From a virus (lineage: Duplodnaviria; Caudoviricetes): a DNA stretch of 64,000 nucleotides. Numbering within the stretch: the first letter of the stretch is position 1; each line of letters starts with the position of its first letter. Of this stretch, positions 1-64,000 are shown piece by piece. Location of the stretch: positions 32,001 through 96,000 of IMG/VR virus record IMGVR_UViG_3300021387_001774; one strand, written 5' to 3'. The position numbers and the translations under genes were made by a program. The notes beneath the pieces were generated by a model. It was given only the letters and a program-made list of their open reading frames with translations. It was not told the DNA's origin and made no database searches.

Positions 1-989
1 GAACCAACTGTTCCAACTACACCAATAGCATCAGTTATAGATGAAAAAAACCCAGCAACTTTACCAAGAAGACCTTCACCACCAGTTCTAATAAAAAGTT
101 CACTAGCACCAGCCCCACCACCTAAACCTAGCATTTTAAAGAAGCCTGTATTATATTTAAGTCTTCCAGGTTGTAATAAAACTATAGGCCAGTTATTCAT
201 AATTTGAGTAGAATAAACTCTACCGATCTTAGTATACATTGGATTAGTACGAACATCATCACGTTTATTGAATTGGAATACTGGATTCATTACCATACAA
301 TGACCAAGTCCAATACCTAGATCTTCAGAATGTGCTCTAAGTTTTTTTCTAATTTCTTCTATATCTTCATTTTCATCTTCTTCACATAATTCTTCTACTT
401 CACCAGTCAATGGATTTCTAGGTGCAGCTCCACCACCTTTAATATAATTTCTAAATACCAAATCGTTCATTGTACCAACATCTTCAATTTGACCTAAATC
501 TGAGTTTTTATCACCAAGATGTGTAGCTTGATATTCGATGTATTTAGAAATATATAGGCCTAATGCTTCTACTGATGATCTAGCATTATAATGATAAGTA
601 TTAGATACTTTTAGTCTTCCTAAAGGATCATTAGGAATAAAGTTATGATAAACTACAGATTGATCATCTTTTATATTATTTCCACCTCTAGCTAATCTAA
701 TACCATCGTTAATAACATAAATAGGAATTTGATCTCCAGTTTTTACATCAACAACATTCAAACACATGTTTTCATGTGAATACTGATTATTTAAATTTAC
801 ATATTTCTGTCTAATTTTATGAACAGGATCTTGATTATCATTAGCCATATGTGCTTCATCACCATATGGATTTATACCACCAAAATGTTCATTACGTTCT
901 GTATATGTGACACCGATATTTCTTATACTATCGCCACCACCAGTACCATTTCCACTAGTACCTACTGTATATAAATTTTCATTAGCCAT
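1..989 (-). CDS. Partial virion structural protein (putative baseplate/tail component); runs off the window start; not in the ORF track
   Basis: Open frame from ATG at 989 (MANENLYTVGTSGNG...MNPVFQFNKRDDVRTNPMYTKIGRVYSTQIMNNWPIVLLQPG...), AAGGA RBS, late-type promoter at 1012-1023. Confidence 0.6.
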   Translation of the reverse strand, partial: MANENLYTVGTSGNGTGGGDSIRNIGVTYTERNEHFGGINPYGDEAHMANDNQDPVHKIRQKYVNLNNQYSHENMCLNVVDVKTGDQIPIYVINDGIRLARGGNNIKDDQSVVYHNFIPNDPLGRLKVSNTYHYNARSSVEALGLYISKYIEYQATHLGDKNSDLGQIEDVGTMNDLVFRNYIKGGGAAPRNPLTGEVEELCEEDENEDIEEIRKKLRAHSEDLGIGLGHCMVMNPVFQFNKRDDVRTNPMYTKIGRVYSTQIMNNWPIVLLQPGRLKYNTGFFKMLGLGGGAGASELFIRTGGEGLLGKVAGFFSSITDAIGVVGTVG

Positions 990-1084
990 AGTAAAATCCT
1001 TTTATATAGTATATAGATGTGTCTTACTATAATAGTTAATTTTAAAGCACATATTAATATAGATTATAAATTTGGAGATATAAT

Positions 1085-2521
1085 ATGCTTGGAAATAATT
1101 ATAGTTTTGAAGAATTAATGAATTCTTCTTTAGGATTTTCTAGCGGTGTAAAGCAAATTGATATGAAATCTATTGGGTATGCTGACGCTATTGTAGCTGA
1201 TGTTACTAAAGCTGCTGAGGATTTACATTTCTTTGAGACATATACATTACTTAATGAGAAAAACATTAAAGATAAAATGAATATGTTAAAAAAGATTCAA
1301 AATACATATGCTAATAATATTACTGATTCATATTCTAGAAAAGGACTTGAATCATATTTGGATAGAAACTTTAGATCCACAGAAGCTGAAGCTGCACAGA
1401 ATGGTGGTTCTACAAACAACAATAATAATCAAAATGATAATAATAATGCTGAAAATGGTAAGAAAAAAGGTCAGTTTTTAAAGAGAATAATTACCGCAGT
1501 TATCAATTTTATTAAAAAAGTAATCGATTTTATTAAATTGGTATTCAATAAAATAAAAACGTTTATCGCCGGAATATTCCAAAAAGGTAAAGATCAATGG
1601 AAACTTAATCCAAAGAATCCATTTGGCGGTGATGGAAAAGATAAAATGTTCTTTGATTTTAGTTCATTTAATCTGGGTGGAGCTAAAAAATTTGTAAACA
1701 CATTTAATAAACTTGAATCTAGAATAAATCAAAATTCTACAACAGATGAAAGAACGTTTACAGCTAAATCAAATATAAATTCTAATGCTATAAATGATGT
1801 ACAAACATTTGTTAAAAAGATGCAATCACAAGTTAATATGGATATAGATAAACAAGCTATATTGTGGAATATTTATGGTATGAAAACTTGTGATTCACAA
1901 AAATCTTATCAAAGTTGTAATGTTGGTAAACTTTTAAATCTTTTAATGCAACTACAGCCTCCGAATCAAGGTGAAAATCCAACACAAGGTCTTTTACCAG
2001 AAATTATGAAAGTAAATGAAAAGATAGGTATAGCATTTAAACCAATAGAAGAACTTGTTAAAAATATAGAAAATGGTACTGTTAATGAAATTAATGGAGC
2101 TTTCGTTAAAGCTGGTGAAACTATTCAAAAGAATAATATAGAAAATAATGAAAATATAAAGAAATCTCGTTATGTTGCAGAATTTAAAATCAATAATGAA
2201 AATGTTACTATAGCTAATACTAAAAACTTAAATGATATGATTAAGTTTTTGAAAAACATTGTTGGTTATTCTAACACTGTAACCGCTATTGGACAAAGTA
2301 TAGTAAACAATATTCAACAAGTACTGATACCTATAAATAGTGAAGTAAATAACAATAATGATGAAGGAAATGAAAACAAAAATAAGAAACAATCTAAGAG
2401 CGAAGCTCAACAACAAAAAGCTCATAACAAATTAAATGATTATAATAATTCACCTTCTAAATCTACTCCATTAAGTAGACTTGGTAACAAAGTGAAGAAT
2501 GCATTTGGTAAAAATAAATAA
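1085..2521 (+). CDS. Putative internal head (ejection) protein with protease-removed propeptide
   Basis: S/G-x-E sites (YSFE, GLESYLD, RSTE) followed by amphipathic helix FIKKVIDFIKLVFNKIKTFI typical of phiKZ-like head proteins; near the prohead protease; late-type promoter at 1048-1059. Confidence 0.6.
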   Translation: MLGNNYSFEELMNSSLGFSSGVKQIDMKSIGYADAIVADVTKAAEDLHFFETYTLLNEKNIKDKMNMLKKIQNTYANNITDSYSRKGLESYLDRNFRSTEAEAAQNGGSTNNNNNQNDNNNAENGKKKGQFLKRIITAVINFIKKVIDFIKLVFNKIKTFIAGIFQKGKDQWKLNPKNPFGGDGKDKMFFDFSSFNLGGAKKFVNTFNKLESRINQNSTTDERTFTAKSNINSNAINDVQTFVKKMQSQVNMDIDKQAILWNIYGMKTCDSQKSYQSCNVGKLLNLLMQLQPPNQGENPTQGLLPEIMKVNEKIGIAFKPIEELVKNIENGTVNEINGAFVKAGETIQKNNIENNENIKKSRYVAEFKINNENVTIANTKNLNDMIKFLKNIVGYSNTVTAIGQSIVNNIQQVLIPINSEVNNNNDEGNENKNKKQSKSEAQQQKAHNKLNDYNNSPSKSTPLSRLGNKVKNAFGKNK

Positions 2522-2528
2522 ATTATAT

Positions 2529-2556
2529 AATGTGGGTACTCATGTACCCACATTAA
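2529..2556. terminator. Bidirectional hairpin terminator
   Basis: taatgtgggtac-tcat-gtacccacatta between convergent genes. Confidence 0.75.
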
Positions 2557-2558
2557 TA

Positions 2559-3575
2559 TTATAGTTTACCAATAGATTTTTTAAACCAATATGTAGGATC
2601 ATTTTGATTATACAAATATTGATATTTTTCACATCCATGAGCATAACCATTTAATAATGATTCGAAACTTTCTTCGCCTTTAGCTTTAATTTTACCATGC
2701 GGTATAAGATATCCTCTACATATATTTTTTGATTTTATTTTTCCGTCAGGTTTTTTATACATACCTGTAACAATTAAAACAGAATACTTTGCAAATTGTT
2801 TTAGATCCAATGAACCATAAAATGGAAATAATGCTGTTACACAGCATGTTACACCATTTATAGTTTTCAAAGAAATTAATTCAGGTTTAATATCTTTAAG
2901 ATCATTTCCACCAACATCTCCAGTCAATATGTGGTTTAGAAATCCAGCTTTAGTTCTAACAGTGTTGAAAGATTTTTTAACATCCGATGGTGTACACATA
3001 GCATCTTTACCATGTTTAGCTTTAAATTGTTCCAATCGTTGTAAACATTTTGGAGATTTAAAAATATCTGTACCAACGGAGAATGTACCACAAGATCTAC
3101 ATCCTTGAATGAGAGAACCAAAACCTAGGGCCACCAATTCTCCAGCAAGCGAGCTAAGTCCAATCACACTTGCTTTTCCGCCAAGTCCAATCGATCCAAT
3201 TGTGGATCCATATTTCATAGCTCTATCTATACCAACAACAGCTTGTAGACCACCTATAGGTTTTTCTTGTTGAATTTCCATAGAAGCTATACAATTATCC
3301 AAATAACTTTCTACAGCACGTTTTTCATCAAGTTTATTATGTAAAAATCTTTCACTAAAAGAATTTAAAACTGTAATCATTTGTTGTTTTTGATTAAAAT
3401 GTTGTTTATTTAGATCATTTAAGATGTTTAGATTATCCAGATCTTCTATAGAAGCATAAAACAAACTAGTAATTTCATCATCAGTCATTGATTCAAATGA
3501 AGAATTATTTTTTGTTTTCTTTGTTTTTATTTCTGACATACCAAGGAATGATTCCATACTAAATAAGTCGCTCAT
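2559..3575 (-). CDS. Putative internal head protein with S-x-E propeptide
   Basis: FSME, SSFE, ASIE, AVESYLD, ASME motifs; N-terminus resembles that of 1085..2521; directly downstream of the protease. Confidence 0.55.
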   Translation of the reverse strand: MSDLFSMESFLGMSEIKTKKTKNNSSFESMTDDEITSLFYASIEDLDNLNILNDLNKQHFNQKQQMITVLNSFSERFLHNKLDEKRAVESYLDNCIASMEIQQEKPIGGLQAVVGIDRAMKYGSTIGSIGLGGKASVIGLSSLAGELVALGFGSLIQGCRSCGTFSVGTDIFKSPKCLQRLEQFKAKHGKDAMCTPSDVKKSFNTVRTKAGFLNHILTGDVGGNDLKDIKPELISLKTINGVTCCVTALFPFYGSLDLKQFAKYSVLIVTGMYKKPDGKIKSKNICRGYLIPHGKIKAKGEESFESLLNGYAHGCEKYQYLYNQNDPTYWFKKSIGKL

Positions 3576-3578
3576 AAA

Positions 3579-4460
3579 TTACACTCCACTCATAAGTACT
3601 TGATTAACTCTATAAGTATTAGTAGGAATCTTAATTGCCTTACTATGACTACGATCATTATCTAATACTATAGTAATAAGTCCTTCTTCAGAATAAGAGA
3701 TATTTTTAACATCTTTCATACTGAATCCATATATATCTTCCATAATAGGAAGAGATTCTTGAGCTTCTAACAAACGTTTGAACTCTTCTTTCTTACGTTT
3801 ATTAGTCCAAGAAGCATGTACACCATTCCAATTCTCTTTAGAAGCATCATAAGAATCAACATCAGTTACTATAGAGGCTTCTTTAAAACCACCAATACGA
3901 ACAACATCAAAACTAATAAAACGCATATCACCATGTTTATAAATATATGGCTCACCGTTTGCATCCTTACGTTCTTCATAATTAGGTGTGAGAATACGAA
4001 TAGACCAACCAAAATTTATACCTTTTTTAAACCAATCTAATGGAATATAACCTTTTGGTTGTACAAATTGGAAGTCTCCTCTAAGGAGATCTCCTTCTCT
4101 ATTATAGTTCATAACACGACCACAAGTATTATCTGGGTCAACTTTCATGAATCTTTCTCTAGTACAGTTTATATCTGGATGCTCTAATTCACAGAAACAT
4201 GTACCACGTTTAAACAACTCGGCTACATAAGGAGATTGAAGAGCATTCAATATAGCTACATCTTGATACATAGACATATTTCTTGACACCGTATTGAGTG
4301 CAATTAGTGGAGCATGCCTAATGATTTGTTTATCTTCTTCAAATTTACAGTCAGACATATTTAACATAGCTTCATTAAAGAAAGTTTCTATACTAAATAG
4401 GTCTTTTGCATTCATATCAATAACATTACGTTCACATGAAAAAATATTACTACTTTTCAT
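3579..4460 (-). CDS. Prohead (head maturation) serine protease, T4 gp21/phiKZ gp175-like
   Basis: Motifs SRNMSMY, CELEHP (catalytic His), FGWSIR (catalytic Ser), FISFDVV..GF.EA match the gp21-family layout NRN..Y / GELxHP / SSRG / DxV. Confidence 0.8.
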   Translation of the reverse strand: MKSSNIFSCERNVIDMNAKDLFSIETFFNEAMLNMSDCKFEEDKQIIRHAPLIALNTVSRNMSMYQDVAILNALQSPYVAELFKRGTCFCELEHPDINCTRERFMKVDPDNTCGRVMNYNREGDLLRGDFQFVQPKGYIPLDWFKKGINFGWSIRILTPNYEERKDANGEPYIYKHGDMRFISFDVVRIGGFKEASIVTDVDSYDASKENWNGVHASWTNKRKKEEFKRLLEAQESLPIMEDIYGFSMKDVKNISYSEEGLITIVLDNDRSHSKAIKIPTNTYRVNQVLMSGV

Positions 4461-4514
4461 TACAAATTACCTCATAATTAAGATATATTATAGTGTCCTT
4501 CTTTATAATTTTTA

Positions 4515-4534
4515 TAATTATATATTATATTAAT
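4515..4534 (+). promoter_or_regulatory. Early-type phage promoter TAATTATATATTATATTAAT
   Basis: Exact copy of a motif repeated upstream of many small genes; the TATATTAT core resembles phiKZ/AR9 early promoters. Confidence 0.75.
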
Positions 4535-4559
4535 AGTAAACCATATAGGAGGAAAACAT

Positions 4560-5099
4560 ATGGCTAAGAAGAAAACAACATCAGAACCAAAAAACGAATT
4601 GACAACTATATCACCTAAGAAAGATGTAGTTCCAACTTTTGGTAAAGGTGTAGATCTCATGAATATTAAAAGTGTTCATGAAATGTTTAAACGTGAAGAA
4701 ATTGCTATCGAGCACGATAAAGCAAAATTTATTCACGAAATAAAGAAGTTTGCTGTAGCGGTAGCCAGCAATTCATACCATGCTGGAGTTCCTTATATTC
4801 TTGAAAGAAAAGATTCTAAGGATCTCATGAAGTCTATCACTTGGACAATTCCTTATTCAGTTAAGAATTGTCGACGGTTGAATAGACTGAAGAACAAAAT
4901 CTGGAATAGGACTCATACAAGAAAATTCGTTTCTTTAGATGAAGGAATTGAAGTTTCTTATTGGATCGATTCCTGGTCAGGTAATCCTATAGCTAAAATT
5001 CTTATCTGTGATAAGAATACAGATAAAGCTTATATGGAAATGGAAATTCGTGGACCTGAATGCAACATCAGTGTACAGTTGCAGCTCATCGACAAATAA
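4560..5099 (+). CDS. Hypothetical early protein
   Basis: AGGAGG RBS, early promoter upstream. Confidence 0.7.
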   Translation: MAKKKTTSEPKNELTTISPKKDVVPTFGKGVDLMNIKSVHEMFKREEIAIEHDKAKFIHEIKKFAVAVASNSYHAGVPYILERKDSKDLMKSITWTIPYSVKNCRRLNRLKNKIWNRTHTRKFVSLDEGIEVSYWIDSWSGNPIAKILICDKNTDKAYMEMEIRGPECNISVQLQLIDK

Positions 5100-5123
5100 A
5101 TAATCAAGCATGGAGGGGATAAC

Positions 5124-5270
5124 ATGAATGATTATTCTAAAAAACAGGAAGTTGTTGACCAGATGGTCACAGCCTACATTAACGAGAAGAGTGAGAGTGC
5201 AAAAGCTCTTGCCCTTATAGCCCAAAAAGAATTCGAAGAATGGAAAGAAACTCATTCAGTGAATGAGTAA
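5124..5270 (+). CDS. Small hypothetical protein (48 aa), not in ORF track
   Basis: GGAGG RBS, MNDYSKKQEVVDQMVTAYINEK..., followed by a hairpin/U-rich terminator at about 5290-5328. Confidence 0.6.
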   Translation: MNDYSKKQEVVDQMVTAYINEKSESAKALALIAQKEFEEWKETHSVNE

Positions 5271-5340
5271 TTTAAATCGAATTCTGGATTCAGAGGAGGT
5301 CTTGACCTCCTCTGGATTCTTTATTTTTAAGGAGAAAACT

Positions 5341-6294
5341 ATGGAAAAGAAAACACCAACTGAATCGACTATCATAAAGTTCTATAATTACTTTATGAGA
5401 TCGCCAAAATTTAAAAGAGCCAAAGGGTTTTCATGGATACAGGAACCAGGTGAAGCCCTTCCATTTTTGTACTTTATTGTACTATTTATAGTAAATATTT
5501 TTGCATTTGTTATGGCATCAAATGGTAAAAATATAGGTGATGAAAAATACATCATCCCAACATTTGGGTTAATGTTTATCGGAATAATGTTTTTAAGTAT
5601 GTTTGTAAGTATATTAAAACTCTTTTTTCTGGATGATATTGACAGTATTGGATCTTACGACGATGTAATGAAATTAAAAAGGGAATTGGAATTTTTAATC
5701 AAAAGTATTCTATGTAAACATGTATCTAATGATGATAAATTCCATTTCGTTACAATTGATTATAAAAGATTAATAAATAAAATTGCAGCGATATTATTGG
5801 CATCAAAAATAGATACATCATATTTACGTAATTTTCTAGAAATAACAAATCTAAAATGTGATTCTCCTAAATTATCAAATAAATATTTCTGGGATTTTGA
5901 AGATTATGTGGGATTCGTAACAACTATTTTACTCAATGATTTTAAATTTTTAGATGAGTGTTCATTTCATGATTCATTCCACAACGCCGATTATAAAACA
6001 ACTCAAGCTAAAATAATACTTGATTATTGTAAGCTTGTTAGTAACTCACCAGATCTAAAAGACGAAATCATAGAAAATTTTGTGGATTATCAAGTTTCCA
6101 AAATTTACGGTATTACTGATTATACTAAAGTTAAAGATATTATTGATTGGCAACAGGAACCTTTGATCTTATCCAATGAATCTCTCTTCCTTAGAAATGC
6201 TGGTATTAGTGATAAAGACATTGAAAAATATCTCAAAACAAAACGTAAATGTAGAGCTAAGGAATTGATTGAGAAAACAGTTGATTGGATTTAA
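5341..6294 (+). CDS. Hypothetical membrane protein (2 TM segments); start revised to 5341
   Basis: AAGGAG RBS before MEKKTPTES; two hydrophobic stretches. Confidence 0.65.
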   Translation: MEKKTPTESTIIKFYNYFMRSPKFKRAKGFSWIQEPGEALPFLYFIVLFIVNIFAFVMASNGKNIGDEKYIIPTFGLMFIGIMFLSMFVSILKLFFLDDIDSIGSYDDVMKLKRELEFLIKSILCKHVSNDDKFHFVTIDYKRLINKIAAILLASKIDTSYLRNFLEITNLKCDSPKLSNKYFWDFEDYVGFVTTILLNDFKFLDECSFHDSFHNADYKTTQAKIILDYCKLVSNSPDLKDEIIENFVDYQVSKIYGITDYTKVKDIIDWQQEPLILSNESLFLRNAGISDKDIEKYLKTKRKCRAKELIEKTVDWI

Positions 6295-6314
6295 CAATCA
6301 GTAATCTCAATTTA

Positions 6315-6352
6315 ATAACCCAGGGTAAAGTTACCCTGGGTTATTTTTTTTT
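6315..6352. terminator. Bidirectional terminator
   Basis: aataacccagggtaa-ag-ttaccctgggttatt plus T-run. Confidence 0.8.
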
Positions 6353-6524
6353 AATTAAAAACTTTGGTTATAATTTTAATATTCTTTGTTACATTACTAA
6401 CTTTCTTACGAAATGTTCTTCTAGCTTCTTCTAGATCCATTAGAAAATTATATTGCTCACTCATTGAATCTTTTGCTTGCTGTGAAATTACTTCTCTTCT
6501 TTGATTTCTTTTAGATTTAAACAT
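6351..6524 (-). CDS. Small basic hypothetical protein (57 aa), not in ORF track
   Basis: GGAGGT RBS; MFKSKRNQRREVISQQAKDS... Confidence 0.5.
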   Translation of the reverse strand: MFKSKRNQRREVISQQAKDSMSEQYNFLMDLEEARRTFRKKVSNVTKNIKIITKVFN

Positions 6525-6585
6525 ACATTATACCTCCATTATTATGAATAAAATGTGGTGGATAAAATATCCACCACATGATTAA

Positions 6586-8319
6586 TTATAGATGTAATAC
6601 ACGATTTCCGATATCAGCCATACGACCTTGACAACAACAGTTTGCATTACTTAAATAACCACAAACACGTCGTACTACAGTCATATCACTAATATTTCTA
6701 TTTCCACACTGTGGACATTCCCATACTAATTTATTGTTTTCATCTTTAACCATCTTAATCTCACCACTGAATCCACATTTATGACAGTTGTCGATCTTGC
6801 TATTCAATTCAGCATACCAACAATGATCATAAATGTATTTCATTACAGAAAGTATAGCTTCTTGGTTATTAATCAAATTCGGCATTTCTACATACGAAAT
6901 TGCACCAGCATTAGTCCATTTCTGGAATCTAGATTCATTATTAAGCTTAGTAAATGCATCTACAGGTTCTTTGATATCTGTATGATAACTATTCATTACA
7001 TACATCTTATCTGTAATACCTTTAATAACTCCATGTCTCTTTTGTAATGCTTTAGAGAATTTCTCAGTAGTTGATTCTTCTGGTGTACCATATAGACTAA
7101 ATCCATAATTTTCACCAGGAATCTTATTCCACTTATCACAAGTTTCCTTCATGTAACGAACGATACTTTCAGCAAACTCTTGATTTTCAGGGTCTGTATG
7201 TGGTTTACCTGTAAGAGCCATCATTGTCTCAAACAAGCCTACAAAACCTAATGATGTTGTAGAGTATCCTCCAACTAACAATTTATCAATGGTTTCACCT
7301 GGTTTTAGACGTGCAATAGCACCATTTTGCCACAAAATTGGAGCTACATCTGACTTGGTTCCCTTTAAATACCCTACACTTATTAGTAGTACTTTATGTA
7401 CCATTTCGAGTCTTTCATCAAGTAATTCCCAGAATTCTTTCATAGCTTCTTTATTATTTAACAGTGATTCATTATCTTTAAATCCATACTTATCCCTAAT
7501 AGATAATGCTACATCTGGAAGGTTTACAGTACAAACTCTCTTGTTGAACCTTCCCCAGAATTTTGGTTTATTATCATTTTCTGGATCTTTCCATACAGAA
7601 AGAAATGCTCTACATCCCATCGGTGCATAACAATTTCCTTCTTTATATTCTTTCATAACTTTTTCAGAAACATAGTCTGGAACCATACGTTTTGCTGTAC
7701 ACTCTGCAGCCAATTTAGTAAATTCCCAATATGGTTTTGTTTCATCATTATTTGTTTCATCAATAACTACTACTATCTTTGGAAATGCCGGTGCGACCCA
7801 TGCTCCAGATTTATTTTTTACACCTTTAATTCTTTGTCTCAAAATCTCTGATGCTACTAGAGCTAAATCATCTCTTTCTTGTCCCTCTGGTGCTTCATTA
7901 AGATAAATGAATAACGTCGAAAATGGTGTTTGACCGTTCGCAGTCATCAAAGTATTAATTTGATACTGTATCATCTGTACACCCTTTTTAACTTCTTCGG
8001 CCACCATTTCTTCAATAATTTTATTGAATACTTCTTCAGAAATATCTAAATTGTATTTTTTAATTCGCTCGCGTTCTTGTTTAATAAATTTTTGTCTTGA
8101 AACGTCTACAAACTTCGAAATATGATAGACATTTGTCGACTGTCCACCTAGTTGGCTACTAGCTACCTGAGCCATAATTTGTGTAGCTACATTACAAGCA
8201 GTTGTAAATGATTTAGGTTTATCAATTTTTGTACCAGAAATAACGGTACCATTTTGCAACATGTCGTCCATGTTAATAAGACAACAGTTATAAAGTTTCA
8301 TTGAAGCATAGTCCATATC
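6586..8319 (-). CDS. nrdD: Anaerobic ribonucleoside-triphosphate reductase, exon 2
   Basis: DMDY..NCC, GQTPF, MGCRAFL, GRFN, CxxC..CxxC zinc site, glycyl-radical motif RRVCGYL. Confidence 0.95.
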   Translation of the reverse strand, partial: DMDYASMKLYNCCLINMDDMLQNGTVISGTKIDKPKSFTTACNVATQIMAQVASSQLGGQSTNVYHISKFVDVSRQKFIKQERERIKKYNLDISEEVFNKIIEEMVAEEVKKGVQMIQYQINTLMTANGQTPFSTLFIYLNEAPEGQERDDLALVASEILRQRIKGVKNKSGAWVAPAFPKIVVVIDETNNDETKPYWEFTKLAAECTAKRMVPDYVSEKVMKEYKEGNCYAPMGCRAFLSVWKDPENDNKPKFWGRFNKRVCTVNLPDVALSIRDKYGFKDNESLLNNKEAMKEFWELLDERLEMVHKVLLISVGYLKGTKSDVAPILWQNGAIARLKPGETIDKLLVGGYSTTSLGFVGLFETMMALTGKPHTDPENQEFAESIVRYMKETCDKWNKIPGENYGFSLYGTPEESTTEKFSKALQKRHGVIKGITDKMYVMNSYHTDIKEPVDAFTKLNNESRFQKWTNAGAISYVEMPNLINNQEAILSVMKYIYDHCWYAELNSKIDNCHKCGFSGEIKMVKDENNKLVWECPQCGNRNISDMTVVRRVCGYLSNANCCCQGRMADIGNRVLHL

Positions 8320-9280
8320 CACATAACTCATTCAATGAGCATGTTGACTATATCATCATCTCGTTAGAGATGCCAGGCACTTCGGAATACAGAGTTTCAC
8401 TGTAAACCTACTCTACTCGATTCATCTTTCGATGTCTTTCGATAGTCGATTAACCTTACTTATTTTTAGTATCAATAACAGTAAGTTTATTTTCTTTTGA
8501 AAATTTTGTATCAAAACCTATCGCCGTCAGACGTATATATTTATCTAATGTTGATGTAGATACAATATTTTCAAAATACTTTATGAGTTCTTGTCTACTC
8601 ATTTCTTTACCGTTGATAAATACTTTATAGCGAAATTTAGGATTTTTTGAACCTAGAAAAACACCATTAACTTTTAAAGTTTTTGATATTTTTTCAGATG
8701 TTGATTTTCGAAATTCATCATTATTCCATCGTTTAGAATTAGATAAAGAAACATTATTTAATCCTGTTTCTCTAGCGTGTTTATTATTATATTCCGCAGT
8801 ACACCATTCTAAATTTGAAAAATGATTATTCTTTTTATCTCCATCTATATGATTAACCTGAATTTTTATTTCTGGATTATCATTTTTACAAAAGAATTTA
8901 GCGACTAGACGATGGACTTTAAATCTAACGGGTTGTTTATTAATGGCTAATGTTACCTGTTCATATCCTTCTCTAGTTATATCAGGTTGTAAAAATTTAT
9001 TTGATAATTCGGAATATATTTTTCCAGTGTTATAAATCCTATAATCTCCAAATGTGTAATATTCTTTCATGTGAACCATCCTATATCACATTATTACACA
9101 TTATTTAAAAAATAAGTCTTGGCAAAGGATTACTTATTATAAATATAAGTTCCCCCTTTAGCATGAATATTAACTCATCATTTCCTATGAGAAACTAAGC
9201 GTTATTCACACACCTTACATTTGTAAGTTCACCTGGTTTTTCCATAGAATATCACTATTCTAGGCCACAATATTTTGTTT
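8320..9280 (-). mobile_element. Group I self-splicing intron (IA-like) interrupting nrdD
   Basis: Exon ends ...CCAU pairing with intron GUGG (P1 with U.G); terminal G at 8320; P7 GACUA/UAGUC (aucgacuauc...gauauaguc); P3 ccagg/ccugg; splicing restores IHIH-DMDY in frame. Confidence 0.92.
8456..9079 (-). CDS. Intron-encoded HNH homing endonuclease (I-HmuI-like)
   Basis: VHRLVAKFF...VNHIDGDKKNNHFSNLEWCT...N HNH motif; NUMOD3-like SEKISKTLK..GSKNP; lies just 5' of the P7 strand. Confidence 0.9.
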   Translation of the reverse strand: MVHMKEYYTFGDYRIYNTGKIYSELSNKFLQPDITREGYEQVTLAINKQPVRFKVHRLVAKFFCKNDNPEIKIQVNHIDGDKKNNHFSNLEWCTAEYNNKHARETGLNNVSLSNSKRWNNDEFRKSTSEKISKTLKVNGVFLGSKNPKFRYKVFINGKEMSRQELIKYFENIVSTSTLDKYIRLTAIGFDTKFSKENKLTVIDTKNK

Positions 9281-9769
9281 ATGGATGTGTATGATTCCAG
9301 CTTCATGAGCATCAACTAATTCTTTTGGGAATAGACGTTCTTTTGCATACCATTTAGAAACTTCTCCAGCCATATAATCACGCTGAGTAGGTAAAATAGT
9401 TGGATTCTTATTGGCGTTCTCTTGTTGTACTTCTTCATTATTACAATCGAGAATAGAACCAATCTTATTCAAGAACGTTTCACTTTGTCTATCGAGTTGA
9501 TGCTGATAACGATAAACAATGTAATTCTTTGCGAGTTTATATTTTCCTAATATGGAAATTTGAGTTTCGACGAAATCTTGAATTTCCTCTACATTATAAA
9601 CTCTATCACTATTACTCAAGGTATGAGTAATATGATCAACAATATGTTTGATTTGATCATCAGACAATTGTTCCGTTACACTAACACTTGTGTTAGCCTT
9701 CTTAAGAGCAGTAGTGATCTTGTTTGGATCATAACCTACTTCCACACCAGTTCGCTTTAAAATAACCAT
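9281..9769 (-). CDS. nrdD: Anaerobic ribonucleoside-triphosphate reductase, exon 1 (ATP-cone)
   Basis: ATP-cone VILKRTG..YDPNKI..VEEIQDFVE, ENANK, AHEAGIIHIH. Confidence 0.93.
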
Positions 9770-9973
9770 AATGCGAAACTCCTTTATATTAAACAGAATT
9801 AATGACGTAAATAATGTATCAATCTTTTGTGTTCAGATGGATACATTATCTTGTTACTTAAAGAGTTATTTTTTAAAGGGTAAAAATTATTTATAAATAT
9901 TATTGTTATAAATTTTCATAATAAAAAATTATAAGATTCGGGATAAAAATCCCGAACCTATATTAATGTTCTT

Positions 9974-10429
9974 TTAAATTACCATACGATATAAATCGAT
10001 AATTAAATCAGATTCAATATCCCAAGGAGTCTGAAGATATATAATAACGTCTTTAAACTCCTTATTTTCTATAGTTTCTACAAATCCTTCTCTAAATTTA
10101 TTCAATAAATTATTCATGTATTCATTAGTTTTATCATAATGATTTGCTGGTCCAAATAAGTTTTCTCTAGCTACATTTTCTACAGGTTTGAATAGATCAT
10201 CAACTTGATTTATTTGAATAAATCTTGGTACTATAAATCTAGTACACTTACCATATGAAGTAATAACATTATTGAAAATTATCCCTTCTTTGATCAATAC
10301 AGGATCTTTTGAATCAGTGTATTGTTTATTATTTTCAAAGATATGATTCATATACTTAGCAATATATGAACCATACTTTTTAGATAGTTGTAAATCTACT
10401 TTCTGATAAACATTCATCGTATCCCTCAT
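9974..10429 (-). CDS. Hypothetical protein
   Basis: ORF in an operon with overlapping start/stop codons. Confidence 0.6.
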   Translation of the reverse strand: MRDTMNVYQKVDLQLSKKYGSYIAKYMNHIFENNKQYTDSKDPVLIKEGIIFNNVITSYGKCTRFIVPRFIQINQVDDLFKPVENVARENLFGPANHYDKTNEYMNNLLNKFREGFVETIENKEFKDVIIYLQTPWDIESDLIIDLYRMVI

Positions 10430-10650
10430 TATTCATTACCGTCTTTATCTTTTTTGAATTTAGCAAACTTGATTGCTCCATATATTAATACAATAAGAGC
10501 AATAATAGCTATTCCAATAATAGTAATATCTCTTACTAAAGTACTAATTATACCTTCAAAACTCAAAGTGATAACAACAGAGATTAAAGCAAACACCGCG
10601 ATCAAAACAATATACTTGATACTGCTTTTTAACAGATCTTTAATAGACAT
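10429..10650 (-). CDS. Small 2-TM membrane protein
   Basis: Two hydrophobic helices, charged C-terminus, GGAGG RBS. Confidence 0.6.
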   Translation of the reverse strand: MSIKDLLKSSIKYIVLIAVFALISVVITLSFEGIISTLVRDITIIGIAIIALIVLIYGAIKFAKFKKDKDGNE

Positions 10651-10670
10651 AGAAACACCTCCAAAGTGTA

Positions 10671-11204
10671 TTATATATTATTTTTCTTTCTTCCCCATAC
10701 AGCATTTAATTCTTCAAATGTATATTTAATAAAAACTATATAATAATTATCATTATGGTTATCACGCTTAATATAAATAGAACGGATACCATATTTCTTA
10801 TATAAATTTTCTATAATAGTTTTAGTATATTCGAAAGATTTAATATATTCAAACTTATAATCTTTTATATCATAATATTTCATACCACAATTATACAAAA
10901 TATTTATCAAATTAACTAATTTGCTATCAGGTATACAATCTGTAATACAATACATAGCCTTTATTCTAGAAATTGGTTTATCATTCTTTACACTACTATT
11001 TAAATACATTTTATAACTATATTCGAATTCTTCATGTTCATAAGATATTGAACTTTTTGTGCAAATATTTGGTCTTGTTAAAATATCCTCTATAAATAAT
11101 TCACACATGTCTTCAAACTTATTCCATTTTCTAGAAGGCGATTTCCTTTTACATGTTTTAAGTGGAATACTCATCCATTCTTTTGTTTCAGTTAAAATCC
11201 TCAT
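10671..11204 (-). CDS. Hypothetical protein, tandem paralog B (start revised to 11204)
   Basis: MRILTETK...SRKWN.FEDMC.LFIED..ELNAVWG; ATGA overlap with the upstream paralog. Confidence 0.7.
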   Translation of the reverse strand: MRILTETKEWMSIPLKTCKRKSPSRKWNKFEDMCELFIEDILTRPNICTKSSISYEHEEFEYSYKMYLNSSVKNDKPISRIKAMYCITDCIPDSKLVNLINILYNCGMKYYDIKDYKFEYIKSFEYTKTIIENLYKKYGIRSIYIKRDNHNDNYYIVFIKYTFEELNAVWGRKKNNI

Positions 11205-11701
11205 TTCTTTCCCCATACAGCATTTAATTCATCATAATCATAATTAATAAATACATCGTAACGATTATCAATTGAATCTGTTTTCTGTAAATATATTGAA
11301 CGAATACCATATCGTTTATACAGACTTTTTATTAAAGACTCAGTATATCCATATTTATAGTTTTCCATATGATAATATTTCTCACCGCATTCATACATAA
11401 TAGTTATTAAATCTATTACTTGATCGTTTGGTATACAATCCATAACACAATACATAGCCTTTAATCTAGTTATAGGATTATCGTTCTTTATACCATACAA
11501 AGATAGATTATATTTGAATAAAAATATATTCAATTCCTTTTTCAGTTCAAATTTAGTATTCATATGTGGTCTTGTTAATAGATCTTCTATAAATAGAGAG
11601 CACATATCTTCAAAATTATTCCATTTGCGAGATACAGTCTTCTTCTTTATTTTTCTAATCGGCATATGAACTAATTTTTTTGTTTCTGTTAATATCTTCA
11701 T
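11201..11701 (-). CDS. Hypothetical protein, tandem paralog A
   Basis: MKILTETK...SRKWNNFEDMC.LFIED..ELNAVWGKK; clearly homologous to its neighbour. Confidence 0.7.
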   Translation of the reverse strand: MKILTETKKLVHMPIRKIKKKTVSRKWNNFEDMCSLFIEDLLTRPHMNTKFELKKELNIFLFKYNLSLYGIKNDNPITRLKAMYCVMDCIPNDQVIDLITIMYECGEKYYHMENYKYGYTESLIKSLYKRYGIRSIYLQKTDSIDNRYDVFINYDYDELNAVWGKK

Positions 11702-11703
11702 GT

Positions 11704-13482
11704 TTATGCTCCAATCATCATCCTTTCAAAATCTTTTAATACATCTACTGTCTTAGGTAGATTGTATATCCTATTACAAAGTTCCACTATAGAAACGTCT
11801 GAGGTTTGTAATGCACTATTAAACTCTGCTCCACTCATAATATATCTATTATGCTCGTCAACTATTTGAAGTATTCTATACTTCTGATTCTCCTTTCCTA
11901 TTTTTCCTTGATTCATCAAAGATGGATAAAGTGATTTTGCATCATAATCAGCAACCATACGATAAATCTTAGTTCTTTTTCCATTTATAGTTAATGGTTT
12001 TACATCTAGAAGTTCTGTGTCTTGTACAACAGCTCCTTCAATAGATTCTTCAACACCATAATCTACAGTGTTACCAATAACCAAATTATGCTCCAGCATA
12101 TACATATAATACATATTTTTAATAACTATACTAACATTAACACCATTCCAGAAATCTGAGTTATCAGTTAACATTAAATAGTTTACTGAATCGTTATCTT
12201 TTTCTTCTATCTTTGCTAGCAATTTTGTATCACGACATGAATATTTAAGGAATAGTTTAAAATTCTTTACTGGAGCATTTCTAATAGTTAACCCAAATTC
12301 ATGAAGATTAACCTTATTAGCACCAATTACTTTCTCTGCAATTGCATCCAATCTATAAGATTTTTCTAGACCTCTTTTTCTTAGATTAGAATACAAAGAC
12401 ATTTGGTCTACAAACAATGTGTATCCTGGACATAAGGTTTTATCCCAATATCTAGAAGTATCAGTTTTAGCTTTCTTTCCTTTCTTTACAAACGGGTTAG
12501 CTGCTTTACGATCTGCAAATTCTATAAACTGGAATCTACGATATTGTTCTGGAATATCTGGATGGCACCATTCTTCAGATACATTTAATCCATAATGTTG
12601 CATACGTCCTATAATATATTTTTTATCGTAATTATCGTTCCATGCATATGCTATATCCGGTTTATCAGTATGAATCAAATTCATAAATCTTCTCATCATC
12701 ATAACTTCAGATTCAAAGAATTCAAAAATCAATTTAACATCTTTCATATCAGCAAAGTCTTCTGATATATATTCTCTAATATATTCATCAAGATTAGCTT
12801 TAACATCTTTTACATCTGGTGTATCTGGTAATTCCAATACAAGACAGAAGAAATGATTGAATTTAGTATTATAATATGTAATAACATTTATAGGTGCTAA
12901 TGGATTATTTTGATCAACCTTTTCTTTATATGCATAAATAAATGTTTCAATATCGTAGAATGATAGATTCATAACTTTTGGTGTAGCGTTACCATTCTCT
13001 AACATAAATTTACTTTTATAGAATTCTTCTATAGTAACTGAAGCTCCATAAATATATGGACTCTTATATACTTTTTCATTCATAAAATTATTAAACTCAT
13101 CTCTTGCTGCTACTGCTTGTTCCCATGTTGGATATCGTTTATTCATATTTGCTTTAAGTCGTTTATATTCATTCTCTATACCTAAATACTTACACATTTC
13201 TATATCTCTTTTAGAATACTCTACAACGTGAGTTTCTACTTTATCTTTATCGATATACATTTCATTATATGGATTACAATTAGCTTCATCAATGATTGTG
13301 TAAAATTCTATCGTTGGTCTTTCAATAAGTCTTAGAGAAGATGAATTAGTCTCATCATCTTTAATAACTTCGATCAAAACATCATCAGCTATCTTTTTCA
13401 TAGCAAATTGACCAGGTTCTGCATTTGGATCTGGTACCCATTGTGGTTTTATATAAATAGACTGTAAAAGATACTTGCTCAT
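11704..13482 (-). CDS. Split family-B DNA polymerase, 3'-5' exonuclease plus motif-A subunit
   Basis: ExoI FYDIET, ExoII AWNDNYD, ExoIII YSCRD, PolB motif A DYDAKSLYPS; motifs B and C absent. Confidence 0.85.
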   Translation of the reverse strand: MSKYLLQSIYIKPQWVPDPNAEPGQFAMKKIADDVLIEVIKDDETNSSSLRLIERPTIEFYTIIDEANCNPYNEMYIDKDKVETHVVEYSKRDIEMCKYLGIENEYKRLKANMNKRYPTWEQAVAARDEFNNFMNEKVYKSPYIYGASVTIEEFYKSKFMLENGNATPKVMNLSFYDIETFIYAYKEKVDQNNPLAPINVITYYNTKFNHFFCLVLELPDTPDVKDVKANLDEYIREYISEDFADMKDVKLIFEFFESEVMMMRRFMNLIHTDKPDIAYAWNDNYDKKYIIGRMQHYGLNVSEEWCHPDIPEQYRRFQFIEFADRKAANPFVKKGKKAKTDTSRYWDKTLCPGYTLFVDQMSLYSNLRKRGLEKSYRLDAIAEKVIGANKVNLHEFGLTIRNAPVKNFKLFLKYSCRDTKLLAKIEEKDNDSVNYLMLTDNSDFWNGVNVSIVIKNMYYMYMLEHNLVIGNTVDYGVEESIEGAVVQDTELLDVKPLTINGKRTKIYRMVADYDAKSLYPSLMNQGKIGKENQKYRILQIVDEHNRYIMSGAEFNSALQTSDVSIVELCNRIYNLPKTVDVLKDFERMMIGA

Positions 13483-13491
13483 TATTCCTCC

Positions 13492-14391
13492 TTAAATATC
13501 ATAGTATTTATACATGAAATATTCATATACATTATGTGGTAGTTCTATGTTAAAATATAATGTTGCTATATTACCTAATGGTGATTCAAATCGTTTAGTT
13601 ATCGTTCCTTTAACTATTTTCTTTTGCATAAAATCATTATGATAAATTGTAAATGGTTCATTATTTGCTCCATTTAATTTCATAGCTCCAATAGTTTTAT
13701 TTTTATTAAAGGCCTCTTCCCACGCATTTGGATCAAGAATAAGATACGAACAACATTCTTTATTATAATTTAGGAATATATCCGATACTCTATTTCTTCT
13801 AAATCCTAATGGTAGTATATATAAATTATATAAGAAATCTAACTTTTCAGAGTTTCGTATAAATAGTGTATTCTTATATTTTTCATCTTTATCATTATAA
13901 ATTATATCCATATTAAATAAGAATAAAGGTCCCGTATAAGATCTTTGTAATACTTCAAAATCATATATTTGCTCTTCTTTAATTGCTTTCAAAACAAATT
14001 TAGGGAAACAATAGAATGAATCTATACACATATCATATTTCAAATGACTATACCACATTAAATTCGATTTATCAGTAGAAATGTTCTTATTGACAAAATC
14101 ATAAGAACTTACTATAATTGGTACAGATACTCTATCATCTCCACAACTAAAGTAATTTTCGTCTTCTTCAGATATATGAAATGAATCTCTAGTAACAGTT
14201 GAAAATATCTTATAAAAATCAAATCTATCACCATTTGTAGGATCATGTGTAATAATTACTTCATATTCTCCGTTTATCCTTACAAATTGCATCAAACAAG
14301 GTGAATTAAGATTAAATTTACTTATAGCTGTACAGCATCGTTTTATCTTTTCTATTAATAATTTCTTATTTGGAATTGATTTAATACTCAT
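13492..14391 (-). CDS. Hypothetical protein co-transcribed with the polymerase subunit (start revised to 14391)
   Basis: GGAGG RBS before MSIKSIPN. Confidence 0.65.
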   Translation of the reverse strand: MSIKSIPNKKLLIEKIKRCCTAISKFNLNSPCLMQFVRINGEYEVIITHDPTNGDRFDFYKIFSTVTRDSFHISEEDENYFSCGDDRVSVPIIVSSYDFVNKNISTDKSNLMWYSHLKYDMCIDSFYCFPKFVLKAIKEEQIYDFEVLQRSYTGPLFLFNMDIIYNDKDEKYKNTLFIRNSEKLDFLYNLYILPLGFRRNRVSDIFLNYNKECCSYLILDPNAWEEAFNKNKTIGAMKLNGANNEPFTIYHNDFMQKKIVKGTITKRFESPLGNIATLYFNIELPHNVYEYFMYKYYDI

Positions 14392-14425
14392 TAATTCCTC
14401 CAACAAAATAATTTAATACCAAATA

Positions 14426-14451
14426 CATTATAATTATATATAATTATAATG
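14426..14451. promoter_or_regulatory. Perfect 26-bp palindrome, probable bidirectional early-type promoter
   Basis: cattataattatatataattataatg reads TAATTATATATAATTATAAT on both strands, between divergent genes. Confidence 0.55.
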
Positions 14452-14460
14452 AGGTTTATT

Positions 14461-15438
14461 ATGAATAATATATCGATTATGTTTAACATGAATAAGATTA
14501 AGTATGATATACTTAATATGTACTTCGAAGAGAATGTAAAGAAAACAAATATAATCAACTATTTCTTTATTGATTTAGATTTTATATTAGCGAAATATAT
14601 GTATGCTTCAGAATGTAGTATAGAAGATTTTAATGAAGAAGCTTCTGATTTATTTATACTAGAAATACTAAATTTAATATCTCATTATAAACGATTTTTC
14701 TGTGAGAAAATTAATTCTAATGGTTTCTTTTATATAGGAATACCTGTTAAAAAATATAAGAAATACAAAACATTAAATGATATGATAGTTAAATTAAATA
14801 AACTATTAACAGTTATTCCTAAGATATACGTCTATTATTATGAAGATGATCATTATAATTATTGGTTAAAATATAATCTTATAAAGAATATTTGTTTTTA
14901 TAAACAAGGATCTAATGTAACACCAATAATATTTGACTTAGGTAAAATATATAGATCGGAGTTATTTTATATATTAACTAGAAATTATCATATTTTTAGA
15001 TATGACGGAAATAAACCATATTTATATAGTTTTAACGATTTTAAGAAAGAATATTTGACTGATATCGAGGATATTTATTTAAATAGTGTGATTTCATTAT
15101 TACCAGTATATGAAGCTTTAAATACATTAAATATAAATAAGAATGTACGAATTGATGATGTTATAATGAAATTTATAAAGAAACATCCTAGAGAAAACTT
15201 TAATTCATCAGAAACACAACAATTATTATTGAAAACATTTAGTTCTTCAAAGAAACTAGAGAAAAAATTAAATAGTATACTTCATAATATGAATAGTTAC
15301 GTTTATTCGAATATGAGTAAAACAGTAATGGAAAATTGGAAACACGTTATAAAAGACAATTCTATTTATCGAATAAACGAATCTTTGAAAATACCAGATG
15401 ATAAAAGAGTTAACATAGAAATACTGATGAAATATTAA
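14461..15438 (+). CDS. Putative PIN/5'-3' exonuclease (RNase H-like) fold protein, possibly degenerate
   Basis: FFIDLDFIL then ILNLISHYKRFF, similar to jumbo-phage 5'-3' nucleases; next to the polymerase operon. Confidence 0.35.
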   Translation: MNNISIMFNMNKIKYDILNMYFEENVKKTNIINYFFIDLDFILAKYMYASECSIEDFNEEASDLFILEILNLISHYKRFFCEKINSNGFFYIGIPVKKYKKYKTLNDMIVKLNKLLTVIPKIYVYYYEDDHYNYWLKYNLIKNICFYKQGSNVTPIIFDLGKIYRSELFYILTRNYHIFRYDGNKPYLYSFNDFKKEYLTDIEDIYLNSVISLLPVYEALNTLNINKNVRIDDVIMKFIKKHPRENFNSSETQQLLLKTFSSSKKLEKKLNSILHNMNSYVYSNMSKTVMENWKHVIKDNSIYRINESLKIPDDKRVNIEILMKY

Positions 15439-15445
15439 AAAAAAA

Positions 15446-15476
15446 ATAAAGGTAGGATTATATCCTACCTTTATTT
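15446..15476. terminator. Bidirectional terminator
   Basis: aataaaggtagga-ttata-tcctacctttatt. Confidence 0.8.
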
Positions 15477-15478
15477 AG

Positions 15479-16111
15479 TTAGCATTTAGAAGGTGATCGT
15501 TTCCAAGGTTTCCTTCTTTTCAAATATTCGTCTAACTGTTCCTGATCTTCATCAGTCCATACCATACCTGATAAAGCTACAGCTTCATCTTCTAGTATAG
15601 TACCATGACCGAGTTTTACCATAATTGACACTTTCAATGTTTCATCTTCTAGTTTCATTATAGTTAGATAATTCTTAATAGAAGAAAAATATTGAAAATA
15701 ATGATTATAATATCTAAAAACTCTATTAGATAATCTTACAAATTCACGATTATTTTCTCGATAATTTTTCCTGGTTTCATGAATTTTATCATAATTTTTT
15801 TCAATATATTCTTTCTTTTGCTCGCTTATTTTTTCTTTATTATTTTCATAATATTTTCTAGATTTTTCAGCTACTTTATCGCGATTCTTTTTATAATATT
15901 TTTTCTTTATTTCACTTAATTTCTCTTTATTATTTTCGCGATAGTTTTTATTATATTCAAGAATTTTATCGTGATCCTTTTCATATCGTTCTTTATATTG
16001 TTTAAATAACTTCACTTTATTCTTTTCATAATATTGTTTCCGACTTTCTTTAATTTGTTCTTTATGAGTCTCACGATATTTCTTCATGTACTCTCTTTTC
16101 TTCTCTGTCAT
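15479..16111 (-). CDS. Lys/Glu/Tyr repeat protein (KKYYExNKE-type repeats)
   Basis: About 15-aa periodic repeats over the first ~130 aa; preceded by leader type 2. Confidence 0.7.
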   Translation of the reverse strand: MTEKKREYMKKYRETHKEQIKESRKQYYEKNKVKLFKQYKERYEKDHDKILEYNKNYRENNKEKLSEIKKKYYKKNRDKVAEKSRKYYENNKEKISEQKKEYIEKNYDKIHETRKNYRENNREFVRLSNRVFRYYNHYFQYFSSIKNYLTIMKLEDETLKVSIMVKLGHGTILEDEAVALSGMVWTDEDQEQLDEYLKRRKPWKRSPSKC

Positions 16112-16212
16112 ATTTCATTTCTTCCTTATGTTTATAGTAGTGTCATCTCTACTTCATTAATTATATTATTAATAAGATACAACGTATCTTTCATTAATAT
16201 AATATATAATTA
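16112..16212 (-). promoter_or_regulatory. Early promoter plus conserved structured leader, type 2
   Basis: Promoter at 16193-16212, hairpin, then GAAGTAGAGATGAcACTACTATAAACATAAGG shared with 50047 and 58519. Confidence 0.75.
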
Positions 16213-16276
16213 AAAAAAGAAAGGGTATTTAACCCTTTCTTTAATAATCATAAAGAACCTCCATTTTATTATCAAC

Positions 16277-16639
16277 TTATGACAGATCTAGATCTATTAT
16301 AGACTTACCTTTTACTTTTACAGATGATGTGTCTATTGTATCTTCTTTGTTATATTGATCTTCATTCCATTCCATTGTATGTTGTTCATGTTTTTTGATA
16401 TCTTTCATGACATCTGCTATTTCGTGTAAAGTTTCAGAAATAATCGTTGTTATTTTATCCATTCTTTTTGTATTTTCTTCTTTATTTTTTATTATAGTTT
16501 CCATTTTAATTTTTTCATTTTCAAAGAATTTATTGCCTAAATCGGTTATCTTTTCAAATTTTTCTTTTTCAAGATCAAGTTCTTTTTCTGTAAATTCAAT
16601 AGAACCAATAATCTTACCATTTTCATCTTTAAAAATCAT
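16277..16639 (-). CDS. Early coiled-coil protein, paralog of 30758..31255
   Basis: MIFKDENGKIIGSIEF vs MIIKDKNGEVVGSVEL; same leader. Confidence 0.7.
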   Translation of the reverse strand: MIFKDENGKIIGSIEFTEKELDLEKEKFEKITDLGNKFFENEKIKMETIIKNKEENTKRMDKITTIISETLHEIADVMKDIKKHEQHTMEWNEDQYNKEDTIDTSSVKVKGKSIIDLDLS

Positions 16640-16706
16640 AACAATACCTCTGTAATAAATAATAGTAGAGTTATTTCTAACTCTCCATTAATATAATATA
16701 TAATTA
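16640..16706 (-). promoter_or_regulatory. Early promoter plus leader, type 3
   Basis: TAATTATATATTATATTAATGGAGAGTTAGAAATAACTCTACTATTA identical to the sequence starting at 30692. Confidence 0.75.
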
Positions 16707-16739
16707 AAAAAAAGATGGGGAAATATTCCCCATCTTCTA

Positions 16740-18014
16740 TTACATTTTATTGAGTCTTTTAGCAGCATCGTTAATTCTATTATATTGATCACGTTTCTCT
16801 TGCCTAGAACGTAGTTTATGTTCACCATCAGGATAAATTTCAGCATATTTATTATTTTCATCAAGTTTCTTATGACTAAGACCAGTCTTATATCTAGTAT
16901 CTCTATGTGCAGCTTCTACCTCAAGCATTTCTTTAATAGCTTTAACACCAAGATTATCTATACGAAGAATCATATCGAAATAGATATTAATACAATCTAT
17001 AAGATATGCTTTTCTACTCAATAATTCTTTACAAGAAGCATTGATACCATCCCAAATAGAGTCTAGTATTTTACCATTATCTTTTTTATTTTCTATATCC
17101 GCATTCTTGAAATTAGCAAGACACTTATTTTTTCTTTCTTTTATTTCATTCATAACTTTATTATCTACTGTCTTGCTAAGAACAGCTTGACACATATTAG
17201 ATACGTTGAAAATATCTTGTTTATCAGCATCTGCAAGAATATCGAATGAATCAGGACTTCTAAAAATATTTTTTACTGATTGTTCTTGAGGTTCTTCTTC
17301 TGGATTTTCTACAAATAATGTTACTATTAAGTGATTAGGTTTAGGATATCCTTTAAGAACAATATTTTTAGAAGTATATCCATACACTTGTGTATCTCTA
17401 TTACTAAGTAATATTTTTGCAATTTTATATTTAGTTGAATGTAAAATCTTCTCTTTCCAAGTTTGTTTATCTTTATTTACTTTAGAACCAGATACAGTTT
17501 GAGATAAAGCATCTTTACAATATGCTTGTACTACCGGAATAGCTGCTTCAGCAGTAGTTTTTGTTTCTAGTTCTTTAGACATTTTTGTAACAGTTTCATA
17601 AAGACTATTAACATTCTTAACTAAAGAACGAATATAATTTTGAGCAGGTCCTTTAAGAATTGTAACTGGATCATCGACCATATTGTTTTCTTTTACTCTA
17701 GCTTGATCACCATATCTTTCATATAAACCAGATTTAACACGATCTAGATATCGTTTATAAAAAAATCTATTCTTATTTTTTCTAGCAAACATTCTAGCAC
17801 GTTTATTAATCGTCTCTACTTTACCTGGAAGTTCATGTAAATAATCAAAAACACCTTTACCTTTATTCTTTACCTTATCTACTTGCATCATATGATTTTT
17901 GTTAGGTTCTCCATCATTTTTAGGAGCTTCTGGAGCTTTAGCGGGTTTTTCTTTTTGATTATTTTCCATATCTTTTTCTATAGAATATTGTAAATCATTA
18001 AAATCTATAATCAT
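16740..18014 (-). CDS. Putative internal head/virion protein (start revised to 18014)
   Basis: AAGGA RBS and late-type promoter at 18041-18052 before MIIDFNDLQYSIE (S-x-E site); the longer ORF crosses a terminator. Confidence 0.6.
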   Translation of the reverse strand: MIIDFNDLQYSIEKDMENNQKEKPAKAPEAPKNDGEPNKNHMMQVDKVKNKGKGVFDYLHELPGKVETINKRARMFARKNKNRFFYKRYLDRVKSGLYERYGDQARVKENNMVDDPVTILKGPAQNYIRSLVKNVNSLYETVTKMSKELETKTTAEAAIPVVQAYCKDALSQTVSGSKVNKDKQTWKEKILHSTKYKIAKILLSNRDTQVYGYTSKNIVLKGYPKPNHLIVTLFVENPEEEPQEQSVKNIFRSPDSFDILADADKQDIFNVSNMCQAVLSKTVDNKVMNEIKERKNKCLANFKNADIENKKDNGKILDSIWDGINASCKELLSRKAYLIDCINIYFDMILRIDNLGVKAIKEMLEVEAAHRDTRYKTGLSHKKLDENNKYAEIYPDGEHKLRSRQEKRDQYNRINDAAKRLNKM

Positions 18015-18062
18015 AGTTTTATCCTTATATAAGTGTGATATACTAATATGTCGATTTTTAGA

Positions 18063-18136
18063 TAAAAAAGAAACCCTAGAGAAGGGTTTCTTTTTAATAA
18101 GAGCTATTTCTCTTCCATTAATATAATATATAAATA
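18063..18136 (-). ncRNA. Candidate ~55-nt early small RNA or empty expression cassette
   Basis: Early promoter (18117-18136), hairpin aagag-aaatag-ctctt, then immediately terminator aaagaaaccct-tctct-agggtttcttt-T-run; no real ORF. Confidence 0.4.
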
Positions 18137-18176
18137 AAATATATAGGATATCCCTCATTGAGGGATATCCATTATC

Positions 18177-19244
18177 TTATGTTTGAGATGTTTCTTGTTG
18201 ATTTGATACAGTGATATTTGGAGATAAGAATTTAGTTCTTATTTGATCCAATAAAATACTTATTGAGTCTTTTATTTCTGTATCAATGATATTTAATTTA
18301 TTTGTTTTCTTCTCGATGATATTTTTCTTCAAGTTTCCAAGACGTACAAACATATTCTCTAACTGTGGTTGAATATCTTTTGTAACTTTTATTATTAATT
18401 CATCGAGTTCTTTTTTGCTGATAGCTGTAACTTCAAGTTTCTTCACATCAATTGCTTGCCATATAAGTTCATCCAATTCATCTATATAATTGGAAGCTTT
18501 TCTCCTATCATCAACTATTTCAACAAATCCGTTACGAGAAATAATATCTTTACTATGATCTATCCATAACATTTCTACGTTACTTAATAAATCATCCATA
18601 AAAAAATATTCTTTGGTTTTATGAATTTCCGAATTATTGAAACCTGTTATATCGACTATATAATTTAATAATTCTGTATAATAAGAATTTTTAATAGAAG
18701 AAAATGTATTTCTAAAAATCATTTCACATTGATGTGTATAATTCATCTCTAATGAATGGATACTATTTGTAACATCTATCGTTTTTGAAATACTTGATGA
18801 AAGTTCTGTCTCTAATAAAAGTTCTAGCATAGATAAAAATTTATCTACATTAAATTCTTTTATTTGAGTCTCATCATGTTTTTTATAATTTCTATTCTTT
18901 ATCTTAAATTTACCAAATTCAATATATTCAGAATTATCAAATCTTTTTAATATTCCTTTTATAATAAGTGATAAAAATAAAATTATTGCATAAAGTAAAA
19001 AAACTACACATATACAAATAACTATTACGAACCACAAGTTATCTTTTAAAATAGTAAATATGTAATCGTACATATCTGCATTTATAACTTTAGTAACCAT
19101 AGGTTCCATTTGTATTATTTGTGCATTTTGTCCATATATAATAGCTTGTTTTTCTTTTTCATCAATACTCGTTTGTGAAAACGTAAAAGAAAAAGTTAGT
19201 GAAAAAATACAAACTAATGTTAATATCTTTTTAACATAACGCAT
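18177..19244 (-). CDS. Membrane protein with signal peptide, one TM and a helical cytoplasmic domain (late gene, possibly lysis-related)
   Basis: MRYVKKILTLVCIFSLTFSFTFS signal-like segment, TM WFVIVICICVVFLLYAIILFLSLII, late-type promoter at 19272-19283. Confidence 0.55.
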   Translation of the reverse strand: MRYVKKILTLVCIFSLTFSFTFSQTSIDEKEKQAIIYGQNAQIIQMEPMVTKVINADMYDYIFTILKDNLWFVIVICICVVFLLYAIILFLSLIIKGILKRFDNSEYIEFGKFKIKNRNYKKHDETQIKEFNVDKFLSMLELLLETELSSSISKTIDVTNSIHSLEMNYTHQCEMIFRNTFSSIKNSYYTELLNYIVDITGFNNSEIHKTKEYFFMDDLLSNVEMLWIDHSKDIISRNGFVEIVDDRRKASNYIDELDELIWQAIDVKKLEVTAISKKELDELIIKVTKDIQPQLENMFVRLGNLKKNIIEKKTNKLNIIDTEIKDSISILLDQIRTKFLSPNITVSNQQETSQT

Positions 19245-19326
19245 TTCAATCCCCATAATAATGATCTAGTATATTAACATGTCAAAAAATAAAAGGTGTG
19301 TAACATAAATTACACACCTAATATTT

Positions 19327-20268
19327 TTAGAATAAATCTAGATTCATTATATCGTCATCGTCTGCATCATTTATATATGTATAAGGAATATTTTCTTTAT
19401 ATTTGTCAGACAAGTTGATCTTTATTTCACCAGGTTTATTATTTTCGTCTTTATTTAGGTTTTCATCTTCTTTACCAGATGCTAGTAATGTACCAACATC
19501 ATCTGTATTTTCAAACATATCAAATTCATCTGCGTTATAAAGTTCGACAGTTGTTTCAGGTTTAAGTTTCTTTATGTCTTTGGAATTCAGCTCTCTTTCT
19601 TTTTCATATTTTACTAATAATTCTTCAAGATAAACTTGAAGATCATTTAATGAACCATTGAATGAATCTAATACTAATGGAGCTTCATCAAAGTATGACA
19701 TAACCTTTACAATTAACATAAGCATTGCTAATATTTGATTATGAGATTTTGATTCTAGTTCACAGACACTTTCTTTATCTGTTATTTCGACTTTATAAGT
19801 ATATAATAGTTTACCATCTTCGTCTTTTTCTGAAGGATATTGAAGAACTTTTACTTTACTCAAAACGTCTTCTTGTGTAACGTTTGACATATCGTCATCA
19901 CAAATTTCATTAATTATATCATCCTCATCTTCTGAGTTTGAACAGACTTTTGAATAAATAACTGGTGTAGTCATTAACATAAGAATTAGAGCATTCTTAG
20001 TTTTTACAAAGGGATTAAAATACTCAAGCTTCTCTCTTCTTGATCTATAGTTAATAAATTCATCTTGTGTTGCTACTAAAGTATAAATCTTTTCATTGTG
20101 CTGATTTACAAAATAGGTTGGTACAGTTTTGCCCTTGATACGTTTATCTGCACCAACTATTTTAAGTAAACCGCAACCAGGATCATCTGATCTACAGATT
20201 CCAACGAAATCCATAATAGGTTTCAAAAACTGATCATTCAATTTATTGAAAATCTTGGTACGGTACAT
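19327..20268 (-). CDS. Hypothetical protein with acidic C-terminus
   Basis: ORF with AAGGAG RBS. Confidence 0.7.
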   Translation of the reverse strand: MYRTKIFNKLNDQFLKPIMDFVGICRSDDPGCGLLKIVGADKRIKGKTVPTYFVNQHNEKIYTLVATQDEFINYRSRREKLEYFNPFVKTKNALILMLMTTPVIYSKVCSNSEDEDDIINEICDDDMSNVTQEDVLSKVKVLQYPSEKDEDGKLLYTYKVEITDKESVCELESKSHNQILAMLMLIVKVMSYFDEAPLVLDSFNGSLNDLQVYLEELLVKYEKERELNSKDIKKLKPETTVELYNADEFDMFENTDDVGTLLASGKEDENLNKDENNKPGEIKINLSDKYKENIPYTYINDADDDDIMNLDLF

Positions 20269-20284
20269 TCTTCATTACTCCTTA

Positions 20285-21469
20285 TTAATGAAAATAATCT
20301 CCCTCTGGAGGACATTCAGTTTCTTCTATATATGATAAAGATTCTATATTAGAAGAATCTGATAATAAATCTGATATCTCAGATTCGACTTTAGATCCAT
20401 TATCAATACCCATATGTTTCTTTAGTACAGGTTGATTATCTGGATTCCAATCTTTAAAGTATGCATTAACTTTATCTCCATAATACAATGGTGTAAAAGT
20501 CAATCGTACTGGTCCTAAATCTTTTTCTAGACTATTTGCATACTCTTTAATTATGGTTAATGTATTATTTATATCATACTGTAGTTTATCCTGAAATTGA
20601 TATTTCATGAAAGGTGTGTATGATTTCTTATTTCTTATTACATTTACTCCCATATTTGTATCATAAATATATGTATAACCATGTTGCATAGACATAAAAT
20701 CATGATATAAAGTATATTTTGATAATTCTGTAGAATCAAACATATTCACATTATAATCACTAATTCTTATTGAATCTCTTAATGAATAAATCTTTGATTT
20801 CATCATAGGCTCTAATGTATCCATTTCTTTTATTTCCATAATAGAAACAGATGTTACTTCATCAAATAATTCTTCTCCAATATGTGTAACTACTACATCA
20901 ATAGAATTCAAACAATATAAATCAGCTTCATTTAATTCTTCTTGTTGCATAGTATAATACTTTGGATCTGGTATGCTTGGTGCACTTTCACTCATATGAA
21001 AACTTATTATTTCTTTCTTATCATTTTTATCTCTTATATCTTTAGAATACATATTCGTTCCTGGAAAGAATGCTTTTTTCATATCATAATCGTTTACTGT
21101 GCTTGAAATCATAGATTCATTTAATATAAACTTTGCTGTTCTATAATTCATGATGGATCCATAACAAATCACATCATGAATATATAGTCCAATTTCCATA
21201 TGTGTTGTATTATCACTACCTCTAAACCATGGTACGACATCTATATTGTTTTTACCACCTTTAGAAATAGATAAATTAATTTGAATAGCTTTTCCATAAT
21301 AAGTTTTTGTAGGATCTTCTCTTTTTAACTTAAAATTTTCTATGTCTTCATTTGTGAAAAACATATAGAAAAATCTATGAGCATCTAATATATTTGCTTC
21401 TTTGAAATCGGTAGGTTTTTCATTTATCCATTCTTTATCAAAATTCCAAGTCTTATTAGTTATATTCAT
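20285..21469 (-). CDS. Hypothetical protein
   Basis: GAGGT RBS; partial early promoter at 21492-21505. Confidence 0.7.
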   Translation of the reverse strand: MNITNKTWNFDKEWINEKPTDFKEANILDAHRFFYMFFTNEDIENFKLKREDPTKTYYGKAIQINLSISKGGKNNIDVVPWFRGSDNTTHMEIGLYIHDVICYGSIMNYRTAKFILNESMISSTVNDYDMKKAFFPGTNMYSKDIRDKNDKKEIISFHMSESAPSIPDPKYYTMQQEELNEADLYCLNSIDVVVTHIGEELFDEVTSVSIMEIKEMDTLEPMMKSKIYSLRDSIRISDYNVNMFDSTELSKYTLYHDFMSMQHGYTYIYDTNMGVNVIRNKKSYTPFMKYQFQDKLQYDINNTLTIIKEYANSLEKDLGPVRLTFTPLYYGDKVNAYFKDWNPDNQPVLKKHMGIDNGSKVESEISDLLSDSSNIESLSYIEETECPPEGDYFH

Positions 21470-21502
21470 AAACTTACCTCACTTCAAGCCAATAATATAT
21501 AA

Positions 21503-22615
21503 TTAAAAATATGGATATGTTAAATTATCCAATTTAAGATTATTAGATAATTCCAATACATTACTATCGGTTGTAAAGATACCATTTGTAGGGTGTCTAT
21601 CAACTATTTTTACACTTACATTAGCATAATTAAATATCAATGATATAGTACAATCGTATGCATCAAGATCTTCTCTTAACTGATCTTCATTAATTAATTT
21701 AAGATCCCCAACGAGGAACATATAATTCATTTGTTTTTCCACATTTGACATATCCATGTAAGATTTTACATTAGTAACATTAAAACCTTTCGACCCAGCA
21801 TAAATAATTTCACAGGATGAGAATCCATACTTTTCTATATAATATTTAGTATTTGCACTTACATCCATGATAAGTTCATTAAAAGTTGAATCTCCAAGAG
21901 TTATTCTTGAACTAAGATTATCAACAGTAATATTTAATTTATAGACCTTTGTACGTGGATCTATTAAATCGTTCAAAGTAGTTTTATATAATTTTTCATA
22001 ATATTTCTGTTCAGGCATGGTATATACAGCTTCTTTACAATTCATAACATCATCATAATATGAATCTTCTATATTGCCTAATAATACCATATCTTTTTCT
22101 TCATAAAACTGAGGACTTGGTATAAGAATCTGTTTTCCACATTCTTTTCTAAATACTTCACCTTCAGATTTTGTTTCATAAGAAACATTTACTTCTGTAA
22201 GAGCATCATAATGACGTCCATTCTTTTTACCACATTCTATAGCATCTGGACAATCTTCCATAATTCCCCAATCTACATCAGTAAATATTAATGGAGTATC
22301 TCCTTGAATTTCATTTATGCTACATTTAGCCATTCCATAATGTATAAATACATTTCTCGTTCTTGTATCTCTAAGACCATAATAAGTTCCATATACTTCA
22401 GAATTATTTATAACCATAACTCTTGTATATTTTGAACCATACGGTATAAACTCTGTTCCACCTGGAAATAATCCAAAGAACAGATCTAAAACGTTTGGAA
22501 TAGTATGTGATTTAATTTCTGATAGGATAATAAATCTGTTAGCTTTTGCAAATCCTGGTAGATCTGATACAGTTCTACCTATAGAATTTCTTTTTGTACC
22601 AAAATCTAATCTCAT
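21503..22615 (-). CDS. Hypothetical protein
   Basis: AAGGAG RBS; early-like promoter at 22652-22671. Confidence 0.7.
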   Translation of the reverse strand: MRLDFGTKRNSIGRTVSDLPGFAKANRFIILSEIKSHTIPNVLDLFFGLFPGGTEFIPYGSKYTRVMVINNSEVYGTYYGLRDTRTRNVFIHYGMAKCSINEIQGDTPLIFTDVDWGIMEDCPDAIECGKKNGRHYDALTEVNVSYETKSEGEVFRKECGKQILIPSPQFYEEKDMVLLGNIEDSYYDDVMNCKEAVYTMPEQKYYEKLYKTTLNDLIDPRTKVYKLNITVDNLSSRITLGDSTFNELIMDVSANTKYYIEKYGFSSCEIIYAGSKGFNVTNVKSYMDMSNVEKQMNYMFLVGDLKLINEDQLREDLDAYDCTISLIFNYANVSVKIVDRHPTNGIFTTDSNVLELSNNLKLDNLTYPYF

Positions 22616-22685
22616 ATTTAACTCCTTATATATAATAGTAGTCAGTTTAGCATTAGTAAAATATATAATTGAAAGTAAATTTAAA

Positions 22686-22716
22686 ATATTCTGGGGATTT
22701 ATTCCCCAGAATATTA
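22686..22716. terminator. Terminator
   Basis: aatattctgggga-tttat-tccccagaatatt. Confidence 0.75.
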
Positions 22717-22723
22717 TTAGAAA

Positions 22724-25700
22724 TTACATATCATCGAATGGATAATATGGTAAATAAGATACATGTTTATTTAGTTTCTTTAGATACCACGAATTAGAAA
22801 GTCTGATAGAGTTGATCTTTTCTTCTTCGGCTGTCTCTATAGGAGAACCAAAGATAACTAACTCTATTTCAAATTGCTCATCATCGAATATTGAACCGCC
22901 ATTTTCTGTCGGTTTCAATGGATCTGAAGAACTCATGTATAAATCATTCATTATGTCGTCTCTACGTTTAAATAAATGATTATTCTTATTGTTTTCCCAA
23001 TGTGTAACATAATACTTCTTATAGAATTCCACAAGTGTCATTCTTCTAGAATGTAATAAGTCTACATCTGATTCATATTCGTTGTTATTATCGATGAATG
23101 TTTCTTTAAAATCACTCGTTTCGTTATACAAACCGAATATTTTTCTAATATACTTATCTCTAAGAGTATTAGTTTCATCGGTTAATTCATTATTCCATTT
23201 CTTACTATTTCTACCAATAAACGTATAAAGATATCCAATATGTTTAATAGTATTATCTTCTTCAACCTCTTTTTTCACTTCCTTGATGTTAAATCCATTA
23301 AGGATAAGCCTATCTTTACAGTTGTAGATATAAATACCATTATACTTCATAATACCTGTAATAATACCATTTACATTAGATACAGTTTTAATTAATGATG
23401 GTTCCATTTGAAGACCATATCCTTTATCCGTAATATCAAACTTAATAAATCTCAATACTGTGTTTAAACGTGTACGTTCAGTATAATCATTAACTATAAC
23501 TTCATAAGGTCCATTTGTCGATTTAAGTATATGAATTTTTCTAATATCCAAAGATGTATTATCTAATGTAATATAATTAGTAGCCATTATGTTGTTTTGT
23601 ACTGTTTGGATACCTGTTGAGCTATCGGTTTCCTCATGTCTATGTACAAAGCGTATGAAATAAAGATAAGTTTTAACTGTACCATCAGTATCAGCCTGAT
23701 TGCCAATCTTATAACACATATTTGCTTCATCGAAAATACAATGAATAGCAAACTGATAAATAGATCCATCTTCGGTTGTATAAGTTCTTTGTATAATCTT
23801 ATTGAAGTTAACTTTAGAACAATCAGCTCTATTATCACCTGTGTTATTTAGTCTTATATCAACCTTCCACTCTTTTGTATTTGTATCATATTTAAGACCA
23901 TAAGTTTTATTATCTTCAGCAGTTACAGTCATATAGAACAATGGAGCTTCACCGTTAAATTCGATGAAGTCATCAAGTTTTGTTATAATATGATTGTTTA
24001 CTGATGTAGGTGTAGTAATTTTTTCTTTTCTAGTAATATTATACATTGAATTATCATGTGTAAGTATAAGAACACCTAATGAAGTCTCCCTAATCACTGT
24101 CATATAATCAGTAAGTTCATAATGAAGTTCCATTACTTTTGTTTCTTTATTATACTTATACACATTATGTACTCCATCGACAGTAGCGAAGTAATACATA
24201 TCATTATTCTCAGTAACAAAGAGTTTAGTATAATATTTATCAATTATTTCATCTTCATCTATTCTATTTATTGTGTTAATATTTACACGCTCTGTATCAG
24301 TAAAATCGAGAATCTTATCAAATGTATAAGTTGTTTTATTAAACCTATAAACATACTTGTAACAAAGATATACTTCTCCATCAACTTCTTGAATAATAGG
24401 TTTAATGTTTTGATTACCTGACCATTCAGGAAGAGCTACAATATATTTAAAATCGTTATTGTTTGAATAGATTTCATTGAGACAAATCTCAAGACCTCTA
24501 ATACCAAATAGACCAAGAGATGTATTATATAATCTATCAAAATTAACATTTTTGTATTTTAGTTCATTATTTTGACCATATACTATATATTTCTTATCGT
24601 AAATAGGTTTAAGATTATCTGTTCTAGCCTTGGCAAACGTATAATACAATTCATCATCATTTGAAACTATTGGTAACTGATTACTCATTAAAACTGATTC
24701 ACCATTATCATCAATTGATGCTTGCTGTAATGTGTAAATATTCTTTTCATTATCGTATAAACTGTATGGATCAATAGATATTTCAGAAAAATCGTATATT
24801 CTTGAATGTTCTTTAGTCTTATTTATAAATACAAACTCTTCTTTATTTATTCCAGGATATGTTTCATCGTTAATACAAATTGACTCAACATTATCGTGTA
24901 TAGTCAATTCTGTTGGATCTGCAAAATAAGTTAACTCTTTTGTCTTTAAATCATAGATCACGTTACGTGAATAGTTAATAAACTTATCGCCAAGAAGAGT
25001 AAAGTTTGCATCATAAAGTAAGTATTGTAAATCTACATCATCAAATGGTTCAAGAGCATCGTCATATAGTCTATAAATACTATATTTTGTACCAAAGCAG
25101 AAGATTAACAATTCAATTCTTCCATCATCACGAGTATGTTTGAAAGCATTGACAATCATTGCTCCACCTACATCTATACTAAGTGGATCACCAAATGCTT
25201 TAGTATCATTTATTCCGTGTTTATAAACATACATTGTACCATTAACTGAAGTATCAAGAGAAACACCATAGATGTTACCGTTTTCGAATTCAGTAATATA
25301 ATGATAATCTTTTCTACTAGATACATCTGTTTCTGACCATTTTAATGTTTCACCATCGATAATATATGTATTGAATATATTCTTTTGAGTATCTCTTAAG
25401 GTTACGAATACATATTTAGAAGTTTCGTTTACTTCAATAAGTGGTTCATCATTACCTTCGTCAATGATATAATCAAAGTATTCTTCTTCAACATATTTAA
25501 GATCATCAGAAATACGTTCAATAGAAAGAACGCGTTTACCTGTTGAATAGGCTCTAGTTTCTATACCAAGTTTGAAGAACTTAGTAGTGATAACTTTATC
25601 ATATGTAATAGGAAGAAGATGATTAATGATATCATTTCTATACATATCTTGCATAAATAATGAAATATCTTCATAACTATAAGCTAACTCATGCTCATTA

Positions 25701-28700
25701 TAAGGATTATTACCTACATTATTGTCATATATCATACGTTTTGTATAATATACTGTATCTGGAGCCCAAGCTTCAAATGGATCAGTAGCTACTTTACTAT
25801 ATACTCCATCTGCTTCAGTATAGTATTCTACACCACTTCTAGGAGCAAGTTCAGAAGTCTGATCTACTATTTCGTAAACTTCTCTACCTGTACTAGCAGG
25901 AATCTTTATAAATAACTTATCATCCATAAATCTAAAGTTAGATTTATCAAAATTGAAAACATATTTTTCAGTATTTAACTCATAATAAAACAAATCTGTA
26001 TTTGACTTAAATAAATATGGATTAATAGATGCTGTATCAGGATCAACATTTTCTACGAAATCATCAGATGTACATTCTGTAAATTGTGGATTTACACAAG
26101 TAAACAGTAATACACCTTCAGGGTTATCTTTATTGACCCAATCAGGATTAAAGTTATTCTCGGGTTTGATATAATCTTCAGGTGTTAGAAGCTGATATAT
26201 AGCATCATCAATATAATAATCGGCTAATTTATCAAACTCTGTAATATCATACTGTTCATCAAAGTTTCCATTAAGATTCATCTTGTAATACTTGAATCCT
26301 CTAATTGGTTCTTTTACAACAGTCTTATCGATCTTTATTTTTGTATTATTACGTTTTACAGTACGTTTGAAAAGTTTAACCATATTAATATTTGATCCTG
26401 GTGGATAACTTTGTGCTCCAGAAGAATACAAATTAAATATAGTTTTACTTGGATCAAGTTTGTAGTAAGTTTTAATTATGTTACCACTAATAGTCATTGG
26501 ATATTCATCTTTTGTAACACTTGGTGTAGCAATCATATCGCTTAAAGTGTTATTTACACCAACTTTATACATGATGTTTGGAACAACGTTCTGCTCTACA
26601 GTTGTTAAATAAAGATCATTGTGACCTTCTACAGTATGTTCGGCTAGAGAATAAGATTTATATTCAACTTCTTCTTTTTCACCAATTTGTGTTACAATCT
26701 TATGAGGTTTAGAAACCAGATAAGGTCTATTAGTATTATTAGTTTCTTTTAGTGTAGTTATAGTATCATCCTGTACGAAATATCTTGCATAAACATCGTG
26801 TGAACTTATATTCAAGAATTTTTGATACTTATCATAATATAATTCGAGATAACCATTTTTAATGTCTGGTATAATTGTTTCAATACTATCATTTGTAACA
26901 TCCAATTTGAATAATGCTGGATAATATGGTCGCATTTGTACATAAGCAAGAACATCTTCAATAAATTCATAACCACCATAAATATCATAGTGATCATTGT
27001 TCTTCACTTCTACGAGTCGCATTATTCCTTCGCCAGATACACTATAATCTAGCTGATGTATAGATGGAATAAATTTATCAGAAACTGGATCATATTTACA
27101 AATGTATGGATGTTTATTGTTATTAACTACAGCTAAAATACATTCATGGAAATCATAGAATTCAACATTAGAATCTAATATTCCATCCAATGGACCATGC
27201 AATGGTAAAATAGAACCATTAGAATCCATTGTCAAATGCTTTTCACCACGAATAACATATTTTAGATGATAAATATCGTCGACTTCATGGTTCAAACCAA
27301 TGATATGATAATTGTTTCCAATCTTAATTACATTAATTATTTTAATTGTACTAACATCGGAAACAACATCTTCAAATATTGTAGTTAATGAATCATACTG
27401 TACAAATTGTTGACTAACACTATCATATCTATAAATATTTTGATTACCGTTAACAGAAATCCAAGCGAGTACTTCACCATCTTTAGTCTTAGTTATATTA
27501 GTGAGATTTTCGCTATCAACTTGACAGATAGAAACTTTATTATTATCTGTGAATGGTGTCGTATAAGTACCATCGTCGTCTCTAGCAAAAGTTTTATAAA
27601 CGTATTGTCCATTTGTAATAAATGATGTACCACGTTTATCATCAAGACAAATTATCTTGAATAAATTTTGAGTTGTAAAATCACAATTTACGAGTTCCAA
27701 CCATTTAAACTTAGTATCAACATTATCATTTGGAATTTCTTCGGTTAAAGCTGAATTACTTATCCATACAACGTCGTAGCTACTGTCTACTCCAGGTACA
27801 TTATGAAGTTTACAACAAGCGTATCTACCATATTTAGTATCTATAATACGCTCAACTTGTGGTTTATTTGGTGTATAAGTTCCATATTCTATATGCTTAA
27901 AAGGCTCAAACTCACTATTATTTGATTCATAAGTTACTGGACCTTTTATATAAACCATATCGTTTCTGAATTTTTCATATTCTTTTCTAACGATTTCGTG
28001 TATGGTATCTACAGCATCTTTGTAAGTAAATGTATCGTCAGCTTTATGAATAATCTTAAGCTTCTTGATAGCATTTATATCAGAAATTCTGCTCTCTGAT
28101 TTATCTAAAGAAAGTATATTATCATACTTTACAAATCCGTATTTGTTTGGAGAAATACAATACTTTTGAGAATTATAATCTGGATTTTGTATCACAGAAT
28201 AAGTAGATACTTCGTCATACGAAATATTATTATCTTCGATAGTATTATACAATACAGAAAGATGATCAACGAATGAAATATACAAAATACTATGGAAATC
28301 AATTACTGGTAATTCTTCATCGTATTTCTCAACATTTTCGTCATACAACTGATAATCACTAGTAAAAAGATCAAGATATTCATATCTCAATTTGTTTCCA
28401 CTGTATTCTTTCAATACATAATCATTTTTATAAATACTGTATTTTTGAATAGCTGCTGTTTTATCATCTATAGAAATAAGAATTCCACTTCTTCCATATT
28501 TATCAAAAGATGGAAGATATTTCAATACTTCACTATTGTTATCAAAGAATAGTCTACAAGTTATATTCTTACTTTCATCTACAGTATAAAGACCTTCTTT
28601 ATCTATAATAATTACTCCATTTGGAGTATCTACAACATCTTTAACATTCTGAAGATAAGCATTGTCAATAAGATAATATTCGTCCTGATTTGTTTCAGGT

Positions 28701-30613
28701 TTCATATAAAGAATAGAATTCTTATCAGACCATCCTTTATTTTCTACTTCTTCAAATGTTATAGCTTTAGTAATCCTTTGTTCATCAAATACAAAAAGTT
28801 CGTTATTTTCAAGAATCAAGAAATTAAACAATCTTGTTTTAATCATCTTCTTAATCTTATTTCTAAGATCAGAAGTATTATTATTTAGCTTATTGAATAC
28901 AGTCAATAAACTATTCTCAGTAAACAAATAACTGATTCCTGATATAACTAATTTGCTAGCATTAATAATGAATGAATGACTGGAAGATTCACCTATATAG
29001 TTAGCTCCAATATACAAGCCTGTAACATCAGAGAAACCGAATAATTCTGAATCTACTGGATTAATAGTATTGATTTTTTCTACAGGGAAATCTTCAAATT
29101 CATGTTCTGGGGACATGCTAAGATTAGTAGAATAAAGATTTGTTTCTTTATCCTTTTCTTTAATTCTATAACAAAGTTTATCTTTTTCAGTATAAATAAG
29201 AACAAGATCTGTATCATTATACTCCAAAACCATGCTCTTCTGACCAAATGTAGCATCAGAATTAGTTAAAGAATAAATCTGTTGATCAAGAATTGTATTA
29301 GAATTAGTATCAAAATAATGATAACTATTTCCAATCTTAGCAAGAATTTCATCTGATGAAAGACGAATAAAATCATCAACAGGTCTACCTAAATCATAAA
29401 GGTTATTAACATTATTAATACCTACAAAACAAGTATCATAATCATTATCTTTAAGACGAATGAATGTAAAATAGCCAATATCTTTTACCCAGAATTCTTT
29501 AATAGTTGAACCAGAATTATGTTTAATATTATCTTGAGAAGCAAGTACACGATTATCGAAAGTATTTCCATCAGATAAGATAGAAATTTCATTACGTATT
29601 TTATCGACGATAAAGGTACAAGCAAGATTATTAGAATGATAAGCATCTTCTATATTATGTGAACCTACTGCATCTGTAGCTCCATAAGTATAATCCATCT
29701 TTTTAAAATTAGTATCTAATGTACCATCGTCATTGTTTATAAAAGTCTTTCTAGCAACGTAACGATAAGGAACTATTTTACCAATATGAACTTTCAATCC
29801 ATTCTCGTTATTTGTATTATCAAATGTAAAGTAAAGATCAAATTGTGGTCCATTATCAAAAATATAAGAAACATCTCCTGTTTCTTTATATGAATGTACA
29901 TCAATAAGTTTTTTATCAATAATGTTACCAGTATTATCAGAATTATTAATGATAGCTTTGATAATAAATTCATCTGGATGATTAATTGGATCATGTCTTA
30001 TAAGGAAGAAACGACCAGATATAATTCTAGTAACAGTTACTGTTGGTTCTCTAGAAATATTCTTATCAGCATCAAACATAATTATGTCTGGATACTGTTT
30101 ATAAGTGAATGAGAACTCAATAATTTTAAGATATTCTTTTAGTGAAGTATTGAATGAGAATGTTAACATATTAGCATTAGGATCAATTACTTTTGAACCA
30201 CGTAATGCTAAGTTAGGCGTATCATTATTCAATTCAATAGATTTATTAATAAAATCGTAAGTAGTATACTTTGTATCAGCTCTTGTACCCTTTATAGCCA
30301 TAACTGATGGATGAGAATGTGTATTCTTTATATCATCAGGTACAAGATTTTCTTGAGCTACATCTACTCTATCAATTTGTGTATGTACACCCTGTACGTA
30401 GGCATCAACACCATATTCTCCAACGATTTTATCATTTACAAAATTAAGTTTACTATTAATTTCTTTTACTATATCATCAAGCTGTTTGTTGATATTTTCA
30501 AGAGATAATGAAACTTCATCATTGGAATAAATTCGTTTAGCTTTATTTTTTACTTCTTCTTCATACGCTTTTGTTACGTACATAAGGTTTGAAGAATCGG
30601 GAGATCCAGCCAT
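22724..30613 (-). CDS. Giant (2629 aa) beta-rich virion protein, putative tail fibre/baseplate
   Basis: Late-type promoter at 30653-30664, AAGGAG RBS, propeller-like repeats and GVEYY-type repeats shared with 50696..57916. Confidence 0.55.
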   Translation of the reverse strand: MAGSPDSSNLMYVTKAYEEEVKNKAKRIYSNDEVSLSLENINKQLDDIVKEINSKLNFVNDKIVGEYGVDAYVQGVHTQIDRVDVAQENLVPDDIKNTHSHPSVMAIKGTRADTKYTTYDFINKSIELNNDTPNLALRGSKVIDPNANMLTFSFNTSLKEYLKIIEFSFTYKQYPDIIMFDADKNISREPTVTVTRIISGRFFLIRHDPINHPDEFIIKAIINNSDNTGNIIDKKLIDVHSYKETGDVSYIFDNGPQFDLYFTFDNTNNENGLKVHIGKIVPYRYVARKTFINNDDGTLDTNFKKMDYTYGATDAVGSHNIEDAYHSNNLACTFIVDKIRNEISILSDGNTFDNRVLASQDNIKHNSGSTIKEFWVKDIGYFTFIRLKDNDYDTCFVGINNVNNLYDLGRPVDDFIRLSSDEILAKIGNSYHYFDTNSNTILDQQIYSLTNSDATFGQKSMVLEYNDTDLVLIYTEKDKLCYRIKEKDKETNLYSTNLSMSPEHEFEDFPVEKINTINPVDSELFGFSDVTGLYIGANYIGESSSHSFIINASKLVISGISYLFTENSLLTVFNKLNNNTSDLRNKIKKMIKTRLFNFLILENNELFVFDEQRITKAITFEEVENKGWSDKNSILYMKPETNQDEYYLIDNAYLQNVKDVVDTPNGVIIIDKEGLYTVDESKNITCRLFFDNNSEVLKYLPSFDKYGRSGILISIDDKTAAIQKYSIYKNDYVLKEYSGNKLRYEYLDLFTSDYQLYDENVEKYDEELPVIDFHSILYISFVDHLSVLYNTIEDNNISYDEVSTYSVIQNPDYNSQKYCISPNKYGFVKYDNILSLDKSESRISDINAIKKLKIIHKADDTFTYKDAVDTIHEIVRKEYEKFRNDMVYIKGPVTYESNNSEFEPFKHIEYGTYTPNKPQVERIIDTKYGRYACCKLHNVPGVDSSYDVVWISNSALTEEIPNDNVDTKFKWLELVNCDFTTQNLFKIICLDDKRGTSFITNGQYVYKTFARDDDGTYTTPFTDNNKVSICQVDSENLTNITKTKDGEVLAWISVNGNQNIYRYDSVSQQFVQYDSLTTIFEDVVSDVSTIKIINVIKIGNNYHIIGLNHEVDDIYHLKYVIRGEKHLTMDSNGSILPLHGPLDGILDSNVEFYDFHECILAVVNNNKHPYICKYDPVSDKFIPSIHQLDYSVSGEGIMRLVEVKNNDHYDIYGGYEFIEDVLAYVQMRPYYPALFKLDVTNDSIETIIPDIKNGYLELYYDKYQKFLNISSHDVYARYFVQDDTITTLKETNNTNRPYLVSKPHKIVTQIGEKEEVEYKSYSLAEHTVEGHNDLYLTTVEQNVVPNIMYKVGVNNTLSDMIATPSVTKDEYPMTISGNIIKTYYKLDPSKTIFNLYSSGAQSYPPGSNINMVKLFKRTVKRNNTKIKIDKTVVKEPIRGFKYYKMNLNGNFDEQYDITEFDKLADYYIDDAIYQLLTPEDYIKPENNFNPDWVNKDNPEGVLLFTCVNPQFTECTSDDFVENVDPDTASINPYLFKSNTDLFYYELNTEKYVFNFDKSNFRFMDDKLFIKIPASTGREVYEIVDQTSELAPRSGVEYYTEADGVYSKVATDPFEAWAPDTVYYTKRMIYDNNVGNNPYNEHELAYSYEDISLFMQDMYRNDIINHLLPITYDKVITTKFFKLGIETRAYSTGKRVLSIERISDDLKYVEEEYFDYIIDEGNDEPLIEVNETSKYVFVTLRDTQKNIFNTYIIDGETLKWSETDVSSRKDYHYITEFENGNIYGVSLDTSVNGTMYVYKHGINDTKAFGDPLSIDVGGAMIVNAFKHTRDDGRIELLIFCFGTKYSIYRLYDDALEPFDDVDLQYLLYDANFTLLGDKFINYSRNVIYDLKTKELTYFADPTELTIHDNVESICINDETYPGINKEEFVFINKTKEHSRIYDFSEISIDPYSLYDNEKNIYTLQQASIDDNGESVLMSNQLPIVSNDDELYYTFAKARTDNLKPIYDKKYIVYGQNNELKYKNVNFDRLYNTSLGLFGIRGLEICLNEIYSNNNDFKYIVALPEWSGNQNIKPIIQEVDGEVYLCYKYVYRFNKTTYTFDKILDFTDTERVNINTINRIDEDEIIDKYYTKLFVTENNDMYYFATVDGVHNVYKYNKETKVMELHYELTDYMTVIRETSLGVLILTHDNSMYNITRKEKITTPTSVNNHIITKLDDFIEFNGEAPLFYMTVTAEDNKTYGLKYDTNTKEWKVDIRLNNTGDNRADCSKVNFNKIIQRTYTTEDGSIYQFAIHCIFDEANMCYKIGNQADTDGTVKTYLYFIRFVHRHEETDSSTGIQTVQNNIMATNYITLDNTSLDIRKIHILKSTNGPYEVIVNDYTERTRLNTVLRFIKFDITDKGYGLQMEPSLIKTVSNVNGIITGIMKYNGIYIYNCKDRLILNGFNIKEVKKEVEEDNTIKHIGYLYTFIGRNSKKWNNELTDETNTLRDKYIRKIFGLYNETSDFKETFIDNNNEYESDVDLLHSRRMTLVEFYKKYYVTHWENNKNNHLFKRRDDIMNDLYMSSSDPLKPTENGGSIFDDEQFEIELVIFGSPIETAEEEKINSIRLSNSWYLKKLNKHVSYLPYYPFDDM

Positions 30614-30691
30614 AATCTATACTCCTTTTGATTGAAATCAAGATATTTGGTATATAGAAATGTCGTTTTGATAATATAATAGCTACGTTTT

Positions 30692-30757
30692 TAATTATAT
30701 ATTATATTAATGGAGAGTTAGAAATAACTCTACTATTAACTATAAGGAAATATTTTT
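30692..30757 (+). promoter_or_regulatory. Early promoter plus leader, type 3
   Basis: First ~47 bp identical to the element at 16640-16706. Confidence 0.75.
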
Positions 30758-31255
30758 ATGATTATTAAAGACAAGAATGGTGAAGTTGTTGGATCTGTTG
30801 AGTTATCAAAAGATGAAATGGCTATAATAAATGAGCCAGGTTTTGAATCTTTTGCTAAAGCGTATATGGATGCGCTCGTAGCTATGGAAAATCGTAAAAA
30901 AGAAAGTGAAGAAATCATACATAAGAGAGATAAAGAAAGTGAAGAGATTAAGCACAGTAGAGATAAAGAAAGTGAAGAGATTAAACATAAGAGAGATAAA
31001 GAAAGTGAAGATTTAAAATTGAAACTCGAAAACGAATTGAATGAATCAAAATATAACCGAGACAAAACGTTTGAAGAAAATATCAGCATGAGAAAAATGA
31101 AAAGTGAAGATATTATACGAATTGTAGCGGCTATAGTCGATTCAGTTAAGTATGGTATTAATGAATTTACTGGATTGTATGAGAAATATCATCAGAAGCC
31201 ACAACAAGCTACCACCGATGTTTCAAGTTATAATCCAGATAAAGCAATGATCTAA
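30758..31255 (+). CDS. Early coiled-coil protein with 11-aa tandem repeat, paralog of 16277..16639
   Basis: KESEEIxHxRD repeated about 3.5 times. Confidence 0.7.
   Translation: MIIKDKNGEVVGSVELSKDEMAIINEPGFESFAKAYMDALVAMENRKKESEEIIHKRDKESEEIKHSRDKESEEIKHKRDKESEDLKLKLENELNESKYNRDKTFEENISMRKMKSEDIIRIVAAIVDSVKYGINEFTGLYEKYHQKPQQATTDVSSYNPDKAMI
30898..31011 (+). repeat. 33-bp in-frame tandem repeat (about 3.5 copies)
   Basis: aaagaaagtgaaga...agagat units. Confidence 0.8.
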
Positions 31256-31284
31256 GAGAAGAATGAATTCAAAAGGAGTAAATC

Positions 31285-31575
31285 ATGAATGGAATCATTG
31301 AATTGAAAGATGGATTTGTATGTATTGATAAAATATCACACATACAAGATTTAGAGTTTTTGGATGCATATGGAGTGGTTAGAAATCAGATAATTATCCA
31401 TATGGTTGGATGTCCTGAAATAGTTCTAGAGTTTCAAACTCTAGAGGAAAAAGCAAAAGAATTAGAAAAACTTAAAACTTCAATTTCTAATTATTATTGC
31501 TATCATGATATTGATCGTATAAATAACTTTTTAATCGATCTATCAAATTTCCTAAAAGGATCTCCAAGATTCTGA
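31285..31575 (+). CDS. Small hypothetical protein
   Basis: AAGGAG RBS; followed by a terminator at 31580-31615. Confidence 0.7.
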   Translation: MNGIIELKDGFVCIDKISHIQDLEFLDAYGVVRNQIIIHMVGCPEIVLEFQTLEEKAKELEKLKTSISNYYCYHDIDRINNFLIDLSNFLKGSPRF

Positions 31576-31615
31576 ATATATAAGGATCTCCACATTAGGA
31601 GATCCTTATTTTTTT

Positions 31616-32239
31616 TTATTTTGTATCAACTTTATAATAAATCAATCTATTTGGTCCTTTATATCTACCAATTTGATTTCTATCTGGATCATATATTAAT
31701 TCCCCAATAGCATTAAATAAAACAAAATGGTGTCCACCATAAGTTGGATTACTATTAGTTAACATATCAACAATAATAAAATATGAATATCCTTTACCTG
31801 GTAATCTAGGAGAAGTAAATTTATCCATATTCCAATCTTCTCCACCACCACGTAAATGTTTTGCAGCGTATTGATAAACTCTATGTTTTGTATCACCCAA
31901 TAAATCTAAAGCACATTGGGCTATTTGATCTGGACCATTTACTACACAATTATATTCTAGTGCTTGTACACCTTTGTAATTCTTTAAAGATTGAGATCGT
32001 TTATATACCTCTAGTATATGTTGTTGAGTAAACAATTTACCAGCTACAAATTGACATATAGCTAATAAGCATGTAAAGTTACAACCAAATCTATGTATAT
32101 TTGTAGCAGGATCTCTTTCACCAGCAGCACCTTGAATTCTAGGGAAATCACATTGGTGGACTATTTTATCTATCATTTCTTCACTAGGAAATCTATATGG
32201 TGCTTCATCTGCTCTCGATGGAACAATCGTTTTAGACAT
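31616..32239 (-). CDS. DUF261-like papain-fold Cys-His-Asp hydrolase (candidate peptidoglycan peptidase)
   Basis: IHRFGCNFTCL...NCVVNGP...HHFVL...IYDP resembles Borrelia/Treponema DUF261 (IQ..GCYF.CL..NC.I.NP..HF...YD). Confidence 0.55.
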   Translation of the reverse strand: MSKTIVPSRADEAPYRFPSEEMIDKIVHQCDFPRIQGAAGERDPATNIHRFGCNFTCLLAICQFVAGKLFTQQHILEVYKRSQSLKNYKGVQALEYNCVVNGPDQIAQCALDLLGDTKHRVYQYAAKHLRGGGEDWNMDKFTSPRLPGKGYSYFIIVDMLTNSNPTYGGHHFVLFNAIGELIYDPDRNQIGRYKGPNRLIYYKVDTK

Positions 32240-32311
32240 ACTACCTCCACATTATATAAGATTATTATAAATAAAATAGTAGAGAGTCTTTAAGACTCTC
32301 TACTTTATTTT

Positions 32312-35300
32312 TTAATAACTTATTTCGTTAATCATACTACTTAATCTATCAGATAAACCACTTCTACCAGAAGAAGAAGCTATAGCAGACATCATTTGTA
32401 ATGCTGCTTTAAAGAATTCTTCAGCTACACCATGATAACGTAAGTTTTCTTTATGCATTTCTTCCAGAATATTTAGTCTATCTACAATAGCTTTACCGTA
32501 ATCACCAGTAAAACTTTCTACAATAGATTTTTTATTTTTTGTAGTAGATTTATTTTTACTTGTATTATTAAACTGTTCATTCTTAAGACCTGTAGATGAT
32601 TCAGTATTTGTATCATCAGCTCCACCATTTTCAACAGTGTTTATAGGTACTTTCTTACCATCTTTTCTTACATAGAATTTACCACTATTAGATTTGTGAG
32701 CTTCAGCTCCACCATTTCCACTAGTATGTAAATTCATGCTAGCAGCAACATCAGAAGGCATTCCATGTCCAGTTTCAACTGTAGTTTCACTATAGTAATT
32801 AGGATCACCATGTAAGTTAACAGCTTGAATAGCAGCTTGAGCTTCTTCCATAGCAGATCTAGCATTGTTGTTATCGTTTATACTATATTTAGCAAATATC
32901 TTAGACATCCATTCTTTTGCTTTAACAGAACCAGATTTAATAAAACTACTACCAGCACTTGTTAATGTTTGAAGTTTACCAACAGCAGCTGAACCAAATG
33001 ATGAAACTGCACTATAAGCACTACTAAAACCACTCTTTACAGCACCTATACCTTTGTTAAAAGTATTCTTTGCAGTGTTCAATGTACTCATGAAACCTTC
33101 TTTACCTCTTTGTAAAGCAGATTTATCAGAAAGTTCTTTACCTGCACTCTTACCAGTATATTTGGAAAATTCTTCTGGTGTAGTCTTATTTGTCAACCAA
33201 GCAAGTTTATTTTCAACTACCCATTTCTTAGCAGCAACAAGATATTGCGCACGGAATCGTTGTTGTAGTTCATATGCTGTTTCTTCTTTCATACCTTCAG
33301 CTTCTTCTGATTCTTCACTACTCTTAATTTCTGCTTCTTTCTTCTCTTCGTTTTCTTCATCTCCATCATCAGGATCTGTAGGATCAAAGAGGATCATTTC
33401 TTCCATATCTTTAAGTTTAACATTCATAGATTCTGCAATTTTAGTACGCAAATCATACAAAGGTTTAAATTTATTTTCTTTCCAGTATTTAAATATACCT
33501 ACATATTTAAATCCAAGAATTCTAGAATCGTGATCATCATTTGATTCCATAGCACCAAATGTTAATTTATTACCTAACCAACGTCCAAATCTAAATATTT
33601 TAGCTTTAGCCTTTTCACCAAATGTATCACCAGCAGCTCTATTTTCAAAGTTAATAAGAGCATCTGGATCACTAACACCATAAACTTTAGCACGTTCGAG
33701 GTTATATTCTCTGTATTTGTTTATAGCATCTTGAGCAGCCTTATTACCAATCTTTTCATACAACCATACAGCAATATTTGGTTTACCAAGTTTTGCACAG
33801 ATTATAGAAGGAATACCGAACAAAGCAGCATCAAGACAATTAGCAAGACCGGAACAAAGTCTCATACCTATGTTAATAGGTACACCACTTTCTATCTTAA
33901 AGTACTCTTTAGCCTTTACAAGACCTTTGACAAATCCTTTAAGAATTCCAGCTCCCCAAATTGCCCAACCAGCTACAGGTACACTTACAAATGCAAGTTT
34001 AGTAGCTAATACTGAAGAAAATTTTTGGATAGAACCGAGCAATTCACTCTTTAATTGTTGTATATTTCTACCAAGCATTTTCTTAATAGCACCAATATCT
34101 GTCAACTTATCTATAATCTTTTTAAGAACATCTATTCCTTTCTTATATAATTCTTTACCCTTATTTAGTAATTCTTTACCTTTATTTACAACTGATTTAA
34201 CACCACTCTTTATTGCTTGTCCAGCTTTAGAAATACCATCACCAACATTTTTAAAGAATTGTTTAGTATCATTCCATCTATTTTTTGCCCAATCACCTAT
34301 AGCATTTCCAGCATTTTTTAATCCGCTACCAATTGCTTTTAGAGCTGTTCTACCAGCTTGTGCAATTTTTGGTCCTAGAACCTTTGCTCCAACAGCTAAA
34401 GCTGCACCAATAGGACCACCTAGAGCAAAACCTACACCTGCAGCAATAATATTTCCTTTATTCTTTTTAATGTTATCGCCTAATCTACCAAGAGCACCCT
34501 TAGTAGAAACTGCTTTACCAGCACTCTTACCAGTTTTCTTTTTAAACATTTCTGGAGAACATCTACAAGACAACCAAGCAAGTTTATTATCTAATACCCA
34601 AGCTCTAGCTGCTTCAAGATATTTTACACGGAAATCTTGTTGAATTTCTATTTTACGTTGTGCTTCTGCTGCTTCTGATTCTTCATCATCTACTTTTCCA
34701 TCGCCGTCTTCATCTTTAACATCTTCACCTTCAGCGTCAAATTTAACCATTTCGTCCATATCTGACAAATCAAGATTCAATTCATTTGCCATTTTTTGAC
34801 GAAGTTCTGTCAATGGTTTAAACTTATTTTCTTTCCAGTATTTAAAGATTTCAACATATTTGAATCCGAGAGTTTTGGCATCTTTTTCATCATTATTCAT
34901 CATCATTCCGCCCGTTAGTTTATTACCTATCCAACGAGCAGCTTTATTAATTCCATTCTTTATTGCACCACCGATACCTTCATTTGCGGCTCTAGCTTCA
35001 AATGCTGCGAGAGCATCTCCACTTTCGACACCGAAAATGATTCCACGTTTTTCGTTATATTGTCTATATCTTTCTAGTGCAGCCTTTTTAGCTTTACTAC
35101 CAACAAATTCATACAACCATACAGCTACGTTAGGTTTCTTAAGAAGTCCACAAACTATAGAAGGAATTCCGAATAATGCCGCATCAAGACAATTAGCAAA
35201 ACCTGAACACAGCTTCATACCAATATCTGGTTTAGCACCATTTCCAAGTTTAAAATAGTCTTTACATTTTATAAGACCCTTCATAAATCCTGCAACAACT

Positions 35301-38300
35301 TGTGCACCCCAAATTGCCCAACCAATAACTGGAGCAGAAACTGTTGCTAGTTTAGCACCAAGATTTGGAGCAAATTTACTTACAGCGCCAACAACTACTT
35401 TCTTTAAAACACCAGAAACACCGTCTTTCAATAATTTTTTAATTGGTCCAAGGTTAAGAATCTTATCAAATAACTTCTTGAAAAGACCTAAACCACCTTT
35501 AGCTACTTTTAGACCAACTTTACCACCAAGTTTAGCAGCAGATAATGCTAAACCTCCAGCTCCACCAGCTGCTCCAGCAACGCCTCCAAGAATACCACCT
35601 ACACCAGGGATCTTAGAAAGTCCGTTAGCAAGATTCTTTACCAAACCTATTTTACTTAGAGGACCAGAACCTTGTGGAACCAATTTACCAGCAGAACTAA
35701 GAAGATCCTTTACTTTACCTGTGGCTCTACCTATTGCTTGACCAGCTCTAGTATTTTTAAGACCAGTTTTATTAATGAACCCTTGAATTGTATTAAGAAC
35801 ACCTTCACCGTTTTTAGATTCAGATTGGAAAGCAGCTTTTTCATTAGAATCGGCCATATCTTTCTTAGTTTCTTTATCTAATCCGATACCATCTTTCTTC
35901 ATTGATTCCAATGCGTCAGCGGTACGTTTCATGTGTTCTTCCATCTTTTCTTCTCTAGATTCTTTTTTTGCATCTTCTTTAGCCTGTTTTTGTTCTTCTG
36001 CTGAATCACCTTTTACTAAACTATCTCTTTCATTTTTCTTAAACTTCTTTCTTATCTTTTCTACTATAGATTCACCATCTTTTGGTACAAGGAATGAACC
36101 ACCTAATAAACCAGTTGTAGATCCACTACGTATAACAGCATCATCAATAGCTCCTTTAGCTTTACCGAATAATCCACCAATAGCTGCACCAACTTTACTA
36201 TTACCAAGGAATCCTTTGATAGTCTTGCCTATATTTTTAGCTTTATTTTTAAGATTTGTACCATAATTACTTATATATTCACCAAGACCTGTCTTATATT
36301 TTTCAAGACCTTCTACTTTAAGACCCTGAAGATATTTAGCTTTTGCTAATCCAGAAGGAATATGAGAAAGAAGTGGTAAGAATCCATTATCTTTAGCAAT
36401 TTGTAAAATCTCATCACCAAGTTTTGTAGAACCATCAATAGAAGTTACTTCGTAAAGATCTGGAGGAAGAAGTTTCTTTGGATCAGAATCATCACCAAAT
36501 AATTTCTTCTTCATTTTATCATAAATACTTTTACCAAAATCTTTAGCTTTATTTATAACAGTATCTTTTAAGTTAGAACCAGATAAATTGGATCCATTCT
36601 TGACTTTTTCTCTAAACTTCTCTAATTCTGGTTTAAATGGTGCTAACCATTTTTTAGCATCTTCATCATCTCTATTTAAAAGTTTTTCATATTCTTGAAT
36701 CATTTTTAATGTATTAGTAGTTGAATCTTTTGATTCTTTACTTATTTCGTTGATCTTTTGTGTTAATTCATTAATTACTGATCCATTAGTCATAGCATAT
36801 TGAACTAAAGCTTCTTTAAAAGAATATTGGACACCGTCTATTGTAGCTTTAGAATTAAAAAATCCCATCATAGCTTTAGCATTTCCAAATCCTTTTAAAA
36901 TATTAGCAGCTTTGTCTTTTAGTTTTCCTAATACTTTAGAACCAAGTTTCTTTACTTTATTTGTAACAAGTGATGATAATGAACCATCTGCAGCATTATA
37001 GTCTTTAACCTTCTCTTCGTATTTTATTAAAGAAGGTACAAATGGTTTCAAACTATCATATACATGTGATTTCGATATCAAATATCTTATCTTTAATTCT
37101 GGTTTCTCAAATTTATTTAACTTAGCATGGAAATCTGGATCTGTAATAGATGCTATAGCTTCACCAAGATTTTTGAATTCTCCTTCTTGACCTTTTTCTG
37201 GTTTTAATTTCATCAATCCATTATCAAGATTCTTTTTAACTTCATTCATCAAATCTTTATTTACGAATTCGCTTACTGAAGTTTTAGCCTTTTCTTTAGT
37301 TTCATTTATAGAATTCTTAACAACTGTTCCAAGTTTTGATTTACCATCTAATATTTTTTTAGTTTGTTTAGCAAAGTTTGTTAAACTTCCAACAAAAGGT
37401 TGAAGAGCTTCATATCCTGGTTTAGATGACTTATTCAACAAATAACTGATTTTAGAATTCATGTTAAGTGTTGGATGATTAACTGTATTTTGGAACGTTG
37501 GATCTGTAATAGATGCTATAGCTTGACCTAAGTTTTTAAATTCGGTTGTGTTCGACTTATCAGGTTTTAAACGCTTAAGTCTAACATCGAGAGTTTTATT
37601 TACAGCATCTCCGATCACTTTATTATTTCCTATAAATGCATCAGCATTCGCAGTAGCCTTATTTATTGCTGTCTTACCTTTATTTTTTATTTCAGATGAT
37701 AATTCTTTAACATATCCTTTTGGATTTTTCTTAAATTTTTCGAGTTCTTCTTTAGAAGCATTAATTTTTTCTGTAACCTGTTTTTTAATATTTCCAGGTA
37801 AAGCAGCCAATTCTTTTTTAGTATCTTGTCCAATATCTTCACCATACAATGGAGCAAGTAAAGCATTACCAATCGAAGCTTTAGTATTTTGTATTTTATC
37901 AAACATTGGAGCAAGTTTATTTAAACCTGGAATTTTCTTTAAGAACTCTGATGCAAATATTCCACCAGTACTATTTCCAAAACCAGTAGAAAATTTATCT
38001 TCTCTATTTATTTTATTGAAATATGCTTGTTTTTCAGTAGTTTTAACATAAACTTCACCATTCTCAACATCTTCTAATTTTGGTGTATATGGATGTTCTA
38101 GATCTCTTGCATTATAGAAGCTTCCAGTAAATTTACGTTTACCATTAGCATCTGTTTCCATAAGCTTATCATAATCATACTTTGATATCTTAGTGAATTG
38201 TTCAAGTTTACGTTCTTTTTGTTCAAATTCGATTTTTTTACCATAGTTAGTACCAATTTTTTCCCTCATAGCTTTCATCATATTTTCTCTTTCTTTAGAG

Positions 38301-40747
38301 GGTTTTTTAATATAAACGTCGATACCACTAAGCAACAAGTTATAAATATTTTGAACTAAACCATGTGTAGAAGAATCTTCCAAACTACTCATTCGGAACT
38401 TTTCAAAATCACTTCCAGACACTTTCATAAAGGAATCTTCCATGTTTTTAAAGTTGGAAGCATTTATATCACCAACGTTTTGATGTGTTTCACGCATCAA
38501 ACGATTCTTCTCACGTTCTAGTTGTTCTTTTTGCTCAATTTTCTTTTTAAGCATCCCTTTATCAACGAGTGATGCTTGACCATCTTTTGCTCGTCCGATA
38601 GCTTTATCTATGTTTGCTATTTGTTGATCGATATCTTTTAATCTAGATTCTGCATTTTTATTTGCCAATTTATTAGAATAAATAGTGGAGTCATGACCCA
38701 TAGAAATTTCTTCTTCTAGACTCATATTGTTTTCAGTCATTCTGGACCTATATGCTTGAGCTTGAATGAAGAAATTACGCATCGTTTCTTTTACTTTTTC
38801 ATCTTTAGTAGCAGCTTTTTTCCAAGCCATAAATGTTTGATAGAACATCATTGATGCATAATATCTTTCTATCGATCCTGGAGAGCAATTGTAATATTTG
38901 AATAAGTCCTCAGTATTTGGACCGTCTTCTATATCGCCACCTTTTCTTGTACAACAAGCGCTTCGTAACATATCGTCATCAAAATTGTTTCCAGCTTCCA
39001 TCCAGCTTTTAATCATTTCATCGATATGTTTTTTAACATTCTCTTTTATTTTAGAAACATCTTCGCCTATACCACTTCTAACACTCAGTTTCTTTAAAAT
39101 ATCGTCGCCATTTATATCTATTAAATTATTTATACTATCTCTATAATCATCAATTCCTCTAGTGTATTCCAATACAGATTTCTGACTTTCATCTATTTTA
39201 CTTTCTATAGATCTCATCTTGACAAATTTATTAGCATTATAATCAAATACTTCTTCTTCAGTATGATTTACGCCAGCAGAAATCTTTCTAAGATATGCAG
39301 GAATTATTTCAGTTAAAACTTTATGTGCTTTATTATCAAATGGATGAACTTTATTTGGATCACCCATTTTAAATCTATCTGAAGTATAATGAATACTCTC
39401 TTCTACATACGCATTTTCACCAAATTTTCTTGCTAATCCTGGTACCTTTTTACCTGCCCAATTTGCTGCTTTCTTTAGGAAACCAGGTACATTTTTTCCA
39501 TTAGCTATATTGCTAAATAATTGCTCAAGATCTCCAGTTTCGCCTTTTCCCCATTTGCCTAATTTAGCATTTAATATAGCAGGTAAACCAGCTACACCAA
39601 CATTGAAACTATCTATTTTATTTAATGTACTACCTTGTAATGAACCTTTTACTATAGCATCAAGTATAGCTCCACCAGCCATCTGCTTGATTAGTGTTGA
39701 TTTTTTCATACCCATATCTGAGAATGAATTCAATGTTTCACTAATCATTTCTATAGTATTTCCTATACCACCAAAAGCATTTCCTTTAACATTTTCTTTA
39801 TAATGTTTAAGCCATGCTCCAAGATCCATTCCACCACCACCAACAATGGATTTCCATTTTGATTTTTTTGTGGAATTATCTTTTTCTTCTGGTTTAGTCA
39901 ATACCCATTGAGCATCACGGATTTCTTTTATCATAGCTGCTAAGTCTTGAGTAAATGCTAAAGACTTAGTAGAATATTCCATTTGTGCTTTTATAGACAA
40001 GTTATTTTGTTTAACAGTAGTAGCAATATTATGGGCTATATTTTTCAAGACTTTCATCTTTTGGATGTGTCTTTCTTGATCTATTTGTAATTGTTTAGCA
40101 AATAAAGCTGTTTCATGTTGAATATGTGATTGGGTACTACCAATAGTTGCTGCGATTTGTTTGTTTGAAGCACGGAGAGTAGCTCTAGCGCTAGCTGCGC
40201 TAGATTTTATAACTGCATCGCTAGTTGATAATCTACCTTTCTTCTTGGAGGAAGTTTCATTTCCAGTATCATCCCAAGAATCATTACCAAAGTCATCATC
40301 ACCACCAAAATCAAAATTAAAGTCATCGTCTCCACCAAGATCACCGAACATGTCTCCCATGTCCATTTCTTCATCTTCAGTTTTGACAAAATAACCCGTT
40401 TTGATGGCTTCTTTAGCATCTTTCGCTATATCTTTAGCAACATCTTTTGATTCAGTTATAAAGTTCTTTGCATTATTCTTATAACGTTCTACTTCTTTTT
40501 TTATACTAAATTTATTACCGCTATCATCTTCAAAACGAGATTCTTCAGCTAATGAAAATACTTCTGGATATAAAGTTTTATTAACCTTTACAGTAAGATT
40601 AAAAGCTGATTTAACAACATTTTTAAGATAACCTTTTACTCCTTTTGGAGGTTTACTATCTCTACCATTTTTAGCAGAAGGATCCAATGGAAATAGCTCG
40701 TCTCCAGGATCAAACGCTAAATCGTCGTCTTTTCCTTTTTTTGCCAT
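32312..40747 (-). CDS. Tape-measure-like giant helical tail protein (2811 aa)
   Basis: Lys/Gly/Ala-rich helical composition, hydrophobic GFALGGPIGAALAVG segments, internal duplications, late-type promoter at 40769-40780. Confidence 0.65.
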   Translation of the reverse strand: MAKKGKDDDLAFDPGDELFPLDPSAKNGRDSKPPKGVKGYLKNVVKSAFNLTVKVNKTLYPEVFSLAEESRFEDDSGNKFSIKKEVERYKNNAKNFITESKDVAKDIAKDAKEAIKTGYFVKTEDEEMDMGDMFGDLGGDDDFNFDFGGDDDFGNDSWDDTGNETSSKKKGRLSTSDAVIKSSAASARATLRASNKQIAATIGSTQSHIQHETALFAKQLQIDQERHIQKMKVLKNIAHNIATTVKQNNLSIKAQMEYSTKSLAFTQDLAAMIKEIRDAQWVLTKPEEKDNSTKKSKWKSIVGGGGMDLGAWLKHYKENVKGNAFGGIGNTIEMISETLNSFSDMGMKKSTLIKQMAGGAILDAIVKGSLQGSTLNKIDSFNVGVAGLPAILNAKLGKWGKGETGDLEQLFSNIANGKNVPGFLKKAANWAGKKVPGLARKFGENAYVEESIHYTSDRFKMGDPNKVHPFDNKAHKVLTEIIPAYLRKISAGVNHTEEEVFDYNANKFVKMRSIESKIDESQKSVLEYTRGIDDYRDSINNLIDINGDDILKKLSVRSGIGEDVSKIKENVKKHIDEMIKSWMEAGNNFDDDMLRSACCTRKGGDIEDGPNTEDLFKYYNCSPGSIERYYASMMFYQTFMAWKKAATKDEKVKETMRNFFIQAQAYRSRMTENNMSLEEEISMGHDSTIYSNKLANKNAESRLKDIDQQIANIDKAIGRAKDGQASLVDKGMLKKKIEQKEQLEREKNRLMRETHQNVGDINASNFKNMEDSFMKVSGSDFEKFRMSSLEDSSTHGLVQNIYNLLLSGIDVYIKKPSKERENMMKAMREKIGTNYGKKIEFEQKERKLEQFTKISKYDYDKLMETDANGKRKFTGSFYNARDLEHPYTPKLEDVENGEVYVKTTEKQAYFNKINREDKFSTGFGNSTGGIFASEFLKKIPGLNKLAPMFDKIQNTKASIGNALLAPLYGEDIGQDTKKELAALPGNIKKQVTEKINASKEELEKFKKNPKGYVKELSSEIKNKGKTAINKATANADAFIGNNKVIGDAVNKTLDVRLKRLKPDKSNTTEFKNLGQAIASITDPTFQNTVNHPTLNMNSKISYLLNKSSKPGYEALQPFVGSLTNFAKQTKKILDGKSKLGTVVKNSINETKEKAKTSVSEFVNKDLMNEVKKNLDNGLMKLKPEKGQEGEFKNLGEAIASITDPDFHAKLNKFEKPELKIRYLISKSHVYDSLKPFVPSLIKYEEKVKDYNAADGSLSSLVTNKVKKLGSKVLGKLKDKAANILKGFGNAKAMMGFFNSKATIDGVQYSFKEALVQYAMTNGSVINELTQKINEISKESKDSTTNTLKMIQEYEKLLNRDDEDAKKWLAPFKPELEKFREKVKNGSNLSGSNLKDTVINKAKDFGKSIYDKMKKKLFGDDSDPKKLLPPDLYEVTSIDGSTKLGDEILQIAKDNGFLPLLSHIPSGLAKAKYLQGLKVEGLEKYKTGLGEYISNYGTNLKNKAKNIGKTIKGFLGNSKVGAAIGGLFGKAKGAIDDAVIRSGSTTGLLGGSFLVPKDGESIVEKIRKKFKKNERDSLVKGDSAEEQKQAKEDAKKESREEKMEEHMKRTADALESMKKDGIGLDKETKKDMADSNEKAAFQSESKNGEGVLNTIQGFINKTGLKNTRAGQAIGRATGKVKDLLSSAGKLVPQGSGPLSKIGLVKNLANGLSKIPGVGGILGGVAGAAGGAGGLALSAAKLGGKVGLKVAKGGLGLFKKLFDKILNLGPIKKLLKDGVSGVLKKVVVGAVSKFAPNLGAKLATVSAPVIGWAIWGAQVVAGFMKGLIKCKDYFKLGNGAKPDIGMKLCSGFANCLDAALFGIPSIVCGLLKKPNVAVWLYEFVGSKAKKAALERYRQYNEKRGIIFGVESGDALAAFEARAANEGIGGAIKNGINKAARWIGNKLTGGMMMNNDEKDAKTLGFKYVEIFKYWKENKFKPLTELRQKMANELNLDLSDMDEMVKFDAEGEDVKDEDGDGKVDDEESEAAEAQRKIEIQQDFRVKYLEAARAWVLDNKLAWLSCRCSPEMFKKKTGKSAGKAVSTKGALGRLGDNIKKNKGNIIAAGVGFALGGPIGAALAVGAKVLGPKIAQAGRTALKAIGSGLKNAGNAIGDWAKNRWNDTKQFFKNVGDGISKAGQAIKSGVKSVVNKGKELLNKGKELYKKGIDVLKKIIDKLTDIGAIKKMLGRNIQQLKSELLGSIQKFSSVLATKLAFVSVPVAGWAIWGAGILKGFVKGLVKAKEYFKIESGVPINIGMRLCSGLANCLDAALFGIPSIICAKLGKPNIAVWLYEKIGNKAAQDAINKYREYNLERAKVYGVSDPDALINFENRAAGDTFGEKAKAKIFRFGRWLGNKLTFGAMESNDDHDSRILGFKYVGIFKYWKENKFKPLYDLRTKIAESMNVKLKDMEEMILFDPTDPDDGDEENEEKKEAEIKSSEESEEAEGMKEETAYELQQRFRAQYLVAAKKWVVENKLAWLTNKTTPEEFSKYTGKSAGKELSDKSALQRGKEGFMSTLNTAKNTFNKGIGAVKSGFSSAYSAVSSFGSAAVGKLQTLTSAGSSFIKSGSVKAKEWMSKIFAKYSINDNNNARSAMEEAQAAIQAVNLHGDPNYYSETTVETGHGMPSDVAASMNLHTSGNGGAEAHKSNSGKFYVRKDGKKVPINTVENGGADDTNTESSTGLKNEQFNNTSKNKSTTKNKKSIVESFTGDYGKAIVDRLNILEEMHKENLRYHGVAEEFFKAALQMMSAIASSSGRSGLSDRLSSMINEISY

Positions 40748-40829
40748 AAAACTACCCTATTAATAGTATATTTCATTGTCGTTTTTCGTTATTTAACAAT
40801 TCTATATATTTATAAAAGGTTTTTAAAAA

Positions 40830-41021
40830 ATGAAAAAAATATTTATAAAATTTCTAATTTCTTTTAGACATTTATTCTTTAAAAGAGTTAGATGTTCAGA
40901 TTATGAAATGTATATAATCAATTATGATAAGAATAAAAAAGAATTCTTTAATCAAATTGATGATACATTAAACAAATTAGAAAAATCTCATAATGGTTCA
41001 TCAAATATAATAATTTGGTAA
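40830..41021 (+). CDS. Small hypothetical protein
   Basis: AAGG RBS, late-type promoter at 40795-40806. Confidence 0.45.
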   Translation: MKKIFIKFLISFRHLFFKRVRCSDYEMYIINYDKNKKEFFNQIDDTLNKLEKSHNGSSNIIIW

Positions 41022-41056
41022 TTTGTTATGTGATTAAAATATTTTAAAGGAGTTAA

Positions 41057-41401
41057 ATGATGAAAAAACTTTTTACTTTCCTTGCTTCTATTTTTACTAA
41101 TCTTTTTTCTAAAAAAGATGACAAGACGATTAAAATCGTAAATGTTATCAAAGAAGATAAAAAGGAAGATGTAAAAGTAGAATCTAAAGAAGAAACACCT
41201 AAAAAGGTTTCTATCGAAAAAATCGTCGATAGTCTTGATAAAATTCAGGATTCAAACGACGATCTTTTTACTAACATTGGTCTTTTGGTAGCTGAGATAG
41301 ATGATGTTTATAAGGCACCATCTAAAGAAGATAGAGAAAAACAAAAGGCTGAATGTTATCGTACATTGGATTATATCAAAGATCAATTGACAAAGATGTA
41401 A
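41057..41401 (+). CDS. Small protein with N-terminal amphipathic helix
   Basis: AAGGAG RBS; terminator at 41409-41435. Confidence 0.65.
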   Translation: MMKKLFTFLASIFTNLFSKKDDKTIKIVNVIKEDKKEDVKVESKEETPKKVSIEKIVDSLDKIQDSNDDLFTNIGLLVAEIDDVYKAPSKEDREKQKAECYRTLDYIKDQLTKM

Positions 41402-41437
41402 TTTAATTAAAGGTAGGACTCTTGTCCTACCTTTATA

Positions 41438-41603
41438 TTTATAACTACTGTTTAACTCAACTATTTAATTATATATTATATTAATGAAGTAACCTGTATA
41501 GGTGAAACATAATAATTATAAGAGGGATAATAAGAGAAATAAAACCCCACCTCAGTGAAGAGGTCTACTGATAAAAAGGGATACAAACACAAGGGAAGAA
41601 ACT
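41438..41603 (+). promoter_or_regulatory. Early promoter plus long structured leader, type 1 (copy A)
   Basis: Shares a 15-bp upstream box, the promoter and an identical 53-bp block (41503-41555 = 58056-58108) with copy B. Confidence 0.8.
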
Positions 41604-41987
41604 ATGGGAAAGTTTAACGATTTTATGCAGAAGTGTGACGACCTCAGAGTAAAAGAAAACAAAGAAAGAGAGCTTGAGAGGGCTCTCGAGAGATCAAAAG
41701 ATATATCCCGTTTAAAGGATATTTTTGATCCAAGTTATTGGGCGGATATGAGATGGGGATCATTTGACCTCATCCATATTCGCTGCAATACGGCGGAAAT
41801 GGTGAACGATTTCGAAAGAATCGTTGAAAAATTAACTGGCAGGAAAATCATGACAACGGAGCTCTGCAATGTATTTAAAAATACGTGTGGAGATCGTACA
41901 TTGTCAGTAGAGATCAAAACATCTTGTCGAGACATCGATAAGATTTTTGAAAGCATTTTGGAGTTTATCGATTTATATAAACTCTAA
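41604..41987 (+). CDS. Hypothetical cargo protein of type-1 cassette A
   Basis: 127 aa, somewhat GC-richer than background, flanked by conserved elements. Confidence 0.7.
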   Translation: MGKFNDFMQKCDDLRVKENKERELERALERSKDISRLKDIFDPSYWADMRWGSFDLIHIRCNTAEMVNDFERIVEKLTGRKIMTTELCNVFKNTCGDRTLSVEIKTSCRDIDKIFESILEFIDLYKL

Positions 41988-41998
41988 TTAACACCCGC

Positions 41999-42056
41999 AA
42001 AACAGAAAAACTCGAAAAGGTTTTTCTGTACCAGCTCTCCTCTGGTTTCTTTTTTT
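41999..42056 (+). terminator. Conserved 3' double-hairpin terminator of type-1 cassette (copy A)
   Basis: acagaaaaac..gtttttctgt + accag..ctggt + T-run; homologous to 58462-58519. Confidence 0.7.
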
Positions 42057-42098
42057 GTTTTTAATAAAATAGCAGGATTAATATCCTGCTATTTTTTT

Positions 42099-43457
42099 TT
42101 AAACCGTTTCTTCAGGTCTTTTAATTATATTAAAATCTTTAACTTCATCACCATCTTTATAAGCAGTACCTTTAAGATACTTACCATTATCACACAATTT
42201 CCACCAAGCTTTATTCTCGACAGAATACAATGTAATAAGATCGATAATTACTTGTTGACGAAGACGAATGAAGTGAGTCTTAATATTCTTAATTTTTAAA
42301 ATCATTTTAGTAATTGTATCATAATTCGAAATTTTTGATTTAGCTTCAGGTGTCTCTTGATCCAAATATTTATTAATTTCTGCAATAATTGTTTTACTCA
42401 TTTCAGTAATTAGTTTATGATCTTTTTTAGCTAATTCTTTATATTCTTTAAGAGTAGTTTCAAGTTTTTCTATATAACCACCTTTACCAACAACTTTCTG
42501 AGACATTTCGTAATATTCTTGGAAATATTGGTCGAGTTTGGCATAATTCAAATTATTTCCACTTCCTGTACTACCTTTAAAATAATTATGAATTAACATT
42601 TTTTCTCTAACTACTGCCGGACTTCCAAATACAATCATATGTGCAATTTCATCAACTTTTCCATTTCTTACAATATCGTCTAGAGTAAGTTGACTACCAA
42701 CCATATACAATGTAATTCCTGCTCCAGCTCGAGCTCCATCTGCTGGTCCAGCTTCATTAACAAGAATACCTGATGCATAAAGATTATCTACAGCATTTTT
42801 AAGTATACCTAATTTTCTAGTTTCATCATCTATAACTTTTGGATTAGATGGATTTAGCTTTGTAGCTTCATCGATTACAGTTTTAAAATACTCCAAACTA
42901 GCAGCAGAAGTTCTACTACTTTTAATTTTCAAACTACAGAATTTTTCAATATTGGGTCTAGTTAAAAGTCTATAAATAAGACTGTGATCATACTCTATAT
43001 TTCCAATATTAAGAGTTTGAATAGATTCTCCACCAGTAATCATATTTAATAAAATGTTACTATGAGTATTATTGAATCCTTTAAGACCACCATCTTTTTC
43101 AAACATCTTAAAGATAGAATTCATTTGAACTCTTTTCTTTTGTATGAAAATAATAACAGTCTTAATAAGAGAAACAACAAGTTCTATAATTTTAGAGAAA
43201 ATACTTACAAGGAAAGTCCAAATTTTTAAAAAGAATTCTTTAATTTTTGTTCCAAAAGTCTTTTTATCTTCTACCTTCTCATCTTCAGTAGATCTCATTC
43301 TATATGATTTTTTGAGAAAAGCTACATTTTCATAAAAGTTTTCTCTAGTCTGTTCCAATTTTTTAGAAGTAGTTGTAATACTACTAAAGCATTCCAAACT
43401 ATCATTCAAAAATTCTTCAAATGATAGATGTACATATTCTGTATTTGAAGCAACCAT
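42099..43457 (-). CDS. Putative internal head protein
   Basis: LSFE, DSLE, RSTE sites followed by IKEFFLKIWTFLVSIFSKIIELV helix, as in 1085..2521. Confidence 0.6.
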   Translation of the reverse strand: MVASNTEYVHLSFEEFLNDSLECFSSITTTSKKLEQTRENFYENVAFLKKSYRMRSTEDEKVEDKKTFGTKIKEFFLKIWTFLVSIFSKIIELVVSLIKTVIIFIQKKRVQMNSIFKMFEKDGGLKGFNNTHSNILLNMITGGESIQTLNIGNIEYDHSLIYRLLTRPNIEKFCSLKIKSSRTSAASLEYFKTVIDEATKLNPSNPKVIDDETRKLGILKNAVDNLYASGILVNEAGPADGARAGAGITLYMVGSQLTLDDIVRNGKVDEIAHMIVFGSPAVVREKMLIHNYFKGSTGSGNNLNYAKLDQYFQEYYEMSQKVVGKGGYIEKLETTLKEYKELAKKDHKLITEMSKTIIAEINKYLDQETPEAKSKISNYDTITKMILKIKNIKTHFIRLRQQVIIDLITLYSVENKAWWKLCDNGKYLKGTAYKDGDEVKDFNIIKRPEETV

Positions 43458-43466
43458 AAAAGTCTC

Positions 43467-45062
43467 CTAAAGTAAATTTCCTGGAACTTTTAATGTTTCA
43501 GGATCTTGATATAATTTATCTTTATTGGTTTTACAACCATTTTGATACAATTCTATAGTTCGCCTATTTAAGAAATAGTTTAGTTTTTTAGGACCTCCCC
43601 ATAACCCATAAAAAGCGTCTATATGATCAGTATATTCGATCCAATAATTTTTATTACCATGAATATGACCATGTAGATTTATTGTACCTGGTTTAGTAAC
43701 TATTGGACCATGTGATAAACAGAATCCTTTTAATAAAATAGGATCTTTATATACTTCGATGAATCCACATTTCTTTAAGAATTCTTCACTACATACATCG
43801 TTATTACCAACAATCATAATCTTTCGACCATGTAATAATCTACAAGTTTCAATCAATTCTTGTTGGGCTTTCTTATCATTTTCTGTAAAGAATTCTGATT
43901 CACTTAAATCTCCCAAAAATAAGAAAAGATCATTAGGTTTAACTACTTCATTATGCATTTGAATTATTTTCTTTGTAAATTCCATAGTTCCTTCAGCTTT
44001 TCTAAGTTCTTTAAGTAAGTGATAATCTGTAGAAACCCAAGGATTTAATTTTTCTACTTTATAAATAAGTTTATTTGGTTCTACATAAAATTTGAACTGG
44101 TTCTTTGGTGTTATTTGTTTGAAGAATAATGTTAATGATTCTCCAATAATATCCATTAGTTCATTGAGAATAATTGATGTAATATAAATTCTTTTAGTAA
44201 TAAATGTAATATTTTCCATCTGTTCTTCATTACATGCTGGTATAGTTTTCTTTAATTTGATACCATTATCATATGTAAATTTAGAAACATCTATATCTTT
44301 TAGAACTATATAAATATCATTTAAAGCTAAAACCATAGCTTTTATATTATCCCAGCTTTTAAATATTTTAGAAATAGAAACAAAATTTTCTTCTTTTATT
44401 CCTAATCTTTTTAATACAATACTTGTATTTTCTTTATTTGTAAATAATGTAGAATTTTGCTCATTAGTTAATGTTAGATTAACATTAGAGAAATCCAAAT
44501 TAACTAATGTATTTATAAAATTCATATATAGTAGACCAAAAGTCTTTATATCACAATTAAAGAAACTATATCTAGATTTTGAATCATAACAATTTTTATT
44601 TGAGGAACGAACTTCTGCATTAACTAAATTTTTATAAATAGTTTCTGCAGTATCTAATAATTCATTATCGATATCAGTAGTATTATTATAATAGAAACAA
44701 GACATAATCATTTTAAATTTAGATCTTATTTCTGTAAGAGAATCATAAGTATGATTAATAAGAGATTTGGCCCATTTAGTACTTTCTACAAAATGAGGTT
44801 TCTCTATACTACCAGCAGCTTCTCTAGATCCAATTTCTGGAGTAGTATCTACACCATTTCCAGTAGTATCAGGATTAGGATAATGAGTTTTATATACTAT
44901 AGAATATTTATCCGTAGGTCTACCGTCTTCAGTATATCTGGTTTCTTCTTCAATTTCTTCTTCTTTTTCTACAAGGATCATATCGTTTGATGGAAATCTA
45001 GAATTCTTATTTGTATTTATATCTACATTATCTAGACCAATATCGTTAAAAAGGTTATCCAT
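43467..45062 (-). CDS. Late protein with C-terminal calcineurin-like metallophosphoesterase domain
   Basis: STDYH, FLGDL, VGNND, LSHGP, NLHGHIH; acidic N-terminus ending GSREAAGSIE; late-type promoter at 45087-45098. Confidence 0.75.
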   Translation of the reverse strand: MDNLFNDIGLDNVDINTNKNSRFPSNDMILVEKEEEIEEETRYTEDGRPTDKYSIVYKTHYPNPDTTGNGVDTTPEIGSREAAGSIEKPHFVESTKWAKSLINHTYDSLTEIRSKFKMIMSCFYYNNTTDIDNELLDTAETIYKNLVNAEVRSSNKNCYDSKSRYSFFNCDIKTFGLLYMNFINTLVNLDFSNVNLTLTNEQNSTLFTNKENTSIVLKRLGIKEENFVSISKIFKSWDNIKAMVLALNDIYIVLKDIDVSKFTYDNGIKLKKTIPACNEEQMENITFITKRIYITSIILNELMDIIGESLTLFFKQITPKNQFKFYVEPNKLIYKVEKLNPWVSTDYHLLKELRKAEGTMEFTKKIIQMHNEVVKPNDLFLFLGDLSESEFFTENDKKAQQELIETCRLLHGRKIMIVGNNDVCSEEFLKKCGFIEVYKDPILLKGFCLSHGPIVTKPGTINLHGHIHGNKNYWIEYTDHIDAFYGLWGGPKKLNYFLNRRTIELYQNGCKTNKDKLYQDPETLKVPGNLL

Positions 45063-45150
45063 TTAAAAACTCCAAATAGTCAGGTATATAGATATGTTTT
45101 TGGAATAATATAAAAATAAGAGTGGTAACTTAATACCACTCTTATATATT

Positions 45151-48100
45151 TTAATAAGAACCATCTTCATCAGAATTCATAAACTCTACACTATCATAAT
45201 AGTGTTCTCGTTTATATTCTGGAGAATTTTTATCGATTGTGATCTGATTACCATCACGATCATAATCTACTAAACCATAAATCTTAATATTATCACCTTT
45301 ATATCTAGCAAGAGCATTATAATATTCTTCTATATTACCATTAAATCTTATATTATTTAAGAAGTCAAGTATAATAGAATCGATAGCTTTAGTATCACCC
45401 ATATCAAATTCACGTTTTGCTTCAGCATGAGTTAGAAGTTCGGTATACAAAGCAGACTTTCTCTGCATATCTCTACTGAAAGCTTCCATTTGATTCATAA
45501 TACCAAATATATCTACAAAGTTTCTATTTTCTTGTAAGAATTCTTCTATAGGTGTTTGATATGGTAACAATTGAGAGAATTTATGGATATTATCCAAAAT
45601 GTATCTAGCTTTATTCAAAGGATTACTTGTACTATTTAATTTATTTATAAACGTTTCATCTGAAACGGTCATTAATACTGATCTAAGTGTTTTACCATTT
45701 ACAGTAATATTCATAAGTTTTTCATTTAAAACAGATGATAAAATGAATGAATCCAAACCATTTTCAATCATCATTATGATAAAATCAGTAAGTGCAGTCA
45801 ATTTATCACTAACTATGTAACTTATAAGTTGTTGTAAGACGTATTCATGTAATGGGTAAATAAATGCATCTACATCGTAATTTACCATATCTAAGTTCAT
45901 CAATAGATCTGAACGTTCAGCACCAATGAACATCTTATTAGACTCTTTATCAAATGCTATACCACTATAATCACCATATGTAATATTAGTTTTAGGAATT
46001 TCTGTAAAATCATAAGAAGTAGATTTTAATCCGCAAACTTTAATTCCCATATTAGTATTTTTAGTAGACAACGCAAAATATCGTTTACTTGAACAACCAA
46101 GGATCCAATATCCAGCAGCTATATTAGTTTCAGTAAATACTCCATTATTATAAACTCTTATACCAAGAGGTTCATCAAAGTTAGTAGCAAAGAGTTTATT
46201 ATTTAAGTAATACATTTTCCATCCAGTCTTTTCGATATCGTTTTCATTCATCAAAGGAGTAAAGTTATTATTATCTACTCTATAAAGGCCTTTAACATTA
46301 TTGAATTTCCAATATACTGTTTCATTAGGATCAAATACATAATATTCACCATTTGAAATATCTTTTGTACTATCGAAATCATATATCGTATTAGTTTCAA
46401 TAACTTTATTATAATTTTTATTATCTCCGCTATCATGAACTAAGAAATTTCTTGGTGTAAGACGCATCAATGTAACATTATTGAAAGCTTTTAATTTTGT
46501 ATTATTTTCTACTTCTAATTCAAGCTGTTCTGGATATATATACATTTGAGATTCACTAGTAACTTGACCAGCAGATGTATGTAAACTAGTAACAAATGTA
46601 GCATTATATTCACCATCATTACGTATATAATGAATAGAATCTTTAGACACATAATTCGGAATAACCAATCCTGGTATATCACGTAATGGATTAGATTCTG
46701 TATAATGTGTCAATGTTGTAGCATTTGTAGAATCAGTTGAAGAATATATCTTTAAGCCATTACTATGTGTACCAAGGAATACATAATAAGCTGTAGAACT
46801 CTTTGTTTTAGTAACTTCCACAGTAATCGTAGTATTAGTCACTGGATCTTTTTGTTGTTCTTGTACTTGACCGGTTACTGTAACAGTACGAGTTGTTTCA
46901 GCCACATATGTAAATCTATCGGTCAAATTTAATATAGAAAATTGTTTACTTCTATTTACAAATACAGGATTACCTACATTACTTGTTGGATATATTACGT
47001 GACCAAAATAATTACATTTCTGGATAAACCATCCATCACCATTATTTGTAACAGCTAAGAATGATCCATTATTCCAACGTCTGAGGCCATTATTATTCTT
47101 ACCAAGCAATAAGATTACACTATAAGCATCAATACCTTTAACTTCCCAGTTACTATAATCTTTTATACCTGTAGATTCAATTCTATTTCCTGTCCAATAA
47201 TATAATTCATCTGTATCTCTAACAAAGAAAACTACACCATAGAATTCAAATATATCTATCCAATTACCATCAGAAATATTAGTATTGATTACTTCTGACT
47301 TATCAGAATTAAGACGTTTTATACCATTGTTTTTAGTGTTTTCAGTTCCACCAAAGAACATTCCTCTAGTAGAATTAAATATAACTTTCCAGTCTCCAGT
47401 TATTACATTTGTATACTGAAGTCTTTCTAAGTTTTCATTATAACCAAAAATACCAAACTTATCAAATCCTTCAAATCTTGTAGTAAGTTTATCTTTATAA
47501 GGATAGAACATTTTATAGTCTAATCTACTTCTATCGTTAATTCCTTTCAAGAAATTAATTTCATTCCAATAGTAAGATTTAAGATAAGTTTTCAAGAATT
47601 CTTTATCATATTCTAATAAAGATTTTACAAATCCTATATCAGAAATTTCTCTAGCAAACATACTCATACAAAGATAGAAAAGATTAGCTATTGTATCTTT
47701 TTCAGCTATCTCATCTAGCTTCATAGCTTTAGAAGCCACATAAGATTTATAGATAAATACTAATACTTTAATATTCTCTAATAGAGATTCCTTTGTAGAA
47801 CTATTGAAAAGTTTAATCAAACCTGTTGGTTCAGTAATATCTGAAGCAGCAAATACGTAAGAAGATAATTCTAAGAAAGAATGAGAAATACTTGCATTAG
47901 CAATGCTTTTCTTATTCATGAAATTATAGAAATATGTTAACCATTTTATGATTGTATCTCTCATAGTAGTCATAGGAATATTAGCTGCATATCTTATGAT
48001 TGCTATAATTTCTTGATTAATAGCTGGATTAGCATCCAAGAATGCATCCATTTCACTTACTGTAGTAGGATTAGAAACATTTACTGATCCAGGAGTTATT

Positions 48101-49986
48101 GGAACACCATTTTCATCAGTAGCAACAGGAAGATCGCTATTAGATGGATCTACTTGGAAAGTTAATGCTCCTAATGCATTCTTTATATCGTCTATATTTT
48201 TAGCAGGATCTAATAAAAATCCTTCCATTTTTTGTGTATAATCATAGGCGGTTCGATCTATAGCATCCTGAAGATCAAACATTGCTTGAACACCCATGGA
48301 AGCACCTATAATACCTTTAGCCTTATCAAGTGATGCTTTAAGTGTCGTCATCGTCGGAATTTTGCACCTCTGGTAAAAGGCTTCATTAACCATACGATTA
48401 TTACCAAATATAGCATTAGAAGAAAGATAAATATAAATCTCTTTAATATTTTTATTATTTAATGTTATATATTCTGTATCGTCATATAAGAATGCTTTAG
48501 CTGAAGCACCTACTGCTCCAGTTACTTTTTTCTTATACTTTACACTTTCTGGAAGATCATTTTGTTTAGGATATCTATTACGTGATACTTTGTAAACTTC
48601 TGTAGATCCACCTTTGATAGCTGCTGATGATAGAACACCATATCTATCCATTTGAGTTTTACTCATATTGGCTCTAAGTGTTTCTATCTTTTCATTTACT
48701 TTGAGACGAGCTTTTTCAGAATCACTAATATAATCTTTAGAAAGATCATAGATATCACTATTCATCTGAGCTTCAAACATAGCATTTTGTGCTTGTTCTT
48801 TAAGTGCAGCTTTATCATTATTTACATTCTCTAAGTATCGTTTATCAGATTCTGTAGTTTGATGTGATTTAAAATCAGGCATCATAGTTTTACAATCACC
48901 TTCAGAGAATGCAAAACGTTTATTATATTTATCATCAGTAGATCCAAAATACTTTGGTAATAAATAATCTCCTGGAAGATCTTTAAAGAATTTCTCTATC
49001 TTAGAAACAGTTACGTATGTATATGAATTAATAATGAGAACTGCTAAGTTAGATACAATCATTTCTTCCATACTAGATATATCATTATCTAACTGATTTA
49101 CTACTGATAAATTATCTAAATAATCGTCTCTTTTTGTATAATCATCAGGATAAGCATCTTTTATATAATTTATAGTATTTAAATAATTTAAACGTTCTCC
49201 TTTATATTCTTCTATAGAAGCTATAACCTTTTTATAAATATAAAAAAGATTATCTGCACAAGAATTAGTAGAACAGTTAACTATATCACTTTCAAGATAT
49301 TTATATTCTTTATTGTATTTTATTCCATATTGACTATCAATAAATTCTAGAGTATGTACCCAGTCTCTAGAAAGAGCCATATTACGAATATAATGCTTAT
49401 CATAAGCTAAGTCAGCTCCAGCTTTATATAAAGCTTTAATAGTTTCACAGAATACTTTATCAGGAATAAATAAAGAAGAAACTAAGTTCTTAGTAAAATC
49501 TTCTATAATATTACTGATATAATTTATTGCTGCGTTCTCCAATTGTTTTATAGTATCGTTTAACATAGTCTTTAAAAGATTAGTTAAACTACCTAATTTA
49601 GAACCTAAGAAACCATTAAGTTTATTTAATAAACCATCTAGACCAGGTATTTTACCTAATAAACCAGAAGCTAATGTATTAAGTTTTGCTATACCATCTG
49701 ATAAGAATGTACCTACTTTTCCACTAACAGAAGAAGCTAAGTTTTTAGCTTTATCCTGTAGCGATGCAGCAGAAATTCCTCCAGACATAATACTATTTAC
49801 AAAACCAGACTTACCTTTTTCAGTTTCTTCTACTTCGTTATCATATAAAGATAAAGTATTATTAAATGGTTTCGCAGGATCAAATGCTCCACCAACACCT
49901 GGTAAATTACTCCCTATACTTGAAATCGTGTTGGAGCTACCAAGGTTTAAATTACTAACATCAAATGAAATGGGATTATCAGCCAT
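45151..49986 (-). CDS. Large virion protein (1611 aa): helical N-terminus plus beta-propeller-like repeats; putative baseplate
   Basis: Repeats TN(V/I)xxGxW and NNG(I/L)KR; late-type promoter at 50006-50017. Confidence 0.55.
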   Translation of the reverse strand: MADNPISFDVSNLNLGSSNTISSIGSNLPGVGGAFDPAKPFNNTLSLYDNEVEETEKGKSGFVNSIMSGGISAASLQDKAKNLASSVSGKVGTFLSDGIAKLNTLASGLLGKIPGLDGLLNKLNGFLGSKLGSLTNLLKTMLNDTIKQLENAAINYISNIIEDFTKNLVSSLFIPDKVFCETIKALYKAGADLAYDKHYIRNMALSRDWVHTLEFIDSQYGIKYNKEYKYLESDIVNCSTNSCADNLFYIYKKVIASIEEYKGERLNYLNTINYIKDAYPDDYTKRDDYLDNLSVVNQLDNDISSMEEMIVSNLAVLIINSYTYVTVSKIEKFFKDLPGDYLLPKYFGSTDDKYNKRFAFSEGDCKTMMPDFKSHQTTESDKRYLENVNNDKAALKEQAQNAMFEAQMNSDIYDLSKDYISDSEKARLKVNEKIETLRANMSKTQMDRYGVLSSAAIKGGSTEVYKVSRNRYPKQNDLPESVKYKKKVTGAVGASAKAFLYDDTEYITLNNKNIKEIYIYLSSNAIFGNNRMVNEAFYQRCKIPTMTTLKASLDKAKGIIGASMGVQAMFDLQDAIDRTAYDYTQKMEGFLLDPAKNIDDIKNALGALTFQVDPSNSDLPVATDENGVPITPGSVNVSNPTTVSEMDAFLDANPAINQEIIAIIRYAANIPMTTMRDTIIKWLTYFYNFMNKKSIANASISHSFLELSSYVFAASDITEPTGLIKLFNSSTKESLLENIKVLVFIYKSYVASKAMKLDEIAEKDTIANLFYLCMSMFAREISDIGFVKSLLEYDKEFLKTYLKSYYWNEINFLKGINDRSRLDYKMFYPYKDKLTTRFEGFDKFGIFGYNENLERLQYTNVITGDWKVIFNSTRGMFFGGTENTKNNGIKRLNSDKSEVINTNISDGNWIDIFEFYGVVFFVRDTDELYYWTGNRIESTGIKDYSNWEVKGIDAYSVILLLGKNNNGLRRWNNGSFLAVTNNGDGWFIQKCNYFGHVIYPTSNVGNPVFVNRSKQFSILNLTDRFTYVAETTRTVTVTGQVQEQQKDPVTNTTITVEVTKTKSSTAYYVFLGTHSNGLKIYSSTDSTNATTLTHYTESNPLRDIPGLVIPNYVSKDSIHYIRNDGEYNATFVTSLHTSAGQVTSESQMYIYPEQLELEVENNTKLKAFNNVTLMRLTPRNFLVHDSGDNKNYNKVIETNTIYDFDSTKDISNGEYYVFDPNETVYWKFNNVKGLYRVDNNNFTPLMNENDIEKTGWKMYYLNNKLFATNFDEPLGIRVYNNGVFTETNIAAGYWILGCSSKRYFALSTKNTNMGIKVCGLKSTSYDFTEIPKTNITYGDYSGIAFDKESNKMFIGAERSDLLMNLDMVNYDVDAFIYPLHEYVLQQLISYIVSDKLTALTDFIIMMIENGLDSFILSSVLNEKLMNITVNGKTLRSVLMTVSDETFINKLNSTSNPLNKARYILDNIHKFSQLLPYQTPIEEFLQENRNFVDIFGIMNQMEAFSRDMQRKSALYTELLTHAEAKREFDMGDTKAIDSIILDFLNNIRFNGNIEEYYNALARYKGDNIKIYGLVDYDRDGNQITIDKNSPEYKREHYYDSVEFMNSDEDGSY

Positions 49987-50046
49987 TGTTATACTCCATA
50001 AAATATATAAACTTGTCGTCCTTTAAGAAAATGAAAAAAAACAGGT

Positions 50047-50136
50047 TAATTATATATTATATTAATGAGTGTGTTACACTTATTATTAATTATATTATCG
50101 AAGTAGAGATGATACTACTATAAACATAAGGAAGAA
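50047..50136 (+). promoter_or_regulatory. Early promoter plus leader, type 2
   Basis: Shares GAAGTAGAGATGATACTACTATAAACATAAGG with 58519 and (one mismatch) 16112. Confidence 0.75.
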
Positions 50137-50637
50137 ATGAAAATGACTAAAGAAGAAAGAAAAGAACGTAAGAGAAAATATGATAAGAAATATTATGAAT
50201 CTCATAAAGATGAAAAGAAGAAATTTTATAAGGAACATAAAGATGAACTTAACGAAAAAAGTAAGATGTATTATGAGACTCATAAAGATGAAAGGAAAAA
50301 GTATTATGAGACTCATAAAGACGAGTATAATGAAAGATCTAAAAAGTATAAAGAGATCCATAAAGAAGAAAAGAGAGAATATTCAAAGAAGTATTATGAA
50401 TCTCATAAAAATGAAATAAAAGAAAGATCTAAAAAATATAATAAGATCCATAACGAAGAAAGAAAAGAGTATTATAAGAAGTATTATGAAACTCATAAAG
50501 AAGAAAGGAAGAAATATCGTGAGGCTCATAAAGAAGCAAGAAAAAAGCATAATAAAAAGTATTATGAAACGCATAAAGATGAGCTTAAAGAAAAAAGGAA
50601 GAAGTATCGTGAGGCTCATAAAAAAGAAACAGTTTAA
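50137..50637 (+). CDS. Protein made almost entirely of KKYYE(T/S)HKEE repeats
   Basis: 11/15-aa repeats; DNA units aagtattatga.actcataaaga. Confidence 0.7.
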   Translation: MKMTKEERKERKRKYDKKYYESHKDEKKKFYKEHKDELNEKSKMYYETHKDERKKYYETHKDEYNERSKKYKEIHKEEKREYSKKYYESHKNEIKERSKKYNKIHNEERKEYYKKYYETHKEERKKYREAHKEARKKHNKKYYETHKDELKEKRKKYREAHKKETV

Positions 50638-50656
50638 GTGTCTTCCTCAAAATTAG

Positions 50657-50696
50657 AATAAAGATGGGGAATACATCCCCATCTTTATTTTTTTTT
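50657..50696. terminator. Bidirectional terminator
   Basis: aataaagatgggga-ataca-tccccatctttatt plus T-run. Confidence 0.8.
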
Positions 50697-53600
50697 TATT
50701 TTGTTAATACATTCATAAGAACTTTAAGTGAATTATCCTTTATCTTAATCAAAGATTTATGGAATAATTTACTTGTTTTATCCGTAGATGTATAAGATCT
50801 AGCATGACTTATTACATCTTGAATAATAGTTCTTATTCTCTTTGTGAAATATTCTAATTCTAGTTTAAAGTTTACCATCATAGATTTCAAGAAATAAGGA
50901 ATGTCTGAGAAGAAATCATAAGTAGTTTCTTTCAAGAAATAGTCCTTATCTGGATCGAATTCACCACCAAGTTTTATCATATATTCTTCATCAACTAATA
51001 TTACAAAATCCTCAAGAGTACCATTTGTACTAGTTATTTCAAAATATGTAGAATCAGTAAATTCTAATACACCTTCGATAGGTTCTATATAATTACCTGT
51101 TGGTGTTATTATACCATTCTCATTTTTATAAACTTGAATTTTATTATCATTTTCTTTCACAAGCATTAAATAATAATTTCTTTCGTGTAAAGTTTTATCT
51201 ATACTTAATATAGGTTTATCAAAATTATTTAATTTATAATCATAATCATAAATTTTATGAGTATTATCATCAATTGATGCATCGATATAATTGTCTTCTA
51301 TATCTACATATTTAAATAAATTACTTATTTTTCCATCTTCATCAAAATTGTTTACACCATATTTTAATACACTTCTATCATTTGCTAATGAACCGGAAAT
51401 ATTTAAATTGAATATAGCGAATCTTGATCCTGTGCTACTCATTAATTGTGAACTTGGATCAGTTTCCATAATATCATATTTTATTACAAACCGTATATAA
51501 TCGTTATTATTAATGGTATATTTTCCAACATATCGTGAAAATCCATAAGTTAATTCATGCATTGGTATTGATGGATCTTGATCATCAGCTGTAGGATTAT
51601 CGCTATTAATATTAAAACTATAAAATTTTTGTAATTTTGGTGTATCTATTGTATCATTTTCGTTTGGAGAATCATAATAAACAAAGTTTATATTATTTTC
51701 CGAATTTTTATAAGCTAAAAAACATCTATTAATTTCGTCTTTATACGCAAATATAATACTATCTGGTAAAGAATCTGAATATTCCTTTGGTAACATTATA
51801 AGTTGGTTCGAATTATTTAAAGTATAAAAAATACTTTTTCCACTCATTGTATAATCTTGTGTATTTGTTGTTATACAGTGTAGTATTAAACAACCAGTAT
51901 TAATTCCATCTTTTGTTTCTATTAAATCTTTATAGTCAAAAACTGTTGGATCATCAAACCCGTTTATTTTAATAAAATCTTTTTCAGTACAATCTATAAC
52001 ATCTGGATCAGAAATACCTTTAAAACCACTATATCTATAAGTTGAAGTATATTGATTTAATGTGCCCTCTATTTTATTAAATTTCTTATTAAACATGTAA
52101 ACTTCTGTTTTTTGATGTGGAGCTTCGGTTTCTGTATAATCTATACTTATAATCGTTGTGTCAGAATCAATATTAGAATATTTTTTATTATAATTATCAT
52201 CAAAAGTTGGGCTATTAATTGATGGAGCTATATCTGTACACTTTTTGAGGTCTCTTGTAGAATAATCATAATAATAAATTTGAAATTTATTTTTATCTGG
52301 ACCATCTTTAGTTATTTGATTACTAAAGAAAACATTGTCACCAAACATATAAACTTCATGAACGGTATCTTCGTTATTTGGAATTAACGTTATTGGAGCC
52401 CATGTTTGATCTTCATTCTTTAGATAATCAATTATTAACCCATCATCAAAAACAAACAATTTACCATTTGAATATTCTAGTTCAGAATCACCACCAACAT
52501 TGACACTAAATAACAATACTGGTTCATCGACTCCTTCTTCGAATCTATACATGTTCATACCAGTTTCGGTTTTTGTTTTAAGATATGTATAAGTTTTACC
52601 ACTATAAATATCTCTACCTGAACATAATGAATCACCACTAACAAGTGTATGAATCAATTTAGAACCAAATGTAGCTTTCACATATTCATTAGTATTTATT
52701 TCACCAACTTGAGACTTAGTATAATAATCCATATCTGGTTTAAAATCATTTTCTTTACCATCTGGATTTTGTGTATAATATGCTCCAATCCAAGAATCAA
52801 TAGTTCTAAAAGCTAAATCATAAGTAGATTCATAATATGTTATGCTTGGATCAAAATTTTTCTTTAAGTAATATTCTTTTCCTTCAACAAATGTTATTAC
52901 TCCAGGTTCTGGATTAAGTAGATAACCATTATCTGTTGATGCTAATATTTCATCATCATTTTCATCTGTAGTATAATAATCAAAAACATTTGATTCATAT
53001 TCAGTAACTATTAAATGAGCATCTGGATCATCTACTAAATCTTTCAATGATATTGCAGTATAATCATCATTATTTGAAGTATCTCCATAACAAACAAAAT
53101 ATTTACCATTGTTGATCTTATCTATATTTGGAGTAGTATCAGCTGTTTCAGAGAATCGAATATTCGTCTTATCAAAATCATCTTCATCAGCTTGTTCATA
53201 TCTATTTTGTCTATGTATATAGAAATTACCTACAGTATCTGGAGTAACAGTAGCTTCATCGATATTTACTTGTGTATATAATGTGTTTATAAAATCTTCA
53301 TCAGTACATAATACATATTCAACACCAGAATAATCATACACCTTTTTATTGTATGTGTAACCATCAGAGAATATCTTATTATTATCTGTACCGTCTTCTA
53401 ATGAATCATAAGGTTTCTCTATCCAAATACCACCATCAAAGATATAATATACGTCTCCTTCTTGAGGACCGTTATTGATCTCTTCTTGAGTAAGCGGAAC
53501 ATATGATTCGGTAGGTGTTCCATTCATTTTATAATATTCTACTCCAGGTTGTTTACCAGAACTCTTATCAAGAAGCTTATTAAATACATCTTTCATTACT

Positions 53601-56600
53601 GTAGGATGTATATAATAATCAACTCCTTTCTGAGGTCCTTCTGCTTTTTCTTCTGGAGTTAATGGAGTATAAGTATCTGTAACTTTAAAATCACCGTTCT
53701 CTTTTTCAGCTTTAACATATTCTACACCAGAATCCTCTATACGTTTATGGAAATATGTTTTCTGATATCCAAATGTATTATCATTCTTGAAATGATACAA
53801 TAATCTGTAAGGTACATAATAATCCTTAGTAATATCAAACGCATAAAGTGTTTCACCACCAATACCAGCATCAGCATATGGAATACCAGTATCAGGATCT
53901 GGTTGATCTAGTTTTATATAATAACCTACACCATCTACAGGATTTGGAGTTTCGTCTTTATTTATTTTCACAAATTCGAAACCAAGATTAAAATCATCAT
54001 CTGCACATGGAGTGTATGTATTAGCTATTGTATAGAAGTTATTTATATCATCGATTACTGTTGTACCTTCTCTATAATAATCAACCAATACATAGTTAGT
54101 TCCTTCAGCATTAGCTGCATAGAGAGGTTTACCTTCTCTTTCTTCTACAGGAACCGAAGAAAATTCAACAAGATCACCAATAAAGTATTCAGAAGGAACA
54201 AAAGTACGAGAATCATAACCTACAGTTTTAGCTTCAGGTTCAATATGATCGTAGTATTCTTTATCTGGAAGTTCTTTTGCTACATAATATTCTACACCAT
54301 CTTGAATACCTTGAGCTTTAGTTTCAGAATCGATCTGATTATACTTTGGTGTAAGTACAAAGTCATCAGGATTATCTACACTGGCTTTAACCATTTCCTT
54401 TCTTGTTTCTGAACCACCACCTTCTACTAATTTATAGATTTCTTCCTTTTCTACTTTGAAAGTCTGTGGATTGACTTCATATAATCCAAATCCTTCTTGG
54501 AAATCAGCTATATCTATTGTAGAATCTAATAATTCGCTAGTTTCAATTAATATATAATCACCGGAGTCATTATCATAGGAAGCATATTGTTTATTTGGAT
54601 CAATTACATCTAACGTCAAAGGATATGGTCCAAGTTCAGTAAAACTAATAGGATTTTTCAATTCTTCATCAGTATATGGTTCATATTCTGTATCAGAAAC
54701 TTTCTTATAGTATACGACATCACTCCGTGGTCCATTATCATACTCTTCTTGAGAAAGGTTTTCATAAACATCAAAGTTTTCAACAACCTCTTTTTCAAGA
54801 TAGTATTCAATATCAGGATTATATCCTTCAATCATTTCTGAACCATCTACTTTATCATAATAAGCTTCTGATTTAGTAATTTCTTCGGAAGTAACACTAT
54901 TATTTTGAATAACAAGAAGATTTCCTGCACCAAGAATTTCATTACAATCTTCAGAGCGCATTTGATTAATGATATTGAAGTTCTCATCCAGTTTGAAAAT
55001 ATAATCTTGATTTGTAGCAAAATAGTAATAACCATTTACATACACAAGATTTCTAATTTCATTATCTGGATTATTAGGAATAAAGAATAACTTACCATTA
55101 GCAACCTTTAAGAAGCAATTAATCTTAGGAAGTTCTTCTTCAACATGTACAAGCTTATGAATCTTAGAAGGATCCATCATAAATCCTTCAGTAGCTACAG
55201 CAAGTGTATAATCCAAATACTTACCATCATTAGCAAACTCTACATATCCATAATTCATATCAGGATTGTATACACCATGTTTATCGATATTATTGAATGA
55301 TGTTACTTTACCTATAAACCATGAACCAATTACACCAAATGTAGTACCAATACATCCATAATAATCGATATTAGGATCAGGACCATTCATCTTTTCTTCT
55401 ACTGAACACAAGTGTAATGACTTTATACTTGGATAGAAATATTTAGTTCCTTCTACATAACCTGCAGCCAATTCTTCAGGAGTTAATAATACATATTTAT
55501 CTACAATTCCAGTACTATCAGAATTATCATTTACGAGATTAGAAAGCTTACTCATATAATATGATTTATATGTAGTATTACGATTATTTATGACTTTTGT
55601 CGTTGTATATTCTACAGGATGTACTGTATTTGTATTTAAATCATAATAATAGTTTCCACCTTCATAAACTGTAAAGTAAATCTTATTCTCAAAAATAAGT
55701 GCATCGGAGATATCATAATCTTTCATAGCACTTACAATTTTGAAATTAGCAAACTTCATTGATGGATCATTAGGATTGTCTGTATACAACATCTTATGAC
55801 CATATCTAAAGAAGTAATACCTATTCTCTATAGGATTATGAAGTACTTTGAATTCTTCTTGGAAATTACGTTTATTTGTATAATCGAGAGCTCTTTCTAC
55901 CTTAGTAAGTTCATTATCAAGAGCAGGATTATCATATGTAAAATACTTATTGTCTTGGAAAATAACTTTAAGGGTATTAAAGTTTCCTCCATTAGTCATA
56001 GCAACACTTTCTCCATAAGAAATCTTACCATTATCCAAATTAGTAGAGAAATCTTTACGAATAGCTATAACATTTGTCTTATCAAATGTTTCAAATAATT
56101 TACACCAAGAACCACCAACTACACCAGTTCTCTCTACAACAAATGATTGTGTATTCATTTTACATACACCAACATCCGTCGCAAGATACACAATTTTACC
56201 GTTTACTATAGCATCATAACAAACATTAAAGAGATTATTCTGATTAATCTTTTCAGTAAATGAATCACCAGAAAGTTTATCTCTAGAATTAAATCTATAG
56301 ATACCATCTGATTTTAAAATCAAGATATCATAATCTGTGACTTTAACTACTTTATAAATAATAGAATTGTGTTCTACTATTGGAGTAAGCAGAATATCTG
56401 CATCTTGTGTATAAGAGTTATCGTTTATATCAGTAAATGATTCATCGTTAGTGAATGTATTTTCTACAGTTTCACTAGATATTTCAGTACCGTATTTAAA
56501 CTGAGAAGGTACAACTTTTGATTTAGAGAATGAATTCTCTACAGCAAACATATTTTCATTCTTAGCCATAAGACTAAGATCACCAACGAATGAAGGATCA

Positions 56601-57916
56601 GAAATATCAACAACAGTTTCACCCTTAGTATACTTAACAGGATCACCATTATCATACTTCTTATTAAGTTTTACACCTTCAAGGTAATTCTTCTTAACTT
56701 CTGTATCAGTATTAGAAATAATAAATCCAGATACAATATCCATAAGTTCATTCATTTTGACTTCATCAGGATTGTATATAGATTGCACATACTTTTCTTC
56801 ACCGATATTAGAAATTTCAGAATAAAACTGTTTTTCTTTTGAATCAGTTTCAAAATCCTTAAGTTCATCAGATCTAGCATTAAGAATAGAATTAGTTTCT
56901 GTTTTCTCAGAAGTCTTCTGATTTATATCATAAATATTATCGTCAGCATGCTCAAAATAAGCAACATCCTTATTATCATGATACATGAGACCTCTAGCAA
57001 ATTCAGAAATACCTTTCTTAACTTCATGATCATTGAATTTCTTAGAACTTGTTAAGAAGTAACCTTCTCTACCAGATTCTGTATTAGAAGGAATATTTGT
57101 CTTTACTTTAATATAGACATTGCCATTCTTTATATCACTTCTAGAAAGAAGCGTATTAAGAATCATATCGAAGTCATAAGTATTTATATCGAATTCTTTT
57201 CTATTGTTATATGTCTCTGAAAGAACTTTAAGATTAAATGGAGATTCTTTTGATTGATATTTAACGATAATGTTATAACCAAAATCACCATTCTTACCAA
57301 GAGATAACCATGTAATACCTTTAGAAGTATACAAGAAGATATCGAGAATAAGATTAGAGTTTATATAATCTTCGTTAGTAAAACCTTCATAAGTATTTAC
57401 TTTAGTAATATGAAGAATGTTATCCAGTTCAGTTATAAGTGATTTATCAGAAATCTTTCCACCAAACCATCTTATACCTAACTCAGAAGCAAGCATATTA
57501 ATACTTCTATCCCAATCTTCTACCGCATTAGTATCTACTTTATTAGAAATAACATTATCCGTTACACAACTATGATTAAAGAGATTTGATTCATAAGGTG
57601 TAACGAATGTAGTAATCTTATTCTGGAAATTCTCTATAGCATCATTAAGACGTTCAGTAATATGAGAATCTACATCAATTTTAAAATGATCTAATACATA
57701 TTTAAAATGCTTAGTACGTTCATAAATAGTCAAAAGATTAACTTTCATTGCATTACGAGTATCAGTAATCTTTTGAAAGTTAGAATCGATCAATTCAGAG
57801 AGTTTATTAAAATATTCTATTAACTCATTAAGTGTCGTCAATACATTATTTCTTGACGCTAACTTGGTTAATGGGGCTCTATAGAACTCTCCTTTAAGTT
57901 TATCATTAATAACCAT
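50696..57916 (-). CDS. Giant (2406 aa) acidic repeat-containing virion protein, putative tail fibre
   Basis: Repeats YxxLTxEExxxGPxxGVxYY and YxxCxDxDF; N-terminal coiled coil; late-type promoter at 57957-57968. Confidence 0.55.
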   Translation of the reverse strand: MVINDKLKGEFYRAPLTKLASRNNVLTTLNELIEYFNKLSELIDSNFQKITDTRNAMKVNLLTIYERTKHFKYVLDHFKIDVDSHITERLNDAIENFQNKITTFVTPYESNLFNHSCVTDNVISNKVDTNAVEDWDRSINMLASELGIRWFGGKISDKSLITELDNILHITKVNTYEGFTNEDYINSNLILDIFLYTSKGITWLSLGKNGDFGYNIIVKYQSKESPFNLKVLSETYNNRKEFDINTYDFDMILNTLLSRSDIKNGNVYIKVKTNIPSNTESGREGYFLTSSKKFNDHEVKKGISEFARGLMYHDNKDVAYFEHADDNIYDINQKTSEKTETNSILNARSDELKDFETDSKEKQFYSEISNIGEEKYVQSIYNPDEVKMNELMDIVSGFIISNTDTEVKKNYLEGVKLNKKYDNGDPVKYTKGETVVDISDPSFVGDLSLMAKNENMFAVENSFSKSKVVPSQFKYGTEISSETVENTFTNDESFTDINDNSYTQDADILLTPIVEHNSIIYKVVKVTDYDILILKSDGIYRFNSRDKLSGDSFTEKINQNNLFNVCYDAIVNGKIVYLATDVGVCKMNTQSFVVERTGVVGGSWCKLFETFDKTNVIAIRKDFSTNLDNGKISYGESVAMTNGGNFNTLKVIFQDNKYFTYDNPALDNELTKVERALDYTNKRNFQEEFKVLHNPIENRYYFFRYGHKMLYTDNPNDPSMKFANFKIVSAMKDYDISDALIFENKIYFTVYEGGNYYYDLNTNTVHPVEYTTTKVINNRNTTYKSYYMSKLSNLVNDNSDSTGIVDKYVLLTPEELAAGYVEGTKYFYPSIKSLHLCSVEEKMNGPDPNIDYYGCIGTTFGVIGSWFIGKVTSFNNIDKHGVYNPDMNYGYVEFANDGKYLDYTLAVATEGFMMDPSKIHKLVHVEEELPKINCFLKVANGKLFFIPNNPDNEIRNLVYVNGYYYFATNQDYIFKLDENFNIINQMRSEDCNEILGAGNLLVIQNNSVTSEEITKSEAYYDKVDGSEMIEGYNPDIEYYLEKEVVENFDVYENLSQEEYDNGPRSDVVYYKKVSDTEYEPYTDEELKNPISFTELGPYPLTLDVIDPNKQYASYDNDSGDYILIETSELLDSTIDIADFQEGFGLYEVNPQTFKVEKEEIYKLVEGGGSETRKEMVKASVDNPDDFVLTPKYNQIDSETKAQGIQDGVEYYVAKELPDKEYYDHIEPEAKTVGYDSRTFVPSEYFIGDLVEFSSVPVEEREGKPLYAANAEGTNYVLVDYYREGTTVIDDINNFYTIANTYTPCADDDFNLGFEFVKINKDETPNPVDGVGYYIKLDQPDPDTGIPYADAGIGGETLYAFDITKDYYVPYRLLYHFKNDNTFGYQKTYFHKRIEDSGVEYVKAEKENGDFKVTDTYTPLTPEEKAEGPQKGVDYYIHPTVMKDVFNKLLDKSSGKQPGVEYYKMNGTPTESYVPLTQEEINNGPQEGDVYYIFDGGIWIEKPYDSLEDGTDNNKIFSDGYTYNKKVYDYSGVEYVLCTDEDFINTLYTQVNIDEATVTPDTVGNFYIHRQNRYEQADEDDFDKTNIRFSETADTTPNIDKINNGKYFVCYGDTSNNDDYTAISLKDLVDDPDAHLIVTEYESNVFDYYTTDENDDEILASTDNGYLLNPEPGVITFVEGKEYYLKKNFDPSITYYESTYDLAFRTIDSWIGAYYTQNPDGKENDFKPDMDYYTKSQVGEINTNEYVKATFGSKLIHTLVSGDSLCSGRDIYSGKTYTYLKTKTETGMNMYRFEEGVDEPVLLFSVNVGGDSELEYSNGKLFVFDDGLIIDYLKNEDQTWAPITLIPNNEDTVHEVYMFGDNVFFSNQITKDGPDKNKFQIYYYDYSTRDLKKCTDIAPSINSPTFDDNYNKKYSNIDSDTTIISIDYTETEAPHQKTEVYMFNKKFNKIEGTLNQYTSTYRYSGFKGISDPDVIDCTEKDFIKINGFDDPTVFDYKDLIETKDGINTGCLILHCITTNTQDYTMSGKSIFYTLNNSNQLIMLPKEYSDSLPDSIIFAYKDEINRCFLAYKNSENNINFVYYDSPNENDTIDTPKLQKFYSFNINSDNPTADDQDPSIPMHELTYGFSRYVGKYTINNNDYIRFVIKYDIMETDPSSQLMSSTGSRFAIFNLNISGSLANDRSVLKYGVNNFDEDGKISNLFKYVDIEDNYIDASIDDNTHKIYDYDYKLNNFDKPILSIDKTLHERNYYLMLVKENDNKIQVYKNENGIITPTGNYIEPIEGVLEFTDSTYFEITSTNGTLEDFVILVDEEYMIKLGGEFDPDKDYFLKETTYDFFSDIPYFLKSMMVNFKLELEYFTKRIRTIIQDVISHARSYTSTDKTSKLFHKSLIKIKDNSLKVLMNVLTK

Positions 57917-57990
57917 AAAATACTCCTTATGGATAATATTTAAATGAATTTACGTATATTATCTTGTCATTTTTATTAATGTTTATGTAT

Positions 57991-58152
57991 TTTATAACTA
58001 CTGTTAAACCTGACCTCTTAATTATATATTATATTAATGAAGTAGGTCGTATGACTGAAACATAATAATTATAAGAGGGATAATAAGAGAAATAAAACCC
58101 CACCTCAGAGAAGAGGTCTACCGAAAGGAGATATAAACACAAGGGAAGAACT
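57991..58152 (+). promoter_or_regulatory. Early promoter plus long structured leader, type 1 (copy B)
   Basis: Homologous to 41438-41603, with a covarying first hairpin. Confidence 0.8.
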
Positions 58153-58452
58153 ATGGAAAAAACATATTCGATAATGCCGAATGGTATTAAAATACAGGAT
58201 GACCTGTTACCCATGTTATCATGGAGCAGGTGCTCCGGTGATGCCGGTTATAACGGCAGGTCATGGGACGGTTCAGAATCATGGACCGTCCTGGTTGAAG
58301 CACAATGCGGTGAAAACCGCATTGTAGCTTTGGGATATGAATCCCGAGATCCTGATGGAAATTGGGATGTCGGCGTATATCCCGACCACGGCATCTTCGT
58401 AGGTGAAGATGCCTACGAAGATGCCTGTGCTTGCTGGAGGTTCGATTGGTAA
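58153..58452 (+). CDS. GC-rich hypothetical cargo protein of type-1 cassette B
   Basis: 99 aa; 33/60 G+C in 58201-58260 against a strongly AT-rich background. Confidence 0.7.
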   Translation: MEKTYSIMPNGIKIQDDLLPMLSWSRCSGDAGYNGRSWDGSESWTVLVEAQCGENRIVALGYESRDPDGNWDVGVYPDHGIFVGEDAYEDACACWRFDW

Positions 58453-58461
58453 GCATAGGTT

Positions 58462-58519
58462 AAAACAGTAAAACTCCATAAGGAGTTTTCTGTACCGGAT
58501 TGCTACGGTTTCTTTTTTT
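58462..58519 (+). terminator. Conserved 3' double-hairpin terminator (copy B)
   Basis: acagtaaaactcc-ataa-ggagttttctgt + accg..cggt + T-run. Confidence 0.7.
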
Positions 58520-58614
58520 AATTATATATTATATTAATGAAGTACGTTATACTTATTATTAATATTAATTGAAGTAGAGATGATACTACTATAAACATAA
58601 GGGAGAAAAGAAAT
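58519..58614 (+). promoter_or_regulatory. Early promoter plus leader, type 2
   Basis: As at 50047 and 16112. Confidence 0.75.
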
Positions 58615-59439
58615 ATGAGCAACGTTTGTGACTGTTGTAAAAAAGGAAAACCTTGGATTACAATTAAAGAATACCAAGGAGAATGTAGAGGTTCTACAGA
58701 AGTACATTTATGTAGCGATTGCTATAAAAATACTCCACAAATAGAATCAGAAAAGTATAATGATCCTGAAATGAATTATCCTAGAGATGATTCAATTTAT
58801 TCTTGTGATTATGAAAAATGGAGGTCAAGTATGATTATTCTCACATCGATTAAACGTTTACGTGGTGAAAAACCAAACAGACGTAAACCAACTACTAAAC
58901 CAAACTATAGAGAGTTTGAAGTTTTCCTTGACAAAATTGTATCCTATGCTATACAGAGTTTGAATCATTTTAGAACAAATGATTATCTCGAAGATCTAGG
59001 TTTTGGTAGATATAGATATTCGACAAAATTTCAATATGTATATACCGCTTATAATAAAAAGCCTGGAGAAAAAATTCACAGTTTAACATACCGCAATTTG
59101 TTTGCAGCATTGTATGAATCATTAGAAGGCTACGAAACTGAATATAAATTTCTTGAGTATGATAAAGATGATCCATTTAGTGATGCACGTTATTCTTCTG
59201 GTAATCGACTTGAAGAAATTGTTAAGACTATCGAAACCATTTATAAAGATTTACGAGACAAAGAATTGATTGATCCAATATTTGTATTAAATAAAAGATT
59301 TGGATTAAAAAATATTTGCTCTAATATTTTGAATAAATACGGTTTTTACAATATCGGTATAGTTAAACATGAAGACTTAACAATGGATATAATCTTCTAT
59401 TGTAAGTACGATGAACTCAAAAAAGTTTGGGAAAAGTAA
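58615..59439 (+). CDS. Early protein with N-terminal Zn-finger-like CxxC..CxxC; C-terminus related to the 10671/11201 paralogs
   Basis: CDCC...CSDC; ends KYG....YDELKKVWEK versus RYG....YDELNAVWGKK. Confidence 0.65.
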   Translation: MSNVCDCCKKGKPWITIKEYQGECRGSTEVHLCSDCYKNTPQIESEKYNDPEMNYPRDDSIYSCDYEKWRSSMIILTSIKRLRGEKPNRRKPTTKPNYREFEVFLDKIVSYAIQSLNHFRTNDYLEDLGFGRYRYSTKFQYVYTAYNKKPGEKIHSLTYRNLFAALYESLEGYETEYKFLEYDKDDPFSDARYSSGNRLEEIVKTIETIYKDLRDKELIDPIFVLNKRFGLKNICSNILNKYGFYNIGIVKHEDLTMDIIFYCKYDELKKVWEK

Positions 59440-59440
59440 A

Positions 59441-59477
59441 ATCCTGGGAGTCATATGACTCCCAGGTTTATTTTTTT
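59441..59477. terminator. Terminator
   Basis: cctgggagtc-atat-gactcccagg plus T-run. Confidence 0.8.
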
Positions 59478-60628
59478 TATTTTCCGTTTACGTAAACTTT
59501 TTCAGGTGCATTAATAGGATCTTCATAAGAATTATCCTTATTAAATGTCTTAATTTCATTAACCATAGGCTCAACAATAGATCCATCAACAGGACTGTAA
59601 AGTTGTGCAGGTGGCAATCTTTCAGACGTAACACCGTATGATTTGAGAGCTTCTGTACGAGCATCTTTGATTGATTGATCATAAATGTATTCGTTTGCAG
59701 CAGCCATCTTTGCATTCTGGCTGATTTCGATACCCTTAATAGTCTCTTTATCAGCATTCTGCAATTTCATCATAAAGTTTTCATACATGTAAGCAGGAAG
59801 CATCTGATCGAAGTAAGACTGACCAGCAAGACCTGTACCAGCAACAATGTACTTAGCAAGAATATTTACCTCAGGACCATCCTGGAAAATACCAGTAAAG
59901 TCGACCTGCTTATCAGAGATAGCAGTATCGGAACCAATTTCCTGAGATTCCCACTGAGAAGTACCATCACCAGATGTCGGCCATACTTCGTGCCAAATAC
60001 ATGCGTATTCGATATCTCCAGGACGACAAGTTGGTCCCATGAAGATATACATCAATGTACCACAGTAATTAGGACGAATAAATCTAAGATCACGTCCATA
60101 CATGTGGTGAATACCTGTAATTGGGTCAGTAATACCGTACATCCAATATCTCATCAACTTACCAAGACCATCACCAGTACATGTAACTGTACTCAATGAA
60201 ACAGTCTGGTTGTTCTGCTTGAGGTTACCTGGGAATGACATCGTTTGACCGTTTGCACCAAACGTGATGTCACCAGCAGCTGCAATTGTATTATCCTGAA
60301 GACCAGAAACACTCTTAACAGCATTCTCAAGGAAGAATTTAAGATATTTTACAGCAGTTTTATTAAAGAATGTTGGAACTTTGAGCCATTTAACGATAAA
60401 TCTACCAGCACGGATAGGTTCAAGAGCACCGATGTAATTCGGGTCGTTGGAACGAACACCATTCTGAGATAACAGGTTATCAAATACAGAAGATGCCATA
60501 CCAACGGTGGTGTTATCCCAACCGAAATCATCATGGTGCATACCATTGATACCACCAATACCGTAGTCACCTTTTTTACCTCTCAAGTTTCCACGTAACA
60601 TTCCATCCATTATTTCAGCATCAGCCAT
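59477..60628 (-). CDS. Putative tail tube protein
   Basis: Directly downstream of the sheath; YWMYGITDPITG...Y.GTLMYI..P....IEYACIW..VWPT resembles AR9/PBS1-type tube proteins; high-expression codon usage. Confidence 0.65.
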   Translation of the reverse strand: MADAEIMDGMLRGNLRGKKGDYGIGGINGMHHDDFGWDNTTVGMASSVFDNLLSQNGVRSNDPNYIGALEPIRAGRFIVKWLKVPTFFNKTAVKYLKFFLENAVKSVSGLQDNTIAAAGDITFGANGQTMSFPGNLKQNNQTVSLSTVTCTGDGLGKLMRYWMYGITDPITGIHHMYGRDLRFIRPNYCGTLMYIFMGPTCRPGDIEYACIWHEVWPTSGDGTSQWESQEIGSDTAISDKQVDFTGIFQDGPEVNILAKYIVAGTGLAGQSYFDQMLPAYMYENFMMKLQNADKETIKGIEISQNAKMAAANEYIYDQSIKDARTEALKSYGVTSERLPPAQLYSPVDGSIVEPMVNEIKTFNKDNSYEDPINAPEKVYVNGK

Positions 60629-60643
60629 CTATTTCCTCCTATA

Positions 60644-62743
60644 TTAGCCTTGTCTGTCAGCAATAATCTTGACATTCCATGTCTCGAAGATATCTGGGAA
60701 CAAGACGGAAAGTTCACAAGTGGCCAAATTCAACAACTTATCACGATCTGTTTGATACAGATTGTAATTGATAATAATGTTATTTGGATACCTTGAAGAA
60801 AGAGTTCTTGTCAATTCAGCAGTTGCGTTAGCAATAGCTGTATCGGCACCCTTAGTATCAAATGTATACTTAACGAGAATAAGTTTTACAATACGACGAA
60901 GGTCATTTACTAAGATACCATTTCTGAACTCTGCGAGTTTAGAAATACGTTCTGTGTAAAGAGAAGAGTTACTATAGAAGTAAACATTCTTTCCAGTAAA
61001 GTTACCCTGAACAGGAGCACCAAGAGCCTTACCAAGATCAACAGCCCAATAAAGGTTATTTTGCTTAGCAAGTTTTTCCTGATATCCACGAGGCTTGGAT
61101 TCCTCTACTACCCAGTCGAAAATAGTCTTTCTTACACAACCCGGATCACCATTCTGCTGTGAAGCATAGATAGAGAACGGAGCTGTATTATAAAGTCTAG
61201 TAAGACCATATGCGAATTCGTATGTACCAGTAACTCTAACATTAGTTACTCTGTCTGCAGTAATACCACAGTGAGGAACAATAGCAAAGTTTTCACCACC
61301 GTCCATAGATTCAGCAAATGATCTAATCTGCTTAGCTACAGCGACAGCCTGTTCCAAATTTTCTGGGAAACCACAGTCAAATACACAACACATATCACGA
61401 CGATAGTTAATCATATTAGCCATCGCACGTTTTACATCCATATCATAATTTGCGTCGTATACGATACCAGCTGTACACTTAAGTACATCCATGAATGTAC
61501 CAGTATCAACATCACCAGCAAAGAACTTCTTCAAGAGACGATTTCTTTCAGCATGGAGATCTTCACCTGTAAGAGTATCAAGATCACCATCAGAACCACC
61601 CTGAAGGAAGTGATAGTTATTAAGATCCATAGAAGAATCTGCAATAACTACGTTATCAAAAAGGATACCCTCTTTACTTACACCATTGATGAAGTCGAAA
61701 TCATCAATGCTTGTAGGCCTAGACATTTCATAATCGGGGTCGATACCTTCTGTGATAATTGGTTCCTGTGAAAGAATTGCATTAATTTCATTCTTGAGAA
61801 CTTCATAGTTTTCAACATATGGTTCAATAGCAATTTGTTTTTCTCTTGGACCATCGAAGTTCTGATATATTTTCTGGAGAGATTCTGATGCAGTAATTGT
61901 TTTAGAAACAGTTGCATCAGGGTTGAAAGAGAATGAAAGTCCATTACCGTCAGAAAGAATATCTACACCAGATGTAGACTTCTTTACAAGGAACAACTGG
62001 TAACGACGACCATCACCTACTTTAGCATCTCTCAGCAAGTCATTTATAATTCTAATACCATAGTTCGTACCAGATTTACCAACAGAGTAGTAATTAGCGA
62101 AGAACAATGGGACCATCTTGAAACCTTCATCATCCGTAAGGATTGTTGAGAATTTCTGTTTGATCTGATTAATTGAAGAAAGTCTATTCATTTCATCTTC
62201 GGTAGCTGAAACGAATGCAACTTTAATTGCGATACCTGTTGTCGTAGCAGGTACAACTTCTTCTACATCGATTGTTTCTTCTTGTTGAGTATCTGGATTA
62301 ATCTGGGTCTGTTGAACAGTTCTTGTAACTGTTAATGGTATTTTATCACCATTCTCATCAAGAGCATATTCGCCGTATCCATCTCGTTTATACAACGGAA
62401 TATCTGTAACAGCCTTTACACCTACTTTAAGAGCAAGATGTGCTACTTTAGCATTTTCTGGTAAAAGGCGGCAGAGATAACAAGTTCCACCAGCATCAAA
62501 TACTTGGTTAACATTAAGGTTCTGTTGACCATAAGCATTAATATTTGCAAAGTCAGATCCGAACTCATTCAATACTTGATTGAATGAACTAACTTCAATA
62601 ATCTTGTTTGCTTTACCGTCTGAAGCAAAGACAGGATGGATTGAAGAAAGGATACCTAAAGAACTTGTGGAAGAAACGGTACGTATAGAGTTGTCTTGTA
62701 AGACAATGCTGCTAATACCGAAACCACTATCTTCTATTGCCAT
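60644..62743 (-). CDS. Putative contractile tail sheath protein (start revised to 62743)
   Basis: About 700 aa; FG..N...YGQ, CYLCRLLPENA, LQGGSDG, DANYDMDVK..M...R.D...VFDCG sheath-like motifs; AGGAGG RBS. Confidence 0.75.
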   Translation of the reverse strand: MAIEDSGFGISSIVLQDNSIRTVSSTSSLGILSSIHPVFASDGKANKIIEVSSFNQVLNEFGSDFANINAYGQQNLNVNQVFDAGGTCYLCRLLPENAKVAHLALKVGVKAVTDIPLYKRDGYGEYALDENGDKIPLTVTRTVQQTQINPDTQQEETIDVEEVVPATTTGIAIKVAFVSATEDEMNRLSSINQIKQKFSTILTDDEGFKMVPLFFANYYSVGKSGTNYGIRIINDLLRDAKVGDGRRYQLFLVKKSTSGVDILSDGNGLSFSFNPDATVSKTITASESLQKIYQNFDGPREKQIAIEPYVENYEVLKNEINAILSQEPIITEGIDPDYEMSRPTSIDDFDFINGVSKEGILFDNVVIADSSMDLNNYHFLQGGSDGDLDTLTGEDLHAERNRLLKKFFAGDVDTGTFMDVLKCTAGIVYDANYDMDVKRAMANMINYRRDMCCVFDCGFPENLEQAVAVAKQIRSFAESMDGGENFAIVPHCGITADRVTNVRVTGTYEFAYGLTRLYNTAPFSIYASQQNGDPGCVRKTIFDWVVEESKPRGYQEKLAKQNNLYWAVDLGKALGAPVQGNFTGKNVYFYSNSSLYTERISKLAEFRNGILVNDLRRIVKLILVKYTFDTKGADTAIANATAELTRTLSSRYPNNIIINYNLYQTDRDKLLNLATCELSVLFPDIFETWNVKIIADRQG

Positions 62744-62929
62744 AAGGTTCCTCCTAGCTAGGAAAAATTGAATATTCAATAAATCACACGATATTTTAGT
62801 ACCTGTGTAATTGACATTTAGTATATTAATATGTTTTATCGGTCCGTTTTTAGCTTCTTTTTATTTATATATTATATTTATAGATACATAACAAGTTTAT
62901 GTATACTAAAAGTTTATAGGTGGGTTACT

Positions 62930-63811
62930 ATGAAAAACTTATTTACTCGAATCGTAATAGCTATGGGATTAATGCTATTACCTACTTTGGCATATGCTTA
63001 CATGCCTGAAACGGATATCATGATCAAGATTAGTAGATCACAAGTTCCTGATGAAGTATTTATAGAAGATTTTTACAGGGACAACATCCCAGATGAATAC
63101 TGCGAAGCATTTATATATTATACTAAAGATTGCCCTGAAATTCGTATGAATTTCTATAGCATAATGATTGTAGAAAGTGGCAACTTTAGATGGTTTAGAA
63201 ATGTTAACGAGAATGGTTCTGTTGATTTAGGACCTTCTCAGTTGAATTCCAATAACCTGAAAAATAAACAATTCGTAAGAGCATTTCGTCCTAAAGACGA
63301 ATCTATGATTACAAGCAAGTATTGTTACTACATGGTTATGACCATTGGTTACTATAAAGACTTGTATGATAGATTGGGAGACAAGTATGCATTTTATGCA
63401 TACAATGGTGGTGATAAAGCTGCCAGACAAATAAAAAATGGAGAGACTCATAACGAGTCTCTCATAAAGAAAGTAAAGAGTTACGATAGACTTGTAAGAA
63501 AACAAGTTGAAATCAAGACTCAAGAGCTTGAAGAATATGTAAAGCTTAGAAGAGTTCAACATGTAATGTCAGTATATGAAAAATACTATAAAGACATAAT
63601 GTGGAAAACTACTGAGCTTTTAATATCTGAAGTAAGATTTGGACCATCAAGAGAGTGTTTCAATAAACTTCGTTTCGACCGCACTTCTTATTTCTTCAGA
63701 AGAAAGGATTTTTTCCAGTTTGAGTCTGAAGAAGTCGGTGTCGACATTAATCCTGAGGTTAGAACTCTCTACAACAAGCTCATGCAGACCTATATTTCCA
63801 TCGCTATCTAA
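62930..63811 (+). CDS. Secreted SLT-family lytic transglycosylase (candidate endolysin); start revised to 62930
   Basis: Signal peptide, IMIVESG (catalytic Glu), N.NGSVDLGPSQLN, AYNGG. Confidence 0.8.
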   Translation: MKNLFTRIVIAMGLMLLPTLAYAYMPETDIMIKISRSQVPDEVFIEDFYRDNIPDEYCEAFIYYTKDCPEIRMNFYSIMIVESGNFRWFRNVNENGSVDLGPSQLNSNNLKNKQFVRAFRPKDESMITSKYCYYMVMTIGYYKDLYDRLGDKYAFYAYNGGDKAARQIKNGETHNESLIKKVKSYDRLVRKQVEIKTQELEEYVKLRRVQHVMSVYEKYYKDIMWKTTELLISEVRFGPSRECFNKLRFDRTSYFFRRKDFFQFESEEVGVDINPEVRTLYNKLMQTYISIAI

Positions 63812-64000
63812 TTCACAGATTTCGAAGAATTGGTCTGCACAAATTCCTTCAGAAAGAATATAATCAATGTATTCTTTAATAGATGCTATATTTATAGCAT
63901 CTTCTGAAGGACTTTCTTTTTTTGCTAAGAAGCTTTTAAGAGATAGTTCTTTATAATTAGGAATATCTTCTTCAAAACTTTGATCTAATTTTTGCAATCC
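63647..64000 (-). CDS. 3' end of a gene entering from beyond the window; overlaps the SLT gene convergently
   Basis: Open frame to the window edge, protein-like acidic composition. Confidence 0.5.
   Translation of the reverse strand, partial: GLQKLDQSFEEDIPNYKELSLKSFLAKKESPSEDAINIASIKEYIDYILSEGICADQFFEICELDSDGNIGLHELVVESSNLRINVDTDFFRLKLEKILSSEEIRSAVETKFIETLS

Follow-up and report, generated by a model that had tools for sequence, protein, structure and literature searches.

Why should two dissimilar small genes of one phage lie between the same non-coding sequences? In the window analyzed here (the whole 64,000-nucleotide stretch, positions 32,001 to 96,000 of IMG/VR record IMGVR_UViG_3300021387_001774), the segments 41438-42056 (cassette A) and 57991-58519 (cassette B) each carry one such gene, and a sequence-only reading had taken them for products of a system that captures foreign genes in a promoter-leader-terminator frame. 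We compared both cassettes with the source genome and with related phages. The explanation that we consider probable is that seven early units are built from shared portable non-coding modules, that their cargo genes are shuffled in a manner similar to that of promoter-early stem-loop (PeSL) cassettes, and that the leader binds a trans-acting factor.

The source genome is that of a rumen jumbo myophage (263,686 bp, 29.5% GC, 94% complete) which belongs to the AR9/phiKZ-related jumbo lineage, not to the T4 group, and is probably virulent. It has two ORFs similar to the RNA polymerase (RNAP) beta subunit, one of which (859 aa) was compared and found nearest to that of the Bacillus phages AR9/PBS1, with 31% identity; no sigma factor was found in the phage genome. 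Neither a megablast search with both loci nor a tblastn search with the tail sheath protein gave a match among GenBank phages.

Promoter, leader and terminator at the two loci

Cassette A follows the terminator hairpin of an upstream 114-aa gene (41408-41435, plus strand), which was recognized by the terminator scan as a 12-bp stem and which, together with the next promoter, is a PeSL-like terminator/promoter composite. All elements of cassette A are on the plus strand. They include a -35-like upstream box TATAACTACTGTTTAAC (41440-41456), in which CTGTT precedes the promoter by 16 nt; an early promoter TTATATATTATATTAATG (41469-41486) that matches the AR9 consensus and has its predicted start at G 41486; a 5'-proximal hairpin, P0, of sequence ACCT-GTAT-AGGT (41492-41503), a hairpin present in nearly all copies; the leader core, designated R1 (41524-41583); and the Shine-Dalgarno (SD) region AAGGGAAG with the ATG of the cargo (41591-41606). 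Cargo A (41604-41987) is a 127-aa ORFan with 37% GC and a GC3 of 0.41, and is followed by a 3' element (42002-42056) that folds into hairpin T1 (42002-42029) and a terminator-like hairpin T2 (42030-42046), with TTTC and a T-run behind them. Between this cassette and a convergent 452-aa gene, for which no relatives were found among viral contigs, the terminator scan detected another hairpin (42066-42095). It is apparently a bidirectional terminator, and is the sole terminator retained at this locus in a relative with a 62-aa cargo.

The elements of cassette B, also on the plus strand, have the same order: upstream box TATAACTACTGTTAAAC (57993-58009), early promoter matching the AR9 consensus (58022-58039, predicted start G 58039), P0 hairpin GGTC-GTAT-GACT (58045-58056), leader core (58077-58133), cargo B (58153-58452; a 99-aa ORFan) and a 3' element (58465-58519). 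The latter consists of T1 with a bulged T (58465-58493), T2 of sequence ACCG-GATTGCTA-CGGT (58494-58509), and TTTC plus a T-run at its end. It is adjoined by a further plus-strand cassette (58522-59439), whose leader is of another type ('family-2') and whose ORF encodes 274 aa. The box, promoter, GTAT-loop hairpin, CCTC/GAGG hairpin and SD region AAACACAAGGGAAGAA that had been described as common to the two segments were all recovered, as was a stretch of 52 nt or more that is identical in both and had no other match in the window and none in shuffled sequences. The proposed covariation of the 5' hairpin was confirmed, with stems ACCT/AGGT and GGTC/GACT around the GTAT loop, and the sequences reported behind the stop codons (ACAG..CTGT, ACC..GGT, TTTC and a T-run) occur in both copies and fold as two adjacent hairpins.

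The 18-nt promoter sequence, which starts at 41469 and 58022 in the two cassettes, occurs in approximately 50 copies across the genome. It agrees with the early promoter consensus of the AR9 virion RNAP, AAATATATATTAT-(6N)-G+1 (Lavysh et al. 2017, PMC5312081), in a phage that itself has two RNAP beta-like ORFs, and matches to sigma-70-type promoters were not enriched over shuffled sequences. Presumably, this AR9-type promoter is read by a virion-packaged multisubunit RNAP; transcription starts (including G+1), 3' ends and early timing of the units are predicted by analogy with AR9. CTGTT was found 15-17 nt upstream of 12 of the 50 promoters (the chance expectation at any one position is ~0.05), eight of which lack the leader and trailer of cassettes A and B. 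This fixed spacing, mostly away from leader and trailer, identifies the box as a -35-like element placed at a set distance from the promoter, and not as a terminal repeat or cassette end. Thus, the idea that the cassettes have inverted ends fails, even though the reverse complementarity on which it was based (TACTGTT and AACAGTA) is literally true for copy B, over 7 nt only; copy A has AACAGAA. We also considered the box as a divergent late promoter, and rejected this possibility since a separate GACA-N6-TATAC motif lies closer to the start of the giant gene and the box frequently comes after terminators of genes on the same strand.

Five copies of the 3' element were detected in this genome, each behind a leader-bearing gene (five of the seven units described below). 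All 15 versions that were folded formed T1 and T2 (-13 to -21 kcal/mol) followed by UUUCUUUUU; the element therefore has the stable hairpin and immediate T-run at a gene 3' end by which intrinsic terminators are recognized. T2 of copy A passed the terminator scan, and T2 of copy B, with only 4 bp, did not. An exact 27-nt core of the cassette B element was found in five viral contigs, and the sequence of the T1 lower stem is conserved across phages that have no other nucleotide similarity. In contig L183, the 3' element of cassette A is 96% identical and cargo A is 76% identical; such near-identity between diverged lineages could reflect recent exchange instead of constraint. The same element was also observed behind genes with other leaders (contigs L063-L065 and relative G002). 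The notion of a frame conserved at both ends thus holds for five units that have both leader and trailer, but these two modules are separable and each was also found without the other.

Fold and distribution of the leader RNA

The two leaders that had been noticed are real; however, their number was too low, as blast and covariance model searches together revealed seven. Four are nearly identical by blast (genome positions 73469, 90022, 246059 and 257434) and three are diverged (246665, 219110 and 230304), and the covariance model total was exactly seven. Cassettes A and B are situated within minus-strand virion gene blocks, and the remaining five copies are in plus-strand early regions (219-258 kb). 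Eighteen further instances were identified in related metagenomic phage contigs. The leader was absent, according to the covariance model, from AR9, LPJP1, PB50 and the relatives G001 (99% complete) and G005 (70% complete), and is thus a feature of a narrow clade. A marginal match in G001 was rejected because it corresponded to a terminator and promoter.

The leader of approximately 85 nt consists of three serial hairpins. P1 is a stem of only 3 bp below a conserved purine-rich loop of 18-19 nt that contains TARGAGAAATRAA; P2 has 5 bp; P3 is built on a conserved CUAC with a bulged A and is followed by RGAUA, and the SD and AUG are single-stranded. In cassette A (plus strand), GGG at 41524-26 pairs with CCC at 41545-47 around the 18-nt loop ATAATAAGAGAAATAAAA, followed by a linker C, P2 (ACCTC 41549-53 with GAGGT 41560-64) and P3, which begins at CTAC 41565 and has GGATA next to it. 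In cassette B (plus strand), P1 is formed by 58077-79 with 58098-100, P2 by 58102-06 with 58113-17 and P3 by CUACC-GAAA-GGAG with the bulged A, next to AGATA. Covariance models R1/R2 scored leader A at 90-102 bits, and R2 scored leader B at 107.8 bits.

Multiple alignments showed that the stems vary in a compensatory manner. P0 occurs as GGTC/GACT, AGATC/GATCT, AGGATT/AATCCT and AGGTTT/AAACCT, P1 as GGG:CCC, GTC:GAC, ACC:GGU, CCG:CGG and GCG:CGC, and P2 in eight versions. In the alignment of 22 distinct sequences fitted to model R2, which was built from equal-length leaders, 99.5% of 218 pair cells contained standard pairs, and eight of the ten pairs had changes on both sides. Slid pairings gave 32-53% and shuffled sequences 72% (none of 500 reached the observed value), although the pairs were counted on a model-fitted alignment and many of the aligned leaders are related copies, so that the shuffle control overstates significance. 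Model R1, derived from a MAFFT alignment in which the leader types were shifted by one column relative to each other, gave only 64.8% paired cells. RNAalifold independently predicted the same helices and left the SD and AUG unpaired, and the G-U pairs in P2 and P3 are compatible with the sense strand only. These data show that the leader forms a conserved RNA structure on the sense strand. With 3 bp in P1 and only 2-4 bp in P3, the fold would depend on tertiary contacts or on the binding of a factor.

Rfam had no gathering-score match in the window, and at E values up to 5 only chance-level matches outside the leader and trailer. An exact 32-nt leader word was not matched in viral contigs, and an antisense partner of the conserved loop was found nowhere else in the genome. 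No expression platform (a terminator or an SD-sequestering helix) was visible in the leader, so its regulatory role is something that we infer rather than demonstrate.

Cargo genes and their exchange among relatives

As had been stated, the two cargo proteins (127 and 99 aa) have no blastp similarity, and cargo B, with 48% GC, ranks highest among 211 ORFs. In the phage clade, the leader precedes 12 mutually unrelated ORFan families of 62-316 aa (no similarity at E 0.01), which bears out the view that a single promoter-leader-terminator frame serves unrelated genes. Cargos A and B had no Pfam or PHROG match, and the leader-bearing cargo genes likewise lacked a family match. AlphaFold2 models of A and B were of low confidence (pLDDT 54-56), A being predicted as mostly helical and B as mostly beta, and the ESM Atlas gave no usable lead on function. 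Cargo A has orthologs with 78-80% identity at the same locus in related phages. The dN/dS ratios (0.05 for A and 0.14 for B) indicate that both cargos are real genes.

Homologs of A, B, D and the 248-aa cargo were limited to a handful of clusters from metagenomic contigs, with no bacterial source among them. Those of cargo B formed only four clusters, one of which had its context examined and proved to be the same locus in related phages; the contigs examined for homologs of A, B and D resemble related phages. The mean GC3 of leader-bearing genes was 0.39, compared with a genome mean of 0.20, and six of the seven were at or above the 95th percentile. This trend persists in relatives, and even cargo orthologs with saturated synonymous sites keep an elevated GC3. 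A foreign origin of the cargo is therefore unsupported, given the restriction of homologs to a few metagenomic contigs (from related phages where context was examined) and the persistence of high GC3 despite synonymous saturation.

Comparison of orthologous loci, which had been suggested as a check for cargo swaps or empty sites, revealed both. Locus A has a 127-aa cargo here and a 62-aa cargo in a relative; the locus at genome position 230304 has a 248-aa cargo here and one of 135 aa in a relative; and the family-2 cassette has its 274-aa ORF replaced by an unrelated one of ~130 aa in close relatives, with the same leader and terminator on either side, according to an alignment with contig L009 and the gene tables of L187-190. 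The junction between the tail-tube gene and the giant gene is empty in one relative (G002/L010), where the two genes are 108 nt apart, and contains two cassettes in the genome analyzed here (G000) and one unrelated gene in other relatives. Swaps at locus A and at 230304 begin at the promoter or leader. Breakpoints were not always on module edges: the swapped segment at locus A includes the 3' element and extends beyond the cassette into part of the 452-aa gene. Members of the D cargo family were found behind this leader, behind a different one, and without any leader.

Leader copies are homogenized within each genome, being closer to one another than to copies at orthologous loci of different genomes. 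For example, all leaders at loci A-D of G000 have GGG:CCC in P1, whereas those of one related contig (loci A and B) and of contigs from the same lineage all have GTC:GAC and a different 5' hairpin.

Origin and possible functions of the frame

Simple duplication, in which one ancestral gene was copied with its leader and terminator and the coding parts diverged past recognition, would fit the dispersed direct repeats on the same strand, and family-2 and family-3 leaders in this genome do precede recognizable paralogs. We regard it as extremely improbable for the present leader, since copies that are 93-100% identical over 50-130 nt precede ORFs of 12 families without similarity at E 0.01, one cargo family occurs behind different leaders, and orthologous sites hold different cargo; the contrast between mostly helical A and mostly beta B, from low-confidence models, points the same way. 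Integron-like site-specific capture, with T1 as an attC-like site, the box as its partner and a phage recombinase moving the cassettes, has in its favor a conserved bulged-base hairpin directly 3' of diverse small ORFs, a T1 lower stem shared by otherwise dissimilar phages, the 7-nt reverse-complement match between box and T1 edge, and variable cargo in a constant frame. However, tyrosine and serine recombinases (PF00589 and PF00239), both detected in control genomes, are absent from this 94%-complete genome; the units are dispersed, each with a promoter of its own, and the trailer has a T-run at its end; the box belongs to 12 promoters, eight of them without this leader or trailer; leader and trailer each occur alone; and swap edges follow no fixed site. 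A dedicated gene-capture system, as had been proposed, is not supported, and we consider this mechanism very unlikely.

Two alternatives concern the function of the conserved blocks. They could be mainly opposite-strand insulators that stop late antisense read-through into the cassettes, the complements of P2 (with that of its T-rich loop) and of T1 (with CTGTTTT) acting as terminators. In both cassettes, the terminator scan flagged the minus-strand P2 complement together with its GGGGTTTTAT tail; in cassette B, it also flagged the T1 complement. Both cassettes lie within minus-strand virion gene blocks. Nevertheless, both this role and its terminator mechanism seem improbable: they leave unexplained the P1 covariation around its loop and the conserved CUAC/RGAUA of P3, G-U pairs become A-C mismatches on the other strand, and five of the seven copies are in plus-strand early regions. 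Somewhat less improbable, but still doubtful, is a riboswitch that senses a host metabolite and thereby links a set of early genes to it. Conserved loop and junction nucleotides, covarying stems, a length of ~85 nt, a position just upstream of the SD and association with several unrelated genes are all compatible with it, and the lack of an Rfam match means that it would be a new class. On the other hand, there is no terminator or anti-SD platform and the SD is unpaired in the consensus, the cargo ORFans have no metabolic signature, and P1 closes no multi-helix junction, serial hairpins being more typical of protein-binding leaders.

In the shuffled-module explanation that we favor, each unit would comprise, 5' to 3', an AR9-type promoter TATATATTAT-N6-G+1, often with a CTGTT box, the 5' hairpin, the leader, a small ORFan and, in five of seven cases, the two-hairpin terminator. 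The repeated modules may serve as homology patches for homologous recombination and gene conversion, which would homogenize the copies and lead to replacement, insertion or loss of the intervening genes; PeSL-like shuffling of this kind would need no dedicated recombinase. The leader would bind a trans-acting factor, for which a protein is a better candidate than a small ligand, and the bound factor may set the translation or stability of certain early mRNAs whose codons are unusually GC-rich. The transcript may be stabilized, and insulated inside opposite-strand late virion operons, by its 5' hairpin and the double hairpin at its 3' end.

PeSL cassettes were described in T4-type phages as a terminator hairpin plus a strong early promoter, with gene indels and replacements between motifs and homologous recombination as the proposed mechanism (Arbiol et al. 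2010, PMC2839356; Comeau et al. 2014, PMC4122927). The earlier comparison with PeSL proved apt, as terminator/early-promoter composites number ~50 per genome, mostly ahead of ORFans. A hairpin and T-run precede the promoter at 41408-41435/41469, at 58494-58519/58522 and at many other promoters, and indels and replacements in relatives are bounded by the motifs, except that one swap runs into a neighboring gene. In contrast to the sigma-70-like PeSL promoter for host RNAP, the promoter here is of the AR9 virion-RNAP type, and the frame adds a covarying leader of ~85 nt and a sequence-conserved two-hairpin terminator, so that, unlike in PeSL, both gene ends are conserved. Classic morons (Hendrix and colleagues) have no common leader or terminator, and are usually found in temperate phages and expressed from prophages. 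The units described here resemble them as autonomous promoter-ORF-terminator insertions between the tail-tube and giant genes, which are adjacent in G002, but share non-coding parts and reside in a probably virulent jumbo phage. Features in common with AR9/PBS1 are the extended AT-rich early promoter, two sets of multisubunit RNAP genes and an AACA/GACA-N6-TA late-type motif ahead of virion genes (PMC5312081); in contrast, no shared structured leader of this kind was recovered from AR9 with the covariance model, and RNAP beta is only ~31% identical.

If correct, our explanation would extend promoter/terminator-mediated shuffling beyond T4-type phages to a jumbo lineage with its own RNAP. The new structured leader, with clear covariation and no Rfam counterpart, is attached to at least 12 unrelated ORFans, which implies shared post-transcriptional control. 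It may be used as a handle for finding early genes of uncultured jumbo phages, likely involved in host takeover or anti-defense, and the frame is a compact natural expression cassette that could serve the engineering of such phages. A bolder version, which is possible but tentative, is that the leader represents a novel class of cis-regulatory RNA, responding to a phage or host factor or to a small ligand and defining, in a rumen clade of AR9-related jumbo phages, a post-transcriptional regulon of early genes with GC-rich codons, and that leader and terminator form a portable 'expression socket' in which recombination, perhaps via mini-circles, tries out new genes. A circular excision product of this kind could form between the direct repeats, identical over 25 nt, at 58020-58044 and 58520-58544.

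Leader copies and their predicted fold

The frame proposed by the sequence-only reading for 41438-42056 (cassette A) and 57991-58519 (cassette B) was recovered: the upstream box, 18-nt promoter, hairpin, identical block and Shine-Dalgarno (SD) region are all common to both. Stems of the short GTAT-loop hairpin differ, the CCTC/GAGG hairpin and SD region are the same, and two adjacent hairpins and a T-run lie downstream of both stop codons. The enclosed ORFs, described as unrelated, indeed showed no relationship by blastp. A 52-nt leader word occurred in the window only in A and B, and not at all in shuffles. In the whole genome, Blast identified four near-identical leaders, at 73469 (A), 90022 (B), 246059 (C) and 257434 (D), and reading 3' of all promoters revealed three diverged ones, at 246665 (E), 219110 (F) and 230304 (G); a covariance model detected exactly these seven. 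Viral and metagenome contigs were then searched by pattern scans followed by the covariance model, and ENA contigs were reached via cargo homologues. Two copies were found in IMG/VR contig 3300021431_002513, a fragment of a near-identical phage, and others in the relative G002, in another seven contigs from metagenomes and in the ENA contigs. The total of 25 instances (22 distinct) disposes of the possibility that only two copies exist. The leader was absent from the relatives G001 (99% complete) and G005 (70% complete), and from AR9, LPJP1 and PB50.

Judged by its covariation, the leader is a structured RNA. A 5'-proximal hairpin, P0, has variable, compensated stems (e.g., AGGATT/AATCCT vs AGGTTT/AAACCT) and is separated by a spacer from P1, whose 3 bp (GGG:CCC, GTC:GAC, ACC:GGU, CCG:CGG or GCG:CGC) close a conserved 18-19-nt loop containing TARGAGAAATRAA. 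One nucleotide links P1 to P2 (5 bp, eight versions); P3, which stands on an invariant CUAC and has a bulged A and often a GAAA loop, is followed by RGAUA and the SD. The first covariance model gave 64.8% paired cells because MAFFT had misaligned the two leader types by one column; its replacement, built from equal-length leaders, aligns all types correctly. The covariation sought in the leader was then evident: standard pairs filled 99.5% of 218 pair cells, compared with 72% in shuffled and 32-53% in slid controls (0 of 500 shuffles reached the observed value), the covariation score was 0.74 (0.21 shuffled, 0.00-0.16 slid) and both sides changed in 8 of 10 pairs, all counted on an alignment fitted to the model and containing many related sequences. 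A separate segmentation allowing only one 1-nt loop indel gave 98.9% pairing (61% shuffled), and RNAalifold predicted the same helices, with P3 extended and SD and AUG unpaired. The weak point of the fold is the shortness of P1 and P3. Rfam contained no match to the leader.

Promoter, 3' element and phage type

The 18-nt promoter, TTATATATTATATTAATG, occurs about 50 times in the genome, on both strands. It fits the experimentally defined early consensus of the Bacillus jumbo phage AR9, AAATATATATTAT-(6N)-G+1, which is read by the virion RNA polymerase (PMC5312081), and sigma-70-type matches were not enriched over shuffles; the early-promoter label thus stands by analogy, as do the predicted transcription starts, G 41486 (A) and G 58039 (B). 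CTGTT was present 15-17 nt upstream of the 18-mer at 12 of 50 promoters (about 0.05 expected by chance per position); eight of the 12 serve other leaders and lack the 3' element. The 7-nt reverse-complement match noted between this left box and the trailer start is no evidence for terminal inverted repeats; from its placement, the box is a -35-like promoter element. In several cassettes (contigs L104, L183, L109 and L161 of related phages; genome 257415-257425 and 2290-2300(-)), homopolymer tracts of 6-12 C or G, varying in length from phage to phage, occupy the spacer between box and promoter core. One early-type promoter, located beyond the window at genome 217433 (+), directly precedes an apparent tRNA gene rather than an ORF.

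Five copies of the 3' element (trailer) were found, one behind each of cargo A, B, C, D and G; the rest of the genome has none. All 15 distinct versions fold into T1 (11-13 bp, in most cases with one U bulged out; lower stem conserved, top covarying) and T2 (ACCG/CGGU stem, loop usually GAUUGCUA), followed by UUUCUUUUU. A 27-nt trailer core is identical in phages without other nucleotide similarity to ours, where it trails genes bearing other leaders. Between our phage and orthologous cassettes with saturated synonymous sites (pS 0.66-0.73), identity was 100% for the promoter, 87-96% for the trailer, 68-76% for cargo and 65-74% for the leader. A GACA-N6-TATAC motif, resembling the AR9 late consensus AACA-(6N)-TA, lies directly 3' of the D and G trailers (genome ~258200 and ~231250 (+)) and upstream of a 2406-aa virion gene (window ~57945-57975 (-)); it precedes the giant gene in relatives too.

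The record (263,686 bp, 94% complete, 29.5% GC; window, bases 32001-96000) encodes two RNA polymerase beta-like ORFs, and no sigma factor was found in it. Among cultured phages, the 859-aa beta-like ORF is nearest to AR9/PBS1 (31% identity), then to Listeria and Staphylococcus jumbo phages and phiR1-37; the sheath protein had no match among 50,697 GenBank phages. Sample names of related contigs point to rumen studies. Cassettes A and B sit amid minus-strand virion genes; a tail tube and a phiKZ-type sheath are among these, as are three giant ORFs (2811, 1611 and 2406 aa, at 32312-40747, 45151-49986 and 50696-57916), none of which has a Pfam match. A 2180-2842-aa homologue adjoins the tail tube in relatives. 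Beside cassette A, the C-terminal two-thirds of a 452-aa gene (42099-43457 (-)) could not be aligned with the otherwise 96%-identical contig L043, and the protein has no relatives among viral contigs. By this comparison the gene is hypervariable, possibly with a role in host recognition.

Cargo genes and their exchange

All-against-all blastp linked only expected orthologues, leaving 12 unrelated complete cargo families of 62-316 aa. Neither Pfam nor PHROG matched the seven cargo proteins of this phage or the others tested; confidence in the structure models was low, and nothing in the Atlas pointed to a function. Homologues of cargo A, B, D and G form a few metagenomic clusters; in the contigs examined, those of A and B occupy the same loci in related phages. 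Cargo A and B are real genes, since dN/dS is 0.05 and 0.14, respectively. Mean GC3 is 0.39 for leader-bearing genes and 0.20 for the genome, B, D and F are its three most GC-rich ORFs, and the trend recurs in relatives. The cargo had been regarded as foreign; no bacterial source was found, and since GC3 stays elevated even where synonymous divergence is saturated, it is apparently being preserved and not a remnant of recent import. Genome-wide, leader genes, including cargo A (41604-41987) and B (58153-58452), have GC3 of 0.39-0.48, and other GC-rich early genes lie at genome 107913-108242, 247659-247994 and 253374-254633, which suggests that early genes include a separate codon-usage class.

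Cargo exchange, and one empty site, were observed at orthologous loci. Locus A holds a 127-aa gene and trailer in our phage and L183-185; in the near-identical contig (L043, L104), the same promoter and leader precede a 62-aa coiled-coil gene with only a plain terminator. At locus G (genome 230304), an F/G-type leader and 248-aa gene are replaced in L113 by an A-type leader and 135-aa gene, with the same trailer and downstream flank. Beside B, a 274-aa gene gives way in relatives to an unrelated one of ~130 aa with the same family-2 leader and terminator. The tail-tube/giant-gene junction is empty (108 nt) in G002 and carries a single, different opposite-strand gene in four other relatives. 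Cargo family D occurs with this leader (our phage, L191/192), with another leader (L193) and without a leader inside an operon (L194). Leaders A-D of our phage all have GGG:CCC and the same spacer; in 3300021431_002513 (loci A and B) and in same-lineage contigs (loci A, B and G), every leader has GTC:GAC, and P0 is a different one. Copy D has its P0 in common with A, and its P3 region in common with B and C. At the sequence level, the swaps, empty junction, D-family contexts and concerted leaders together indicate recombination and gene conversion among repeated modules.

Reading of the frame and other shared leaders

Our preferred reading makes the frame a modular system resembling PeSL cassettes or morons, with homologous recombination as the driving force: repeated modules would recombine and cargo would be shuffled within the frame. 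The frame shares this modular, recombination-driven character with the PeSL cassettes of T4-type phages, and the modular gene unit with morons; new relative to both are the structured and probably functional leader and the two-hairpin terminator with its conserved sequence. Plain duplication of one cassette is less likely, given the lack of relationship among the cargo families. An integron-like system capturing genes between its ends is also less likely: neither a tyrosine integrase nor a serine recombinase was found in the 94%-complete genome, and the left box is positioned on promoters, most of them lacking the 3' element. As for the conserved blocks, insulation against antisense transcripts is a less likely role because G-U pairs place the leader structure on the sense strand. 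A riboswitch is less likely as well, and since the SD is exposed and the leader has no expression platform, we favour a putative factor-binding site, which might tune how well a subset of the early mRNAs is translated or how stable these messages are.

Other non-coding blocks are shared too. The family-2 leader (58522-58614), a GATAC-GTTG-TATC-type hairpin followed by GAAGTAGAGATGATACTACTATAAACATAAGGAAGAAA, has about nine copies (also 16187-16211(-), 50050(+) and about six more in the genome), mostly preceding paralogues starting MTKEE/MAEKKREY; unrelated ORFs follow it at 58615 and genome 3009. The family-3 leader, GAGAGTTAGAAATAACTCTACTATT, precedes four paralogous small genes starting MI(F/I)KD.NGK (window 16681-16705(-) and 30693-30717(+); genome 197518(+) and 236554(-)). 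Further portable modules are suggested by a block, TTTGACCTGTTTAAGG.ATTA, that occurs in the 3' UTR of the D-family gene of L191 and the 5' leader of that of L193.
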